Origin: Bellilinea sp.
GTDB lineage: Bacteria > Chloroflexota > Anaerolineae > Anaerolineales > Anaerolineaceae
Length of the DNA: 63,721 nucleotides
Reading direction: 5' to 3'
NCBI GenBank assembly: GCA_037442545.1
Contig: JBBIQB010000001.1
Span: 1 to 63,721, forward strand
Shown piece by piece: positions 1 to 63,721 of this stretch. The notes under the pieces were generated by a model. It saw only the letters and a program-made list of their open reading frames with translations. It was not told the DNA's origin and searched no databases. The translations under genes and the position numbers were made by a program. Numbering within the stretch: position 1 is the first letter of the stretch; every line of letters begins with the position of its first letter.

Positions 1-294
1 TGGGGCGTTTCCGCCGCCGCTCCGGTAGCCGCCATGGCTGCCGCGCCGGCTGCCGCTGCCGCGGCTGAGCCGGTGGAAGAAAAGACCGAATTCGATGTCG
101 TCCTCAAGGACGCCGGTCCCAAGAAGATCGAGACCATCAAGGTCATTCGCCAGCTGACCAACTTGGGTCTGGTGGAAGCCAAGACGATGGCGGAAACTGC
201 GGGCGCCAAGGTGCTCAGCGGGGTAGGCAAGGAAGCCGCCAACGACGCCAAATCCAAACTGGAAGCCGCCGGCGCTGTGGTCGAAGTCGCCTGA
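1..294 (+). CDS. rplL: 50S ribosomal protein L7/L12 (5' part lies outside the window)
   Basis: Frame open from base 1: WGVSAAAP, Ala hinge, then [10 protein letters not shown]...[10 protein letters not shown]...LGLVEAK...[10 protein letters not shown], the L7/L12 C-terminal domain. Confidence 0.97.
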
Positions 295-304
295 TTTCTG
301 CGCA

Positions 305-353
305 GACACACACAAAAAACCTCCCGAATTTTCCGGGAGGTTTTTTGTGTGTC
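305..353. terminator. Bidirectional rho-independent terminator
   Basis: AAAAAA-CCTCCCG-loop-CGGGAGG-TTTTTT hairpin between convergent rplL and lexA. Confidence 0.9.
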
Positions 354-373
354 GTTGTTACTATTCCCCGCCG

Positions 374-1099
374 CTACAGGGCGACGGATTTGACCTGGCG
401 GATGACCATGACCACCTTGCCCATAATGCGCAGGCTGGCGGGGTTTTCGACGTAGATGGGTCCCATAGTCGGGTTGGCAGGCTGCAAACGGATGCGGTCC
501 TTTTCTTTGTAGAAATACTTGAGCGTAGTTTCGTCGCGGTCGTCCAGCCAGACGGCCACCATTTCGCCGTTGCTGGCTTCCTGCGCGCGCTTGAGGATGA
601 TCGTATCGCCATCGTTGACCATCGCGTCGATCATCGAGTCTCCCTGCACTTCCAGGGCAAACAATTCATCCGGTTTTTCGCGGGTGGGCAGCAGGCTGCG
701 GGCGATTTCCACGCTGTAGTCCGGGTCGAAGTAAGCCAGGTCGGAGGGGGGTACCGGGATGGGCGCGCTGGCGACGATCCGCCCGAGCACGGGGACGCTG
801 ATCACATCGTCCAGCCGTTCGCCGATTTTGCGCGCAGTGCCAATTGCGCGCGCCAGCAGCCGTTCGGCGGGTTCCAGCACGCGAATCGAGCGCGATATGC
901 GGTCATCGCGGGAGATGTAGCCCATTTGTTCCAGTTGATTGAGGTAGTAATCCACCAACGAAGTGGATTTGACGTTGATACTGTCCCCGATTTCGCGAAT
1001 GGAAGGGGAGTAGCCGTTATCATCCTGAAAACGGGTCAGGAATTCGAGGATTTTGCGATGCCGTTCGCTCAAGCCCTGGCTGCGTCTCGCCATCATCAT
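374..1099 (-). CDS. lexA: LexA SOS repressor
   Basis: N-terminal wHTH (GYSPSIREIG...STSLV), peptidase S24 motifs VQGDSM and TTLKYF, LQPANP; AGGAG RBS precedes ATG 1099 (1096 or 1093 also possible). Confidence 0.95.
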   Translation of the reverse strand: MMMARRSQGLSERHRKILEFLTRFQDDNGYSPSIREIGDSINVKSTSLVDYYLNQLEQMGYISRDDRISRSIRVLEPAERLLARAIGTARKIGERLDDVISVPVLGRIVASAPIPVPPSDLAYFDPDYSVEIARSLLPTREKPDELFALEVQGDSMIDAMVNDGDTIILKRAQEASNGEMVAVWLDDRDETTLKYFYKEKDRIRLQPANPTMGPIYVENPASLRIMGKVVMVIRQVKSVAL

Positions 1100-1166
1100 G
1101 GTTTTCTCCTGAATTAAACCCAATGAATGCCAATTTTTTTCGAATTATTCGACCATTTGTACTACT

Positions 1167-1195
1167 ATAATACACGAACAATTGTTCTGTGTCAA
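1167..1195 (-). promoter_or_regulatory. lexA sigma70 promoter with LexA box in the spacer
   Basis: TTGACA-N17-TATTAT on the minus strand; GAAC-AATT-GTTC at 1176-1187 lies between -35 and -10. Confidence 0.85.
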
Positions 1196-1209
1196 TAGTT
1201 TTTTGATTA

Positions 1210-1977
1210 TTACCCAATGGCGGCTTTCAATTGGCGCGAGAGTTTGCCAAACGCGGCGGTGTAGCGCATGTCCTCGCTGCGCGGACGCGGCAGCGGTACG
1301 CGAAAATCCAGCGCCAGCCGCCCCGGACGCGGGGTGAAGACCAGCACCCGGTCGGAGAGCAGTAAGGCTTCGGAGATGGAGTGAGTCACCATCAGCACGG
1401 TCTTGCGCTGTGCCTGCCAGATGCGCAGCAGCTCGCTGCCCATGCGTTCGCGGGTGAGCGCATCCAGCGAGCCGAAAGGTTCGTCCAGCAGGAGCAGATC
1501 GGGGTCCTGGATCAGCGCGCGGGCAATGGCGACCCGCTGCGCCATGCCGCCGGAAAGATCGCGCGGGAAGACTTCCTCGAAGCCCTTCAGTCCGGTCAGC
1601 TCGATCAACGCCTGCGCCTGCTGGCGGGCTAAACCGGCAGCGATGCCCTGCATTTCCAGCGGCAGGGTGATGTTCTCGATGGCGGTGCGCCAGGGCATCA
1701 GGTTGGCTTGTTGAAAGACGTAGCCAATGCGCGGCGCCTTGCCGCCGGCATAACGGATCTCGCCTTGTGAGGGCGGCAGCAACCCAGAGAGCACCCGCAA
1801 CAGCGTGCTCTTGCCGGAGCCGGACGGACCCAAAATGCAGACAAATTCCTGCGCCTGAACCGAAAAGGTCAGGTCACGCAGTGCCTGCAAACCACCGCCC
1901 TCCGCCGGAAAGATGATGCTCAAATTGCGCACGTGCAGTACGGGGACAGCCGCGACAGATTGCGAGTCGGTGGTCAT
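1210..1977 (-). CDS. ABC transporter ATP-binding protein, NitT/TauT family (riboflavin uptake operon)
   Basis: Walker A GPSGSGKS, LSGGM signature, LLLDEPF, VTH; last gene of the FMN-riboswitch operon. Confidence 0.9.
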   Translation of the reverse strand: MTTDSQSVAAVPVLHVRNLSIIFPAEGGGLQALRDLTFSVQAQEFVCILGPSGSGKSTLLRVLSGLLPPSQGEIRYAGGKAPRIGYVFQQANLMPWRTAIENITLPLEMQGIAAGLARQQAQALIELTGLKGFEEVFPRDLSGGMAQRVAIARALIQDPDLLLLDEPFGSLDALTRERMGSELLRIWQAQRKTVLMVTHSISEALLLSDRVLVFTPRPGRLALDFRVPLPRPRSEDMRYTAAFGKLSRQLKAAIG

Positions 1978-1978
1978 T

Positions 1979-2974
1979 TCAGGGCAGGTAGGCATTGGTA
2001 AAGGCGGCATTCAGGTCGAGCGGCTCGCGAATCAGCCCAATGTCCAGCAAAAGGCGGTGGGTGTTTTCCCAGGCTTGCGGGTCAGATTTTCCCGGCGGGT
2101 CAATCTGGTACAGTTGGATCGAAGCGGTCAGCACCCCGCGCTGGGTGGCAGCGTCCAGCGCGGAAAGGTTTGCCAGGTTTTCGACATGCCGGGTGGAAAT
2201 TTCGTAAGCCGCGTCCGGGTCGGCGGCGGTATCCTGCACGCCGCGCAATATGGCTGCAATCATCTTGCGCACCAGATCGGGGTTTTCGTTGAGCGTTTTT
2301 TCGTTGGTGATCAAGCCGTTGGAAACCAGCGCCAGGCTGTCTGCCACGCGCAGGACGTCAACATCGTAGCCCAGGCTGCGCAGCTGTACCGGCTCGTTGG
2401 TGACGTAGATCACGCCGGCTTCCACTTGCCCGGTGGTCAGCGCTTCCACCTGGTTGAAGCCAATCGATTGTAAGCGCAAATCGGTTTCCTTCAAACCGGC
2501 GGCAGCCAGCAGCGCCTGCAAGCCAATGTAACTTGCCCCGTAGGTGCCAGGGATGCCAACCGTGCGTCCGCGCAGGTCGCCAGGCTGGCGGATGCCCGCC
2601 GTGCGCAGCGAAACCACGCCGACCGGAAAATCGTGATACCAGGACATGACGTACACCACCGGCAATCCTTGGGCTCTGCTCAACAGCACCTGTTCGCCGG
2701 AGACGATGGCAAAGGGAATCTGCCCGGCGCCAACCAGCGCCACGTTGTCGTTCTCCATGCTGTAATCCAGGCTGACATCCAGCCCGACCTGGCGAAAATA
2801 GCCGCGCTCGATGGCAACGTACAGCGGCGCAAACTGGACGTTGGGGATGAAGCCAACCGGCAGGCGAATTGGGGTCAATTCCGGGGTGGGGCTGGCTGCC
2901 GGCGGCGCGGCGCAGCCAGCCAGCAGCGCGGCAAGCAGCAACAGAGTGGGTAGCAGCAGGGGTTTTTGACGCAT
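1979..2974 (-). CDS. ribY: ABC substrate-binding lipoprotein, NMT1/THI5-like; probable riboflavin-binding RibY
   Basis: Lipobox LAGC; [14 protein letters not shown] motif; downstream of an FMN riboswitch. Confidence 0.78.
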
Positions 2975-2984
2975 GATATCTTCC

Positions 2985-3824
2985 TCAATCCAGGGTTTTA
3001 GTGGTAAAGGGTGGGTTGTTCTCGTTCTTCCACGCCAGCAGGCGGCGCTCCAGGAGAATCACCGCGCCGTAGAGCAGCAGTGCCAGTGTGACCAGGGTGA
3101 ACACGGCGACGAAGACCAGGGCGGTATCGAACTGACCACGCCCGACGTTGATCAAAAAGCCGAGCCCGCGGTCGGCGGCGACCAGCTCACCCACCACCGC
3201 GCCGATCACCGACAGGGTGGCGCCGATGCGCAGCCCGCCCAGGAACACCGGCAGGGCAGCGGGGATTTCCAGGTATTTCAGGTTTTGCCAGCGCGTGGCG
3301 CGTAGCGAACGCATTAGCGCGCGCAGGTCATCCGGCACGGCGCGCAATCCGACCACGGTGTTGACCAGCACCGGGAAGAACACAATCAGCGAGCAGATCA
3401 GCACTTTGGAAAAAATGCCGGGTCCGAACCAGATCACCAGCAGCGGGGCAATGGCGACGATCGGGATCGCCTGGCTGGCGACCAGGTAGGGGGCTGCCAG
3501 TTTTTCGAACAGCGGGGATTTGGCAATGGCATAGCCGATCAGGGTTGCCAGCAGGGTGCCCGCCAGCAAGCCGAGGGTCACTTCCAGCAGTGTAGCAGAG
3601 GTGTGGCGCAGCAAGGTGCCGTCGCCGAGCGCCTGGGCAAAGCGGGACGCCACCCTGCCGGGCGAGGGCAGGATGAAGGCTGGCAGCTGGGTAATTCGCG
3701 CCAGCGCCTCCCACAAGATCAATGCCAGCAGCAGCGAGAGCGGGGTGAGCACCAGGCGCAGGCGGCGCAGCCAGGCGGCTACGCCGGGTTGCAGGTTGTT
3801 CAGGTTGGGCAGACTGATTTCCAT
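2985..3824 (-). CDS. ribX: ABC permease; probable riboflavin transporter RibX
   Basis: TauC-like permease ([27 protein letters not shown]); AAAGGA RBS before ATG 3824; first gene after the FMN riboswitch. Confidence 0.78.
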
Positions 3825-3858
3825 GCGACATTCCTTTCGTGTCTGCGGTTGGGGGCAA

Positions 3859-3889
3859 CAAAAAACCCCAAAAACAGGCGTTTTCGGGG
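3859..3889 (-). terminator. FMN riboswitch expression-platform terminator
   Basis: Minus strand CCCCGAAAAC-GCCT-GTTTTTGGGG followed by a U tract. Confidence 0.75.
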
Positions 3890-3927
3890 CAGGACAGCAG
3901 CGACCCAGACCACAGTCGTTGCGTTTC

Positions 3928-4053
3928 ACCTTCTTTTATCCGGACTTTACCGTCGACCCCGGAATTTCACCGGGTCATGCGTTTTCAGGCGCTCGTGGGT
4001 TGTACCACCGATCGGGAATTGGAAGCGGTGCTTCCTCACCCTGCCCCGAAGGT
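3928..4053 (-). ncRNA. FMN (RFN) riboswitch
   Basis: Minus strand CCTTCGGGGCAGGGTGA...AATTCCCGATCGGTGGT...ACCCGGTGAAATTCCGG...CGACGGTAAAGTCCGGATAAAAGAAGG matches the RFN consensus. Confidence 0.95.
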
Positions 4054-4071
4054 TTTTATTCAATTGAGTTA

Positions 4072-4100
4072 ATTATAGATTTAGAATGCGCCCGTGTCAA
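4072..4100 (-). promoter_or_regulatory. Sigma70 promoter for the FMN-riboswitch operon
   Basis: Perfect TTGACA-N17-TATAAT on the minus strand. Confidence 0.88.
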
Positions 4101-4137
4101 CCTGACGAATGTCAACATTGTATCCCGGGCATTTGGC

Positions 4138-4166
4138 TTGACACTCCCGCGCTTCCGCAATACAAT
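4138..4166 (+). promoter_or_regulatory. Sigma70 promoter for the cobalamin-riboswitch operon
   Basis: TTGACA-N17-TACAAT. Confidence 0.85.
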
Positions 4167-4182
4167 CAAAGCAACAATTGAA

Positions 4183-4319
4183 TGAGTGCCTGATAGGTGC
4201 CCTGCTCCCCGGATGGAAGGGCTTAAAGGCGAAACCGGTGCAAGTCCGGTGCTGTCGCGCAACTGTGATTTCGGCTGATTGAGCCGAAAAAGCCAGGACG
4301 CCCGCCGTTCAGGCGTTCA
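4183..4319 (+). ncRNA. Cobalamin riboswitch
   Basis: P1 TGAGTGCCTGA/TCAGGCGTTCA; AAAGGCGAAACCGGTGCAAGTCCGGTGCTGTCGCGCAACTGT core; AGCCAGGACGCCCGCC B12 box; upstream of btuFCD. Confidence 0.92.
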
Positions 4320-4385
4320 CCACACTCTCGCGGAAAGGAGGTGGGGAACTTTGGACTGGCAACAACGCAAACTCCAAAATCTCCT

Positions 4386-4414
4386 CTCCCTGCCCGCACC
4401 AGGCAGGGAGTTTT
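4386..4414 (+). terminator. Cobalamin riboswitch terminator
   Basis: CTCCCTGCC-loop-GGCAGGGAG-TTTT. Confidence 0.8.
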
Positions 4415-4528
4415 CGTTGTCATCGCCAGCGCCCCCGCACGGATCGATTCACCTGCCCTGACAGTTGCCGGCGTTGCCGGCGCAACCATACCCAACCAAA
4501 AACCCTTTCAATGTCAAAAGGATACCCC

Positions 4529-5464
4529 ATGAAACGAAGTTCGATAGCAATCGTTCTGACCCTGGCACTCACCTTGATCCTGGCGGCGTGCAGCCCGGCT
4601 GCCACGCCCCAGCCGACCCCCACCGCCAGCCCGATCTCGCTGATCGATGGTTTGGGACGCTCGGTGATTCTGCAATCGCCTGCCCAGCGCGTGGTTTCGC
4701 TCGCCCCATCCAACACCGAAATCCTGTTCGCCATTGGCGCGGGCGCGCAAACCATCGGGCGGGATGAGTTCAGTAATTATCCGCCCGAAGCGGCCGGGCT
4801 GCCCTCGGTTGGCGGCTCGATGGGCAATTATTCGATCGAGCAGATCGTCGCACTGACGCCCGACCTGGTGCTGGCAGCCGAGATCAATGCGCCGGAACTG
4901 GTCAAATCGCTGGAAGACGCCGGGCTGACCGTGTACTACCTCAGCAATCCAGCCGACCTGGCTGGCATGTACAACATGCTGCTTACCGTTGGCACGCTGA
5001 CCGGCAGGCGCGGCGAAGCCGAAAGCCTGGTTGCCAACCTAACCGTGCGCGCGGCGGTGGTCGAGCAGAAACTTTCCCAGGTCAGCCAGCGCCCGACCGT
5101 CTTCTACGAGATTGACGGCAGCGAACCGGCAAAACCGTGGACCGCCGGCAGCGGCACTTTCATCGACACGCTGTTGAATCAAGCCGCGGCGGACAACATT
5201 GGCGCGGCGATGGGTATGCCCTACGGGCAAATGAGCATCGAAGCTCTGCTGGAAGCCGACCCCGATTTCATCCTGCTCGGCGATGCGAATTACGGCGTAA
5301 CGCCGGAACAGGTTGCCGCGCGCGCCGGCTGGGAGCAGCTGCGCGCGGTGAAAGCGGGACGCGTGCTGCCGTTCGATGATGACCTGGTCAGCCGCCCGGG
5401 TCCCCGCCAGGTAGAAGGCTTGGAACTGCTGGCGAAACTGATCCACCCCGACCTGTTTAAATAA
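4529..5464 (+). CDS. btuF: Cobalamin ABC transporter substrate-binding lipoprotein
   Basis: Lipobox LAAC; RVVSLAPSNTEILFAIG and SRPGPR motifs; cobalamin riboswitch upstream. Confidence 0.88.
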   Translation: MKRSSIAIVLTLALTLILAACSPAATPQPTPTASPISLIDGLGRSVILQSPAQRVVSLAPSNTEILFAIGAGAQTIGRDEFSNYPPEAAGLPSVGGSMGNYSIEQIVALTPDLVLAAEINAPELVKSLEDAGLTVYYLSNPADLAGMYNMLLTVGTLTGRRGEAESLVANLTVRAAVVEQKLSQVSQRPTVFYEIDGSEPAKPWTAGSGTFIDTLLNQAAADNIGAAMGMPYGQMSIEALLEADPDFILLGDANYGVTPEQVAARAGWEQLRAVKAGRVLPFDDDLVSRPGPRQVEGLELLAKLIHPDLFK

Positions 5465-5476
5465 GCACTGGAAAAC

Positions 5477-6502
5477 ATGGAACACACTGCCCGTCCCTAC
5501 TGGTATGCCCTTCTGGCACTGCTGGCAGCCCTGCTGTTGAGCGTGATGGTGGGCAGTGTGTTCCTTTCGCCGTCTGTACTGGCGGCGACCTTGTGGGCAG
5601 CGCTGAGCGGCACGCCCACGGATGATCTGCGGGTTTCCAGCACGATTGTGTTTTCCCTGCGCCTGCCGCGCACCGTGCTGGTGGCGATGACCGGCGCGGC
5701 GCTGGCAGGCAGTGGTGCGGCATATCAGGGGTTGTTCCGCAATCCGCTGGCAGACCCGTACCTGATCGGCGTGGCTTCCGGCGCGGGGTTGGGCGCGGTG
5801 GCGGCAATGAGCCTGAACTGGCGCTACGACGCGCTGGGGTTGATGGCTGTCCCGCTGGCGGCGTTCAGCGCTGCCCTGCTGACGGTTCTGGTGGTGTACC
5901 AACTGGCACGCTCCGGGCACACCCTGCCGGTGACCAACCTGGTGCTGGCTGGCGTGGCGGTCAGTTCGTTTGCCGGCGCGTTGACCTCGTTTTTGATGCT
6001 CAATTCGACTGGCGAACTGCGCCGCGCGCTCGCCTGGCTGCTGGGCGGTTCCGCCCTGACCGGCTGGCAGCCGGTGCTGGCACTGCTGCCCTACTGGCTG
6101 GTCGGTCTGGGCGGCTTGCTGACGATGGGGCACGCGCTCAACGTGATGCAGTTCGGCGACGAGCAGGCACAGCAGTTGGGCTTGCCGGTGGTGCGCGCCC
6201 GCCGCTTGATCATAATCGCCGCGTCGTTGACCAGCGCGGCGGCGGTTTCGTTTGCCGGGATCATCGGTTTCGTCGGGCTGATCGTCCCGCACCTGCTGCG
6301 CATGTTGACCGGCGGCGATTACCGCCGCCTGCTGCCCCTCTCGCTGCTGGGTGGGGCGGCGTTTCTGTTGTTCGCAGATGTGCTGGCGCGGCTGGTTCTG
6401 GCGCCGCAGGAACTGCCGGTCGGCATGATCACCGCGCTGGCTGGCGCGCCGTTTTTCTTGTGGATTCTCAGGCGTTCGCGCCAGCAGCCCCATTGGAGTT
6501 GA
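5477..6502 (+). CDS. btuC: Cobalamin ABC transporter permease (FecCD family)
   Basis: LRLPR, YQGLFRNPLADPYLIG, GIIGFVGLIVPH, ELPVG motifs. Confidence 0.88.
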   Translation: MEHTARPYWYALLALLAALLLSVMVGSVFLSPSVLAATLWAALSGTPTDDLRVSSTIVFSLRLPRTVLVAMTGAALAGSGAAYQGLFRNPLADPYLIGVASGAGLGAVAAMSLNWRYDALGLMAVPLAAFSAALLTVLVVYQLARSGHTLPVTNLVLAGVAVSSFAGALTSFLMLNSTGELRRALAWLLGGSALTGWQPVLALLPYWLVGLGGLLTMGHALNVMQFGDEQAQQLGLPVVRARRLIIIAASLTSAAAVSFAGIIGFVGLIVPHLLRMLTGGDYRRLLPLSLLGGAAFLLFADVLARLVLAPQELPVGMITALAGAPFFLWILRRSRQQPHWS

Positions 6503-6504
6503 CC

Positions 6505-7308
6505 ATGCTCGAAGTCAATCACCTGACCATTGGCTATAATCAAACCCCGGTTTTGAAGGATGTCAGTTTCCGCTTGCAGGAAGGGGAAATGCTGGCGGTG
6601 ATCGGTCCCAACGGGGCGGGTAAATCCACCCTGGTGCGCGCGTTAAGCGGGGTGATTCCCGCGCCGCCGGGCTCGATCTGCTGCAACGGGCGCGACCTGA
6701 CCCAGCTGCCGGTGCAGGAACGGGCGCGGGTGCTGACCGTGGTACCGCAAGCGCGCGCGGTTCCGCCGGGGTTTACCGCCTGGCAGGTGGTCTCGCTGGG
6801 GCGCACACCCTACCTGAACTGGTTTGGGCAGATCTCCCGCGCGGATGAGGTGTTGATCCGCGAGGCGATGAGCCGTACCAACACGCTGCACCTGGCGGAA
6901 CGCATGATTGGCGAATTGTCGGGGGGCGAATTGCAGCGCCTGCTGCTGGCGCGGGCACTGGTGCAAGCCACGCCGTTGATGCTGCTGGACGAACCGACCA
7001 CCCACCTGGATTTGCAGTACCAGATTGCGCTGCTCAACCTGGTGCGCGGGCTGGTCGAACAGCCGCCGCAGACCGCCGCGGACAATGGGCAGCGCCTGTC
7101 GGCGGCGCTGGTGGTGCTGCACGACCTGAACCTTGTGGCGCGCTACGCCGATCGGGTGCTGCTACTGGTGGATGGGGTGGCGCGCGCCTTTGGCAGCCAG
7201 AGCGAGGTGCTGCGCCCGGCGCTGCTGAGCGAAGCCTTCGGCATCCCGCTGGAGGTGATGCGCAGCCCGAACGGCAAATACCCGTTGGTGGTGCCGCGCA
7301 TGGCGTAG
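6505..7308 (+). CDS. btuD: Cobalamin ABC transporter ATP-binding protein
   Basis: GPNGAGKST, LSGGE, LLDEPTTHLD, VLHDLN. Confidence 0.85.
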   Translation: MLEVNHLTIGYNQTPVLKDVSFRLQEGEMLAVIGPNGAGKSTLVRALSGVIPAPPGSICCNGRDLTQLPVQERARVLTVVPQARAVPPGFTAWQVVSLGRTPYLNWFGQISRADEVLIREAMSRTNTLHLAERMIGELSGGELQRLLLARALVQATPLMLLDEPTTHLDLQYQIALLNLVRGLVEQPPQTAADNGQRLSAALVVLHDLNLVARYADRVLLLVDGVARAFGSQSEVLRPALLSEAFGIPLEVMRSPNGKYPLVVPRMA

Positions 7309-7396
7309 CCGCACTGGTCAGTCACGGCAGGCTGTGGCATAATTCACACCGGGCGGGGCAGCCGATTGCGCCCAAACCCTCCGACTGAGGCAGGCC

Positions 7397-7675
7397 ATGC
7401 AGGTCAACCTTTACGCTACCTTCCGGCTGATTGCCAAAACCAGATCGCTGCACCTGGATTTACCCGCCGGCACCACCGTGCGCCAGGCAGTTGATGCGAT
7501 TCTCACCCAACTGCCGGAACTGCACACCCACTGGCTAAACACCGAAGGGCAAATACACGCCCACGTGCACGGCTTTGTCAACGGGCAGGATGTGGCTATT
7601 TTGCCGCTGGAATGGGATACCCCCCTCCAGGCGGGGGATGTGCTCGATTTCTTCCCACCAGTCGCAGGCGGGTGA
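7397..7675 (+). CDS. MoaD/ThiS/SAMP-like ubiquitin-fold sulfur carrier
   Basis: 92 aa, VNG motif, C-terminal FFPPVAGG. Confidence 0.9.
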   Translation: MQVNLYATFRLIAKTRSLHLDLPAGTTVRQAVDAILTQLPELHTHWLNTEGQIHAHVHGFVNGQDVAILPLEWDTPLQAGDVLDFFPPVAGG

Positions 7676-7735
7676 GGGTAACCGGCAGCCGTCAGTACAC
7701 CCGGCTGCTGACCGCTGGGGCAGGGCGGACGCTGC

Positions 7736-8134
7736 TCAGGCGGTCACTTTGGTCTGGATGGAAAATTGGGGTGGGTTTTCCATGTGCTTCTTGACGGCGC
7801 ACTGCTCGGCGGAACGCACCAGCGCATCGTAATACTTTTGCGGAAAATCCGGGGGTACCTGAATCTCCATTTCCACCTGGTCGACCATGCCGGTCAGCGG
7901 GTTGCGCCGGTCGCGCTGGACGATGCGAATGCCTTCCGTGGGCAGTTCGCGCTGGCGGCAAAAACCGAGCACGTAAATGCCTGCGCAGGTTGCCAGCGAA
8001 GCCAAAAATACAGCAAAGGGGGTCGGGGCGGAGCCTTCACCGCCACCCATCGGCGGCTGGTCGGTGCGGACGGTGTACGGACCAAATTGCGCGTCCACCC
8101 GCGCGCCGCCGGGAAAATTGACGATCATTTCCAT
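7736..8134 (-). CDS. OsmC family protein
   Basis: TDQP...GGEGSAPTP...SLATCAG and second Cys in EQCAVKK. Confidence 0.88.
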   Translation of the reverse strand: MEMIVNFPGGARVDAQFGPYTVRTDQPPMGGGEGSAPTPFAVFLASLATCAGIYVLGFCRQRELPTEGIRIVQRDRRNPLTGMVDQVEMEIQVPPDFPQKYYDALVRSAEQCAVKKHMENPPQFSIQTKVTA

Positions 8135-8180
8135 GTTGCGGGTTCTCCAATTCGTGCATTTGTTTCTTCCTATATAGATG

Positions 8181-9482
8181 CTATTCGGGTTTGAAGGTTG
8201 CAGCAGCGGGCTGCATTTGCGCGCTTTGTTTACCCACTGGGTGCCAGAAGAAGCGCCAGTAGAGGAAGATCGAGATCACGTACAGCACCAGGGTAGCCAC
8301 AAAAGCCGGCTGAAACCCGTAATTGACTTGAATCCAGCCGGAGATCTGCGGCGAGAACGCCCAGCCGACGTTGTTCGCCATGCTCACCAGGCTGGCAACT
8401 GTGGCGCGGGCGGAGGGTTGCACTTTTTCCATCACAAACGCCTGGTACACCGGCAGGCTCATGTTCATCAGCGTCAGGCGGACGTAGTAGGCGGCGGCAC
8501 TAAAGGCAAACCAGGGCGCAAAACCGAGCATAAAGAGGAAGGGAATTGACAGCGCCTGGGTGATGACCACCAGTTGAATTTTTCCATAGCGGTCCGCCAG
8601 CGGCGGGGCGATTAGCAGCCCAATGCCCATTGCCAGCGAGCCCCAGGCGAACATGGCGCCGATCACCGGGTCGGGCTGATTGTGGACGTTGCGAAAGAAA
8701 ACATTCATAAACGGCATGACCAGCCCTGCGCCGAGGGAGGTCACCAGCATCGGCAGGATCAATTTACCCAGCAGGCGCGAATTTTTGCCAAAGTACGCCA
8801 GCGGGGTAAACACTGAGCGTCGTTCGCGGGGGATGTTGAGCGAGCGCAGAAAGAATAGCGGCAGGATGCCGGCAGCACCGCCCACGGCAATGGCTGCCAG
8901 CGAGGCAGCATAGGCTGCTGGGCTGGTCGGGCTGCCACCCTGCAGGGCTGCCAGCCAGGTGGGCAGGTAACCGCCGATCCAGTTGCCGAAGAAGGCGGAC
9001 GCCATTTGCAGCCCGGAGGTAAAGCTGAACAGGTAGGTGCGTTCCTTTTCGCCGCTGTTTTCCATCAGGAACGGACCCATGGTCACCCCGGTCAGGCTTT
9101 GCGCCAGCCCAAGCACGATGTTCATCAGGACGAACATGAGCGCGGTGGGGAAGACGACCATTCCGATCACCGCCAGGCTGAGGACCGCCCCGCCGATGAT
9201 CAGCGAGGTCTTGTGACCGATGCTGTCCACCAGATAGCCCATCGGCAGCGCCGCCAGCAGGGCGGTCAGGCTGGAGGTGGTGATCAGGGTACCCAGCAGG
9301 GCTTCGTCGTAGCCCAATGAAAGGACATAGAAATTGAACAGCAGGCGGAAAACGCCCAGCGCGGCGCCGGTCAGGATGACGCTGAACAGGTAAAGGCGGG
9401 CGTTGGGCTGAAATGAGCCGACGCGGTCGAAGTAGTTCGCCAGCATCTTGGGCGTGCCGGCGGTTGATGGCTTGAATTTCAA
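8181..9482 (-). CDS. MFS transporter
   Basis: About 12 hydrophobic segments; GYLVDSIG and PPLADRYGK loop motifs; TTG start with GGAGG RBS. Confidence 0.88.
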   Translation of the reverse strand: MKFKPSTAGTPKMLANYFDRVGSFQPNARLYLFSVILTGAALGVFRLLFNFYVLSLGYDEALLGTLITTSSLTALLAALPMGYLVDSIGHKTSLIIGGAVLSLAVIGMVVFPTALMFVLMNIVLGLAQSLTGVTMGPFLMENSGEKERTYLFSFTSGLQMASAFFGNWIGGYLPTWLAALQGGSPTSPAAYAASLAAIAVGGAAGILPLFFLRSLNIPRERRSVFTPLAYFGKNSRLLGKLILPMLVTSLGAGLVMPFMNVFFRNVHNQPDPVIGAMFAWGSLAMGIGLLIAPPLADRYGKIQLVVITQALSIPFLFMLGFAPWFAFSAAAYYVRLTLMNMSLPVYQAFVMEKVQPSARATVASLVSMANNVGWAFSPQISGWIQVNYGFQPAFVATLVLYVISIFLYWRFFWHPVGKQSAQMQPAAATFKPE

Positions 9483-9505
9483 GGGGTTGCCTCCAAAAAG
9501 AGGGT

Positions 9506-10561
9506 TCAGGGTTCTTCCGGGGTGTCCAGAAAGCGCTGCAAGGCTGCCAGGGCTTCGTCCATCCCTTCATGGCGCAGGGCATAGCGGCGCTCGCCGCCGG
9601 CATGCAGGCGGATATGCACCAGCCCGGCAAGGCGCAGGATGTTGAGGTGATGGATCACGGTTGGCGGGCGCAGCCGCAGGCGCTGCGCCAGCCCGGCGGG
9701 GGTGAGCGGCTGCTGCGCCAGGAAGCGCAGAATGCGCAGGCGGGTTGGATCGCCGAGCGCTTTGAAGGAATCGACCAGCGCCGGCGGGACGGCGCCGCCG
9801 CCAGCCAGCGAAAGGTGCGCCGGGCGGCAGCCGAAAACCAGCAGGGCGCGGTTCTCGGGCAGGCGCTGGAAGAAGATCAGCGGTGTGCTCCAGTACGACG
9901 GGATCAGGGTCAGCTGCGCCGCGCTGGCAATTTCCTCGATGCTCACCCCGCGGGTGAGGGTTTCGATAACCGCTGCCAGCGGATGCGCGGCGGTCAGGCG
10001 GCGGGCAATGTCCTGCCCGGCATGCAGCAGCGGTTGGATGTGGGCTTCTTCGGCGGCAAAAAAAACCGTCCGGTAGGCATCCAGCGCTTCGAGCAATTCC
10101 TCGCCGAATTCGGCTGCCCGGCTCCAGGCGATCAGGCAGTAATCCAGCGTATGCGGTGGCGGTACATGGCGTTTGGTGTTGAATTGCGCCTTGAGCAGTT
10201 CGCGCGCCGCCGGGCTGGCTTGACCGCTGGTAGCGGTATCCAGCAGCGCCTGGCGCAGCGCAGCGGGTGTATCGGTCGTAAAGGTCAGGCGCGCCAGCCG
10301 CTGTTCGGGCGGAATCTGCCGCAGGGCGTCCAGCGCAGCCGCCGCGTCGCGCTGCGGGTCGGGCAGGTCGTGCAGCCAGGCGAGCGGCGCGCCCAGGAAG
10401 GGCACGCTGCGCTCGAAAAACTCCCGCGGACTGGCAGGCAGGCGCGAGCGCACGCCGGCTGCCCAGGACGGGCGCAGCCCGAACTCGGCCGGGCTGTGCA
10501 ATACCACCAGGCTGATGAAGAAATCGTAGGCGCTGCCGCTGTCGAAAAGGATACGGGTCAT
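9506..10561 (-). CDS. ArsR-family regulator with long N-terminal domain
   Basis: C-terminal FKALGDPTRLRIL...PTVIHHLNILRLAGLV wHTH. Confidence 0.85.
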   Translation of the reverse strand: MTRILFDSGSAYDFFISLVVLHSPAEFGLRPSWAAGVRSRLPASPREFFERSVPFLGAPLAWLHDLPDPQRDAAAALDALRQIPPEQRLARLTFTTDTPAALRQALLDTATSGQASPAARELLKAQFNTKRHVPPPHTLDYCLIAWSRAAEFGEELLEALDAYRTVFFAAEEAHIQPLLHAGQDIARRLTAAHPLAAVIETLTRGVSIEEIASAAQLTLIPSYWSTPLIFFQRLPENRALLVFGCRPAHLSLAGGGAVPPALVDSFKALGDPTRLRILRFLAQQPLTPAGLAQRLRLRPPTVIHHLNILRLAGLVHIRLHAGGERRYALRHEGMDEALAALQRFLDTPEEP

Positions 10562-10571
10562 GGCGAGGCAA

Positions 10572-10625
10572 ATTAGACAATTGTCTAATATAGTAGATGA
10601 TAATCTATGCTCGCCGTCCCGTCAA
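10572..10625 (-). promoter_or_regulatory. Promoter and palindromic operator of the ArsR-MFS-OsmC unit
   Basis: TTGACG-N17-TATCAT (10625-10597) and perfect 18-bp palindrome ATTAGACAATTGTCTAAT (10572-10589). Confidence 0.7.
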
Positions 10626-10848
10626 GATACCCCCGACCGACGATTGCTTTGCCACAGATACTGTTGGCAAACCTGTCCTATTAAGTTCTGTCGATATTTG
10701 TGAGAAAATAGGGGCAAGGCAAATGCCAAATTGCGTGGCGACCGGCGGCACCATAGTGCACCCAAGGCAGTGCGGGCGGGGCAATGACCTTTGGCAGTTT
10801 GCATACCGCCCCAGCCTGTACAGCGAAGGTATTGATCAGGAGGTTTGC

Positions 10849-11328
10849 ATGAGTCCCAAGAAAGACGCACCCCAATCCACCAAGGGAGATCAGCCATCCG
10901 GCAAGAGGTCTTCGGGTTTTTCGGACGAAGAACGAGCCGCGATGAAGGAGCGCGCCGAAGAGTTAAAAGCGGAAGCGCGTGCATCCAAAGACAAAGCAGC
11001 AGGGGAAAATGCCGTGCTTGCCAAAATTGCCGAGATGCCGGAAGCGGAGCGCAGCATGGCAATGCGCATCCATGCCATCATCAAAGCCAGCGCGCCAGTG
11101 CTTTCCCCAAAAACCTGGTATGGCATGCCCGCCTATGCCCGCGACGGCAAGGTGGTGTGCTTCTTCCAAAGCGCGCACAAGTTCAGCGCGAGATATGCGA
11201 CATTCGGTTTCAGCGATGCAGCCAACCTCGACGAAGGCGCCATGTGGCCGACCTCCTTCGCGTTGAAGGAGTTGACCGCCGCCGAGGAGGAGATCATCCG
11301 CGCGCTGGTCAAGAAAGCCGCGGGCTGA
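10849..11328 (+). CDS. DUF1801 (YdhG-like) domain protein
   Basis: [21 protein letters not shown]...RYATFGF...MWPTSFAL; AGGAGG RBS before ATG 10849. Confidence 0.85.
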
Positions 11329-11425
11329 AAGGGTCTTCGTCTATCACAACAGCGCACCCTCGTATTATGCCGCCCGCGGCTTCCGCGGCGGTTTGCGGAT
11401 CTGAATAGAGGCTCAACCTACGGCG

Positions 11426-11474
11426 GCGTACCCCCTTCGATATACCCTGAAGGGTACGCGGGCTCAGGGTACGC
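11426..11474. repeat. REP-like element (CTTCGA...GCTCAGGG family)
   Basis: CCCTTCGATATACCCTGAAGGGTACGCGGGCTCAGGGTACGC; near-copy at 15110-15146. Confidence 0.6.
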
Positions 11475-11529
11475 GCCTGCCGAAGGCTGTGCTGGGGCGA
11501 TGTGGCTGCCGACAAATCCAAAGTCGCCC

Positions 11530-11567
11530 TTGACATTTCGCAATCTACATATTACTATTAGTAATAT
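11530..11567 (+). promoter_or_regulatory. PadR operon promoter with overlapping palindromic operator
   Basis: TTGACA-N17-TACTAT; ATATTACTA-T-TAGTAATAT inverted repeat (11549-11567) over the -10. Confidence 0.72.
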
Positions 11568-11584
11568 ATCGAAAGGGTATACTA

Positions 11585-12154
11585 TTGGAATTTGTGATTT
11601 TGGGATTGCTCGCTCTACAGTCGATGACCGTGTACGAAATCAACAAGGCGCTGCAGCGCAGTGTTTCTTTATTCTACAGCGCCAGTTTCGGCAGCATCAA
11701 CGCCGCCATCCGCAAGATACTCAAAAAAGGCTGGATTACCGGGCAGGAAACGATCGAAAACGGGCGCAATAAACGCATCTTTCACCTGACTCCCGCCGGG
11801 CGGGAAGCCTTTCAGGATTGGCTGGTATCCGACATCGAAGCCGAAAAGGTCAAAGACCCAGCCCTGACCCGCCTGTACTTTATGGGTCTTTCTGACCCAC
11901 AGGAGCGCATCCGCCTGGTGGAGGCGCATCTGCAACAATTGCGACAAATTCTGGACAAGCTGGATCTCATCCACCAGCAATCTACCAGCCTGCAAATTGC
12001 TCCCGAATGGCAAACTGTGGCTACATTCCAGCTATTGACCCTGCAATATGGGCGCGATTTTTATGCTTTCAATATCCGTTGGTATGGCAGCTTATTGGAA
12101 TCCCTGAAACAGGACAACTTATCCGTTTCAATGACTTATTCAAGGGAATTGTGA
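11585..12154 (+). CDS. PadR-family transcriptional regulator
   Basis: ILGLL...MTVYEI...ASFGSI...LTPAGREAFQDWL. Confidence 0.88.
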   Translation: MEFVILGLLALQSMTVYEINKALQRSVSLFYSASFGSINAAIRKILKKGWITGQETIENGRNKRIFHLTPAGREAFQDWLVSDIEAEKVKDPALTRLYFMGLSDPQERIRLVEAHLQQLRQILDKLDLIHQQSTSLQIAPEWQTVATFQLLTLQYGRDFYAFNIRWYGSLLESLKQDNLSVSMTYSREL

Positions 12155-13203
12155 TGAATCAGGAACAACGCATACACAAACTGCAACGAGTGCTGGACAA
12201 AACAGTCGATAATACGACGGTTTTTGGTGTCTCTTTTTGCATCCAAAACGGGGAGCAATCCCTGGCTTTTTGCGGCTCTGCCGGGAATCTCGATGTGGAG
12301 AGCCAATACTTTATTGCCAGCACGACCAAACTCTACATTTCCGCCATCATCTTAAATCTGGCTGGCCAAAACGTATTCCAACTGGACGACCCGGTTGCCA
12401 GCTATCTGGACAAAGCGATCCTCGAGGGGCTGCTGGTTATCCAGGGCGTGGACTGCGCCAGGCAGATCACAATTCGACAATTGCTGGCACATACCTCCGG
12501 GCTGCCCGATTATTTCCAGCAGAAAAAAGCCAACGGCAAAAGTTTTTTGGAAGAACTGACCGCAGGCATCGACCAGGGCTGGTCGTTTGAACAAGTCATC
12601 CTGGAGACAAAAAGGATGAAGCCGGCATTCCGTCCCGGTGAGAAAGGCAAAGCCCTGTACTCCGACACCAACTACCAGCTTTTGGGACGCCTGATTGAAA
12701 CGCTGTACGCCAAACCCCTCCAAACCGTCCTGGAAGAGTTGATCTTTGCTCCGTTGGGGCTGCAAAAAACCTACCTTTATACCGATCAGCGCGATACCCG
12801 CCCTGTGCCCCTCTACTACAAGAAAGAGCGGCTGCATGTCCCGCTTGCCATGCGCTCCTTCGGCGCAGACGGGGGGATTGTCTCGACCTCTGCAGAACTG
12901 TTGACCTTCCTCAAGGCTTTCTTCGGCGGGCGGTTTTTCCCGGTCGAAAATTTTGCCTGGATGAAACAATGGGAACGGATATTCTTTCCTCTGGAAGCCG
13001 GAATCGGACTGACACGGTTCAAACTGCCGCGGTTGTTCTCGCCCTTTAAAGCCATTCCGGAATTTCTCGGACATTCGGGGCTTTCGGGCACGGTTGCCTT
13101 TTTTGCGCCCGAAAAAGACGTCTACCTGACCGGTACGGTGAATCAGATTAATGACCCGGGGCGTTCGTTCCGGCTGATGATTGAACTGCTGAACTGCTTG
13201 TGA
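12154..13203 (+). CDS. Serine hydrolase, beta-lactamase/class C-like family
   Basis: SxxK (ASTTK), LLAHTSG, YSDTNY, GHSG motifs. Confidence 0.88.
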   Translation: MNQEQRIHKLQRVLDKTVDNTTVFGVSFCIQNGEQSLAFCGSAGNLDVESQYFIASTTKLYISAIILNLAGQNVFQLDDPVASYLDKAILEGLLVIQGVDCARQITIRQLLAHTSGLPDYFQQKKANGKSFLEELTAGIDQGWSFEQVILETKRMKPAFRPGEKGKALYSDTNYQLLGRLIETLYAKPLQTVLEELIFAPLGLQKTYLYTDQRDTRPVPLYYKKERLHVPLAMRSFGADGGIVSTSAELLTFLKAFFGGRFFPVENFAWMKQWERIFFPLEAGIGLTRFKLPRLFSPFKAIPEFLGHSGLSGTVAFFAPEKDVYLTGTVNQINDPGRSFRLMIELLNCL

Positions 13204-13363
13204 TCGGCGGGCTCACCACACGCACGGGTTCAGCCGGCGGCGCGATGAGATAAACCCGATCTGTCCGCCGCGCCAGTCCACACAAATCCTACCCGAAAAA
13301 ACGCTTGACAGCGCGCCTTTCCTGAATATGATTAACATATACCAGTCAAGGGGGTGTGTAGTC

Positions 13364-13876
13364 ATGCAAATCGAAACGGTTGGGAAACTGTTCGACTACG
13401 CCATCCGTATGGAAGAAAGCGCCGAGGTGTTCTACCGCCAGTTGGGCGATATGTTCCGCTCCTACCCGGCAGTGGCGGATTTTTGGCTTGGGTATGCGGA
13501 CGAGGAGCACGAGCACGCCGCGGTCCTGCGCCAGACGCGTGAAACGCTCAGCGCTGAGGAACTGGCGCAGCCCGCCCGCGCCGACTTGCTGCGCGACGTG
13601 CACCGCTGCTTCGAGCTGGCGTCTGCCAAAACGCTGCAAAAAATCCGCGACCTGGAAGACGCCTACCAGCTGGCAATCGAGCTGGAATCGTCCGAGACCA
13701 ATGCCGTGTTCGAATTCCTTATCCTCAATTTTTCCACCCGCCGCCTGGTCGAATCGGAAAATTTTCTCAAAGCGCAGCTGCGCAGCCACGTCGCCCGCCT
13801 GGAACAGGGTTTTCCCGCCGAGTACCGCAGCCGGATCAAGCGGCGCAGCGTGGTGGTATCCACAGGGGCGGGGTGA
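13364..13876 (+). CDS. Ferritin-like / rubrerythrin diiron-domain protein
   Basis: AIRMEE...FY...EEHEH and AIELE motifs; TTGACA-N16-TATGAT upstream. Confidence 0.75.
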   Translation: MQIETVGKLFDYAIRMEESAEVFYRQLGDMFRSYPAVADFWLGYADEEHEHAAVLRQTRETLSAEELAQPARADLLRDVHRCFELASAKTLQKIRDLEDAYQLAIELESSETNAVFEFLILNFSTRRLVESENFLKAQLRSHVARLEQGFPAEYRSRIKRRSVVVSTGAG

Positions 13877-14043
13877 CGGCGATCAGCCCCGGATCGGGAC
13901 ACACCTGCGCGGTAGTCGCCGGGGCGGTCAAGTGTTGGGGAAACAACCCGAACGGGGTGGTCGGTTCGGTGGTACTCTGGCAGCCGGTCAAGGTGGTCAG
14001 TTTCGACCCGCTGGCGGTTTACCTGCCGATGGTGCAGCGTTAG
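13873..14043 (+). pseudogene. 3' remnant of an RCC1-repeat secreted protein (56 aa, not in ORF track)
   Basis: Translates VTAISPGSGHTCAVVAGAVKCWGNNPNG...PVKV...AVYLPMVQR*: one RCC1 repeat plus a C-terminal YLPxVxR motif. Confidence 0.75.
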
Positions 14044-15053
14044 GCAGACGGCGGGCGCAACCCGCTCAGGCAGGGCAGATCGAGCAGCAGCACTTCCAAC
14101 ATCAGGCGCAGGTTGAGGTTGGCGTCCAGCCCGGCTTGCGCCTGTTCGATTGCCTCCAGGCAGGCGTGGGCGCCGGCGAAATCCACTTGCGCGGCAAGCG
14201 CCGCCAGCGTTTCGCGCACATCCATGTGGGTGAGGGCGGAATCCGCGCCGCCGCACAGCAGCAGCACGTCCCGCCAGAGGCTGCTCCACAGGCGCAGCAC
14301 GGCGCGCACGCTTTCCTTGTCCTTACCCGCCAGCGCCTCGGCGATTCGGAAGCGCTGGTAGCGGTCGCCCTGCAGCGCGTCGAACAGGCTGTCCAGCCCG
14401 ACCTGGCGCTGGTCGAGCGCGGCGGGGTCATCCAGCAGGCGCAGCGCGGCGCCGGGTTTGCCGCCTGCCAGGTGCGCCAGCAGTTGTGCCTGTTGGGATG
14501 ACAACCCACGCTGCTTTTGCAGCCGCTGCGCCAGCGCGGCGGCGCTCAGCGGGCGCAGGCGCAGCACCTCGCAGCGCGAGACGATGGTCGGCAGCAAGTC
14601 TTCGGGCGAGGCGGCAGTCAGCAGCAGGATGACCTTTTCGGGGGCTTCCTCCAGCGTTTTGAGCAGCGCGTTCTGCGCCGCGGGGGTGGCTTGCTCGAAG
14701 TTGAGCAACAGCGCCACGCGGTAACGCGCCTCGTAGGGCGCCAGCACCAGGCTGCGCTGCAGTTCGCGCAGCTGCTCGACCTTGATGCTGCCGCCGCCTT
14801 CCGCGCTGCACACCACCGCCAGGTCGGGCTGCTGCATGCGTTCCGTCTGGCGGCAGATGCGGCACGCGCCGCAGGCTTCGCCCGGCTGCGGTGGTTGGGC
14901 GCAATTGAGCGCGCGCGCAAAGCGCAGCGCCAGCGTGCGCCGTCCCACCCCTGCCGCGCCGCTGAACAGGTAGGCGTGGCGGGCTTCGCCATTGCGGATG
15001 TGCTGCCGGAGCAAATTCGCCGCCCATTCGTGTCCCCAAATCTCCCATGCCAT
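14040..15053 (-). CDS. holB: DNA polymerase III delta' subunit
   Basis: IWGHEWA, HAYLFSG, CGACRIC zinc motif, NALLKTLEE, LLPTIVSRC; likely start ATG 15053. Confidence 0.93.
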   Translation of the reverse strand: MAWEIWGHEWAANLLRQHIRNGEARHAYLFSGAAGVGRRTLALRFARALNCAQPPQPGEACGACRICRQTERMQQPDLAVVCSAEGGGSIKVEQLRELQRSLVLAPYEARYRVALLLNFEQATPAAQNALLKTLEEAPEKVILLLTAASPEDLLPTIVSRCEVLRLRPLSAAALAQRLQKQRGLSSQQAQLLAHLAGGKPGAALRLLDDPAALDQRQVGLDSLFDALQGDRYQRFRIAEALAGKDKESVRAVLRLWSSLWRDVLLLCGGADSALTHMDVRETLAALAAQVDFAGAHACLEAIEQAQAGLDANLNLRLMLEVLLLDLPCLSGLRPPSA

Positions 15054-15109
15054 GCCCCGATTGTATCCCAAAAGCGCGCGGCTGCGCGGTTTTGGTAAAT
15101 CCCACCGCC

Positions 15110-15146
15110 GGCTTCGACATACCCTGGCGGGCACGCGGGCTCTGCC
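15110..15146. repeat. REP-like element (CTTCGA family)
   Basis: GCTTCGACATACCCTGGCGGGCACGCGGGCTC aligns with the 11426-11474 copy. Confidence 0.55.
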
Positions 15147-15156
15147 TGCAGCGGGG

Positions 15157-15879
15157 CTAGCCCAACTCGCGCGTGCCGGAAAGCAGCCTGCGGATATGCT
15201 CGATATGATCGCGTTCGTGCCAGGCAGCCCGGCGCAGCAGCTTGCGCGGACTCCACATTTCCCCGTCCTTGCCCACCACCTGCACCACCCCTTCCAGGCT
15301 GGAGAGCGCCTCCTCGGTGCGCCGGCGCGACCACGCCAGCCGCTCGAAGGCGTCCTCGGGCAGCTCGCGCCGGGTGACCTGACCCAGCCCGAGCCGGTCG
15401 AGGTACCACCACTCCGCGCCGCCCAGGTGCTTGAGCACCCCGCGGATGCTCCAGCGTTCGCCGGGGTACTGGCGGTCGAGCACCACCTCCGGCACGCGGG
15501 TGACCATCTTAAGCAGGTCTTCGCGCATCCAGGCGAGGACGCGCAGCCCGCGCTGCACTTCCAGCCGGGTAAGCGGCTTCCAGTCGTGGCGGAACCAGGC
15601 GTTGACCGCGTACCTGCCCTCCGGGCTGACATCATAATTCTCGTCGATCTCGTACACATCCCACGTATCGATCAGGCGCACGTCCACGTCGCGTGCGTCC
15701 GCCAGCCAGGAATCGGCGGTGTGTGCCTCCAGCCAGCGCTTGTACTCGACGAATGCCTTGGCAACGTTGATCACCGCCTCGCTGCTCTCCGCGCCGTAGG
15801 CAAAACAGCCAGGGTGTTCCAAAGCCCAGGCAAGCGAACGATGTTCGATGTTGTTTTCCAATCCAACCAGGATGCGCAT
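15157..15879 (-). CDS. DinB-family protein with HicB-like N-terminus
   Basis: AWALEHPGCFAYG N-terminus; WSIRGVLKHLGGAEWWY and RRAAWHERDH DinB-type His motifs. Confidence 0.65.
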   Translation of the reverse strand: MRILVGLENNIEHRSLAWALEHPGCFAYGAESSEAVINVAKAFVEYKRWLEAHTADSWLADARDVDVRLIDTWDVYEIDENYDVSPEGRYAVNAWFRHDWKPLTRLEVQRGLRVLAWMREDLLKMVTRVPEVVLDRQYPGERWSIRGVLKHLGGAEWWYLDRLGLGQVTRRELPEDAFERLAWSRRRTEEALSSLEGVVQVVGKDGEMWSPRKLLRRAAWHERDHIEHIRRLLSGTRELG

Positions 15880-16378
15880 GGGGGTAATCCTTGTCTGCTC
15901 GAACGAGCGGCAGTAGAGAGTGGCTGTAAATTTATCGAAACGTCAGGGCGTGGGAACGCAGCAACCGGCGCTATGGCAAAATCATGGTTTGCATGCCCAC
16001 TTAAGGGTTGAAAGCGATTAACTCTGGCTTGATTATAGCCCTTCCTGCCGCGCCCTGCCGCCGGTTGGGGTAACTTTTTTTCGGATGGTGCCAATCGCGC
16101 GCCCTGGCTGCCCGCCGGGCAGCGGTTTTCTCGAACCTGTCCAAACCTCTCGAAATATGCTACATTAAACGTCAATTCGGCGAGCGGTCTCGAAAGCCAT
16201 CCACACCCGTGCGGGCGGCGCGCAGGCGGTGACCCGGATCAAGATGGGCACAAGTCATTATTCCCGGCAGGATACCGCCGGCAGGCAGGGAACTTTTACA
16301 ATCATTGTTCGTCTTTAACCCATGTCTGGTTGAACACCAGGCGAATTTAACCTGTCATTCCATTAATCGAGGAGAACC

Positions 16379-17173
16379 ATGGCAGAAGCAGAACTCAACT
16401 CCACCGAAGAATTCGAAGAAATTCGCCCGCGCCGGCTGCGCTTCGACTGGCTGTTGCCTGTCTTTTTCCGCCCGGGCAGGACGATGAAAGCCATCACCGC
16501 GCAGGAAAGCGGCGTCTGGCTGGCGCCGCTGATCATCCTCAGCATCCTGGCGTTGGCGCTTGCCCTGGCAGGCGGACCCGCCCGCGCGGCGGCTGTGCAG
16601 GTGCAGGCAGGCGGCGAACTGCCGCCCGACTTCCAGTTCTGGTCACCCGAACAGCAGGAGCAGTACTTCCAGAGCCAGCAAAACCGCACCAGCCCGGTGG
16701 TGATCTACGCCCTGCCCGCGCTGGGCGCGCTGGCAGGCGTGTGGGTCGGCTGGTTCCTGCTCGGCAGCATCCTTCACCTGGGGTTGACCCTGGTGGGCAG
16801 CCGCGGCAGCAACACCTCGGCGCTCAATCTGGCTGCCTGGGCGTCCATGCCGTTTGCCATTCGCTTCATCGTCCAGGGGGCCTGGCTGCTTGCCACCCGC
16901 CAGGTGATTCAGGCGCCAGGGGTTTCGGGTTTCATGGCGGCGGACGCCGCCGGTTTTCAGGCATTTTTGCGCTCGCTGCTGGGACACATCGACCTGTACA
17001 CGCTGTGGATGGTCGGACTGCTGATGGTAGGCGTGGTGCCGCTGACCGGGCTGGGCAAGGGCAAAGCCTGGCTGGCGGTAATCGTCTCGGTGCTGCTGCT
17101 GCTCGCCGTTCAGGCGCTGCCGGCTTTCATCGGCGCGCAGCTGAGCGGGCTCAACCCGACCCGCATATTCTAA
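16379..17173 (+). CDS. Yip1-family membrane protein
   Basis: FFRP...TMKAI N-terminus, about 5 TM segments, GGAG RBS, first gene of an ABC cluster. Confidence 0.72.
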   Translation: MAEAELNSTEEFEEIRPRRLRFDWLLPVFFRPGRTMKAITAQESGVWLAPLIILSILALALALAGGPARAAAVQVQAGGELPPDFQFWSPEQQEQYFQSQQNRTSPVVIYALPALGALAGVWVGWFLLGSILHLGLTLVGSRGSNTSALNLAAWASMPFAIRFIVQGAWLLATRQVIQAPGVSGFMAADAAGFQAFLRSLLGHIDLYTLWMVGLLMVGVVPLTGLGKGKAWLAVIVSVLLLLAVQALPAFIGAQLSGLNPTRIF

Positions 17174-17182
17174 TTGTTTAGC

Positions 17183-17929
17183 ATGGCAACTTCGAACTCG
17201 CACTTTATTCAAATTCGCGACTTGCGCAAGACCTACATCATGGGCAAGCAAAAAGTGCACGCCCTGGCAGGCATCAGCCTGGATATCGAGCGCAACACCT
17301 TCACCGTGGTAATGGGTCCGTCCGGTTCGGGCAAGAGCACCCTGCTCTACCTGCTGGGCGGGCTGGACCGCCCAACCTCCGGGAAAATTACCATTGAAGG
17401 GGTGGCGCTGGAAAAGATGGACGAGAACGAGCTGGCGGTGTACCGCCGCAAGAAGATCGGGTTCATCTTTCAGTCCTTCAATCTGGTACCGATGATGAAC
17501 GCGCTGGAGAACGTCGCCTTTCCGCTGTGTTTTTCGGGCGCCTCAACCGGTGAGCGGCGCAAACGCGCCCACCACCTGCTGCGCATGGTCGGACTGGAAA
17601 ACCGCGTCCACCACAAGCCAACCGAGCTTTCCGGTGGTCAACAGCAGCGCGTCGCCATTGCCCGTTCGATGGTCAACCAGCCGGATATCATCCTGGCGGA
17701 CGAGCCGACCGGCAACCTGGATACTGCCAGCGGGTACGGCATCATGCAGCTGCTTTCCGAACTGCACCGTAGCGGAAAGACGGTCATTGTCGTCACCCAC
17801 GACCCGCGCATTCACGCGTTTGCCACCCATTCGCTCTACCTGTTGGATGGAAAAATTGTCAGCGAAGCGGAGTACCAGGCTGCTTCGACCTTCAATCTTC
17901 AAGCCGCTGCAAAGGAAGCCAATCCGTGA
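17183..17929 (+). CDS. ABC transporter ATP-binding protein (LolD/MacB type)
   Basis: GPSGSGKST, GFIFQSFNL, LSGGQQQR, ADEPTGNLD. Confidence 0.92.
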   Translation: MATSNSHFIQIRDLRKTYIMGKQKVHALAGISLDIERNTFTVVMGPSGSGKSTLLYLLGGLDRPTSGKITIEGVALEKMDENELAVYRRKKIGFIFQSFNLVPMMNALENVAFPLCFSGASTGERRKRAHHLLRMVGLENRVHHKPTELSGGQQQRVAIARSMVNQPDIILADEPTGNLDTASGYGIMQLLSELHRSGKTVIVVTHDPRIHAFATHSLYLLDGKIVSEAEYQAASTFNLQAAAKEANP

Positions 17930-19695
17930 TGAACGTAAAAATAATTTCCTTCATTCTTTTATTCGTCCTGGTGATCACCCCGCTCGCCGGGGGGGTGACC
18001 CAGCCGGCTGCGGCGCAAACGCCCGCGCTGAACGTCACCCCCGACAGCGCCGCCAAAACCGGCATACCCGGCGCGGTGGTCTTCTATACGCTGACCCTCA
18101 ACAACACCGGCGGCAGCACGCTCAACCTGACTGCGCCCGAACCGACGTCGCTCAACGACTGGCCGGCTTCGGTCAGTCTGAACGACCCAATCCTTGACCC
18201 CGGCGAGAGCACCAGCGCGGTGGTTTCGATCGCCATCCCGGCGGCAACCGCCGACGGCGGTATGGACGTAACCACCGTGCGCTTTCTGGACGGGGCAAAC
18301 GAGGTCGCCGGCCTTTCGCTGACCACCACTGCCCAACGCCCAACCCCGCCCGCCAGCGGCCGCCCGCTGCTGGTGCTCGATTCGTACGGCGTGACCGGGG
18401 ATGCCGAGATCATCCCCGGGCAGGAGTTCGAGCTGCGTCTGACGGTGGTCAACCGCGGGCAGGATTTTGCCCGTAATGTGCGCATCACCTTTGGCGGCAG
18501 CGACTTCCTGCCGGTGGACACCGGCGGGGTGCGCGCGCTGAACGAGGTCGACCCGAACGAGAAGGTTAACGTCTTCCAGCCGCTGATCGCCAACCCCGCG
18601 CTCAGCGGGCAATCGGTTGCCACGTTGTCGGTCGCGGTGGCGTACACCAACCTGAACGGCAGTGAAACCTTCAGCGAAACGCTGACCATCACCATAAACC
18701 TCAAGAAACCTGCCGCCGGCGGACCGGCGCGCCCGACCGCCACGCCCACCCTGGTCAGCCGCCCGCAGCTGGTGGTCAGCGCTTACCGCACGGATGTCGA
18801 CCTGCTCCAACCCGGCGCAATTTTCAACCTGGAACTGGAAGTGCGCAATCTGGGCAGCGCCAATGCGCGCGCGGTGACAATGGTACTGGGCGGCGGGGCA
18901 TCGGTCAACGAGCAGGGCACGCCCGTACCGGGCGGCAGCGAACTGTCCACCTTTGCGCCGCTGGGCGCATCCAACCTGGTCTTTCTGGGCGAGGTGCCGG
19001 TCGGCGTGACCGTGTCCACCTCGCAAAAACTGATCGTCAACGTGACCGCCAACCCCGGCGCCTACCCGTTCAAGATATCGTTTATCTACGACGACGAGAA
19101 GGGCGCGCGCCAGGTCAACGATCAGGTCATCACCCTGCTGATCTACCAACTGCCGCAGGTGGAGGTCGGGTTCTACCGCGACCCGGGCTTTTTCTACACC
19201 AACCAACCCACCCAGCTGCCGCTGCAGGTGACCAACCTGGGGCGCAAGACCGCCGTGCTGGGCAACATGCGCGTGTCCTCCGCCAATGCCGAGATCACCA
19301 ACGCCGTCACCCTGGTGGGCTCGCTGGAACCGGGCGGCTACTTCACCCTGGACGCGATGGCAATGCCCTTCCAGCCGGGAACACTGGATATCGAAGTCAG
19401 TATCAATTACACCGACGACTTCAACCAGCCGCGCACCATCACCCAGGTTCTCAACGTCGAGGTGATTGACCTGCCCACCCCCGAAATGCCAACGGACGGT
19501 TTCCCGCCGGTGCAACCGGAAGTCCCGGTCGAGGAGACCTTCTTGCAGAGAGTGCTGCGTTTCCTGCGCGGTCTGGTCGGGCTGGACAGCGCCCAGCCAA
19601 CGCCCGCACCGTTCGAACCGCTGCCGGGTGAGGAAATTCCGCCGGGCGGCGAGCCGCTGCCAGTCGAGCCGCTGCCGCGCCCGAAGGGCGGGTAA
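17929..19695 (+). CDS. Secreted multi-Ig-domain protein, COG1361 (S-layer-like)/CARDB type
   Basis: Signal peptide (AAA-Q); repeated PG-x-F-x-L-x-L-x-V-x-N-x-G beta-sandwich modules; YTDDFNQ; Pro-rich C-terminus. Confidence 0.62.
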   Translation: MNVKIISFILLFVLVITPLAGGVTQPAAAQTPALNVTPDSAAKTGIPGAVVFYTLTLNNTGGSTLNLTAPEPTSLNDWPASVSLNDPILDPGESTSAVVSIAIPAATADGGMDVTTVRFLDGANEVAGLSLTTTAQRPTPPASGRPLLVLDSYGVTGDAEIIPGQEFELRLTVVNRGQDFARNVRITFGGSDFLPVDTGGVRALNEVDPNEKVNVFQPLIANPALSGQSVATLSVAVAYTNLNGSETFSETLTITINLKKPAAGGPARPTATPTLVSRPQLVVSAYRTDVDLLQPGAIFNLELEVRNLGSANARAVTMVLGGGASVNEQGTPVPGGSELSTFAPLGASNLVFLGEVPVGVTVSTSQKLIVNVTANPGAYPFKISFIYDDEKGARQVNDQVITLLIYQLPQVEVGFYRDPGFFYTNQPTQLPLQVTNLGRKTAVLGNMRVSSANAEITNAVTLVGSLEPGGYFTLDAMAMPFQPGTLDIEVSINYTDDFNQPRTITQVLNVEVIDLPTPEMPTDGFPPVQPEVPVEETFLQRVLRFLRGLVGLDSAQPTPAPFEPLPGEEIPPGGEPLPVEPLPRPKGG

Positions 19696-19766
19696 CCCCC
19701 GCAGAGGGACGACCGGCAACCCTTTCTTATTGGTAGTGATGAGGGTAGTGGAAAGTGAGGTGAAGA

Positions 19767-21084
19767 ATGCGTTTCTTCGATCTGATTAAACTGATCTTCG
19801 ACAACCTTGGCAGGCGCAAAGGACGCGTTGCGCTAACCGCCATTGGCGTGGTGATCGGCACCGCCTCGGTCATCCTGCTGGTTTCGCTGGCAATTGGCTT
19901 GCAGCGCAGCGCCACCAGCCAGTTGTGGGGCATCTCCGACCTGAAACGGATCGATGTCTATCCCGGCTGGACGGATGTGGGTCCCGGTCCGGTTGCGGTG
20001 GACCCATCCACCGGCATGCCGCCGGGGGTCACACTACTCACCCCCACCACCGTGGAGGAGATCCGCTCGATTCCCGGCGTGGCGCTGGTCAGCGTGCGCC
20101 AGAGCCTGAGCGGCGGCGGGGTGATCCAGTTCGGCCGCCTGGAAACCTACCCGTGGATGCAGGGCGTGGACGTGGACGACCTGGCAATGTACGAGTTCAC
20201 CACCCAGGTCGGCACGACCGTGCTGGAGCCGGGCACTGCGGTGGTTGGTTCGTGGGTTTTGAGGAATTTCTACGACCCGCGCCAGCGCCCCGGACAGGAG
20301 CCCACCCCCCCGCCTACGCCGGAGGAGTTCGTCGGGCAGCGGGTCAAGTTCGTTCTGACCAAGTGGACCCAAGATGGGCAGCCGGTCAACCGCACCATCA
20401 CCCTGCGGATTGCCGGCGTGCTGACCGAGGCGCGCGGCGAGCAGGACGGGGCAATGTTCGTCCGCCTGGACGACCTGCTCAAATGGGAGGAGTGGGTGCG
20501 CGGCAGGCGAGTCAACTTCAACAAAGAAGGCTACAACCAGCTGCTGGTGCGCGCCGAGGATCCCAGCCAGGTGGTCGAAATCGCCGATCAGATCAATGCG
20601 CTGGGCTATCAGGCATCCACGCCGCAGTCCTACGTCGAGGGGATCAACAGTTTCTTCGTCATTTTACAGCTGGTTTTTGGCGGCATTGGCGCCATTTCGC
20701 TGCTGGTGGCGGCGATCGGCATTGCCAACACCATGACTATGGCGATTCTGGAACGCACCCGCGAGATCGGTTTGATGAAAGCCATTGGCGCCACCAACCG
20801 GGACGTGCTGAGCATCTTTCTGGGCGAGTCGGCGGGCATCGGCTTGATCGGCGGAATCGGTGGGGTGCTGCCGGGCTGGGGCAATTGGCTTCCTGGCGAC
20901 CACCTTCCTGGCGGGGCAGGGCGGGCAGTTTGGCGGTCCGCCCAGCGGGATGACCACCTACACTCCCGCCTGGCTGCCGGTGTTCGCGCTGCTGTTTTCG
21001 ACGCTGGTTGGGCTGCTGTCCGGGTTGTACCCGTCGCTGCGCGCCGCAACGCTGGTGCCGGTCAACGCGCTCAAGTACGAGTAG
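19767..21084 (+). pseudogene. MacB/FtsX-family ABC permease with a frameshift near 20880
   Basis: RVALTAIGVVIG...GIANTMTMAILERTREIGLMKAIGA in one frame; the canonical ending GLYPSLRAATLVPVNALKYE* is in another frame (stop 21084). Confidence 0.8.
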
Positions 21085-21105
21085 GGCTGTGTTTACGTCA
21101 TCGCC

Positions 21106-21780
21106 ATGCCCCCGAATCCGACGCCCCCGCCCCAATCCCCATCCAAACCGCGCGCCGCACTGCGCCGGGCGCGCATTGTGCTGCTGCTGGCGCTGCTGGG
21201 CGTGCTGAGCGTGGCGGGCAGCATTTACGCCTACGCCCAGCGCGGTGACCCGCTGCCCGCCGACGCCGGGATTGTGCTGGGCGCCTCGGTGTGGACCGAC
21301 CGCCCCTCGCCGGTTTTCGAGCAGCGCATCCTTCACGCGGTGCAGCTCTACCGGCGCGGGCAAATCGGCGCAATCATTTTCACCGGCGGGCTGAGTTCCG
21401 GCGATGCGCTCAGCGAAGCCGAAGCCGCCCGCGCCTATGCGCTGCGCGAAGGATTGCCGGAGGAGCACCTGTTCGTCGAGAGCATCTCGACCGGCACCTA
21501 CCAAAACCTGCAGCAAGCCCGCCAGATCATCGAGCAGCAGGATTTTGGGCGCGTGCTGATTATCTCCGACCCGCTGCACATGAAGCGCGCCGTGGCAATG
21601 GCGCGTGACCTGGGGCTGGACGCGCACCCCTCGCCCACCCGGACCAGCCGCTACATTAGCCTGCGCAGCCAGCTGCGCTTTTTAACCCGCGAAACCTACT
21701 TTTACCTCTCCTACCAGGTGGCGCACCTGCTGGGCATCTCGCCCGACCGCGCCCGCGAAGGGCTGGAGCCCGCGCCGTGA
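21106..21780 (+). CDS. YdcF/ElyC (DUF218) family protein
   Basis: N-terminal TM, ADAGIVLGA, IIFTGG, SEAEA, STGTYQN, SDPLHMKRA. Confidence 0.88.
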   Translation: MPPNPTPPPQSPSKPRAALRRARIVLLLALLGVLSVAGSIYAYAQRGDPLPADAGIVLGASVWTDRPSPVFEQRILHAVQLYRRGQIGAIIFTGGLSSGDALSEAEAARAYALREGLPEEHLFVESISTGTYQNLQQARQIIEQQDFGRVLIISDPLHMKRAVAMARDLGLDAHPSPTRTSRYISLRSQLRFLTRETYFYLSYQVAHLLGISPDRAREGLEPAP

Positions 21781-21891
21781 ATCGCCTGGCGGGGGGTGGG
21801 GTACAATCGGGGTGATGTGTTTATTCCCGCTACCTGGAAATCCCCCATGCACAGTGAAATCGTAACGTAACGTGAAAGTTAAGCGGCAATC

Positions 21892-22647
21892 TTAAACCGG
21901 TTTGCGCCACACCTGGTATACACTCAGCCGCCCGCCTTCACCGTCCGATTCGAACGTCTCGAGGATGACAAACCCGCTTTCCTCCGCCAGGCGGCTCAAC
22001 TCCGCCAGCGAGAACAGGTGGACGTAGCGCAACCCGACCTGCTGCGCCTGTCCGGGCAGCGCATGGCGCCAGTCGAGCAGCGTGTCGCCCTCCTCCAGTT
22101 CCGCCGGGTCGATCCCGGCGTGCTGCCAGGGCAGGATGCGCGCCCGCCAGCGGGCGGAGCGCTGGAACTGCCATTCGGAATGGATGAACACCCCGCCGGG
22201 CGGCAGCAGTTGGTTCAGATCGCCCAGCACCCGCCGGCGCAAATCGTGCGAAGGTAAATGATGCAGCACGGCGAACGCCAGGGCAACCTCGAACGGCAAG
22301 GCGGCTGCCTGTTCCACCCACGCCGCGTCCGCCAGGTCGGCGCGGGCAAAGCGGATGTCCACCCCGCCAGGCGGGGCAGCCCGCAGCGCCGCCCGCGCTT
22401 GCGCCAGCAGCACGGCGGAGGAATCCAGCCCCAGGTACGAGCCGGTCTGCCAGCGGCGGTCGAGTTCCAGCGCCAGCGCGCCGGAGCCGCAGCCCAGGTC
22501 GAGCAGCCGCCCGCCGACCGGCAGGCTTTCCATCACCCGGTGCACGCCCGGCTGAATACGCCGGCGGGTGGCGGCAAACGCCGCGCCGAATGTCTGGTAA
22601 AATTGGGCATTGATCTGCAATAACGCGCTGACCGTTTCGGCTTTCAT
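21892..22647 (-). CDS. Class I SAM-dependent methyltransferase
   Basis: LLDLGCGSG motif I, AVLHHLP, RYVHLFS. Confidence 0.85.
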   Translation of the reverse strand: MKAETVSALLQINAQFYQTFGAAFAATRRRIQPGVHRVMESLPVGGRLLDLGCGSGALALELDRRWQTGSYLGLDSSAVLLAQARAALRAAPPGGVDIRFARADLADAAWVEQAAALPFEVALAFAVLHHLPSHDLRRRVLGDLNQLLPPGGVFIHSEWQFQRSARWRARILPWQHAGIDPAELEEGDTLLDWRHALPGQAQQVGLRYVHLFSLAELSRLAEESGFVILETFESDGEGGRLSVYQVWRKPV

Positions 22648-22702
22648 GGCTGCCCCGATCACAAGGATGATTTACCGGTATCATACCCCACTTTGAGCCA
22701 GC

Positions 22703-24301
22703 ATGGACGAACAAATCTGGCTGGCGAAACGCCAGTTAACCCCCGACAAGATGGAACATGCCCGCGCGATTCTGGAAGAGGTGCGCGCCGGCGGTGAGGT
22801 GTTCAAAGCCGTCCGCCGCCGCCCGCTGCCCGATGGCGGCTACCTGTCCAAGTCGCTGCTGGTGGCGGCTTACCGCGCACTGGTGGCGAGCGGCGAATGG
22901 CAGGCGGACGACGATCTGCTGGCGCGCATCCGCATGAAGCCGGTGCGCACGCTCTCCGGCGTGACTACCGTGACGGTGCTGACCAAGCCGTATCCCTGTC
23001 CGGGCAAGTGCATTTTCTGCCCGACCGATGTGCGCATGCCCAAAAGCTACCTGCCGGACGAACCCGGCGCCGCGCGCGCCTTCCAGAACGATTTCGACCC
23101 GTATTTGCAGGTGCAAACCCGCCTGGCATCCTACCACGCCAACGGACACCCAACCGACAAGATCGAGCTGCTCATTCTGGGCGGCACGTGGAGCGCCTAC
23201 CGGCGCGACTACCAGGAGTGGTTTGTCAAACGCTGCTTCGATGCGATGAACGGCTTCGACTCGCCGGCGCTGGCGGATGCCCAGCGCGCCAACGAGACCG
23301 CCGCCAGCCGCAACGTCGGGCTGGTGATCGAGACCCGCCCGGACGAGGTCACCCGCAGCGAGATCGCCTGGCTGCGCTACCTGGGGGTGACCAAGGTGCA
23401 AATGGGAGCACAATCGCTGGATGACGCCATCCTCGCCCTCAACCAGCGCGGGCACACCGCCGCGGATACCCTGCAAGCCACCGCGCTGCTGCGCGCGGCG
23501 GGGTTCAAGGTGGTGCTGCACTGGATGCCCAACCTGCTCGGCGCCACTCTCGTCAGCGACCGGACGGACTTTGAGCGGCTGTGGCAGGGCTACTGCCCGG
23601 ACGAGATCAAAATCTACCCCTGTCAGCTGCTGGAAAACACCGATCTGTACGCCTGCTGGCAGCGCGGCGAATATCAACCCTACACCACTGCCGAACTGAT
23701 CGACCTGATTGCCGACCTCAAACCAGGCATTCCGCCCTACTGCCGCGTTAACCGGGTGATCCGCGACATCCCCTCCACGCATGTGGTCGAGGGAAACCGC
23801 CGCACCAGCCTGCGCATGGATGTGATGGTGGAACTGGAGCGGCGCGGGCAACGCTGCGGCTGTATCCGCTGTTACGAGGTGCGCGGCGAGCGGGTGGACG
23901 CTGGCACGCTGCGCCTGGAGGATTTCATCTACCCGGCGGCATACGCCGAGGAACACTTCCTGCACTTCCGCACCCCGCAGGAGCAGATCGCTGGCTACTT
24001 GCGCCTGTCGCTGCCTGCCGCCGCTGCGCCGCTCCTGGGGCTGTCCGACCTGAACGGTGCGGCGCTGATCCGCGAGGTGCACGTGTACGGGCAGTCGCTG
24101 CCGGTTGGCGTCGATCAGGAGGGGGCAGCCCAACACGCCGGTCTGGGCAGGCAATTAATTCACGCGGCCGAACGGATCGCCAGCCAGGCAGGCTTCCGGC
24201 GCATGGCGGTCATCGCGGCGGTTGGCACGCGGCGCTACTACCAGCAGCGCGGCTTTGCGATGGGCGAATTGTACATGGTCAAGCCGCTGGGCGGGGATTG
24301 A
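22703..24301 (+). CDS. elp3: Elp3-family tRNA uridine(34) acetyltransferase (radical SAM + GNAT)
   Basis: KPVRTLSGV, CPGKCIFCP, MPKSY, ETRPD, IKIYP, IREVHVYG, QHAGLG, IAAVGTRRYY. Confidence 0.92.
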   Translation: MDEQIWLAKRQLTPDKMEHARAILEEVRAGGEVFKAVRRRPLPDGGYLSKSLLVAAYRALVASGEWQADDDLLARIRMKPVRTLSGVTTVTVLTKPYPCPGKCIFCPTDVRMPKSYLPDEPGAARAFQNDFDPYLQVQTRLASYHANGHPTDKIELLILGGTWSAYRRDYQEWFVKRCFDAMNGFDSPALADAQRANETAASRNVGLVIETRPDEVTRSEIAWLRYLGVTKVQMGAQSLDDAILALNQRGHTAADTLQATALLRAAGFKVVLHWMPNLLGATLVSDRTDFERLWQGYCPDEIKIYPCQLLENTDLYACWQRGEYQPYTTAELIDLIADLKPGIPPYCRVNRVIRDIPSTHVVEGNRRTSLRMDVMVELERRGQRCGCIRCYEVRGERVDAGTLRLEDFIYPAAYAEEHFLHFRTPQEQIAGYLRLSLPAAAAPLLGLSDLNGAALIREVHVYGQSLPVGVDQEGAAQHAGLGRQLIHAAERIASQAGFRRMAVIAAVGTRRYYQQRGFAMGELYMVKPLGGD

Positions 24302-24385
24302 TCCTGCGCACACGGGTAGCCTGACGACGTAAACGCGACTCCGCACGCATGGTCCGGCACGCTCGCCACGCGCACGCGGTGGCGG

Positions 24386-25714
24386 TTAACCCGCACTGTC
24401 GCCGTCTGCCTTCGCGGACGGCAGCGGAGAAACCGAAGCGTCTGCCGCCTGGGGGCGCAGGCGAGCGTTCATGAACAGCAACAAAAACAGGTTGATCAGC
24501 GCCAGCAGCCCCAGCGCCAGCCAAGCCAGCTGATTTTGCGCCCCGTATTCCGCCGGCAGCAGGCGCAGCGGCAGCTGCGGCAGCGCCGGCGCCGCGCTGA
24601 GGATGGCAAACAGGTTCCAGGCAGCGTGCAACCCAACTGCCAGCAGGTAGCTGCCCGCCAGGCGCAGCGCATTGCCGATCTGCCCCGCCTGATTTTGGCG
24701 GGGTTGCCCCGCCTGATTTTGGCGGGGTTGCCCCGCCTGAGTCTGGCGGGGTTTTTGCCAGAAACACGCCATGCCCCAGCCGAGGATGCCGGTGGCGGTC
24801 ATGTGCAGCAGCACGCTGCCCACGCGCAGCACCAGGATCACCGTCCCGCCGCCTTCACCCGCGCTGCCCAGCGCGTTGATGTTCTCCCACAGCCCAAAGG
24901 CTGCCCCGCACAGCGCCCCGCCCAGAAAGCCCTGCGCCGGGGTCAGGCGGTCGCCGGCAAACAACCACAACGCCAGCGGCTTGAGCAGTTCCTCCACCAG
25001 CGGGGTCAGACCGGCAATCAGTCCAATCAGCAAGGCAACAATAACCGGGTCTGTGAACAGCATATCGGAGATGCGGGTGAGCAGCGCCGGGTCGAGTTGT
25101 CCCTCGTTCAGGCTCTGCATCAGCGGCAGCAGGCGCAGGGTTAATTCCGGGCGGTTGTACAGGTACACCCCCACGCCAATGAAGTACAGCACCAGTCCGA
25201 ACAGCGAAACCAGCAGCGTGACCGGAATGGTGACCACCAGCGAGAGGGCGGGAAGCACCCAAGCGCGCGATTGCGGCAGCGGCTCGAGCCGCTGCCGGGC
25301 AAGTTCGAACAGCCACCAAACCGGCAGTACCGCGCCGGTCACCACCAGCGGCGGCAGGAACAGCCACGCCAGATCGGATTGCTCGACGCGCTGGAACAGC
25401 AGCAGCACCACCGCCCACACCAGCAGCGCGGCGCTTGCACTTTTAAGCCTGCCCGTAGCGGATGCCGCCACCGGGCGCGGGCGCAGCACGGCAAACAGGG
25501 CGCGCGTGACCAGCGCGCCGAGCAGCGCGCTGGTCCACGCCAGATTAAAGAAGAAAACCACCGGGGTGGGCGGCGAATCGATCAATCCGCTGAGGAAGAG
25601 CACGCCCGCCAGCAGCGCGATCAGCGCCGCGCCGAACGCGCTCAACCCGCCCACCGCCAGAATGACGATCAGCAGCCAGTAACGCCAGACCGGTTCAACG
25701 CTTGCCTGCATCAT
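24386..25714 (-). CDS. PrsW-family intramembrane metalloprotease
   Basis: PLVEELLK, GAAFGLWEN, LLH and GLHAAWN motifs, many TM segments. Confidence 0.82.
   Translation of the reverse strand: MMQASVEPVWRYWLLIVILAVGGLSAFGAALIALLAGVLFLSGLIDSPPTPVVFFFNLAWTSALLGALVTRALFAVLRPRPVAASATGRLKSASAALLVWAVVLLLFQRVEQSDLAWLFLPPLVVTGAVLPVWWLFELARQRLEPLPQSRAWVLPALSLVVTIPVTLLVSLFGLVLYFIGVGVYLYNRPELTLRLLPLMQSLNEGQLDPALLTRISDMLFTDPVIVALLIGLIAGLTPLVEELLKPLALWLFAGDRLTPAQGFLGGALCGAAFGLWENINALGSAGEGGGTVILVLRVGSVLLHMTATGILGWGMACFWQKPRQTQAGQPRQNQAGQPRQNQAGQIGNALRLAGSYLLAVGLHAAWNLFAILSAAPALPQLPLRLLPAEYGAQNQLAWLALGLLALINLFLLLFMNARLRPQAADASVSPLPSAKADGDSAG
24681..24752. repeat. 3 x 24-bp tandem palindromic repeat inside the PrsW-family gene
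   Basis: TGCCCCGCC-TGATTTT-GGCGGGGT x2 plus one variant; encodes (K/Q)PRQ(T/N)QAG x3. Confidence 0.92.
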
Positions 25715-25732
25715 CAAGCCTCGCGGCGCGGG

Positions 25733-26986
25733 TTAGTTCTCGTCGATGGTCACACTCAGCACCGTCGAGCCGGGCGGCAGATCCGCCGGGGCGCTGCTGG
25801 CAGGGTCGCGCGGGGTGAGCGCCTGGACAACCTCCATGCCTTCGATCACTTCGCCGAAGATGGTGTAACCGCCGTCCAACTGGGGTGTTTCCGTGTAGGT
25901 GATGAAGAACTGGCTGCCGTTGGTGTCGGCGCCGGCGTTCGCCATACCGACCAGCCCGGCGCGGTCGAATTTCATATCCGCCGAAACCTCGTTGGCGAAC
26001 TGGTAGCCCGGTCCGCCGAAGCCGGTGCCGGAGGGGTCGCCAGCCTGGGCGACGAAATCGGGCAGCACGCGGTGGAAGATCATCCCGTCGAAGTAGCCCA
26101 TCTTTGCCAGAAAGACGAACGAGTTGACCGCCAGGGGGGCTTTATCGGCGTACAGTTGGATCTTAATGTCACCCTGGTCGGTCTTGAGCGTGGCGGTGTA
26201 CTGCTTATCGGGCGAGGTGATTACCGGCGGGCACTGGTCGTACTGCTTGGGGCGCAGGTTTGCCAGTTTGAGGATCGCATCCAGGGTGGCTGGGTCGTAG
26301 GGCACCTGGTCTTCGGGGACGAAGATCAGCTCGCCATCGATGAAGATGTACAGAGAGGGTGTGCCCTGCAAGCCCATTTCGACGCCCTGCTGAAAGGCGC
26401 CTTCCACCTTGCGCACCACCGCCTCGGTGTTCAAATCGCGGCTGAAGCGGGCAGCATCCAGATCAATGGCGGCGGCTTGCTCGCCCAGCCAGTTCTCGAA
26501 ATCGGCTTTGCTTTGGGTGGACCAGGTTTGCCAGTTGGCTTCGGCAAACAGCAGGTCGTGCATCTCCCAGAATTTGCCTTGCAATCCGGCTGCTTCGGCA
26601 GCCTGGGCAGCCAGCACGGCTTTGTCGTGCGAGCTGAGCGGGAAGTGGCGGAAGACCACCCGCACCTGGTCGGGGTTGGCTTCTTCGAACTGTTTGAGCA
26701 GCTGCCCGGCAAGCGCGCAGTACGGGCATTGGAAATCGCTGTACTCAACCAGCGTCAGGCGGGCATTTTCCGGTCCGCGCGACCAGTCATCCGCGCTGAC
26801 CAGCGGCAATTTGACCGACGCCGGGTCACGCGGCTCGGGGAACAGCGAGAACAGCGTACACGCCATGGGGGGACCTTCCGGCAGCGGCTTGCGGGTGGGG
26901 GTCGGCTCGGCAGTCGGGGCAGCCGGGGCGCACGCCGCCAGCAGCAGGGCGACGATCAGAAGCATCCATAATCCAGTTTTACGCAT
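25733..26986 (-). CDS. Lipoprotein fusing a DsbA-like thioredoxin domain and a cyclophilin PPIase
   Basis: Lipobox LAAC; YSDFQCPYC, FRHFPL and GTP (DsbA-like); FHRVLPDFVAQAGDP...MANAGADTNGSQFFIT (cyclophilin). Confidence 0.9.
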   Translation of the reverse strand: MRKTGLWMLLIVALLLAACAPAAPTAEPTPTRKPLPEGPPMACTLFSLFPEPRDPASVKLPLVSADDWSRGPENARLTLVEYSDFQCPYCALAGQLLKQFEEANPDQVRVVFRHFPLSSHDKAVLAAQAAEAAGLQGKFWEMHDLLFAEANWQTWSTQSKADFENWLGEQAAAIDLDAARFSRDLNTEAVVRKVEGAFQQGVEMGLQGTPSLYIFIDGELIFVPEDQVPYDPATLDAILKLANLRPKQYDQCPPVITSPDKQYTATLKTDQGDIKIQLYADKAPLAVNSFVFLAKMGYFDGMIFHRVLPDFVAQAGDPSGTGFGGPGYQFANEVSADMKFDRAGLVGMANAGADTNGSQFFITYTETPQLDGGYTIFGEVIEGMEVVQALTPRDPASSAPADLPPGSTVLSVTIDEN

Positions 26987-27001
26987 CAGAGGGGTACCTT
27001 T

Positions 27002-27619
27002 CTAAGGGGAATTCAGGCGCGCCAGAACATTGTGGCGCAGCACAGCTTGGACCGCGTCGGCGGGCTGGCAGGCGTCCACCACCACCCAGCGCTGCGGTTC
27101 GGCGGCAGCCAGTTGGAAGTAGCCTTGGCGCACGCGGCGGTGAAACTCCGCGTCGTAGGCGTCCAGGCGGTTCCATTCGCTGGCAGCCTGTTTACGGCGC
27201 AGCCCGTCGAGCGGGTCAATATCGAGCAAAAAGGTCAGGTCGGGTTGCAGTCCGCCGGTAGCAAAGTCGAGCAGGCGGCGCAGCATGTCCAGATCAACGC
27301 TGTGACCGTAGCCCTGGTAGGCAAGGGTCGAGTCGGCGTAGCGGTCGCACAGGATGACCGTGCCCTGTGCCAGCGCCGGGCGGATGACCTCCTCGACCAG
27401 TTGGGCGCGCGCCGCCAGGAAGAGCAGAATCTCGCTGCGCGGGTGCATGGCGGTATTGCCCAGGTGCATCAGAATCGCGCGCACCTGTTCGCTGATCGAC
27501 GTACCGCCAGGCTCGCGCAGGCTGAGCGTCTGCCGCCCGCCAGCGCGCAAAAACTGCGCCAGCGCGTTGATCTGGGTGGTCTTGCCGCCGCCTTCGGGTC
27601 CTTCCAGGGTTATGAACAA
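27002..27619 (-). CDS. tmk: Thymidylate kinase
   Basis: FITLEGPEGGGKTTQ, REPGG, LFLAARAQ, CDRYADSTLAYQGYG. Confidence 0.96.
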   Translation of the reverse strand: MFITLEGPEGGGKTTQINALAQFLRAGGRQTLSLREPGGTSISEQVRAILMHLGNTAMHPRSEILLFLAARAQLVEEVIRPALAQGTVILCDRYADSTLAYQGYGHSVDLDMLRRLLDFATGGLQPDLTFLLDIDPLDGLRRKQAASEWNRLDAYDAEFHRRVRQGYFQLAAAEPQRWVVVDACQPADAVQAVLRHNVLARLNSP

Positions 27620-27786
27620 GAAAAGCCGTACTCCTTGCGATCTGCAGCGCCTGTCATTGGATGGAATTGTACCAGAGAAAACCGGGAGCGAAACGGGGCA
27701 ATCGGATCGGTTGCCGTTTTGCCGCCAGCCGCCGGGCGAAAAAATGGGGCTGGAAATCCCCCCGGCGGCTGTGATACAATCTGCCC

Positions 27787-28278
27787 ATGGAGCATCTCTG
27801 GTCGCCGTGGCGTATGAAATACATCCAGCAAAACGATAAAGCCAACGAGTGCGTCTTCTGCCTTGCTCCCCAGCAGCCAGACAGCAGCGAAAACCTGATC
27901 ATCGCCCGCGCCGAGCGGGCTTTTGTCATCCTCAACCGCTTCCCGTATACCAGCGGGCACATCATGGCGGTGCCGTACGCCCACCAGCCCAGCCTGCCGC
28001 AGTTGGATGCCGCCACGCGGGCGGAGGTGATGGAACTGATCAACCGCGGCATGCAGGCACTGCAAATGGTGTACCAGCCGGAGGGCTTCAATCTGGGCGC
28101 CAACATTGGCGGCGTGGCGGGGGCGGGCATCGCCGGGCATTTTCACATTCACGTCGTGCCGCGCTGGACGGGGGACACCAACTTCATGTCCACCCTGGCA
28201 GGGACACGCGTACTGCCCGAAACGCTGGAGGATAGTTACCGCCGCATTCGCGAGGGGTGGAAGCAACTGTATTCATAA
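27787..28278 (+). CDS. HIT-family hydrolase
   Basis: LWSPWRMKYI, CVFC, LNRFPY, HFHIHVVPRW. Confidence 0.93.
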   Translation: MEHLWSPWRMKYIQQNDKANECVFCLAPQQPDSSENLIIARAERAFVILNRFPYTSGHIMAVPYAHQPSLPQLDAATRAEVMELINRGMQALQMVYQPEGFNLGANIGGVAGAGIAGHFHIHVVPRWTGDTNFMSTLAGTRVLPETLEDSYRRIREGWKQLYS

Positions 28279-28366
28279 GCGCAAACGCGCGCTAAACCAG
28301 GGGCTGCGGTACGGCAGATTCCAGCGGGCTGGCTTCAGCCTACATTACGATTACCGGAGACACGGC

Positions 28367-28783
28367 ATGGCATCCACTACGGTTAAATGGATTGGCGGCA
28401 AACAATTCGTCGGTATCGATTCGACCAACCATTCGGTCGTCCTGTCCACCGCGGAGGAAGGGGTGGGCATGAAGCCCTCCGAACTGCTGCTGGTGGCATT
28501 ATCCGCCTGCACGGCGGTGGACGTGGTCAATATCCTGTTGAAAAAGCGCATCCAGCTGACCTTCTTGGAGATTAAAGCCGAGGGCGTGCAGGACAGCGAC
28601 CCGCCGTGGACCTTTCGCAAGATTAACCTGCTCTACCGGCTGGGCGGCAAAGGGCTGACCGCCGCGGCAGTGGAGCAAGCCATTCACCTCTCCGAGGAGA
28701 AATACTGCTCGGTTTCCAACACGGTGCGCGGCGTGGCGCAGATCACCACCGCCTACGAACTGGTCGGCGAATCCACCGGCTGA
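28367..28783 (+). CDS. OsmC family protein (YhfA-like)
   Basis: KPSELLLVALSACTAVDVV, LSEEKYCSV; GGAG RBS. Confidence 0.88.
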   Translation: MASTTVKWIGGKQFVGIDSTNHSVVLSTAEEGVGMKPSELLLVALSACTAVDVVNILLKKRIQLTFLEIKAEGVQDSDPPWTFRKINLLYRLGGKGLTAAAVEQAIHLSEEKYCSVSNTVRGVAQITTAYELVGESTG

Positions 28784-28790
28784 GGGCGCA

Positions 28791-28808
28791 CCCTTCGACA
28801 CGCTCAGG
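28791..28808. repeat. REP-like element (CTTCGA family)
   Basis: CCCTTCGACACGCTCAGG between convergent genes. Confidence 0.6.
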
Positions 28809-28875
28809 CGGATGCTAGCAACACATTGCTCAGGGGCGGGCAGCAGCAAGCCTAGCCCGTGCCTCAGGCGCAGAT

Positions 28876-29433
28876 TTAGCAGTCCGCCTCGGGCGGGTAG
28901 AGCTGCGGGTTCTTGAACGGGATCAGCGCCAGCAGCACCGCCTGTTCGTAATAGGCCGCGCGGTCGAGCGCGTCGTGGGTCAACAGCCCGACCGCGCCGT
29001 TGCCCTGCTTGGAATTCTGCCGCCCAAAGATGCGGTCGTCCGCCTCGCCCAGTTCGACACCGCGCCGCACCAGTTCCGCCAGCGCCGGCGGCAGGTAAAA
29101 GGCGCTGCTGCGCGCCTTGCCGCAGCGCCCGGCAGAGAGCGCCGCCACCCAGGCGAAGGCGCTCATCTCGCCGCGGCTGTCCTCCACCCCGCCCTCCACA
29201 CCGACCCAGTAATCCGCCTCCGGCAGAGCCGCCCGCGCCGCCCGTGCGCGGTTTAGCGCGCCTTGCAGCGTTTCGGCATCGCTGAACGGCTGGTCGCTCA
29301 CCCCGGAGGGCACGCCAATTCCGCGCACGGCAAACGCCTGAGCGGGGAACATGCGCTCGAAGCCAGCCTGCACACACGCCCGTTTGACCGGGTTTAACGA
29401 AGCCACTACCACCTGAACCACCCTCTCCACCAT
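28876..29433 (-). CDS. yjjX: Inosine/xanthosine triphosphatase
   Basis: VASLNPVK, SGVSDQP, GALNRA, VGVEGG, GVELGEADD, GAVGLLT. Confidence 0.92.
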   Translation of the reverse strand: MVERVVQVVVASLNPVKRACVQAGFERMFPAQAFAVRGIGVPSGVSDQPFSDAETLQGALNRARAARAALPEADYWVGVEGGVEDSRGEMSAFAWVAALSAGRCGKARSSAFYLPPALAELVRRGVELGEADDRIFGRQNSKQGNGAVGLLTHDALDRAAYYEQAVLLALIPFKNPQLYPPEADC

Positions 29434-29454
29434 GCTGATACTCCTGCGACTCGC

Positions 29455-29592
29455 TTATCCCGGCGGCGACCAGCCGCCCACCACCCACAACCCGCCGGGC
29501 GGGGCGAGCGGGTGCTCCCAGCCGCGCTCGGAGAAGACGCGCTCCCGATTGGCGCTGGATTGAGCGTGTCGGGCGAAGATCAGGCGCAGCAT
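29455..29592 (-). pseudogene. Truncated histidine-phosphatase family gene
   Basis: MLRLIFARHAQSSAN...HPL is a histidine phosphatase N-terminus, but the ORF ends after 45 aa. Confidence 0.65.
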
Positions 29593-29596
29593 GACC

Positions 29597-30364
29597 TCAC
29601 GGCTTGATCGCCCGGGTGGCAATGTAGGATGGAATATACTCGCCGAGCACGCTGGTCGGGTCAATGTCCTCGAACAAACCGGTCAGCACCAGCCCAGCCG
29701 CCAGTTGACCACCGATCTGCTCGTCGAGCGAATGGCTCCATTCCAGCGGCAGACCTTGCGCCATGTACGTTTGGAGCTGCTCGGGGGTCTGGTGGGTCAG
29801 GTCGGAATAGGGCAAGCGGTTGCGCACCACCAGCCGCCCCTGGTCGAGCTGATCGAAGTCGAACAGGTAAGCCAGCGGGTTGTTGAAGCCCGCCAGCAAC
29901 ACCCCACCGCGGCGCAGCACGCGGCTGGCTTCGCGCCACATGGGCAGCACGTCCGGGATGAAAATATTGGACACCGGGTGCACGATCAGGTCGAAACTCT
30001 GGTTGGCGAAGACCGACAGGTCGCGCATGTCGCCCTCCACCAGGCGGATAGCAAAGCCCTCGCGCTGTGCCACGCGGCGGTCCTGCGCCAGCTGGGCAGG
30101 TGAATTATCGAACACGGTCACATTCGCGCCGCAGGCTGCCAGCAGCGGACCCTGCTGACCGCCGCCGGAAGCCAGGCAGAGCACCTCGGCGCCCGCCAGC
30201 GGCGGGAACCATTCAGCGGGCACAAAGCGGGTGGGGGTGAGCAGAATGCGCAGTTCGCCGCGGCGGGCGGCTTCGACTTCCTGCGGGTTGACCGGCACAG
30301 TCCACGGGTTGCCGCGCTCGACCTCGCGGTTCCACGCCTCGCGGTTGTAAGCACGAATATCCAT
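29597..30364 (-). CDS. Class I SAM-dependent methyltransferase
   Basis: [28 protein letters not shown]; GGAGG RBS. Confidence 0.88.
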
Positions 30365-30468
30365 GTGCCCCTCCGGGTGTGATTTTGCTCTGATTGTACC
30401 GTGAATCAAGGTATCATTGTTCTTGGAACGCGAACTTGCACTGCCATGCTGCCCGCCGGAGGTTGCCG

Positions 30469-31167
30469 ATGCCCGCTACACCCGTGATCATCGCCGCTGC
30501 CATGCTGCTCTTTTTCGCCGCCATCGTCGCGCTAATGCTGTGGCAGAGCCGCCGCTGGCAGCAAAGCCGCGCCCAGATTATGGCACGGCACGGCTTGACC
30601 CTGCTCGATCCGCCGCCGGACGAATACGTCCGCCGCATCCTGGCTCTGCAGCCCGCCCGCCGGAGCGTGATCACGGTCACCCGCCTGGCGCGCCGTTCAA
30701 TGCTGGACGGTGAGTTGATCCTTTACGATCTGCGCTCCGCCGGGCGGGAGAACGACCTGGATCAGGACAATGTGATGGTCGTCTCACCCAGCCTCGACCT
30801 GCCGCGCTTTGCGCTCTTCCCGCTGCCCGCCTTCGGTGTCAAAGCCGGCGGGGTGGTTGACCGGCTGGTGAGCGCCGTAGCCGATATGGCAAGCGGACAT
30901 ACCGGCATGGTGCGGGCGCGCCTGCCGGGCGCGCCGGAGTTCGAGCAGCGCTATTCGCTGATGGCAGAGGACGAGTTCGCCGCGCGCGACTTTTTCACCC
31001 CGCAGCGCGTGGGCGACCTGCTGGCACTCGAGCAGCCGGTCACGCTGTTCGCCCGCGGGGACACCTATCAGGTCAGCCTGATCTTCGCGCAGGCAAAGTC
31101 GCCGGGCGATACGCTCGAGCGCACCATCCAGGTCGCCCGCCGCCTGCTGCCGCTATTGCAGGGTTGA
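30469..31167 (+). CDS. Hypothetical membrane-anchored protein
   Basis: GGAGG RBS, N-terminal TM helix, host-like codon usage. Confidence 0.65.
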
Positions 31168-31239
31168 AGCCCGCCGCGGCGCGGGAACTTTCGCCCGCCG
31201 GACGGGCATTGTATACTTACTGCCGCCCCTGCCCGCGCG

Positions 31240-31430
31240 GGCGGCGCGCTGTTGCTGGTGGCGGCGCTGATCGGCATGCTGGTCTGGTTTGGCTGGGCGG
31301 CGCGCAAGAAACCCTCCTGGCAGGAGGCGGGCGTGGCGGGCAGGCTGCTGCTCGTCCCACTGGCGGCGTCGCTGCTGCCGCGCATTGGCGATGTGCTGCT
31401 GGCAGCTGTTTTACCTGTTGTGGAGTTGAG
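31240..31430 (+). pseudogene. Membrane-protein gene remnant at the left edge of the copper island
   Basis: Hydrophobic GGALLLVAALIG...DVLLA with no good start; its apparent ending LFYLLWS* is one base out of frame and lies in the direct repeat. Confidence 0.4.
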
Positions 31431-31433
31431 CCG
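31405..31433 (+). repeat. Left 29-bp direct repeat flanking the copper module
   Basis: GCTGTTTTACCTGTTGTGGAGTTGAGCCG; 28/29 identical to 35438-35466. Confidence 0.9.
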
Positions 31434-31595
31434 CCAATCGCTGCTTGCGGACGGGAGTTGCTTCCCCGGTGCGGAATTGAATCATACCAGCTGGGAGTTC
31501 AGAGTAGTCATGCGCCAGGGATAGGGAGCATCCCTTCGGCGCCGTCTCTGCATACAAGTTATTAATTCGGAAATCCAGTTAATTCACTCCGATAC

Positions 31596-31659
31596 TTGAT
31601 AAAAAAGATCATGTTGGCTATAATTAACCTACCCCCACCCCTGCCGGGAGGGGGTAGGT
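31596..31659 (+). promoter_or_regulatory. Copper operon promoter and CsoR-type operator
   Basis: TTGATA-N17-TATAAT (31596-31624) followed by the C/G-tract inverted repeat ACCTACCCCC-N13-GGGGGTAGGT. Confidence 0.7.
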
Positions 31660-31690
31660 ATTTCTCTTTTATTCGACATAAGGAGAAAAA

Positions 31691-33853
31691 ATGCCCAACC
31701 AACACACACAGCACAAGGACGACCCGCATTCGGGTCATGGCATGCATTCACCATCCGAAACCATCTCGGAAACCGCACTTTCCCCACTCACACAGGCTGA
31801 ACGTGACCAAAATCGGGCTGACGCTCAACGGCACACCCACACAGAAAGCGCAAACCAACCCGCCAACCATGTAGATCACATGGGCCACGAAGACATATTC
31901 CGGCGCAAATTTTGGCTTTCTCTCCTGCTTTCGGTACCGGTGCTTTTGTATAGCCAGGGCTTTCAAATGCTGCTGGGGTTCTCCCCTCCTTATTTCCCCG
32001 GAAGCCAATGGGTGGCGCCGCTCTTTGCCGTGATTGTCTTTGGATATGGCGGACTGCCGTTCCTTAAAATGGCGCTGCCCGAACTGAAGTTTCGGCAGCC
32101 CGGCATGATGACTCTCGTTTCCCTGGCAATTTCGGTTGCTTTCATCTACAGTCTGGCGGCTCTATTCATTCCCGGACAGATGGATTTCTTTTGGGAGCTG
32201 GTTACCCTGATCGACATCATGTTGCTCGGTCACTGGATCGAAATGCGCAGCGTTCGCCAGGCTTCCGGCGCATTGAACGAATTGGCAAAATTGATGCCCG
32301 ACCACGCTGAACGCATAGGTTTGGATGGAGAGATCGAAAACGTGCCGGTCAGTCGTCTGCGCCAGGGCGACCGCGTATTGGTGCGCCCGGGCGCCAACAT
32401 TCCGGCGGACGGCGTGGTAATTGAAGGTGAATCAGCGGTCAACGAGGCAATGATCACCGGCGAATCGAAACCGGTGCGAAAAACCCCTGGTACGGGGGTA
32501 ATTGGTGGTTCTGTCAATGGAGAAGGCAGCCTGCGCATTCGCGTAACCGCCACTGGCGATCAAACCGCCTTGGCAGGGATTATGCGCCTGATCCAGCAAG
32601 CGCAGCAATCCAAAAACCGCACCCAAATTCTGGCGGACCGGGCCGCCGGGTGGTTGTTTTACATTGCCCTGGCTGTGGCAGCCATCACAGCGGTAACCTG
32701 GACGGTTGGCAGCGGTTTCAACCTGGCGGTGGTCGAACGGGTCGCTACTGTGCTGGTGATCGCCTGCCCCCATGCGCTGGGGCTGGCGATCCCGCTCGTC
32801 GTGGCAATCACCACCGCCGTAGGGGCATCCAACGGCATTTTGGTGCGCGATCGTTTAGCGCTGGAAAAGATGCGCCTTGTGGATACGGTATTGTTCGACA
32901 AAACCGGCACCCTGACCGAAGGCCGTTTTGGCATGACCGGCTGGGAAACCGTTGGTGAACTGCAGCCGGATGAAGCACTTGCCTTGGCTGCGGCGGTTGA
33001 AGGCGATTCAGAGCATACCATCGCGCGCGCCATTCGCGATAGTGCTGCCCGGCGCGGATTGACCTTGCCAAAAGTTTACGGTTTCGAAGCGATCAAAGGA
33101 CGCGGCGCCAAAGCGCTCCTTGACAACCGCGAGTTCTATATCGGTGGACCGCGCCTGCTCGAGATGCTCAAGGTGAATTTGCCAGATCAATTTGCCCGTT
33201 TCGAACAAAGTGCCAGCGTCAAGGGACACAGCGTGGTACATCTAATCCGCGCAGATCATTCCCTTGCTCACCCGGAGGTTATTGCCTCCTTTGCGCTGGC
33301 AGATGTAATTCGATCCGAAAGCACGCAGGCAGTGCGCACTTTGCAGCAAATGGGTGTACAGGTGGCAATGTTAACCGGCGATAGCCGCGCAGTTGCCCGC
33401 ACTGTGGCGGACGAGCTGGGGATCGATACTTTTTTTGCCGAAGTGCTGCCGGAACACAAAGACGCAAAAGTGAGCGAACTGCAAAGTCGCGGTCACAAAG
33501 TCGCAATGGTTGGGGATGGGATCAATGACGCGCCCGCGTTAACGCGCGCCGATGTAGGCATTGCCATCGGAAGCGGTACCGATGTAGCCGTTGAGTCGGC
33601 TGGCATTATTCTGGTGCGCAGCAATCCGGAGGATATTGTCAAGATCATCCGGCTTAGCCGGGCAAGTTACCGAAAAATGATCCAGAACCTGATCTGGGCG
33701 GCTGGATATAACGTGGTAACGCTGCCACTTGCAGCCGGTATATTAGCGCCGGTGGGTATATCCCTTTCCCCGGCAATTGGTGCGGTGTTGATGTCGCTGA
33801 GCACCGTCATCGTCGCCCTCAATGCACAATTGCTTCGCCGATTAACATTCTGA
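31691..33853 (+). CDS. copB: Copper-translocating P1B-3 ATPase
   Basis: His-rich N-terminus, [22 protein letters not shown] and MSLST motifs. Confidence 0.9.
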
Positions 33854-33904
33854 ACTGCGCCAACGAAATGAACGTCCCAAAAGTGTGTAAAAGGAGATAG
33901 ATCA

Positions 33905-34963
33905 ATGCGTAACGCATGGATGGTCGTGATTGGTATAGCTTTTTTACTTTCCGCCTGCGCGGCTCTTCCGCGCCCGGAACCCGGCAAACAGGACTCACCC
34001 CAAGTGAGTCTCGCGACTCCAACGCCGGGGACGATGACCAGCCGCGATGGTGATCATGGAATGCAGTCAATTCCCAGCGAGGGAGTCGAGCTGGCAAGCG
34101 AGACTCGCGGTGGACAACCGCTTTCCTATCGGATGGAAGCAGGGGTAAAAGTGTTTGAACTGACCGCCTACCCAATTCGCTGGCAAATCTTACCGGATGT
34201 AACCGTAACCGCCTGGAGCTACAACGGCACAGTACCAGGACCGCTGATCCGCGTTACCGAAGGCGATCGGGTGCGGATTGTTTTCAAAAACGATCTCCCT
34301 GAATCAACCACCGTTCACTGGCATGGGATTGAGGTGCCCAACGACATGGATGGCGTGCCCGGAGTAACCCAACCGCCGGTTCAACCGGGAGAAACGTTCG
34401 TTTATGAATTCGAAGCCAAACCTGCCGGATCATTTATGTATCATTCGCATGTCAATAGCGATGTGCAAGTACCGATTGGCTTATATGCTCCTTTCATCAT
34501 AGACCCGCAGCAACCGCCTCAACAGCCGCCAGATGTCGATGTCAGTTTGATGCTATCGGAATGGTTGGTGAAGAATGAACGCACCTATCCCGCCATGCCC
34601 ATGGCGGGCATGGAGCCCAATTACTTTACCATCAATGGCAAAGCCTTCCCAGCCACAGAGATGATCGAAGTCAAAAAAGGACAGCGGGTGCGGATACGAT
34701 TTTTTGGCATTGGGCAATTCGTCCATCCAATGCACCTGCACGGCGTTCCTTTCAAGATAACCGCCACGGATGGTCACCCGGTACCCGAAGGCGCGCAATT
34801 AACCAAAGATACCGTCTTGGTCTCACCGGGTGAACGCTATGACATAGAATTCATAGCCACCGAAGTTGGAGAGTGGATGTTGCACTGTCACATCCCTCAT
34901 CACACGACGAACGACCACGCCGAACCCGGCGGGTTGATGTTGATGATTTCCGTAACCGAATAA
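33905..34963 (+). CDS. Two-domain multicopper oxidase lipoprotein
   Basis: Lipobox LSAC; HWH, HSH, HPMHLH and HCHIPHH...M copper motifs in 352 aa. Confidence 0.88.
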   Translation: MRNAWMVVIGIAFLLSACAALPRPEPGKQDSPQVSLATPTPGTMTSRDGDHGMQSIPSEGVELASETRGGQPLSYRMEAGVKVFELTAYPIRWQILPDVTVTAWSYNGTVPGPLIRVTEGDRVRIVFKNDLPESTTVHWHGIEVPNDMDGVPGVTQPPVQPGETFVYEFEAKPAGSFMYHSHVNSDVQVPIGLYAPFIIDPQQPPQQPPDVDVSLMLSEWLVKNERTYPAMPMAGMEPNYFTINGKAFPATEMIEVKKGQRVRIRFFGIGQFVHPMHLHGVPFKITATDGHPVPEGAQLTKDTVLVSPGERYDIEFIATEVGEWMLHCHIPHHTTNDHAEPGGLMLMISVTE

Positions 34964-34984
34964 GATGCGAAAAAAGGACTACCC

Positions 34985-35386
34985 ATGAATAATCCACTCT
35001 TTCGAACTTTCCTTTTGCTGCTCCTGTCTTTCATTTTCTTGGCAGCCTGCAGTAATCCCACGCCAACCGAGAGTCCGTTGCCTGCTGCGCGGGGAATCAG
35101 CGTTACCCTGAAGACCCAACCCGACATACCGGTGGTTGGGGATATCGAATTGTTGCTGGATATTGCCGATGAAAATGGGCAGCCGCTTGACGGTGCAGTG
35201 GTCGAAGTGAGCGCAGATCACACGGATATGAGCGGCATGGTGATGAGCGGTACGGCAACCGGGCAAGGCAATGGACGCTACGCCATCACCGCCGACTTCA
35301 GCATGTCGGGCAATTGGTTGGTTACCGTCTCGATCAAAAAGGACGCGATAGAGGAAAAACATGAAATTCGTCTGAAAATCGAATAA
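34985..35386 (+). CDS. FixH/YtkA-like lipoprotein (putative copper chaperone)
   Basis: Lipobox LAAC; DHTDMSGM, GRY, FSMSGNW motifs. Confidence 0.75.
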   Translation: MNNPLFRTFLLLLLSFIFLAACSNPTPTESPLPAARGISVTLKTQPDIPVVGDIELLLDIADENGQPLDGAVVEVSADHTDMSGMVMSGTATGQGNGRYAITADFSMSGNWLVTVSIKKDAIEEKHEIRLKIE

Positions 35387-35437
35387 CCTGGAATTCCAGG
35401 TTATTCGATGTGCGATCAAGTCCAGTCCGCAGGCGGT

Positions 35438-35466
35438 GCTGTTTTACCGGTTGTGGAGTTGAGCCG
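35438..35466 (+). repeat. Right 29-bp direct repeat flanking the copper module
   Basis: GCTGTTTTACCGGTTGTGGAGTTGAGCCG. Confidence 0.9.
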
Positions 35467-35498
35467 GGCTGGGGTACAATAAGGAAAGGGAGGCAAGC

Positions 35499-35627
35499 AT
35501 GCACACCCACCCCCAACTGGAACGACTGGATCAGATTGCCCGCCCGTGGCGCGAAGACGCAGCCCTGGCAGCCGCCAGCGCACTGGAGTGCGAACTGGGC
35601 GGCTGGCAGCCGCCCGCCGGGATGTGA
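35499..35627 (+). CDS. Small ORF (42 aa) or gene remnant
   Basis: TACAAT -10 and GGGAGG RBS upstream; MHTHPQLERLDQIARPWREDAAL...GWQPPAGM*. Confidence 0.35.
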   Translation: MHTHPQLERLDQIARPWREDAALAAASALECELGGWQPPAGM

Positions 35628-35634
35628 GCGCGCC

Positions 35635-36234
35635 ATGCGTATCATTACCTTTGATTTGTTTGCCGTGCTGGGGCTGGCGGTCGGATGTGCGCTGCTGCCC
35701 GGTATGTGGCGCGCGCGGCGCAGCCTGTCGCAGCTGTTCTTCTTCAGCCTGTTTTGGGCATACCTGCTGCTGGTGGTCAACCTGACGCTCTTCCCAATAT
35801 ACATCGACCCATCGTTCGCCGCCGCGCGGTCGTGGCAATTCATGGGGAATATTAACCCGCTGCCGCTGGATTTTAGCGCATATTTTTCGCTGCGCGCCGC
35901 GCTGCGCGAAGCCATGCTCAATACGCTGATGACCATCCCGTTTGGCATTCTCGTCCCGTTGATCACACCGCTGCGCGGCTGGCGCGCGCTGGCGCTGTTG
36001 GCGGTGTTTGGGCTGGGCTTCGAGGCTGCCCAGTTGAGCATCTCGCTGCTGATCGGCTTCCCCTACCGGGTGATCGACGCCAACGACGTGGTCTTCAACG
36101 GGCTGGGTGCGTTGACCGGCTATATCGTCTTCCGGCTGTGCGCCGGGCTGTACCTGGGGTTGCTGCGCGCGCTGCGCCTGCGCCCGCGCGGGCTGTTTGC
36201 CTATCTGCAGCGCATGGCGCTGGGCGAGGCGTGA
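35635..36234 (+). CDS. VanZ-family membrane protein
   Basis: TLFP, NTLMTIPFG, FEAAQL, RVIDANDVVFNGLG. Confidence 0.82.
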   Translation: MRIITFDLFAVLGLAVGCALLPGMWRARRSLSQLFFFSLFWAYLLLVVNLTLFPIYIDPSFAAARSWQFMGNINPLPLDFSAYFSLRAALREAMLNTLMTIPFGILVPLITPLRGWRALALLAVFGLGFEAAQLSISLLIGFPYRVIDANDVVFNGLGALTGYIVFRLCAGLYLGLLRALRLRPRGLFAYLQRMALGEA

Positions 36235-36442
36235 TGGGCTAATTCCACGCCCAGCCCTGTCCGGGCATTTCGATACGATCAATAGTTGGGCGGCGGTTAA
36301 CTGCTTTCACCTGTTGTGCAGCAGCCATTTATCGGCGTGTGGACGGCTGGCTTCGGGTATAATTTTTATATCATCAATCAACGCCGCGCGGGGCAGACCA
36401 TCATCTGCGGCGATTCACACCACCCCAACCCAATTGGTTTGC

Positions 36443-38830
36443 ATGAACGACACACCCCAACAACCGGCATCCGGCGAATGGCGCCTTTTCCTGCTGGACG
36501 GGCTGCGCATTACGCGCGGCGGGCAAGCCATCCCGCCGCCGCCCTTCCGCAGCCAGAGCCTGCTGGCGGCGCTGCTGCTGCGCCCGGCGCTCAACAACCG
36601 CTCGTTGCTGGCTGGTTTGCTCTACCCGGAGTGCTCCGAAGCAGCCGCCCGCGCCCGGTTAAGCGACCACCTGTATCACTTGCGCCGCGGCCTGCCCGGT
36701 TTTCCGTTTGTCTTTTCCGCCAGCGAGGTCGCGCTGGATTGCGCCGGGGTGTCGGTGGATGTGCACCGCTTTCACAGCCTGCTGGCGCAGGCGCAGCCCG
36801 CCGGTCTGCTGGCGGCGGTCGAGCTGTATCGCGGCGACCTGTTGCCCGAACAAAGCGACGAGTGGCTGCTGGTGGAGCGCGAGAACCTGCGCCTGAACTT
36901 CACCCATCTGCTGCAAACCCTCGCCACCGGCGCACTTGCCCGCGCCGATTACGCCCAAGCCATCCCGCTGCTGGAACGCCTTCAGCAGGTCGAGCCGTAT
37001 GACGAGAGCCACCTGCGCAGCCTGCTGCGCGCTTACCAGGCGACCGGTCAACGCGGGGTTGCGTTGGCTGCTTACGAACGCTTCCGCGCGCTGGCGCTGG
37101 CGGAGATGGGCTTGCCGCCCGAGCAAGCCACCCTGACGCTGGTGCAGGCGATTCAGGGCACGGGGCGGGTGGCGCCGCCCGCCGGAGAGGAAGCCGCTTT
37201 ACCCGCCCAGCCCGAGGACCTCGCCCGGCGCGGCATGCTGGCGCTCTGGCAGGGTGATTTCGCCACCCTGCAAGCCTGCCTGGCGGCGCTGCCGCCCGGC
37301 TCGACAGCCGATGGTCTGCAAGCCGCCTGGGACATGCTGCGCGGTGATTTTTCCGCCGCGCGCCGCCGCCTGGACGCCTACCCCGCCAGCCCGCCGGCGG
37401 AGATCGAACTGCAACGTATCCACCTGGCAGCCGAACTGAAACAATTCACCGGGCTGGTCGAGTGCTGTAAACCGGCGCTTGCCGAAGCCCACCGCCGCCG
37501 CGATTCGCTCTGCGCGGCGCTGCTGCTGGTTGACATGGGGCTGGCATACCAGCGCCAGGGGCAGATGAACGAGGCGCTGCGCTGCGCCAACCAGGCGATC
37601 AACCAGGCGGAGAAAGCCGGGCTTGCCTACCCGCTGGCGGAAGGCTGGCAGTTGAAAGCCAATCTGCAGGCGGCGCAGGGGTTCGAGCGCGATGCGCTGG
37701 AAACCTATCACTGTGCGGCTGCCTACGCCGCCGAGCATGGTTTTTTGCCACTGCTGGCGCGCATCGAGGGGCGGCTGGGCATCTGCTACCAGAACGCAGG
37801 CAAGTACCGCTTGTCGCTGGAACATTACCAGCGCGCCCTGCGCGGAATGCGCGACCTGGGCATGCGCCGCTATGAAGCCGAAACGCTGCACAACCGCGGC
37901 ATTGTGTATGATTCGCTCGGCTGCCACGCCGAGTCCGGCGCAGCGCACCGCCAGGCGCGCGAATTGTTCGCCGCGCTGGCGGATGAGCAGGGCACGGCGC
38001 GCAACGATTACCACGCCGCCTTTTCCGAGGCGTACCGCGAGGATGGCGACCTCGACCAGGCTCTGGCGCTCGGCTGGCAGGCGCTGGCGGTGTTCGAGGC
38101 ACACGGCTCGCTGGGCTGGATCGCCTCGCTGCACCACCTGCTGGGCTACCTTCACTGGCTGCGCGGCGAACCCGATGCAGCCATCCAGTCCTGCCGGCGG
38201 GCAATTCCTATTTACCAGCAATTGGAAGAAGCCGATTACATCCCCGAACTGTACGCCTACATCGGGCTGGCTTGCCTGCAAAAGGGCGACCCGGCGCAGG
38301 CGCTGGAATTTACCACCACCGCGATGGACGAGATGCTGCGCAGCGAGTTGTACGACATCGCTTCCGAAATCTACTACGCCCACGCCGCCGTCCTGGCGGC
38401 GCTGGGACGCGAAGACGAGGCTGCCGGGTATTTCGCCCGCGGCTACGAGAATTTGCTCACCTACGCCGCCGAGATCGAGGACCCCGACGCACGCCGGGCG
38501 ATCTTCCGGCGCGACCCGACCATCCGCCGGCTGATGGCGGAGGTATACCAGCGTGGCATTGCCCTGCCGCCGGAGCAGCAGCCCGCTGCGGACATGCCCG
38601 TCCGCCAACCGCCCGGCAACGCAGGGGACAACCCCGTTGCGGCGCTCAGACACGCTCACGGAGCGCTGGCGCTGCGCCGCATGCGCCTGGTGCGCCTGTT
38701 CGAGGATGCCTGCCGGGCAGGCAGGCGTTTGACCGCCGCCCAGATCGCCGCGCAGTTGGGGGTAAGCCCGCGCACGGTCGAACGCGACCTTGCTTTGCTG
38801 CGCGAGCGCGGCGAAATACTGCGCGATTGA
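36443..38830 (+). CDS. SARP/BTAD transcriptional regulator with TPR repeats and a C-terminal HTH
   Basis: AVELYRGDLL...DEWLLVERE...EPYDE BTAD motifs, TPR-like helices, IAAQLGVSPRTVERDL HTH; no NTPase P-loop seen. Confidence 0.85.
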   Translation: MNDTPQQPASGEWRLFLLDGLRITRGGQAIPPPPFRSQSLLAALLLRPALNNRSLLAGLLYPECSEAAARARLSDHLYHLRRGLPGFPFVFSASEVALDCAGVSVDVHRFHSLLAQAQPAGLLAAVELYRGDLLPEQSDEWLLVERENLRLNFTHLLQTLATGALARADYAQAIPLLERLQQVEPYDESHLRSLLRAYQATGQRGVALAAYERFRALALAEMGLPPEQATLTLVQAIQGTGRVAPPAGEEAALPAQPEDLARRGMLALWQGDFATLQACLAALPPGSTADGLQAAWDMLRGDFSAARRRLDAYPASPPAEIELQRIHLAAELKQFTGLVECCKPALAEAHRRRDSLCAALLLVDMGLAYQRQGQMNEALRCANQAINQAEKAGLAYPLAEGWQLKANLQAAQGFERDALETYHCAAAYAAEHGFLPLLARIEGRLGICYQNAGKYRLSLEHYQRALRGMRDLGMRRYEAETLHNRGIVYDSLGCHAESGAAHRQARELFAALADEQGTARNDYHAAFSEAYREDGDLDQALALGWQALAVFEAHGSLGWIASLHHLLGYLHWLRGEPDAAIQSCRRAIPIYQQLEEADYIPELYAYIGLACLQKGDPAQALEFTTTAMDEMLRSELYDIASEIYYAHAAVLAALGREDEAAGYFARGYENLLTYAAEIEDPDARRAIFRRDPTIRRLMAEVYQRGIALPPEQQPAADMPVRQPPGNAGDNPVAALRHAHGALALRRMRLVRLFEDACRAGRRLTAAQIAAQLGVSPRTVERDLALLRERGEILRD

Positions 38831-38916
38831 GCCTGCCGCCGGCTGCCCGCCAAACCAACCACACTCCGACAAACCCGCGAGAGTTGGGGGAGAGGCGCGC
38901 GGTATGCTGGTGGTGT

Positions 38917-39129
38917 ATGCAGGAACAGCCCAATCCCCAGTACAGTTTTATTGTCCGCTGCTGGCGCGATGAGCGCGGACGGCTGCGCGGGCGATTGATT
39001 GATGCGCTTTCCGGGCAGGCGCAGGCGTTTACCTCCACCCGCCAGTTAAGCAGCCTGCTCGAGCGCCTGACCCGCCCGCAGCCGGCTGCCAGTCCGCCGC
39101 CGTCCAAGCCCGGAGAATGCGCCGGGTGA
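38917..39129 (+). CDS. Small hypothetical protein (70 aa)
   Basis: MQEQPNPQYSFIVRCWRDERGRLRGRLIDALSGQAQAFTSTRQLSSLL; fills the gap between regulator and secreted protein. Confidence 0.65.
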   Translation: MQEQPNPQYSFIVRCWRDERGRLRGRLIDALSGQAQAFTSTRQLSSLLERLTRPQPAASPPPSKPGECAG

Positions 39130-39169
39130 ATTTTTGCTCTCCATTTTCCCAAATCGAAAGGAAACTGTC

Positions 39170-41092
39170 ATGAAACTTCTGCTGCGTATCTTGTTGATTG
39201 CCGCCCTGCTCAGCCTTAGCGCTGCCGGGCTGGCTGCCCGCCCGGCGCAAGCCGCCACCCTGACGGTGACCACCTGCGCCGACAGTGGCGCGGGTTCGCT
39301 GCGCCAGGCGGTGAACAGCGCCAATAACGGCGATACCATCCTCTTTGCCATCGACTGCCCGGCATCCAGCCCGCTGCTGCTGACAACCCAAATCACCGTC
39401 AGCACGGGCATGACCATCAGCGGCGCGGGGCGCGAGGTGGTTTTGGACGGAAACCATGTAACGCGCATTTTCGATATCGCCACTTCGGGCGACGTGCGCC
39501 TGGAATACCTGACCCTGCGCAACGGCAGCGCCAACCGCGGCAGTGCCATTCAGAATATCTCCAACACCACCACCATCGACCATGTCACCTTCATAAATAA
39601 TTCAGCCAGCTCCAATGGCGGGGCGGTGTTCATCTCGTTCAGCAACGGCTTCGTGGTGCAGAACAGCCGGTTTATCAACAACACAGCCGCGATTCACGGT
39701 GGCGCAATTTATGCTGGGTCCAACATCACAATCACCGACACGCTATTCAGCGGCAACCATGCCTATCGTGGTGGCGCGTTCACATCCTATGTGAACGGGG
39801 TCATAGCTACTTTCGAGCGGGTCACGATGAGCGGCAACGCCACCGGGTCGAGCGATGTTCATGGAGAGGGCGGGGCGATCTACCAGGGATTTGGCTCGCT
39901 CAATATCCTCAACAGTACCCTGTCGGGCAACGGCTCGCCGGAAACCACCGCGTATGGCAGCGGGATGTATTTGTATTGGATGAACAGCGTCGTGATCAAG
40001 AACAGCACGATCGTCAATAACCAGCTGATCAGCCCTTATCAAAGCGCCGCATTGCATATCAACACGTCCACACTGTACCTGTACAACACCATCCTGGCTA
40101 ACAATACCACCGCGGATTGTTACACTGACGACAATTTGACCGTGTCTGCCAACCTCAACAACCTGATACGGGTCAGCAACGGCTGCCCGGCGGGGGCGTT
40201 GAGCGGCGACCCGCTGCTGGGCGCGCTGGCGGACAACGGCGGCGCGACTCGCACCCACGCCCTGTTGAGCGGTTCGCCCGCCATCGATGCCGGCGACAAC
40301 GCGCAATGCCTTTCGACCGACCAGCGCGGGTTGGCTCGCCCGGTGGACGGCAATGGCGACGGTTCGGTGCTGTGCGATATCGGCGCCTTCGAGGTGCAGG
40401 AGAGCATCCCGCCAACGCTTGTCTCGATCACCCGCGCCAACCCCAACCCGACCAACGCCGCCAGCCTGAACTTCACGGTCGCCTTCTCCGAATCGGTCAC
40501 CGGGGTGGGCAGCGCCGACTTCAGCCTGAACGCGGATGGGACGCTCAGCGGTGCGCAGGTCAGCGCAGTGAGTGGTTCCGGCGCGGTGTATACCGTCACG
40601 GTGACGACCGGAAGCGGCAGCGGCACGCTGCGGCTCGACCTGCCTGCCAGCGCCGACATCCGCGACCTGGCGGGCAACCCACTCGGCGGACTGCCTTACA
40701 CCGGCGGGGAGTCGTATACCCTTGACCGCAGTGCGCCGACGGTGGTTTCCATCACCCGCGCTGACCCCAACCCGACAAGCGCAGCCAGCGTGCGCTTTAC
40801 GGTCACCTTCTCCGAGGCGGTCAGCGGGGTGGACAGCGCTGACTTCAGCCTGACCAGTGGCGGAGCGCTCAGCGGCGCGCAGGTCGGCGCGGTGAGCGGA
40901 TCCGGCGCGGTGTATACCGTCACGGTGACGACCGGGACGGGCGGCGGCACGCTGCGGTTGGATGTAACCGCCAGCGCCGAGATGCGCGATGCAGCCGGCA
41001 ACCTGCTGAGCGGGCTGCCCTACACCGGCGGGGACAGTTACCTGCTGCAGTATGCCCTCTTCCTGCCGATGACGGTCAAAGCCGCGCCGTAA
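39170..41092 (+). CDS. Secreted beta-helix (Pmp-like/choice-of-anchor Q) protein with two Ig-like domains
   Basis: Signal peptide AQA-A; DSGAGSLRQAV; FxxN/GGAI repeats; LGALADNGG...SPAIDAG...DQRG...CDIGAFE; C-terminal ALFLPMTVK. Confidence 0.85.
   Translation: MKLLLRILLIAALLSLSAAGLAARPAQAATLTVTTCADSGAGSLRQAVNSANNGDTILFAIDCPASSPLLLTTQITVSTGMTISGAGREVVLDGNHVTRIFDIATSGDVRLEYLTLRNGSANRGSAIQNISNTTTIDHVTFINNSASSNGGAVFISFSNGFVVQNSRFINNTAAIHGGAIYAGSNITITDTLFSGNHAYRGGAFTSYVNGVIATFERVTMSGNATGSSDVHGEGGAIYQGFGSLNILNSTLSGNGSPETTAYGSGMYLYWMNSVVIKNSTIVNNQLISPYQSAALHINTSTLYLYNTILANNTTADCYTDDNLTVSANLNNLIRVSNGCPAGALSGDPLLGALADNGGATRTHALLSGSPAIDAGDNAQCLSTDQRGLARPVDGNGDGSVLCDIGAFEVQESIPPTLVSITRANPNPTNAASLNFTVAFSESVTGVGSADFSLNADGTLSGAQVSAVSGSGAVYTVTVTTGSGSGTLRLDLPASADIRDLAGNPLGGLPYTGGESYTLDRSAPTVVSITRADPNPTSAASVRFTVTFSEAVSGVDSADFSLTSGGALSGAQVGAVSGSGAVYTVTVTTGTGGGTLRLDVTASAEMRDAAGNLLSGLPYTGGDSYLLQYALFLPMTVKAAP
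40412..41043 (+). repeat. Tandem duplication (324-bp period) encoding two Ig-like domains
   Basis: PT(L/V)VSITRA(N/D)PNPT...FSE...SADFSL...VSGSGAVYTVTVTTG...GTLRLD...GLPYTGG x2. Confidence 0.88.
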
Positions 41093-41181
41093 CCTTGGGC
41101 GGTTGGGTCCCGATTGTATGCCCTAGCGCTCTTCGACACTCCCAGGGCGAGGGCGGTTAAAGACGCCTTTCTTTGCACGGA

Positions 41182-41276
41182 CGGGAGATTGCTTCAGCCC
41201 GAAGAGCGGGCTTCGCAATGACGTCGAGATTGATCCGGATGTCGTTGCGAGGGCGACAGCCCGAAGCAACCTCCCG
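41182..41276. repeat. RPE-like long palindromic element
   Basis: CGGGAGATTGCTTC...TCGCAATGAC / GTCGTTGCGA...GAAGCAACCTCCCG inverted arms between convergent genes. Confidence 0.72.
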
Positions 41277-41326
41277 CACGCCGTCAGTACACACCCTTCG
41301 ATACGCTTGGTTGGCGATGCCTGTGC

Positions 41327-42184
41327 TCAAACCGCGCTTTGCGGGCGGCGAACGGCGCGCACCAGCAGCCCGAACAACCCGCGCAGCGGCGCCAGCAGCC
41401 ATTCCACCGTCGCATTGATCAAGCCAAACCCCTGGCTGATCCACACCAGCAGCGGGCGCAGGATGGTGCGCAGCAGCGGGATGCGCTCGTACGCCAGCGC
41501 GATCAAAATCGTCGCGACGGAGATGCCAAAGCGCCCCAGGTCGGAAAATTGCATCACGTGCAGTTCTTCCAGTACCAGCTGCACCCCAATGTTGAGCACC
41601 AGCACGTACGCCGCCGCTTTGAGCACCGGGAAGCGCAGCACCACCGCACTAAAGATGCCCGCCGCGAAGCGCATCACCACGATGCCGATGGCCACCCCCA
41701 GCAGCACCACCCACAGCTCGTCGGAGAGCGAAACCGCCGCCACCACATTATCCAGGCTGAACGCCAGGTCCATCAACTCCACGTTGAGCACGGTGACCCA
41801 AAAACCGGCTTGATGAACCTTGCGCAGTGGGTCATCGCTTTCGCCGTGATGCCCGGCGCCCAGGTCGTCCAGCGCCAGGCGGATCAGGTATGCTGCGCCA
41901 ACCAGTTTGAGCCACGGGTTTTGGATGATGTAACTGGCTGCCAGCAGCATCAGCCCGCGCCCGATGTAGGCGCCCAGCAAGCCCACCCGCAGCGCGGCAG
42001 CGCGCTGGTGGCCAAGCGGCTTGTCGAGCAGTTTGCCCAGCCACCCCAGCGCGCGCGGCCAGGGTATCGGCTGATCCTTGGGCAGCACCGCGACCATTGC
42101 CCCCAGAATGGCGGCGTTGTCGATCGACAGGATGCCTTCCAGGAAGATCAATTGCAGAACGATGGCAACGAACGAAAAATCCAC
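41327..42184 (-). CDS. TerC-family membrane protein
   Basis: LEGILSIDNA and ELMDLAFSLDNV motifs. Confidence 0.9.
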   Translation of the reverse strand: MDFSFVAIVLQLIFLEGILSIDNAAILGAMVAVLPKDQPIPWPRALGWLGKLLDKPLGHQRAAALRVGLLGAYIGRGLMLLAASYIIQNPWLKLVGAAYLIRLALDDLGAGHHGESDDPLRKVHQAGFWVTVLNVELMDLAFSLDNVVAAVSLSDELWVVLLGVAIGIVVMRFAAGIFSAVVLRFPVLKAAAYVLVLNIGVQLVLEELHVMQFSDLGRFGISVATILIALAYERIPLLRTILRPLLVWISQGFGLINATVEWLLAPLRGLFGLLVRAVRRPQSAV

Positions 42185-42376
42185 GGCGGTTCTCCCGTTT
42201 ACCTACCCGCGATGAAAAAAGCAAACACCCCCAAACAGCTACCCGGATGGGATGCTTCCAAATGGTATCTCGATGCATCAATCAAGAGGGGATTTTTACG
42301 GCTCTTCTGGTTATACCACTAATGCGCCGCCGAATCACCAAATTAAGCGTTTTGTCGCCCGGTTACAGGATGAATT

Positions 42377-43111
42377 TCAGACGATTTTGGAGAGGAAATA
42401 GGGCAGCATCTTGCGCCACCACGGCCAGTCGTGGTTGACATCGTAGCCCCACAGGTCGATCCACGCCGGGATGCCCTTTGCCTCGACAATCCCGCGCAGC
42501 GCACCCAGTTCCGCCAGCATTTCCTCTTCCCAGGCGCCCTGACCGGCGCACAGCACGATGCGGCTGCGGCGGTATTTGTCCAGATACCACGCGTCGTTCA
42601 GGTTGGGCAGGTAAAGCAGCGGTGAGTTGAAGTATACCCGGTCGTCGACGTACTCCCCGACGAACAGGCGCAGGCTGAGCACCCCGCTCAGGCTGATCAG
42701 CGCGTCGAACACCTGCGGGTGGCGGAAGAAGAAATTGGCGCTGTGATAGCCGCCCATGCTGCAACCGGTCGCCAACAGCCGCGCCTCGCTGCCGCAGCGC
42801 TGGCGGATAAAGGGCGTCATCTCGTGGACGATGTAGCGGTCGTAATCCTCATGCCGCCAGCCGCGGTCCGCCGGGTGGAGGTGCGGGTTGCACCACGACT
42901 GGTAATCCACGCTGTCCACGCTGAAGAACTGGAACAAGCCCTGCTCGATGAACCAGCCCGCGGCGTCGATCATGCCAAAGTTTTCAAAGTCAAAAAAGCG
43001 CCCGCCCATTGCCGGAAAGACCAGCACCGGCTTGCCGGCGTGACCATAGACCTTGAATTCCATCTCCTGGCACAGGTGTTCGCTCCAATGGCGGTGATAT
43101 TCGACGTTCAT
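42377..43111 (-). CDS. Alpha/beta-hydrolase esterase family protein
   Basis: YGHAGKPVLVFP, nucleophile GCSMG, HDWPWW. Confidence 0.85.
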   Translation of the reverse strand: MNVEYHRHWSEHLCQEMEFKVYGHAGKPVLVFPAMGGRFFDFENFGMIDAAGWFIEQGLFQFFSVDSVDYQSWCNPHLHPADRGWRHEDYDRYIVHEMTPFIRQRCGSEARLLATGCSMGGYHSANFFFRHPQVFDALISLSGVLSLRLFVGEYVDDRVYFNSPLLYLPNLNDAWYLDKYRRSRIVLCAGQGAWEEEMLAELGALRGIVEAKGIPAWIDLWGYDVNHDWPWWRKMLPYFLSKIV

Positions 43112-43117
43112 CGCAGC

Positions 43118-44275
43118 TCACGCCTTTTCCTGGATAAAGGCGGCAATTGCAGCCACCTCGTCTTCGTCCGGCGAGCGCACCAGGAAACCGTAATCGCCGA
43201 TGGCAGCGCTGAATGCGCCGTCGATTATCCCGCTGTAAACTACCTGCAGCGGAAAGGCTGCCCGCACGGCTTCGGGCGCGTGGCGGTAGTTGAGCGCGGC
43301 GCGCCGTCCGACGTAGGCGCAGGCGTACCGGCGGGAAATTTGCGCGTCGAAGCGGTTGTTGACCACCACGTTGGCGTATTCGTAGAAAATATCGATATCG
43401 TTGGCAAAATTGAACATGTCGGTGGTCAGACCGCCGGGCGGGCGCATGTTGACCTCCAACGGCGACAGACTGCCATCCGGCGTGCGGAAGAATTCGAAGT
43501 GGAAGAAGCGCTCCTGCAAGCGGTAAACCGAGGCGACTTTGCGCCCGGCGCTTTCCACGTCCGGAGCAATGGCGCGGGTGATCATGTACCACACGTCCGA
43601 GCCGCTGTTGACCACGTCCATGATCCCGCCGTAGCGCATCGAGGAAGCAAAGACCACCTTGCCATTCTGGTTGGTCAGTCCGTCGTAGGTGACGATCTCG
43701 CAGTCGATCTGCTCCTCGAACAGGTAATCGACCAGCGGCTTGCGGCTGAAAAAATCCTCCAGGTCGCGCAGACTATTCAGGCGGTAGGTCTGGTGGGCGC
43801 CGACGCCAATGTCCGGCTTGGCGATCAGCGGGTAGCCGAATTCTTCGCCCAGCGCGCGGGCTTCGTCCAGGGTGGTACACACCCGCCCGCGGATCGGCTG
43901 CAGCCCAGCTTTGGTGAACATTTTCTTCATCTCCGACTTGCGCTTGACCGCCGGCATGTGTTCGGAGCGCAAGCCGGGAATGTTGAAATCGCTGCGCAAG
44001 CGGGCATTGGATTCCAGCCAGTACTCGTTGTGCGATTCGAGCCGGTCAAGCTTGCCATAACGATGGGTAAAGTAGCCCAGGGCGCGTACCAGCGCGTCGT
44101 AATCGTGCCCGTTCCAGACCGAGTAGTACTCGGTCAGCGCGGCGCGCAGTTCGGGGCGCAGGTCGCCCCACGCGGCGTCACCCAGCCCAAGCACATTGAC
44201 ACCCATGCGGCGCAAATTGACCCAAAAAGGCAGGTAATTGGGCGGGTAATGCGGTGAAAAAGCGACGAAGTTCAT
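43118..44275 (-). CDS. ATP-grasp domain protein
   Basis: KSEMK, GYPLIAKPDIGVGA, FHFEFF, LEVNMRPPG. Confidence 0.88.
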   Translation of the reverse strand: MNFVAFSPHYPPNYLPFWVNLRRMGVNVLGLGDAAWGDLRPELRAALTEYYSVWNGHDYDALVRALGYFTHRYGKLDRLESHNEYWLESNARLRSDFNIPGLRSEHMPAVKRKSEMKKMFTKAGLQPIRGRVCTTLDEARALGEEFGYPLIAKPDIGVGAHQTYRLNSLRDLEDFFSRKPLVDYLFEEQIDCEIVTYDGLTNQNGKVVFASSMRYGGIMDVVNSGSDVWYMITRAIAPDVESAGRKVASVYRLQERFFHFEFFRTPDGSLSPLEVNMRPPGGLTTDMFNFANDIDIFYEYANVVVNNRFDAQISRRYACAYVGRRAALNYRHAPEAVRAAFPLQVVYSGIIDGAFSAAIGDYGFLVRSPDEDEVAAIAAFIQEKA

Positions 44276-44430
44276 CCAAGCCTCCCGGCAGTCAGGCGCG
44301 GCTGACCGCGCATTTTGTCAGGACATTGTAAGGAAAAATTGTCCGAATTTCAAGTCCCTAATGACGGGTTTCTCGGGCGGTCGCCGCGATCAACGTCCGC
44401 GTACCGGGTTCAGGTTACGAACCCGCCGCA

Positions 44431-44449
44431 GGCTGAACTTATCGAAGCC
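44431..44449. repeat. REP-like element (reverse orientation)
   Basis: GGCTGAACTTATCGAAGCC resembles GGCTGAGCCTGTCGAAGCC at 57766. Confidence 0.5.
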
Positions 44450-44501
44450 CGCAGCGGGAGACGCGATCCGCCGTGATACAATGGACATTACGAGGCGCGG
44501 C

Positions 44502-46838
44502 ATGGCATTTACCCCCACCCACACCGACCGGTTGATAAACGTCCAGCTGGCGCTGGCGCAGTACCCCATCCTGTGCGGGCGCATCCGCCAGCAAATGCGC
44601 CGCGAACTGTTCACGCGCGGTATTATCCCCCCGGCAGATTTCGAAAACGAGGTACGCCGGCTGGCCATCCTCTCCCAGGAACGCGAAGGGCTGCGCAACC
44701 CGGTCGGCGAGGAACCCGCCGAGGTATGGGAAACGCGCATGGCGCGCATCCGCGATCACCTGACCGATCTGCGCTTCAGCCAGCACCTGACGCTGGAACT
44801 GCTGGAAACGACCATCAGCGAGGTGCTCAGCGAACGCGGCATCGACATGGTCGGGCTGATGCTCTCGCTCAACCCCGAAACCGCCCCGCTCGACCTGGTC
44901 TTCGAGCAAGCCATGACCATCGAGCACCTGCCACCCGCCGAGCGCGCCAATTACGAAGCCCGCCTGCAGGAAACCAAAGTGGTGCTGATTCGCAGCCTGA
45001 TCAGTGACCAGCTGCGCTACATCAACGTCGCCAAGCGCTGGTTCACCATCGACGACTTGCAGCAAATCCGCCGCCACAAGATCGGTCCCGGGCGCATCGG
45101 CGGTAAAGCCGCCGGCATGTTGCTGGCGCACCGCATTCTGCGCCAGTCGGCACAGTTAAGCCCCGATACCTGCCTGATCACGCCCGAATCGTTCTACATC
45201 GGCGCGGACGTGTTCTATTCGTTCATGTCGATCAACAACCTGTTCCACTGGAACGACCAAAAGTACAAGAACGAAAGTGAAATGCGCGCCGATTATCCCC
45301 ACATTCTGCGCGATTTCATGGACGGCGATTTTCGCCCCGACATCGCCCAGCGCCTGGAAGCCCTGCTGGGCGGGGTGGGTAAACAGCCGCTGATCGTGCG
45401 CTCCTCCAGCCTGCTGGAAGACAACTTCGGCACCGCCTTCGCCGGCAAGTACGAAAGCATCTTCCTGCCCAACCAGGGCAGCCCGTCGGAGAACCTGCGC
45501 GCGCTCACCCGCGCCATTGCCCGGGTGTACGCCTCCACGCTCAACCCCAATGCGCTGCTCTACCGGCGCTCGCGTGGCTTGCAGGACTACGACGAACGCA
45601 TGGCGGTGCTGATCCAGGTGGTGCAGGGCGAGCGCTTTGGGCGCTACTACCTGCCGCACGGTGCGGGGGTTGCCTTCAGCCGCAACCTGTACCGCTGGGC
45701 GCCGCAAATTCGCCGCGAGGAGGGCTTTGTCCGCCTGGTGTGGGGGCTGGGCACCCGCGCGGTTGACCGGGTGGGCAACGACTTCCCGCGCCTGATCGCG
45801 CTCAGCCACCCGCTGCTGCGCCCCTCCACCGAAGCCAAAGCCATCCGGCGCTATTCGCAGCAGTACGTGGACATGATTGACCTGGAGGACAACACCTTCA
45901 AGACCCTGCCGGTGGCGGAGGTGCTCAACGCCAACTACCCGCCGCTGCGCTACCTGGCGCAGGTGGAGGAGGACGGCTACTTCACCACCCTGCGCACGCG
46001 CTTCTTCGGCGACGACACCCGCGCGCTGGTGCTGACCTTCGAGGATATGCTGCGGCGCACACCCTTCGCCGAACGGATGCGCGAGATCCTGCGCTGCCTG
46101 GAGAAGAACTATGAAGCGGCGGTGGATTTGGAGTTCACCCTGTCGGTCGAGGAAAAGAACGGGCAGCCGGAACTGTGCATCACCATCCTGCAATGCCGCC
46201 CGCAAAGCCAGCTGCAAGTGACCGCCGCCGCGGCGCTGCCGACCGACCTCGACCCGCAGGATATCGTCTTCCAGACGCGCTTCGTCGTCCCGGAAGGCAA
46301 CATCGAGCAAATCAATTACGTCGTCTTCGTCCCCGCCGAGGGGTACTTCCGCCTGGCGAGCATGAACCTGCGCACCGATCTTGCCCGCGCCATTGGGCGG
46401 CTGAACGCCGCGTTGGAAAAGGAGCGCTTTATTTGCGTTGGTCCGGGGCGCTGGGGCAGCTCCAATTCCGACCTGGGCGTGCCGATCGACTATGGGGACA
46501 TCTACCACACGCGCGCGCTGGTGGAACTGGCTGGGCAGGGCTATGGGCTGCCGCCGGAGCCGTCGCTGGGGACGCACTTTTTCCAGGACCTGATCGAATC
46601 GGGGATTTACCCGCTGGCGGTCTACCTGGACAACCCCGGAAACACCTTCCAGCGCCAATTTTTCTATGAGACCCCCGACCGGTTGAGCGAATTTTTGGAG
46701 ATCGCCCCGGATCTGGCGGGCAGCCTGCGCCTGATCCGCGTGGCGGATTACCGCCCCGCCCACCACCTGCAAATTGTGATGAGCGACGACAAGGGCGTGG
46801 CGCTGGCGTTTGTGCAGCCGGACGACGGGGCAGGCTGA
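44502..46838 (+). CDS. PEP/pyruvate-binding (PPDK_N ATP-grasp) domain protein
   Basis: IGGKAAG, PLIVRSSSLLED, AFAGKY, MAVLIQ, WGLG, LQCRP, GPGRWGS, SLGTHFFQDL. Confidence 0.85.
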   Translation: MAFTPTHTDRLINVQLALAQYPILCGRIRQQMRRELFTRGIIPPADFENEVRRLAILSQEREGLRNPVGEEPAEVWETRMARIRDHLTDLRFSQHLTLELLETTISEVLSERGIDMVGLMLSLNPETAPLDLVFEQAMTIEHLPPAERANYEARLQETKVVLIRSLISDQLRYINVAKRWFTIDDLQQIRRHKIGPGRIGGKAAGMLLAHRILRQSAQLSPDTCLITPESFYIGADVFYSFMSINNLFHWNDQKYKNESEMRADYPHILRDFMDGDFRPDIAQRLEALLGGVGKQPLIVRSSSLLEDNFGTAFAGKYESIFLPNQGSPSENLRALTRAIARVYASTLNPNALLYRRSRGLQDYDERMAVLIQVVQGERFGRYYLPHGAGVAFSRNLYRWAPQIRREEGFVRLVWGLGTRAVDRVGNDFPRLIALSHPLLRPSTEAKAIRRYSQQYVDMIDLEDNTFKTLPVAEVLNANYPPLRYLAQVEEDGYFTTLRTRFFGDDTRALVLTFEDMLRRTPFAERMREILRCLEKNYEAAVDLEFTLSVEEKNGQPELCITILQCRPQSQLQVTAAAALPTDLDPQDIVFQTRFVVPEGNIEQINYVVFVPAEGYFRLASMNLRTDLARAIGRLNAALEKERFICVGPGRWGSSNSDLGVPIDYGDIYHTRALVELAGQGYGLPPEPSLGTHFFQDLIESGIYPLAVYLDNPGNTFQRQFFYETPDRLSEFLEIAPDLAGSLRLIRVADYRPAHHLQIVMSDDKGVALAFVQPDDGAG

Positions 46839-46841
46839 CGA

Positions 46842-47510
46842 TCAGGAAATTTTGAACCGTTCCAGCCCCTCGAAGGCGGACATCTCTTCCGAGAGCAGTT
46901 CGTACAGGTCGGTTTTGCGGCTGCGGAACGCCACCTCAACGTCCAGGTGCCGGTCTTTGATATTCTTGCGGATGGAGATGATTTTGGCGTTCAGGTGGTA
47001 GGTTTTCCACGCCTGGTTGAGTTCCTTGAGCACGCCCGGGCGGTCGCGCAGGTGTAGTTCAACCGTCACCGCCAGGTCGGGACCAAACATCTTTTTCTCC
47101 GCCAGGTCGAGCAGTTCCAGCACAACCAGCAGCAGCAGGGTGGCGGCAGCAGCCGGGACGAAATAGCCCGCGCCGACCACCAGTCCCACCACCGCCATCG
47201 TCCACAGCGAGGCGGCAGTGGTGAGTCCCTTGACGTTGGCACCGTAGCGCAGGATGGCACCCGCGCCAAGGAAGCCAATGCCGGAGACGACCTGCGCCGC
47301 CAGGCGCGCCGGATCGCCGTTGGGGGTCAGGAAGCGAAATTCCATTGCCAGGTTGATCGAGAGCGACATTGCCAGGGAAGCGCCGACCACCAGGACGATG
47401 TGGGTGCGCCAGCCGGCGGGCTGGTTCTGGCGCTCGCGCTCGAAGCCGATCACCGCGCCGAGGGCGGTGGCGACGAGGGCACGGATGAGGATATCGACAT
47501 CACTGATCAT
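46842..47510 (-). CDS. MgtC/SapB family protein with ACT-like C-terminus
   Basis: IGFERE...AGWRTH, DPARLAAQVVSGIGFLGAG, GLTTAASLW. Confidence 0.92.
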   Translation of the reverse strand: MISDVDILIRALVATALGAVIGFERERQNQPAGWRTHIVLVVGASLAMSLSINLAMEFRFLTPNGDPARLAAQVVSGIGFLGAGAILRYGANVKGLTTAASLWTMAVVGLVVGAGYFVPAAAATLLLLVVLELLDLAEKKMFGPDLAVTVELHLRDRPGVLKELNQAWKTYHLNAKIISIRKNIKDRHLDVEVAFRSRKTDLYELLSEEMSAFEGLERFKIS

Positions 47511-47658
47511 GGGATACTCCGTAAAGGGTGAGTAAATAGAACATTATTTCTATTTATTAAGAGGAGCAACTACTGGCGGGCAGCGGAATTAACAGCAGTA
47601 TACCATAGCAGCGGCGCGGTTGTTCATACAGCCAGCGGCGGGGCGAACTTACCCACGC

Positions 47659-47674
47659 GGTTTCACGTGAAACA
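47659..47674. promoter_or_regulatory. parS site 1
   Basis: GGTTTCACGTGAAACA, 15/16 match to TGTTTCACGTGAAACA. Confidence 0.88.
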
Positions 47675-47686
47675 ACGACAGCCCTG

Positions 47687-47702
47687 TGTTTCACGTGAAA
47701 CC
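47687..47702. promoter_or_regulatory. parS site 2
   Basis: TGTTTCACGTGAAACC, 15/16 match, 12 bp from site 1. Confidence 0.88.
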
Positions 47703-47711
47703 CGTCTGAGA

Positions 47712-48473
47712 TCACAACTCCTGGCGGCGGAACGCCAGCCAGGCTGCCAGCAGCGCCGCCGCGATCAGCCCGGCGCTGACCCCCACTGCGCCCCAGTAAG
47801 TCTTGCCCGCCTCCACCCACAGCAGCCCGCTCCAGTTGACCAGTTGGGCAGGCAGATAGACCGCCAGCGCCGGGCTGATGCCGATCACCCCCAGGGCGAG
47901 CAGCACAGCAAACGACAACCCGGCTGCCAGCGCCTGGCTGCGCGTTAGCGTGCTAAACAGCAGCGTCAGCGCCGTATACACCATCACGTACAACAGCAGC
48001 AGCGCATTCATCACCAGCCACTGGTCGAGCGGCAAAAACTCAAACAGCAGACCGGTGTAGTAATAGCCCGCCAGCCCCGCCAGCAAAAAACCGGCAGCAA
48101 AGAGCAGCAGGTAGGCAGCCGCCTTCGCCAACAGAAAGGTCGCCCGCGGCAAGGGCTTGGACAGCACCAGTGCCGCCGTGCCGCGCTCCTTTTCGCCCGC
48201 CACGGCGCCCATCGGCAGCAGAATGGCAAACAGGACGGCAAACTGGCTCAAATTTTTGACGTACTGCGCGACCGCGTCGACCACCGCCGGCGGGGGAATT
48301 AACCCGGCAAAGGCTTCTGCACCGGGCACGGCAGTAAGAATCTGCGGAGTAAAGTACGCCAGCAGCGGTGAGGTCAACCCAAACAGGGTCAAGACCACCA
48401 GTACCACCAAAAAACGGTAGGTGCGCCACTGCTCGCGCAATTCTTTGGAAAGCGCCGCGAAAAACAGGTTCAT
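47712..48473 (-). CDS. ABC-2 type exporter permease
   Basis: KELREQWRT, GEKERGTAALVLSKPLPR, C-terminal FRRQEL. Confidence 0.88.
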   Translation of the reverse strand: MNLFFAALSKELREQWRTYRFLVVLVVLTLFGLTSPLLAYFTPQILTAVPGAEAFAGLIPPPAVVDAVAQYVKNLSQFAVLFAILLPMGAVAGEKERGTAALVLSKPLPRATFLLAKAAAYLLLFAAGFLLAGLAGYYYTGLLFEFLPLDQWLVMNALLLLYVMVYTALTLLFSTLTRSQALAAGLSFAVLLALGVIGISPALAVYLPAQLVNWSGLLWVEAGKTYWGAVGVSAGLIAAALLAAWLAFRRQEL

Positions 48474-49408
48474 CGGTCGATCTCCTCGTTCACCAGTTCC
48501 AGAAAGACTTCCTCCAGCGAGGGCTTGACCACCTCGAAGCGCTCAACCGCCAGCCCGCTGCGCGCCAGAGCTTCCAGCAGCTGGCGGCGCGCGGCGTCCA
48601 GATCGCGCACGCGGATGCGCGCGGCGTTTTCCTCCACCCGTACCTGCTCGACGTATGCCTCGCCGCTGATCTGCTTCGCCCAGGCGCTCAGGTCACTGCC
48701 GCCATTGGCGGTCACTTCCACCCGGAAGACCGGCGCGGTGTAGGCGTCCAGCAGCTGCTCCTGGCGGGCAACGCGCGCCATGCGCCCCTTGTGAATGATG
48801 CCAACCGTATCGCACACCCGCTCGACATCCGCCAGGATGTGGGTGGACATGAACACGGTACACTGCCCGCGCAGCCCGGCAATCATCTCGAGCACGTCGC
48901 GCCGGCCGGCGGGATCCAGCGCCGAGGCTGGCTCGTCGAGGAACAGCACTTGCGGGCGGTTGACCAGTGACTGGGCAATCCCCAGCCGCTGGCGCATACC
49001 GCGCGAAAAGCCGCGAATCACCCGCCGGCGCACCTCCCACAGCCCAACCAGGCGCAGCAACTCCTCCGCGCGCTGGCGGCGGGCAGCCGCGCCCAGCCCG
49101 AACAGCTGACCGGTGTATTCCAGAAATTCCTGCGCGCGCATCCAGGCATAGAAGGGCGGCTCTTCGGGCAGGTAGCCGATCTTGCGCGCCAGCACGCCGT
49201 TATGCCCGATTTCTACCCCCGCCACCCGCGCGGTACCGCTGCTGGCGCGCGCCAGCCCGGTCAGAATGCGGATGGTGGTGGTCTTGCCCGCCCCGTTGGC
49301 ACCGAGGAAGCCAAACACGCTGCCCTCGGCGACTTGCAGGCTCAAACCGTCCAGCGCGCGCACCGCACCGTAGGTTTTGGTCAGGTTTTCGATGCCAATC
49401 GCGCTCAT
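48470..49408 (-). CDS. ABC-2 type exporter ATP-binding protein
   Basis: GANGAGKTT, FSRGMRQR, FLDEP, STH. Confidence 0.92.
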   Translation of the reverse strand: MSAIGIENLTKTYGAVRALDGLSLQVAEGSVFGFLGANGAGKTTTIRILTGLARASSGTARVAGVEIGHNGVLARKIGYLPEEPPFYAWMRAQEFLEYTGQLFGLGAAARRQRAEELLRLVGLWEVRRRVIRGFSRGMRQRLGIAQSLVNRPQVLFLDEPASALDPAGRRDVLEMIAGLRGQCTVFMSTHILADVERVCDTVGIIHKGRMARVARQEQLLDAYTAPVFRVEVTANGGSDLSAWAKQISGEAYVEQVRVEENAARIRVRDLDAARRQLLEALARSGLAVERFEVVKPSLEEVFLELVNEEIDR

Positions 49409-49608
49409 TCATCCCGCCTTCCAAACAGCAGGTAGAGGATCGGTCCAAAAATATTGAAGAGCAACACTACCACCAGCCAGACCCACTTGGGTCCACGAGT
49501 CTGCTCGCGGCGGGCAAGGTCGATCAGCGCGACCAGCATGAGGATGATCTGCAACAAGATTACCGGGATCATAAAAGGCAAATAGCGGGATAATTCGTCC
49601 AGGTTCAT
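49405..49608 (-). CDS. PLD nuclease N-terminal (PLDc_N) small membrane protein
   Basis: MNLDEL...ALIDL...KWVW...FNIFGPILYLLFGR; GGAG RBS. Confidence 0.82.
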   Translation of the reverse strand: MNLDELSRYLPFMIPVILLQIILMLVALIDLARREQTRGPKWVWLVVVLLFNIFGPILYLLFGRRDE

Positions 49609-50546
49609 GCTTGTTTCTCCTTGTTTTGCTGCGCCAGGCTGACCATGCCGCTCAGCCCGCCCAGGTTCATCGTGTCCACCGCGCTGGAGGGCACGATCAC
49701 CAGCGCGCCTTTTTCCTTCAAGCCCTCGAAGAGCATGTTCATCGCCCGCAGGTGCAGCGCGGTGGGGTTGTCGATGTACGCCTGCGAGGCTTGGGCAAAA
49801 CTGGCAGCAATCTGCATTTCCGATTCGCCCAGGATGACCCGCGCCTGGCGTTCGCGCTCGGCTTGCGCCTGGCGGCTCATCGCGTCTTCCAAACCCTGCG
49901 GGATGACGATATCGCGGATCTCGACCGATTGGACGGTAATGCCCCACGGGGTGGTGCGCTCGTCGATGATGTGCTGCAACTCGGCGTCCATCTTTGCCCG
50001 TCCGACCAGGATGTCGGAGAGCGGCTTCTGCCCGATCACCTCGCGCAGGGCAGTTTGGGCTGCCCAGGCGATGGCGGTCTGGTAGTTCTCGACCTCCAGC
50101 GCGGCTTTCTCAGCGTCCCACACGATCCAGAACAGCACCGCGTCCACGTCCACCGGCACGGTATCGCGGGTGAGCGTCTTTTTAGCGTCGAAGGGAGTGA
50201 CGATCACACGGTGGTCGATCCAGGTGGTGACCTGGTCGATCAGCGGCAGGATGATGAACAACCCGGGTCCGCGCAGCCCGGCGAACTTTCCGAAGCGCAG
50301 CACCACCGCCTTTTCCCACTGGCGCGCCACCTGAATGGCGAACAACGTGGTTGCCCCCAGCAGCACAAAGGCGCTGAAAAACACGCCCACCCAAAGATCG
50401 CTGACCTGTCCGTCGAGGGCGATGGCGCCAAGCACGCCCGCCAGGAAAAAGACGGTCGCCACCGCCGCGCCAATGCCGCTGACGCGGAAATCAAGCTCTG
50501 CCCGCGGGCGGGTGGATTTTTCACGAGGGGTTTCTTTTTTAATCAT
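49605..50546 (-). CDS. SPFH/stomatin (slipin) family protein
   Basis: QWEKAVVLRFG, GPGLF, LTRDTVPVDVDAV, AQTALR, AMSRQAQAERERQAR. Confidence 0.92.
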   Translation of the reverse strand: MIKKETPREKSTRPRAELDFRVSGIGAAVATVFFLAGVLGAIALDGQVSDLWVGVFFSAFVLLGATTLFAIQVARQWEKAVVLRFGKFAGLRGPGLFIILPLIDQVTTWIDHRVIVTPFDAKKTLTRDTVPVDVDAVLFWIVWDAEKAALEVENYQTAIAWAAQTALREVIGQKPLSDILVGRAKMDAELQHIIDERTTPWGITVQSVEIRDIVIPQGLEDAMSRQAQAERERQARVILGESEMQIAASFAQASQAYIDNPTALHLRAMNMLFEGLKEKGALVIVPSSAVDTMNLGGLSGMVSLAQQNKEKQA

Positions 50547-50643
50547 GGTGATCTTCTCCTGTTCTGCAATAATGCCGTTTCTTGGGGCGGGATGCGCACG
50601 GCTTCGGCTGGACGGCACGAAGCGGGCAGCCGGTAAAAAAGCA

Positions 50644-51048
50644 TCACGAATTCTCCTCGGCGGCAATCTCCTGGAATGCCGCGCTGATCTGGGCGTGGAT
50701 GTCGGCAGCGGTAAAACCGAGCGCCAGCGCATCGCGCAGGTAGTGGCGGGTGATCTGTTCCAGCGCGGTGCGGCGCTGGCGCTGGCGTTCGCCGGCTTCG
50801 CTGGCGGACCAGATGTAGGTGCCGCGTCCCTGCTGGGTGGAGATCAGCCCCATGCTATCCAGGATGCGGTAGGCGCGCGCCACGGTGTTGAAGTTGACCC
50901 GCAGATCGGTGGCGAGCTGGCGCACGGTGGGCAGCTGGTCGCCCGGCTTGAGATCACCGCCCAGCACCCGGTTGCGAATCTGCTCGACGATTTGGGTGGT
51001 GATAGGCGCTTCGGAGCGAAAATCGATCCGCAGGCTGAGTTCAGGCAC
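50644..51048 (-). CDS. GntR-family regulator (YtrA subfamily)
   Basis: LKPGDQLPTVRQLA...VNFNTVARAY...QGRGTY with a short C-terminus. Confidence 0.9.
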   Translation of the reverse strand: MPELSLRIDFRSEAPITTQIVEQIRNRVLGGDLKPGDQLPTVRQLATDLRVNFNTVARAYRILDSMGLISTQQGRGTYIWSASEAGERQRQRRTALEQITRHYLRDALALGFTAADIHAQISAAFQEIAAEENS

Positions 51049-51072
51049 GCTGTTCTCTGGTTGGAGGAGGGC

Positions 51073-51126
51073 AATTGTATAATTGTATCATTGAATAATT
51101 GTATAGCGAATGGACACGTTTGTCAA
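51073..51126 (-). promoter_or_regulatory. GntR operon promoter with AATTGTAT repeats
   Basis: TTGACA-N17-TACAAT (51126-51098); AATTGTAT at 51073, 51081 and 51097. Confidence 0.7.
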
Positions 51127-51159
51127 GGGGAATTGAGCAGACCGCACGCGCGGAAAAGA

Positions 51160-51188
51160 GCGTACCCTTGGACAGGATCAGGGTACGC
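51160..51188. repeat. REP-like element
   Basis: GCGTACCCTTGGACAGGATCAGGGTACGC, a variant of CCCTTCGACAGGCTCAGGG with self-complementary ends. Confidence 0.55.
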
Positions 51189-51236
51189 CCCATGCCCGCG
51201 CGGGAGGCGGCTCGCTTACCCGGCAGCCAGCGCGGT

Positions 51237-51977
51237 TTACTGAGCGATCGACCGCTTCTGGCGCAGGTCGCGGTACAACCACAACAGCAGCCAGGTGCGG
51301 TAGGCGGCTTCGACCTGAATGCGCAGCGACATCTTCGACTGCCCCCAGCGCCGGTCGGCGAAGTGAATTGGGATTTCGCGCGAGCGGAAACCGAGCAGGT
51401 GCGCCAGGTAAATCATCTCCACCTGGAAGACGTACCCGTTGGAGCGCACCCGTTCGAGCGGCATGCGTTTGAGCGTCTCGCGCCGCCACAGGCGGAACCC
51501 GCCGGTCACGTCCTTGACCGGGATACCCAGGATGGTGCGCGCGTACAGGTTGCCGAAGGACGACAACCCCTTGCGCCAGAAGGGCCAGCGCTCGTCCAGG
51601 CTGCCGCCCGGAACGTAGCGCGAACCAAGGGCAACGTCGCACTGTTTGAGCGCGGCAGCCAGCTCGACCATCTTCTCCGGCGGGTGGGAAAAATCTGCAT
51701 CCATCTGGCAGACCGCCTCGGCGCCCAGGTTGAGCGCGCGCTCGAAACCCTGAATGTAGGCGCTGCCCAGCCCCAGTTTGCCCGAGCGGTGCATCACAAA
51801 CAGGCGGCCGTTGGAAGCCGCCGCCAGTTCCTCGGCGATCTGCCCGCTGCCGTCCGGGCTGTTGTCGTCCACAATCAGCAGCGACAGGTCCGGCAGGGGC
51901 AGCGAGAGCAGGGTTTCACTCAGGCGGGGGAGATTTTCGGCTTCATTATATGTGGGAATAACGGCAATGATTTTCAT
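51237..51977 (-). CDS. Polyprenol monophosphomannose synthase-like GT2 glycosyltransferase
   Basis: IPTYNE, VDDNSPDG, KLGLGSAY, QMDADFSH, GSRY, SNGYVFQVE. Confidence 0.9.
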   Translation of the reverse strand: MKIIAVIPTYNEAENLPRLSETLLSLPLPDLSLLIVDDNSPDGSGQIAEELAAASNGRLFVMHRSGKLGLGSAYIQGFERALNLGAEAVCQMDADFSHPPEKMVELAAALKQCDVALGSRYVPGGSLDERWPFWRKGLSSFGNLYARTILGIPVKDVTGGFRLWRRETLKRMPLERVRSNGYVFQVEMIYLAHLLGFRSREIPIHFADRRWGQSKMSLRIQVEAAYRTWLLLWLYRDLRQKRSIAQ

Positions 51978-52843
51978 CAGGTTGCGCCTTGAACCATTTC
52001 TTGCAGGCAGGAACGCACTTGTTCCAGGTCACGCAGCGCTTTTCCCGGCGCGGGCTGCAGCTCCTGCACCGCAATAGTCAAGCCCTGTTCGCGAAACACG
52101 CCCCGTGAACGGTCCTGGTCGCGGTAAAAATAGTCGAAGGACTGTTCCAGGCGCTTCTTTGCCCGCTCGCTGAAGACCGCGCGGCTTTCCAGGCGGGCGA
52201 TCGCCACGAAATTGGTCTGGGTCAGGTGACCCAAAAAGAACCCGGCCGGACTCATCTCGCCCAGCAGGTCGTGCAGCATCAGCCCAACCGCGCGCAGCAG
52301 ATCGTCCGAGGCGACGAAACCGTACACCTCGCGAAAGTGATCCAGGTTGCGCAGCGAAACGGTGAACAGGGCGGCGGTGCTGTCGTTCAGCCAGGCTTGC
52401 AGCTGCTCGTCCACCAGTCCGCCCTCCGGCAAACCAGTGACCGGGTTAGTCAGCGAACCCTGGCGAGCGCGGCGCAGCGTGTTGCGCACGCGCAGGCGCA
52501 ATTCCTGGATATCGAACGGCTTGGTAATGTAATCCTCGGCGCTCAGTTGCAGCCCGCGCAGGCGGTCGCTGCGCTCGCGGCGTTCGGTCAGGAACAGAAT
52601 CGGGATGTCCTTGGTCTTGCGGTGCTGGCGCAACTGGCGGGCGACCTCGAAACCGTCGATGTCCGGCAGGCGGATATCCAGGATGATCAGATCGGGCAGG
52701 GTGGCGAGCGCGGCGCGCACGCCGTCCTCGCCCCAGTTGACCGCATGGACTTCATACCCCTGCACCTGGAAGTAGGCATTGAGCATTTCGGCTACATCCA
52801 GGTCGTCTTCGACAATCAGCAGGGTTGCCTTTTCATCTTCCAC
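51977..52843 (-). CDS. Response regulator with degenerate GGDEF domain
   Basis: REC motifs VEDD, LDIRLPD, ITKPF; NPVTGLP and FREVYGF, but GGDEF is replaced by LTQTN. Confidence 0.85.
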   Translation of the reverse strand: MEDEKATLLIVEDDLDVAEMLNAYFQVQGYEVHAVNWGEDGVRAALATLPDLIILDIRLPDIDGFEVARQLRQHRKTKDIPILFLTERRERSDRLRGLQLSAEDYITKPFDIQELRLRVRNTLRRARQGSLTNPVTGLPEGGLVDEQLQAWLNDSTAALFTVSLRNLDHFREVYGFVASDDLLRAVGLMLHDLLGEMSPAGFFLGHLTQTNFVAIARLESRAVFSERAKKRLEQSFDYFYRDQDRSRGVFREQGLTIAVQELQPAPGKALRDLEQVRSCLQEMVQGAT

Positions 52844-52862
52844 GGGGGATTTACGTCCAATG

Positions 52863-53495
52863 TCAGTTAACAGGTTCTTTGAGAATCACGAAGTCGCAGG
52901 TCGGGTCGCCAACCGAATGGGCGGTGACCTGATTGACGCGGAATTCATGCCCGCCAGAGACCCACTTCAGCCCCTCGTGAAGCAGGCCGGTGGCGATGAA
53001 ACAAGCCGGTTTGTCGGTGCGACGCCCCCAGCAAACCGGACAGCGGTGGATGAGATACAAAAAGTGATCGTCTTTTTCCTCGACCGTCGAGTGTTGGTCG
53101 CTGGTCTGGGTGAAGATGCGCGCCATGGCAGGCAAGCCGATGCGCAGTTTGGCTTGCAGCGGCAGCACCTTGAACGCCAGGTCGCCCACCCCTGCCAGGG
53201 CGCCAAAGTTGCGCAGTCCGGCGTCAAAGGTTGCCCTTCCGGCGCGCAGCGCCAAGCCGCGTCCGCCGCGCGGACCGTACATTTCTTCCAGCGCGCCCTG
53301 AATAGCGGAAAAATCGGCGAAATCGAACTGGCGCTCCAGGTTGTCGGGTGGGTAATTGTTGATCAGGTGGGGCAGCCCAGCCAGGTTGAGGATGGCGTTG
53401 AGACCATTTTTGCCCATCACCTCTTCGTAGGCAAGAATGGCAAGCCGGGCTATTTTGTTGGGATAATAAAAGCCGCTTTTAGGGATCGGTTCCAT
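52863..53495 (-). CDS. V4R-domain protein
   Basis: YYPNK...EEVMGKNGLNAIL, CPVCWG...C...GLL, GDPTCDF. Confidence 0.85.
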   Translation of the reverse strand: MEPIPKSGFYYPNKIARLAILAYEEVMGKNGLNAILNLAGLPHLINNYPPDNLERQFDFADFSAIQGALEEMYGPRGGRGLALRAGRATFDAGLRNFGALAGVGDLAFKVLPLQAKLRIGLPAMARIFTQTSDQHSTVEEKDDHFLYLIHRCPVCWGRRTDKPACFIATGLLHEGLKWVSGGHEFRVNQVTAHSVGDPTCDFVILKEPVN

Positions 53496-53510
53496 GGTTT
53501 GTCCGCGCCT

Positions 53511-53882
53511 TTAGATCAACCGGGAAAGGTCTTCCGCGGCACGGCGCATGTCCAGTAAAATCAAGCCCAGTTTCGCCTGTTCGCGCGCCAGGGTGGTCAG
53601 CACGGCTTCCTCGCCAACCGACATTAACACCACATAGCCTTTTTCGCCGCGGATGTAAACCTGTTGGATTTCCCCTCTGCCCAGTTCACCGGCGATGCGT
53701 TCGCCCAGCGCCAGCATTGCCGCCGACATTGCCGAAACGCGGTCTTCTTCCACGCCCTGCGGGAGCGCCGAGGCAATCGTCAAACCGTCGATGCTGACCA
53801 CCGCCGAGGCTTCAATATCCGGAGAGGATGCCTGCAATTCGCGCAAGCGTTCAACCATCAATTGGGTGCGTGTTTTTGTCAA
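53511..53882 (-). CDS. Roadblock/LC7 domain protein (MglB-like)
   Basis: IEASAVVSIDGLTIASALP...RVSAMSAA...LGRG...AKLGLI. Confidence 0.9.
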   Translation of the reverse strand: MTKTRTQLMVERLRELQASSPDIEASAVVSIDGLTIASALPQGVEEDRVSAMSAAMLALGERIAGELGRGEIQQVYIRGEKGYVVLMSVGEEAVLTTLAREQAKLGLILLDMRRAAEDLSRLI

Positions 53883-53944
53883 GACGGAACTCCTGGGGGG
53901 ACAAATTTTGCCCGCACCAATGCGGGTCTGGCAGACCTGATATT

Positions 53945-53973
53945 ACTTTAGCATAGGGTCATGGGGGTGTCAA
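53945..53973 (-). promoter_or_regulatory. Promoter of the roadblock/V4R/REC/GT2 operon
   Basis: TTGACA-N17-TAAAGT on the minus strand. Confidence 0.65.
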
Positions 53974-54007
53974 GCAAAGCGAGTTTGTAATTTTGAAAAG
54001 TAGGACA

Positions 54008-54060
54008 CCCTTCGACAGGCGGTTGGTGAGCCTTGCCGAAGCACGGGGTACACCCTTCGA
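54008..54060. repeat. REP-like elements
   Basis: CCCTTCGACAGGC...TGAGCCTTGCCGAAG...CCCTTCGA. Confidence 0.6.
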
Positions 54061-54122
54061 TGGGCTAAATTTAGACTAAATCAGGCTTATTTACGTCCAA
54101 AAACCTTGATATAATTCGGCGC

Positions 54123-55450
54123 ATGAAATATTACATCTGGACCGAAGGCTGTCAGATGAACGTCGCCGACTCGCAGCGGGTGGCTTCGGCGCTGGAACAC
54201 CTCGGCTACCACAGCGCGCCGCGCGCCGAAGAAGCCGACGTGATCGTGCTCAACACCTGTGTCGTGCGCCAGTCCGCCGAGGACAAAGCCTACGGGCGGC
54301 TGAGTTCACTGCGCCCGATCAAAAAACAACGCCCCGACCTGGTCATCAACCTGATGGGCTGCCTGGTCGGCGTCAAGGGCAACCCGCAGGTGAGCGGGCG
54401 CTTCCCCTACGTGGACGTCTTCTCCCCGCCCTCCGACCCGCGCCCGCTGGTCGAGTACCTGCTGCAACGCGACGGGCGCGACCAGCAGCAAACCGAGACC
54501 GCGCTGCGCTTTGCCCTACAGGACGAAGACCTGACCCTGCCCGCCGCCGAGCGCGGCAGCCTGGTCTCCGCCTTTATCCCGGTGGTGTACGGCTGCTCGC
54601 ACGCCTGCACCTTCTGCATCATCCCCTACCGGCGCGGGGTGGAAAAAAGCCGCCCGCCGGAGGATCTCCTTGCCGAGGCGCGCGCGCTGGTCAGCCAGGG
54701 CGTGCGCGAGATCACCCTGCTAGGGCAGATTGTTGACCGCTACGGCAAGGACGAGCCCGCCTACCCCACGTTAAGCGGCTTGCTGCGCCGCCTGCACGCC
54801 ATTCACGGGCTGGAGCGCATCCGCTTCCTCACCTCGCATCCCAATTGGATGACCGACGACCTGCTCGACGCGGTGGCGGAACTGCCCAAGGTGATGCCGC
54901 ACATCGAAGTGCCGGTGCAAGCCGGCGATGACGCCGTGCTGGAAAACATGCGCCGCGGCTACACCGCCGACCAATACCGCACGCTGGTCGAAAAAATCCG
55001 CGCGCGCATTCCCGGTGTGTCGATCGCCACCGATGTAATCGTCGGCTTCCCCGGCGAGAGCGAGGCGCAGTTCCAGCACACCTACGACCTGCTGGCGGAG
55101 TTGAAACTGGACGTTGCCCACCTGGCACGCTATTCGCCGCGCGCCGGCACCGTCTCCGCCCGGCGCATGGCAGACGACGTGCCGGACGAGGAAAAATGGC
55201 GCCGCTTCCGCCTGCTGGAGGAACTGCAGCAGCAGATTGCCGCCGGTATCCACGCCGCCTGGCTGGAGCGCACGGTGGAGGTGTTGTTCGAGGAAAAGGT
55301 GCGCGGGCGCTGGAAAGGACGCACCCCGACCAACAAACTGGTCTTCGTTGAGAGCCAGCGCGACCTGCGCGGTGAAATTCTGCCGGTGCAGATCACCTGG
55401 ACAGGACCCTGGTCGATGCGGGACAACCCCGCCAGGTTCAGGCGGGGTGA
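54123..55450 (+). CDS. miaB: tRNA 2-methylthiotransferase MiaB (3' end apparently frameshifted near 55421; as read, the ORF runs on to 55676)
   Basis: GCQMN, NTC, GC motifs; radical SAM CSHACTFC; TSHP; TDVIVGFPGE; YSPR; TRAM domain ending WTGPWSMR. Confidence 0.92.
55424..55447. repeat. Single copy of the 24-bp palindromic element at the miaB/M23 junction
   Basis: CAACCCCGCC-AGGTTCA-GGCGGGG matches the reverse complement of the PrsW repeat unit. Confidence 0.8.
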
Positions 55451-56178
55451 AGAAATTCCTCGCCGTTGTGCTGGGCGGGATGATCGTCGCCGGGCTGGTG
55501 GGCGGCTATTTTTATTTCGTCCACCCGCACCGCACCGCCAGCCGTACCACCCGCGTGGTGCAGTTCCTGCGCAACCCGCAAACTTATGCCGCTTGGGCGG
55601 TCAGCGCCAATACCCGCTGTCCGGGCGCACCGTTTGCCTTACCCACCAGCGGGTACATTGGCTTTCTGTGGGATGATTCCTTCCGCCCGGGTCACCGCCA
55701 CACCGGGCTGGACATCTTCGCCGGGACGACCAGCGGGCAAACGCCGGTCTTTGCCGCCTACGACGGCTACCTGACCCGCCTGGCGGATTGGAAATCCTCG
55801 CTGATTGTGCGCATCCCCGACGACCCGCTGCAACCCGGACGGCAGATCTGGACCTATTACACCCACCTGGCGGACGAGCAGGGCAATTCGCTGATTGCCG
55901 CTGCCTTTCCGCCCGGCAGCAGCGAGGTATTCGTCCCCGCCGGGACGCTGCTCGGCTACCAGGGCAATTATTCCGGCACGCCCGGCGCGCCGGTGGGCGT
56001 GCACCTGCATTTGTCCATCGTCAAGGACGACGGGCAGGGACGCTTTTTAAACGAGACGGACATCGCCAACACGCTGGATCCTTCGCCGTACTTCAACCTG
56101 AGCCTGAACGCCAACGACAATCCGCCCATGCCGCCGCTGTGCGCACCGGCAGCCGGCGCGGGCGGAGGCGCGCCGTGA
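55447..56178 (+). CDS. M23-family metallopeptidase
   Basis: GTG start KKFLAVVLGG TM; HTGLD (HxxxD), YTHL, HLH. Confidence 0.85.
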   Translation: MKKFLAVVLGGMIVAGLVGGYFYFVHPHRTASRTTRVVQFLRNPQTYAAWAVSANTRCPGAPFALPTSGYIGFLWDDSFRPGHRHTGLDIFAGTTSGQTPVFAAYDGYLTRLADWKSSLIVRIPDDPLQPGRQIWTYYTHLADEQGNSLIAAAFPPGSSEVFVPAGTLLGYQGNYSGTPGAPVGVHLHLSIVKDDGQGRFLNETDIANTLDPSPYFNLSLNANDNPPMPPLCAPAAGAGGGAP

Positions 56179-56870
56179 GCCGTCCGCCCAGTGCGCCGCA
56201 AAGCCCGCTGGCTGGTAGCGAGTCACCGCAGACTTGCGGGGTTGCCCCGCAGACTTGCGGGGTTGCCCCGCAGACTTGCGGGGTTGTGCTGGTGTGCGGC
56301 GCCGGGCGGGCGCCCGGGCGCGACCTGGCGCTCGGACTGGCGCGGGCGGGCTGGGCTGTGGCGGCGCACGATCTGCAGCCGCTGCACCTGGAGCCGCTGC
56401 ACGGCGAGGTGCAAGCCGCGGGCGGCGTCTGCCGCACCTACGTCGGCGACCCCGGCAAGGGGTTGGCGGCGCGGGCGCTGATAGACGACGTGCTGGCGGA
56501 TTTTGACCGCCTGGACGGGCTGGTGTACTGCCTGGGGGCAGCCCCGCCGGCTTCCCTGCTGCTGCTGGACGAATGGGACTGGCAGCGCGCGCTGGAACTC
56601 AACCTGAGCGCGCCGTTCCTGCTCAGCCAGGCTGCCGCGGCGGTGATGCGCGCCAACGGCGGCGGCGCGCTCTTCTTCGCCCTGCCGGAGGATGCGCCCT
56701 CCGCTTCGCTGCCGCTGGCGGTTGCCCGGGCGGGAATCGCCGGGCTGGTGAACGGCATGGCAGGCGAACTCTTGACGTATAATATCCTCTGTGCGCTGTT
56801 GCGCACCGCCGCGCCCGGCGGCAGCCCGGCGGCGTTGGAGCAAATCCTCGCCCAACTTGACCGCCGCTGA
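56175..56870 (+). CDS. SDR-family oxidoreductase-like protein (degenerate)
   Basis: VLVCGAGRAPG, RLDGLV, DEWDWQRALELNLSAPFL; no YxxxK. Confidence 0.65.
   Translation: MSRPPSAPQSPLAGSESPQTCGVAPQTCGVAPQTCGVVLVCGAGRAPGRDLALGLARAGWAVAAHDLQPLHLEPLHGEVQAAGGVCRTYVGDPGKGLAARALIDDVLADFDRLDGLVYCLGAAPPASLLLLDEWDWQRALELNLSAPFLLSQAAAAVMRANGGGALFFALPEDAPSASLPLAVARAGIAGLVNGMAGELLTYNILCALLRTAAPGGSPAALEQILAQLDRR
56224..56286. repeat. 3 x 21-bp tandem palindromic repeat inside the SDR gene
   Basis: CCCCGCAGACTTGCGGGGTTG x3, encoding PQTCGV(A/V) x3. Confidence 0.92.
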
Positions 56871-56912
56871 TCACTGCGCGCCGCCCATCCTTTTTGTGCG
56901 GGGGAGGCAGCC

Positions 56913-57713
56913 ATGTTCGTGACCTTTCGAGAATTGCTTCAGGAATTGCAGCGGCTGGGCGTCGAGCCCGGTAAGCCGGTCATTTGCCACGCTTCGCTCA
57001 AGGCGTTCGGCGAGGTGCGCGGCGGCGCGGATGCACTGCTCGGCGCGCTGCTGGCAGTTTTTCCGCGCCTGATGGCGCCCACCCACACCTACCAAACCAT
57101 GCTGATCCCCGAAGAGGGACCCGCGCACAATGGTATGACCTACGGCAGCGGCAAAGACCTGAACGCCATGGCGGTCTTTTTCACCCCCGACCTGCCCGCC
57201 GACCCGTTGATGGGCGTACTGCCCGAACGGCTGCGCTGCCACCCGCAGGCGCGCCGCTCCAGCCACCCGATCCTGTCGTTTGCCGGCGTGGGGGTCGATT
57301 CCGCGCTGCAAGCCCAAAGCCTGGCAGACCCGCTGGCGCCGCTGGGCGCGCTACAAGCTGAGGGCGGCTGGGTGCTGCTGCTGGGCGTCGATCACAGTGT
57401 CAACACTGCCATCCATTACGCCGAAAAAATAGCCGGGCGGCGGCAGTTCGTCCGCTGGGCGCTGACCCCCGGCGGCGTGGCCGAATGTCCCGGCTTTCCC
57501 GGCTGTTCGCTCGGCTTCGAGCAAGCCGCCCCGCTGCTTGCCCCCTTCACCCGCGAGACGACCATCGGCGGGGCGCGGGTGCGCGCGCTGCCGCTGGCGG
57601 AGATGATCAGCCTGCTGAGCGGGTGGATTCAGGAGGACGCGCTGGCGCTGCTGTGCAGCGACGCGCACTGCGAGCGCTGCAACGCCGTGCGCGCAGGGAT
57701 CACGTCATCCTGA
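56913..57713 (+). CDS. AAC(3)-family N-acetyltransferase
   Basis: HASL, MAPTHT, MGVLPE, RSSHPILSF, LLLGV...NTAIHYAE, GCSLGF. Confidence 0.85.
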   Translation: MFVTFRELLQELQRLGVEPGKPVICHASLKAFGEVRGGADALLGALLAVFPRLMAPTHTYQTMLIPEEGPAHNGMTYGSGKDLNAMAVFFTPDLPADPLMGVLPERLRCHPQARRSSHPILSFAGVGVDSALQAQSLADPLAPLGALQAEGGWVLLLGVDHSVNTAIHYAEKIAGRRQFVRWALTPGGVAECPGFPGCSLGFEQAAPLLAPFTRETTIGGARVRALPLAEMISLLSGWIQEDALALLCSDAHCERCNAVRAGITSS

Positions 57714-57732
57714 ATCCGGCCGGCTTCGCATA

Positions 57733-57784
57733 CCCTTCGACAGGCTCAGGGCACACCCGCGCGCTGGCTGAGCCTGTCGAAGCC
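57733..57784. repeat. REP-like inverted doublet (best-conserved copy)
   Basis: CCCTTCGACAGGCTCAGGG-N14-GGCTGAGCCTGTCGAAGCC. Confidence 0.8.
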
Positions 57785-57876
57785 AGCGGCGGGGGAAGGG
57801 TACACCCTTCGGGGATTCGCAAAGACATCCGCACGCCCCGCCCGCCCAAAAAGGACGTATAATCAATTGAAATCAT

Positions 57877-59163
57877 GTGACGAAGCAGCAAACCATGACC
57901 CTCGAAACCGCCATCATCCGCAACCGCTTCCCCACCCTGCAATCCGGCGTGGTCTTCCTGGACAGCCCCGGCGGCACGCAGATCGCCCTTTCTTCGCTCG
58001 ACCGCATCCAGCAGTACCTGACCGGCTCTAACGCCAACCACGGCGGCGCGTTCCGCACCAGCCAGCAGTCCGACGCTGTGCTGGACGCCGCCCATGCCGC
58101 TATGGGCGACTTTTACAACGCTGCCCGCCCGGAAGAGATCGTCTTCGGCAACAACATGACCACCCTCACCCTGCACTTCAGCCGCTCGATCGCTCGCACC
58201 TGGAACCCGGGCGATGTTATCGTGGTCACCCGGCTGGATCACGACGCCAACGTCACCCCCTGGGTGCTGGCAGCCGAAGAGCGCGGCGTGCGCGTGCGCT
58301 GGGTGGATTTTCACCCCGAGGACGGCACGCTCGATTTGGAGGACCTGCAGCGCGCGCTGGACGAAAAACCGCGCCTGCTGGCGCTGGGCTACGCCTCCAA
58401 CGCGCTGGGCACGATCAACCCGCTGGAAACGATTATTCCGATGGCGCACGCCGCCGGCGCGCTGGTGTACGTGGACGCAGTGCAATACGCTGCTCATGCC
58501 CCGATCGACGTGCAGGCGCTGGGCTGCGATTTTTTGGTCACCTCGGCGTATAAATTTTTTGGTCCGCACGCCGGCATTCTCTACGGGCGCTACGATCTGC
58601 TGGAAAGCCTGTTTGCCTACAAGGTACGCCCAGCGCCCAAGCATCCGCCCGGCAAGTTCGAAACCGGCACGCAGAACCACGAGGGCATTGCCGGCGTGCT
58701 GGGCGCGCTGGAATACCTGGAATGGCTGGGGGAAACCTTCGGCAGTGAATTCACCAAAGAACTTGGCAGCCATTACCACGGGCGGCGGCTGCGCCTGAAG
58801 CAGGCAATGGTCACCATCCGCGCCTACGAATACATTATCAGCCGGACGCTGCTGGACGTGCTTAAAACCGTGCCCGGACTGACTCTGTACGGCATCAGCG
58901 ATCCGCGCCGCATCAAAGACCGCGTGCCGACCTTTTCGTTCCGCCTGGACGGCATTCACCCGCGCGAAGTGGCTGAACGGCTGGCGCGCGAGGACATGTA
59001 CGTGTGGGACGGCAATTATTATGCCCTGTCGGTCACCCAGCGGCTGGGGCTGGAAGACAGCGGCGGCATGGTGCGGGTGGGAGCGGTGCACTACAATACC
59101 GTCCGCGAGATCAACCGGTTTGCCGAGGCGCTGCTGCGGATTGCCACAGCCGGTAAAAAATAA
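57877..59163 (+). CDS. Cysteine desulfurase-like class V aminotransferase
   Basis: LDSPGGTQ, DHDANV, VDAVQY, PLP lysine SAYKFFGP, FETGT; WDGNYYA lacks the catalytic Cys. Confidence 0.88.
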   Translation: MTKQQTMTLETAIIRNRFPTLQSGVVFLDSPGGTQIALSSLDRIQQYLTGSNANHGGAFRTSQQSDAVLDAAHAAMGDFYNAARPEEIVFGNNMTTLTLHFSRSIARTWNPGDVIVVTRLDHDANVTPWVLAAEERGVRVRWVDFHPEDGTLDLEDLQRALDEKPRLLALGYASNALGTINPLETIIPMAHAAGALVYVDAVQYAAHAPIDVQALGCDFLVTSAYKFFGPHAGILYGRYDLLESLFAYKVRPAPKHPPGKFETGTQNHEGIAGVLGALEYLEWLGETFGSEFTKELGSHYHGRRLRLKQAMVTIRAYEYIISRTLLDVLKTVPGLTLYGISDPRRIKDRVPTFSFRLDGIHPREVAERLAREDMYVWDGNYYALSVTQRLGLEDSGGMVRVGAVHYNTVREINRFAEALLRIATAGKK

Positions 59164-59166
59164 GCC

Positions 59167-59568
59167 TTATTCGCCGCTGCTGCGGCGTTCCTTGATCCCC
59201 AGGGCGGCGCGCACAGCGCGGCTGGCGCGCACCACCCCAAATATGTGCAGCGAGCGGATCACCGCTGCCGCCAGTTCGGGCGGCACGTCGGCGTCGATGG
59301 CCACCATGCCAATCACGCGCAGATCGAGCGTCTCGCCGTTGCGGCGGCGTTCTTCCAGTTCGGCGCGGCTCAATTGCAGCGCGCCCAGGGTCAACCCGCG
59401 CCGTTTGATCATCTCGCGCAGCGAATCCCCCTGCCGCTCGAGCTGAGCGCGGGCGGCGGTGCGCAGAAAATCGGTGCGGCTGGAATAGTAGCCTTCCTCC
59501 ACCAGCATATCGATCTGCCCGAGATCCACCACGCTCAGGTTGATGGTGACCTTTTCGGGTTCCGGCAT
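59167..59568 (-). CDS. CopG/ribbon-helix-helix transcriptional regulator
   Basis: EKVTINLSVVDLGQIDMLVEEGYYSSRTDFLRTA. Confidence 0.82.
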   Translation of the reverse strand: MPEPEKVTINLSVVDLGQIDMLVEEGYYSSRTDFLRTAARAQLERQGDSLREMIKRRGLTLGALQLSRAELEERRRNGETLDLRVIGMVAIDADVPPELAAAVIRSLHIFGVVRASRAVRAALGIKERRSSGE

Positions 59569-59575
59569 GGAAGGG

Positions 59576-59800
59576 TCAGATGCGCGGCAGACGGGATTTG
59601 CCGGCGTTCAGGTCAGCCTGGGGTGTTTCGGTTTCGTCGAAGGCTGGCGGCAGGGTTTGGGGGCGCGCGTGCTGCACCCGGCGGCGCAGCGCGGCTGAAA
59701 CGTAGTAAGCGTGCGCCGGGTGGATCAGCGCCGGGCGGTGGATGCGCCGCGAGCAGCGCAGCGGCAAATGTATGGAGGGCAGGGAGAGCAGAATTTGCAT
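59576..59800 (-). CDS. Small hypothetical ORF (74 aa) upstream of the CopG gene
   Basis: GGAG RBS before ATG 59800, downstream of a consensus promoter, ends 8 nt before the CopG start. Confidence 0.35.
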   Translation of the reverse strand: MQILLSLPSIHLPLRCSRRIHRPALIHPAHAYYVSAALRRRVQHARPQTLPPAFDETETPQADLNAGKSRLPRI

Positions 59801-59837
59801 GTTATACTCCAAATAGATTGCAATAAACATCCAAAAA

Positions 59838-59878
59838 ACATCTAAATAGAGTATAGATGTACTCGACGGGTTTGTCAA
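59838..59878 (-). promoter_or_regulatory. Promoter with ACATCTA-N9-TAGATGT inverted repeat
   Basis: TTGACA-N17-TATACT (59878-59850); the inverted repeat brackets the -10. Confidence 0.62.
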
Positions 59879-59973
59879 TCGAAAGATGGGCGCAGTCCGC
59901 CCGGTTGTGGTAGACTTCAGTCCGGATCACCGCCCGCGGGACGGTGCATTCACCCTGGCCAGGAGGTTTTGCG

Positions 59974-60318
59974 ATGTCCGCTCCATCTGTGCGCACTCAT
60001 TGGGTCAGTGTTGTCTTGTATGCGTTCTCCGGGCTGGCGCTTGCCCTGGGCGTTGTGCTGCTGGTGGGTTTGATCAACGCGTCCAATGCGCTGCCTGCCA
60101 ACCAGATCTTTTTCCAGATGATGGGGCTGGGGGAGATTGCCGGCCTGGTGCTGCGCCCGCTGCAATCGGCGCTGATCAACCTGGGGATTGTGCTGTTTGT
60201 GCTGATGAGCGCCATCGCCGCGCTGCTGTTCACCGCCGGGCGGCTGACCGCCGCGCAGCGTTCGCTGCTTGGGCGGGTGCGCCAGTTGGAATCAAAGGTC
60301 GAAGCGCTGGCAACCTGA
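59974..60318 (+). CDS. Hypothetical membrane protein
   Basis: AGGAGG RBS, two hydrophobic segments, coiled-coil-like end RVRQLE. Confidence 0.7.
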   Translation: MSAPSVRTHWVSVVLYAFSGLALALGVVLLVGLINASNALPANQIFFQMMGLGEIAGLVLRPLQSALINLGIVLFVLMSAIAALLFTAGRLTAAQRSLLGRVRQLESKVEALAT

Positions 60319-60329
60319 AGCGCGCCGCC

Positions 60330-60375
60330 GGCTGAACCCGTCGAAGCCCGTTGACAGCCTTCGACGGGTTGAGGG
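60330..60375. repeat. REP-like inverted doublet
   Basis: GGCTGAACCCGTCGAAGCC...CCTTCGACGGGTTGAGGG between convergent genes. Confidence 0.7.
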
Positions 60376-60403
60376 AGCGCAAGCCGGGTGGCTGCGCAGC
60401 GGC

Positions 60404-62353
60404 TTACCGGCAGCCTTCGCCGGCGTCCCAGCCTTCCAGCGACCACAGCGGGCTGCGCGCGCCGCTGTCCAGTTCGTACTGGCACAGGTCGGGGCGCGAA
60501 ACGGTCAGGTCAACGCGGAAGTACAGCGGCAGCGCGGGCAGGTTCTCGATAAACGCCTGCTGCACAGCGCGCTGCGCCTGCCAATAGGCATCCCCCTCGA
60601 AAGGCGCCGTCCGCTGGGCTGCCGCGCACAATGCATCGTAGACCGGGTCGCTCCAACCGCTGACGTTGACCCCCAGCCAGCTGTTGCCCGCGCGCGGGAT
60701 CTGATCGCCGCTGAACAGGAAGCACGGCGTGCCGCGCCCGGACTGCCAGGCGAACTGTGCCAGGTCGAAGTTGCGCCCGAACAGCGCGCCCTGCGCGCCC
60801 GGAGCGAATAACTCGCCCGCCTCCACCAGGCGCAGGTTAACCTGCACGCCGCAGCCCGCCAGGTCTTCGACGATTCGCTCGGCGGTCATCTGGCGCAGGC
60901 GGTCGGGGGTAGTGTGGTAGTCCAGGGCGAGCGGCGTGCCGTCCAGCACGTTGGCAACCCCGCTGGACAGGCGCGGCGTGGCTGGGTCGCCGTCCAGGTC
61001 GCGCCAGCCAGCCTCGTCCAGCAAACGCCTGCCCTGCTGCGGATCGAACGGCAGGGCGGGCAGGTCGGCGGCGTGCAGCGGGTGCGCCGGCGGGAAGAAC
61101 CCCAGCGGTACTGCCGAGCGCCCGTACAACAGCCGCTCGACCAGCGCGGCGCGGTCGATGCAAGCCGCCAGGGCACGGCGGGTGCGCGCATCACCTAGAA
61201 TGTCCTGGCGGTAGCCGCCCCACGGGGTGTAGCCGCCGTCGTAGGCAGCCGGGCGGATGCCAAAAGCCAGCTGTTCCCACACCGCGCTGGGAGCCGAGTG
61301 GATGCGCGCGGCACCTTTGTCCTGCAGCTCGGTCAGCACAATCAACTGACCTTCCCAATCGACGGTATTGTCGATGAAATCGCACGCGCCGTTGGCTAGC
61401 GCGGCAATGTTATTGTCGGCCGGCTCGCCGTAGAAGCGGAAGGTAAGCACGTCGAAGCGCGGCAAGCCCTCGCCGGCGCGAAAGTAGTTGGGGTTGCGCA
61501 CCAGGCGGATGCTCTCGCCGGGTGTCCAGGATTCGATCTGGTAGGCACCCCAGCCCAGCGGGCGGCGGTTGACCTGCTCGTTTTCGAGCAGTTCGGCAGC
61601 CGAATACTGCCCCCAGGCGTGTTCGGGCAGTGGCAGCCAGAACAGGGCGGCGTGGTCGTCCGGCAGGTAGCCGGGCAGCCCCTGCCATTGCACGCTGGTC
61701 TCGTCCAGCGCGCGGTAGTCGAGCGTGCGTTCGACCAGGCGGCGGGCGGCGGGCGTTTGCGGGTCGGCAGCCAGGCGGAAGGCATAGACCGAATCGGCGG
61801 CGGTCAGCGCGGTGCCGTCCTGCCAGCGCAAACCGGGCAGCAGGCGGAAGGTGAGCGTCAGGCGTTCCATGTTGAGCGGCGAGACACCGTCCCAGCGCAC
61901 GGCGCAATCCGCGGCGCGGCAGCCGGCGGGCAGCACGCTCACGCCGGTGTCGAGCACGGCCGGGTTGCCGCGCGCGTCGAGCACGTCTGCGCCGCGTTCG
62001 ACCGGCAGCGACTCGATCTGCGCGCCGCCGTTTTCCAGGCTGGGCAGTCCGTCGAGGATGACCGGCTGCGGCTGGTAGGCGCGGTAGTCCACCGGTCCGT
62101 CATAAATGGCTTCCAGCACGTTCCACATGGCGCGCGAGCCGCCCCCCGCGTACAGGTAGAGCGAAAGCGGTTCCTGCCCCAGGCAGATGTTCAGTTCGCG
62201 CGGCGGGATGGGCGTCTCGGTCGGCGGTGGGCTGGTCAGCGTTGGCACAGGGGAGGGCATGGTGGTGGGGGCGAGCGGACCACCGCTGCAGGCTATCAGC
62301 AGGGCGGACAAGATTAGGGTGAGCACAAAAACGGTCAGGGTTTTGGTAGGCAT
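60404..62353 (-). CDS. Peptide ABC transporter substrate-binding lipoprotein (family 5)
   Basis: Lipobox LIAC, GQEP.SL, WQDGTALTAADSVY, PLGWGAY, RNPNY, LPALPLY. Confidence 0.88.
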   Translation of the reverse strand: MPTKTLTVFVLTLILSALLIACSGGPLAPTTMPSPVPTLTSPPPTETPIPPRELNICLGQEPLSLYLYAGGGSRAMWNVLEAIYDGPVDYRAYQPQPVILDGLPSLENGGAQIESLPVERGADVLDARGNPAVLDTGVSVLPAGCRAADCAVRWDGVSPLNMERLTLTFRLLPGLRWQDGTALTAADSVYAFRLAADPQTPAARRLVERTLDYRALDETSVQWQGLPGYLPDDHAALFWLPLPEHAWGQYSAAELLENEQVNRRPLGWGAYQIESWTPGESIRLVRNPNYFRAGEGLPRFDVLTFRFYGEPADNNIAALANGACDFIDNTVDWEGQLIVLTELQDKGAARIHSAPSAVWEQLAFGIRPAAYDGGYTPWGGYRQDILGDARTRRALAACIDRAALVERLLYGRSAVPLGFFPPAHPLHAADLPALPFDPQQGRRLLDEAGWRDLDGDPATPRLSSGVANVLDGTPLALDYHTTPDRLRQMTAERIVEDLAGCGVQVNLRLVEAGELFAPGAQGALFGRNFDLAQFAWQSGRGTPCFLFSGDQIPRAGNSWLGVNVSGWSDPVYDALCAAAQRTAPFEGDAYWQAQRAVQQAFIENLPALPLYFRVDLTVSRPDLCQYELDSGARSPLWSLEGWDAGEGCR

Positions 62354-62696
62354 CAGGGTTGTTCTCCGGTACATTAACATCCCTGATTATAACGAATAAC
62401 CGGCAAGAATCGCACTCGCCCGGGTAATCGGATCGATTTTTCTGGCGGTGAGGCGGTTTACACCCCATTCGTGCCCTTCGACAGGTTTTACCTGGCTGTT
62501 GGAGCCAGCCCGCCGAACTGATGCGCTGGCTCCAACGGTTAATCGCCAACTTTCCCCGCAGCAGAGCGGGCTTCGTCATAATCATTGCGCAAAACACCCC
62601 TCTTTATGTCATAATAACACAAGGGATGCTGCTTCGCCCGGCGGTGAATCCAACCGGTTGGGCAGGGGTTGCCCGGCATTTCCCAAAGGTCGCCAT

Positions 62697-63407
62697 TTGC
62701 GCAGGTTTCGTTTTCTCGGATTTGTCCTTTCAATCGTGATCCTAACCGGGTGTGCGCATTCCATCACCGTCATCGAGCATCCGCCCCTGGACTGGAGCAT
62801 CAATGCCCAGCGGCTGCGCGAAACAGGTTGCCTGCCGCCCTTGCAGGAATCCTGCCCGCAACTGGCTGCGCTCGGCTGTGATGCGATTCAAACACCGGGC
62901 TTCTACCTGGGTGGACTCCAGCCGCCGGTTGCCGTGATGGAATGTATTCATGCCAACGGCGAGCCTCCCAGTCGGGATTATTTCAAACAACCACCCGGTC
63001 TCGATCCCGGATATCGAAGTTATGCCGTTATCCAGGACGGGATGTACCGGCTGATCATCAAACAATCCGAATTCAAATCTCTGTTTGCCCCGGTGGAATC
63101 CACGGACGAAGCCTTGAGTTACGCCATGGCAATGACCTCGCTCGAGGCACGCTTCGACATCGATCCCGACGCCAATGTGGAATACCGGGTGGACGAAATT
63201 GAGGAAACTCACGCCGAAGAGACCCCCAACGGCTACCTTGTGCGCTTGTTTGATTGGTCGCACCGGATGGGGTGTGATACGCACCCCTTCTATGCGGTTG
63301 ACGTTCTCGTCACGCGGGAGGGCGATGTACGCGAAGTGGCGCGGGAAGAGATTTACACGAGCTATGCCTGCTTTGATTTTGAATCCCTGTCGCTGGATAA
63401 AGACTGA
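62697..63407 (+). CDS. Hypothetical Cys-containing lipoprotein
   Basis: TTG start RRFR + hydrophobic stretch + LTGC lipobox; FAPVESTDEALSYA; start uncertain. Confidence 0.6.
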   Translation: MRRFRFLGFVLSIVILTGCAHSITVIEHPPLDWSINAQRLRETGCLPPLQESCPQLAALGCDAIQTPGFYLGGLQPPVAVMECIHANGEPPSRDYFKQPPGLDPGYRSYAVIQDGMYRLIIKQSEFKSLFAPVESTDEALSYAMAMTSLEARFDIDPDANVEYRVDEIEETHAEETPNGYLVRLFDWSHRMGCDTHPFYAVDVLVTREGDVREVAREEIYTSYACFDFESLSLDKD

Positions 63408-63464
63408 ACGGCGTGGGCGAATCGGGTGGCATGCAACCAAGGGATATTTCGAGAGGATGACCGG

Positions 63465-63721
63465 ATGACGCGAAACCGTAAAATTCTCTTTGCCGCCAGC
63501 GGGGTTATCGGGCTGCTGGCGGGCATCAATTCGCCCGTGCTGCTGCCATACCCGCTGTTCGTGCTGGCGGTTTTGCGCGGCTGGAAACTGCCCAAATTCG
63601 GCGCTCCTGCGAGGCAACCCCGCAAGCCTGCGGGGCAATTGCTGGTTTCGACCATATTCTGCACCTTCTTCCTGGAAACATGCGCCTGGCTGGACAATTT
63701 CATCAAGAACGCGCCCCAGCC
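63465..63721 (+). CDS. Hypothetical membrane protein (runs off the window)
   Basis: GAGG RBS; open hydrophobic frame MTRNRKILFAASG...QPRKPAGQ... Confidence 0.6.
   Translation, partial: MTRNRKILFAASGVIGLLAGINSPVLLPYPLFVLAVLRGWKLPKFGAPARQPRKPAGQLLVSTIFCTFFLETCAWLDNFIKNAPQ
63606..63638. repeat. About 1.5 copies of the 21-bp palindromic element, intragenic
   Basis: CCTGCGAGG-CAACCCCGCAAGCCTGCGGGGCAA; near reverse complement of the SDR repeat unit. Confidence 0.8.

Follow-up and report, generated by a model that had tools for sequence, protein, structure and literature searches.

Small dispersed repeats as reported by Elhai et al. in 2008 are said to be 21-27 bases long and to form nested arrays. 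In Nostoc and relatives such repeats, cited to that study in later papers (PMC2884548, PMC4390886, PMC3116915), are described as about 20 bases long, present as tandem copies of varying number and possibly mobile (PMC2884548), and one of them, SDR5, inserts precisely inside HIP1 (PMC4390886). GTAG- and CGTC-type REPs are short G+C-rich hairpins in many copies, with tandem amplification and CMA-type loops, which are mostly extragenic and in some cases lie in genes or supply stop codons (Di Nocera 2013, PMC3733652; Quentin 2018, PMC6006769; Corneloup 2021, PMC8266576; Ton-Hoang 2012, PMC3333891). The transposase TnpAREP (RAYT) cleaves and recombines and can make tandem copies (PMC3333891), its cut sites being given as CT or CA outside the hairpin (PMC8266576), and the route of REP dissemination is described as not known (PMC8266576, PMC3333891). 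IS608, of the IS200/IS605 type, inserts 3′ of a tetranucleotide, retains its own right cleavage site TCAA, passes through a single-stranded circle intermediate and is cleaved 10-19 bases from its imperfect hairpins (PMC3201880). Rickettsia palindromic elements, of about 105-150 bases with a conserved peptide, are read in frame in unrelated genes, about half of them lying in ORFs (PMC10969869, PMC3184786), and the 42-base GC42 clusters of yeast mitochondria are G+C-rich palindromes that are present or absent between strains, with a short target word, a conserved stem, a free loop and a mechanism described as open (PMC4478555). How 20-30-base repeats, whether small dispersed repeats, REPs or coding palindromes, reach new places is an open question.

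Here we describe a family of hairpin units in the genome of an uncultured Bellilinea sp. (Chloroflexota; Anaerolineae), recognized in a window of 63,721 nucleotides, the whole stretch of DNA that was analysed. Genome-wide, 58 units occur at 44 sites as CCCCGC-N6-GCGGGG or CCCCGC-N9-GCGGGG plus a 3-base spacer, with a period of 21 or 24 bases, and every other loop length occurs 0-6 times in this genome. Each unit comprises a 7-bp stem (CCCCGCC/GGCGGGG or CCCCGCA/TGCGGGG), whose arms are its terminal inverted repeats, a loop of 7 or 4 bases and the spacer, and the units fold with z of -2.4 to -7.3. In the window, the pattern ACCCCGC-N3-15-GCGGGG has 9 matches vs 0.20 expected, a count that 0 of 100 shuffles reached and that includes one match outside the family (22361, loop of 3) and the miaB copy on both strands. 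The genome-wide excess over shuffled sequence on which the sequence-only reading had staked its proposal is clear, with 70 matches vs 10-12 in each of four 5th-order Markov genomes and 36 exact units within called genes vs 0-5 in 10 synonymous-codon shuffles; chance would supply about 3 of the 58 exact units. The 20-mers from units are identical at up to 5 places, the tandem arrays consist mostly of identical copies, and one copy, at C20:16163, is nested. In size, dispersal, tandem and nested arrangement and recent mobility the family resembles the cyanobacterial small dispersed repeats, and in its G+C-rich palindromes, presence or absence from strain to strain, short target word and conserved stem with a free loop it resembles GC42, which is organellar, longer, directed to another target and unrelated in sequence (PMC4478555).

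All four sites that had been noted in the window were recovered. On the minus strand, three 24-base units (CCCCGC-N9-GCGGGG followed by CAA, CAA and CAG) lie in frame at 24680-24751, the best bounds, within the gene for a PrsW-family intramembrane metalloprotease (24386-25714, minus strand; PF13367, E 5.6e-14), and these 24 extra residues translate as KPRQTQAGQPRQNQAGQPRQNQAG. One 24-base unit (55427-55450, core 55427-55447, plus strand) occupies the 3′ end of a miaB-type radical SAM gene (54123-55676, plus strand; PF04055, PF00919); judged by the shared sequence, it predates the split from the sister genome G012, because G012 has the same unit. As assembled this unit reads RDNPARFRRG, and in G012, with 19 extra bases upstream, it reads QPRQVQAG-stop, its spacer TGA being the stop codon there. 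In the window this spacer overlaps the GTG at 55447 with which the following gene is predicted to start. The miaB reading frame runs on past 55450 in the window because the assembly lacks 19 bases just upstream of the unit, and a contig of run X2 is indeed longer by 19 bases over 55395-56230; the frame correction proposed earlier for this copy was therefore right in outcome, by way of a deletion in the assembly. Three 21-base units (56224-56286, minus strand, the first imperfect) lie in an N-terminal extension of a short-chain dehydrogenase/reductase gene (56175-56870, plus strand; PF00106, PF13561; start placed from the G012 alignment), where the CAA strand is opposite to the gene and the units translate as PQTCGVA ahead of the Rossmann motif. 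The last site holds one 21-base unit (63618-63638, plus strand) after GCAA (63614-63617), which reads QPRKPAGQ in an ORF truncated where the contig stops (63465-63721, plus strand). The ORF is predicted to encode a small membrane protein and is judged coding by hexamer score alone, with no Pfam or NCBIfam match and no orthologue in the 5 genomes searched. About one and a half units had been counted there, of which the full unit stands, while the upstream half at 63606-63614 may be a decayed half unit or host sequence. The window further holds a weak candidate for a decayed 21-base unit (17978-17995, plus strand, profile score 21) and an unfilled copy of the CGTC-type REP (41241-41267, minus strand) in which metagenome contigs have the 24-base unit inserted; an Rfam search of the window returned FMN and cobalamin riboswitches only, with none at the unit sites.

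Comparison with relatives indicates that units come as whole insertions. The PrsW orthologues lack exactly 72 bases, or 24 amino acids, in 16 of 16 cases, prsW being longer here by 72 bases than in both G012 and genome G015. Eight sites are empty in G012, the differences being exact unit multiples, and at C4:15170 the 24 bases, neither more nor fewer, are missing from a strain of 98% identity. Strains also vary in the number of copies and in the orientation of the loop: the short-chain dehydrogenase/reductase gene has zero units in G012, where it is 84 bases shorter, and one unit with an inverted loop in a strain of run X2, where it is 42 bases shorter. The comparisons with G012 and G015 draw on 2.4 Mb of G012 (about 4.0 Mb in total) and one G015 locus, 33 of the 57 candidate sites having no spanning alignment. 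A parallel 21-base family with a different stem is present in a sister genome, and the stems of the sister families are compensated. That nothing moves, and that ancestral coding sequence or local duplications converge on one G+C-rich motif, would fit four candidate sites, which are ancestral coding sequence of the same length in the relative, and the few exact units expected by chance; since empty orthologues differ by exact units, identical 20-mers recur and one copy is nested, this is exceedingly improbable and is refuted for the family as a whole. The units are insertions that relatives lack, and they likely move as one piece with fixed ends. The repeated 20-mers and the empty sites thus bear out the earlier proposal of a tiny element, scattered over the genome and spread in trans, that supplies proteins with in-frame peptide inserts.

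Within genes, the units are inserted in frame in unrelated hosts and would add 7-8 amino acids each, as palindromes do in Rickettsia, from which they differ in their length of 21-24 bases and in being read in three phases. Two generalizations from the window did not extend to the genome: copies are not all intragenic, as by a home-made gene model 30 of the 57 candidate sites are gene-internal vs 77% for random positions, with many others at gene ends, and QPR..AG is not a common peptide, as all three phases are read (QPR..AG, TPP..GGA and NPA..RG). That unit lengths are multiples of three is likely a matter of which insertions survive where 90% of the genome is coding, and the inserted peptides are likely tolerated passengers.

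With respect to the ends, 31 of the 58 units lack an intact junction and 0 of the 22 junctions lack an intact unit; these 31 unit-only copies and the lack of any junction-only copy fit fixed ends. The crossover interval, which by its construction always includes 0 and so tells something only at sites with an empty allele, spans -4 to 0 at REP-borne metagenome sites (exactly so at 35 of 58), 0 to +4 at C4:15170 and 0 only at C9:11465. The data fit entry at one point, immediately 3′ of a word like NCAA, as read on the chosen strand from one strain contig (depth 7.4) and G012. In G012 the empty sites are similar to the junction, at 52 of 108 matches vs 29 expected (p < 5e-5), with the family triplet at 6 of 9 (p 0.002). 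On the 5′ side of the stem, no guide tetranucleotide was seen to be conserved.

Identical triplets flank 12 of the 30 single exact-stem sites vs 1.4% expected, and at four single sites the same non-CAA triplet stands on either side (TAA twice, CTA and TCA), for which true duplication fits better. An extreme MITE, namely an inverted-repeat element of 18 or 21 bases mobilised by a DDE transposase, with 3-4 bases of the target duplicated, would yield such flanks, and likewise the GCAA on both sides at 49 of 58 metagenome loci, found with a pattern that itself required CAA. However, at C4:15170 the unit stands between CCA and CTT, of which the empty strain retains CCA alone, so that this recent insertion would need two changes in three bases, and entry 3′ of a short word without obligatory duplication was seen at one strain-level and one species-level unequal-flank site. 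The target-site duplication is accordingly not constant as in a MITE, and the CAA/TTG shared between units, taken in the sequence-only reading for a possible target duplication, is not an obligatory one. No IS with unit-like ends was present among the repeated 20-mers of this genome, and to our knowledge 18-21 bp are too short for a two-ended double-strand complex; we give this reading a small probability.

The units are also connected with REPs. In metagenome contigs the 24-base unit sits after GCAA inside CGTC-type REPs, with 27 of 58 loop-9 matches at one position of the REP and the unfilled form present five times at the same loci, a precise insertion into another repeat like that of SDR5 in HIP1 (PMC4390886). 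By the same CAA-requiring pattern, G precedes CAA in 49 of the 58 loop-9 matches vs 18 of 62 for loops of 6-8 bases. The unit is a circular permutation of the Anaerolineae GTAG-REP hairpin, and the unit-unit junction is identical to the core of GTAG-REPs in other Anaerolineae, with no GTAG-REP found in this genome or in 2.4 Mb of G012. Although the family shares the short G+C-rich hairpin and tandem amplification with GTAG/CGTC REPs, it differs in that the GTAG/CGTC tetranucleotide is absent from the stem foot (flank counts), the mobile unit is permuted, no cognate tnpA flanked by it was found in this genome (89% complete) or G015, the unit inserts into CGTC-type REPs, and half of the copies are inside genes. 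In the 24-type loop, positions 2 and 8 are Watson-Crick paired in 1 of 38, i.e. one position is kept unpaired, as is also the case in the hairpins of HUH substrates, and loop orientation is mixed (19 vs 11). Genomes G023, G025 and G026 have numerous CCCCGC..GCGGGG matches, but among the matches listed for G023 and G026 the loops are mostly of 7-8 bases, and in G025 and G026 at most 2 matches each bear family flanks. Viral contigs gave 9 matches over all loop lengths plus 2 unrelated REP-context matches, and no sign of a phage donor.

Searches of this genome, which is 89% complete, and of G015 (98%) detected no HUH transposase that is intact, and no transposase gene was flanked by the exact unit in this genome, G015 or G012, so that the anticipated transposase bordered by the same hairpin was not found here. 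G012 encodes an IS200-type TnpA (NF033573, 92.8 bits) between REP-like arrays with the same 7-bp arms, whose hairpins differ from the unit in having 7-base loops and GGCGGGG first, and one decayed copy occupies the orthologous place in this genome. The unit itself is a single hairpin, and it does not have one hairpin for each end, with guide tetranucleotides, that would match an autonomous IS. Several candidates were rejected: the only Y1_Tnp match in this genome falls in a response-regulator fusion, at its C-terminal domain, scores below the NCBIfam cut-off and by eye lacks the HUH and tyrosine motifs; NF047646 matches only a G012 contig without REP flanks, which is probably contamination; the single IS110 copy, in this genome only, has by eye no element arms in its flanks; the TnpB loci of G012 and G015 have ends unrelated to the unit; and integrases, present in all five genomes, are unspecific.

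Reverse transcriptase and Cas1 were not found in this genome or G015, and G012 has two reverse transcriptases. RNA-mediated copying was proposed earlier for the cyanobacterial SDR elements, which are of the same size class, tandem and nested. Its counterpart here, a small hairpin RNA reverse-transcribed at a nicked target and primed by GCAA, would be compatible with the two G012 enzymes, the identical non-CAA flank pairs and the precision of SDR5 insertion inside HIP1 (PMC4390886); we regard it as decidedly unlikely, as this genome holds most copies and no reverse transcriptase, no donor RNA locus was seen among the repeated 20-mers, and the flank at C4:15170 is not duplicated.

We propose, at a probability of roughly 0.45, that the unit is a minimal non-autonomous element for which a trans-supplied HUH transposase (IS200/REP-type Y1), not found here, does the cutting and rejoining, acting on single-stranded DNA just 3′ of a word like NCAA. 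An HUH enzyme from elsewhere would act in trans on single-stranded unit DNA, and the unit would enter 3′ of a host NCAA-like word with its own spacer carried at its 3′ end; because the unit would bring the spacer along, a target duplication would appear only when the host word equals that spacer. The excised unit is predicted to close into a 21- or 24-base dumbbell circle in which the spacer is the second loop, and which would thereby present the GTAG-REP hairpin known from other Anaerolineae. Every junction would be a fresh target, so arrays and nests would arise by re-entry, and local expansion after entry likely also proceeds by replication slippage. Entry 3′ of a short word, with the element's own word at its 3′ end (TCAA in IS608, TCAA or GCAA here), and an imperfect hairpin are shared with IS608, while the unit differs in totalling 21-24 bases with one hairpin instead of two ends, no gene, a loose target word and a cut 3-4 bases from the stem (PMC3201880). 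Several observations count against the HUH reading: no intact HUH transposase was found in this genome or G015, a guide tetranucleotide conserved 5′ of the stem was not seen, GTAG-REPs are missing from this genome and the 2.4 Mb of G012, and the four identical non-CAA flank pairs fit duplication better. The cut would also lie 3 bases from the hairpin rather than at the distance described for IS608 (PMC3201880), and the sites described for TnpAREP, CT or CA, are outside its hairpin (PMC8266576); moreover, the mixed loop orientations are not explained by a strand-specific enzyme without later inversion.

Alternatively, no dedicated enzyme is involved, and a replication strand that stalls with a short match at its end, either GCAA or some of an arm, changes template to another unit copy, copies one period and returns, with slippage expanding the arrays. 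The match of empty sites to the junction beyond the triplet, the largely identical copies in arrays, the failure to find an enzyme and the absence from three strains of 107 bases between two GGCGGG matches at the C4 array all favour such switching. Nevertheless, entry anywhere in the period would give junction-only products, of which 0 of 22 were seen, the match at REP targets is just 4 bases, and the family is limited to few lineages of similar base composition, so this reading appears unlikely. Self-templating from host DNA as a general source was ruled out, as identical units stand at unrelated loci.

Beyond the HUH-mediated entry proposed above, the unit might, as a tentative and somewhat doubtful generalization, exemplify a class of 21-24-base single-hairpin transposons with dumbbell-circle excision and HUH integration after NCAA, whose families would parasitise genes and REPs alike. 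Stem and loop sequences would vary among such families, and common to all would be a stem of 7 bp that opens with CCCCG, a terminal CAA and a length in whole codons. Relative to the cyanobacterial repeats, compared by description only, this family is distinguished by its Anaerolineae host, entry 3′ of an NCAA-like word and arms common to REP and IS200-type hairpins. A literature search of open-access papers returned no description of this hairpin family. The sequence-only reading had called it a candidate undescribed system, which is too strong for the kind, as small dispersed repeats, Rickettsia palindromic elements and intragenic REPs are known, and fair for the family and its entry rule within the reach of this literature search.

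That coding palindromes are already known lessens the surprise. The family offers what studies of such repeats seldom have: alleles with and without the unit that differ exactly, an entry word that is defined, compensated stems in sister families and, in a sister genome, a candidate enzyme. This makes the mechanism testable with oligonucleotides. For the host, the units steadily provide core proteins with new loops and tails of 7-8 residues, and hairpins of 21-24 bases would be among the smallest mobile DNAs. If true, the single-hairpin class would reduce peel-and-paste transposition to its minimal unit, and the in-frame palindromes of 20-30 bases that many bacteria carry without explanation would have a mechanism.

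The four sites that the sequence-only reading described in the window, three 24-base units in prsW (24681-24752), one at the miaB 3′ end (55424-55447), three 21-base units in the short-chain dehydrogenase/reductase (SDR) gene (56224-56286) and a copy in the last ORF (63606-63638), are present as described. The host, from the Anaerolineae (Chloroflexota) genus Bellilinea, has a 2.85 Mb assembly (G000; 59% G+C, 89% complete), of which the window is contig C1. Therein, CCCCGC precedes GCGGGG at a spacing of 6 in 20 cases and of 9 in 38, every other spacing from 0 to 30 having 0-6 cases each, and the reverse arrangement (GCGGGG then CCCCGC) peaks at spacing 3 (22 cases). Exact units number 58 at 44 sites, while a profile search, at a threshold giving 0 matches in the reversed-genome control, finds 75 units at 57 sites. 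Chance would account for about 3 exact units: called genes hold 36, and 10 synonymous-codon shuffles gave 0-5. The consensus is CCCCGCC-N7-GGCGGGG plus spacer for the 24-type and CCCCGCA-N4-TGCGGGG plus spacer for the 21-type, the spacers being CAA/TTG (46/116), TCA (17), CTA (9), CCA (7), AAG (7) and TAA (7). By a home-made hexamer gene model, 30/57 sites are gene-internal versus 77% of random positions, the other 27 lie between genes or at their ends, and in-gene units are read in all three phases. Therefore, the element, which is depleted from gene interiors, has no preference for genes and encodes no common peptide, and the earlier suppositions of typically intragenic copies and of a shared peptide are both unsupported.

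Comparison with relatives indicates that the hairpin units are insertions. PrsW matches occur in 16 of the 22 other genus genomes, and exactly 24 residues are absent in 16/16 orthologues, in agreement with the peptide insert proposed there. Two genomes at 80-91% DNA identity, G012 and G015, carry the family (16 and 12 matches); the remaining genomes compared have 0-7 family-pattern matches each. Alignments to 2.4 Mb of G012 and a single G015 locus spanned 24/57 sites. Of these, eight are empty in the relative with length differences made up of exact units (+21 in two cases, +24 in four, +45 and +72), the SDR-gene site holds no unit in G012, whose sequence there is 84 bases shorter, three are empty or ambiguous with other length differences (+19, +12, +12), seven are common to the relative or have a similar hairpin there, and one is an assembly duplicate adjoining a gap. 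The other four candidates were rejected as ancestral coding look-alikes of the same length in the relative. Among close strains, a run X3 contig of 1047 bases, with 19 substitutions and a depth of 7.4, is missing precisely 24 bases at C4:15170 (contig:position in G000), a run X2 contig has one unit versus three in the SDR gene with the loop inverted, and 107 bases of the C4:23685 array, not a whole number of units, are absent in runs X2, X3 and X5. Shared sites can also differ in copy number (C88:6159 with 1, 2 and 3 units; C60:12858 with 1 versus 3), and at C20:16163 a 24-type is nested within the loop of a 21-type. Later local events would be the likely source of loop inversions and identical arrays; template switching as the origin of the family itself is unlikely.

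Several other features were observed alongside. The miaB region (55418-55676) is short of 19 bases that G012 has, as apparently does the X2 strain, so the reading frame continues for about 75 codons inside the following gene, reflecting either an assembly error or a recent mutation. Directly after the SDR gene lies an aminoglycoside 3-N-acetyltransferase family domain gene (PF02522; 56913-57713), and FMN and cobalamin riboswitches stand back to back on opposite strands (3924-4057 and 4178-4323). A second palindromic family, core CTTCGACAGGCTCAG, occupies 23 places in the genome (in the window at 57730-57790 and 28793), often as inverted pairs, and is polymorphic among runs at 57733-57784. Two families of repeated contig ends, starting AACGTGAGTTCGGG after T/A-rich DNA (C12, C25, C29, C107, C127, C189; C23, C50, C80, C91), are likely unassembled insertion sequences.

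The ends of the unit are fixed at the spacer, since 0/22 junctions (GCGGGG-spacer-CCCCGC) lack an intact unit, whereas 31/58 units lack an intact junction. CAA/TTG as an obligatory target duplication is not supported: flank triplets are identical at 12/30 single exact-stem sites (1.4% expected), but at C4:15170 the flanks are CCA and CTT, of which the empty strain keeps CCA alone, so that the 3′ spacer arrived with the element. Across nine empty G012 sites, 52/108 arm positions agree with the junction (29 expected), and six of these sites have a family triplet. The allowed crossover ranges of REP-borne metagenome sites (-4 to 0) and C4:15170 (0 to +4) overlap only at a single position, immediately 3′ of the triplet, a comparison of few unequal-flank sites on a strand chosen by the analyst.

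These REP-borne sites come from a metagenome scan with at least 120 matches in at least 119 stretches. Among the matches listed, loops of 6, 7, 8 and 9 number 28, 16, 18 and 58; G precedes the left CAA in 49/58 loop-9 versus 18/62 other-loop matches; and 27/58 loop-9 matches share a single position in a repeat that ends in CTCGCAATGAC, where GCAA is the sole match to the element. We take this repeat for a CGTC-type REP, a label that partly follows PMC3733652. Its unfilled form occurs five times in the same loci (among those listed), once in the window and twice in G012. Many neighbours of the listed copies have 55-92% protein identity to G000 or G012, so some hosts are likely Anaerolineae; other neighbours have weak or no matches. 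The 24-base unit also follows GCAA within another host repeat (…GTGCCGCAA followed by CCAC/CAA…TAGGG), in at least seven metagenome contigs (L198, L204, L208, L222, L229, L232, L259).

Several other Anaerolineae have many copies of the junction GCGGGG-YNA-CCCCGC (up to 31 matches), which in most of 19 matching loci examined forms the core of a REP hairpin with a GTAG foot; the present unit is a circular permutation of that hairpin, minus the foot. One locus (L050, G237:C66:14279-14347) has three tandem 27-base GTAG-REP-derived units inside a 575-codon open frame, indicating that REP cores also enter genes in frame there. In G012, five hairpins that have GGCGGGG and CCCCGCC as arms and CTGA as foot flank an IS200-type TnpA; CnGA feet are a feature of class 3 Y1 enzymes (PMC6006769). 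This hairpin has 14 matches in G012 and one decayed copy at the orthologous G000 place, where the gene is absent, and in one place in G012 the hairpin's tail doubles as the left arm of a 24-type unit. The G012 tnpA locus (L189, G012:C6:154800-158300), with two different flanking hairpin arrays (five of 70-96-base and six of 43-base period), is a REPtron-like unit, found in G012 only. In G000, a polA-like gene is directly preceded by L026 (C40:4260-5750), in which a response-regulator receiver domain is joined to an IS200-like Y1 domain that looks inactive and may be a domesticated transposase fold; about ten genomes of the genus have 500-residue frames like it. Neither G000 nor G015 yielded an intact HUH enzyme, a reverse transcriptase or a Cas1. 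RNA-mediated copying is rather improbable.

Based on these findings, we propose that the unit has fixed ends and spreads in trans (probability about 0.85). It would enter 3′ of a short word and carry its own word at the 3′ end. Because IS608 shares this entry logic (PMC3201880) and TnpAREP is able to amplify hairpin units as well as recombine them (PMC3333891), we tentatively prefer HUH-mediated single-strand movement. Membership of REPs, RPEs and MITEs failed on the tested features, and a minimal MITE is the least probable of the three alternative mechanisms.

Scans with stricter patterns over overlapping samples (order, 150 genomes; class, 400; phylum, 400) gave at most two distinct matches in any genome other than the three related ones. 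G023 and G026 have many CCCCGC..GCGGGG hairpins with 8-base loops, often near contig ends in G023, and G025 has 25 matches; these are other repeat families with the same arms. G012 alone, and none of 22 other genomes, has a parallel 21-base family, CCCCGAC-N3-GTCGGGG plus TCAA (7 copies), and G000 has no copy at 5/5 of its aligned sites (+21 in four cases, +42 in one). That three stems with compensated pairs each have 7 bp, a CAA end and a whole number of codons points to a rule set by structure, not exact sequence. The literature searched, outside which the key small dispersed repeat paper lies, holds no description of this hairpin family. The family shares its in-frame habit with RPEs and intragenic REPs and is of the same kind as small dispersed repeats, a known class of very small mobile repeats.
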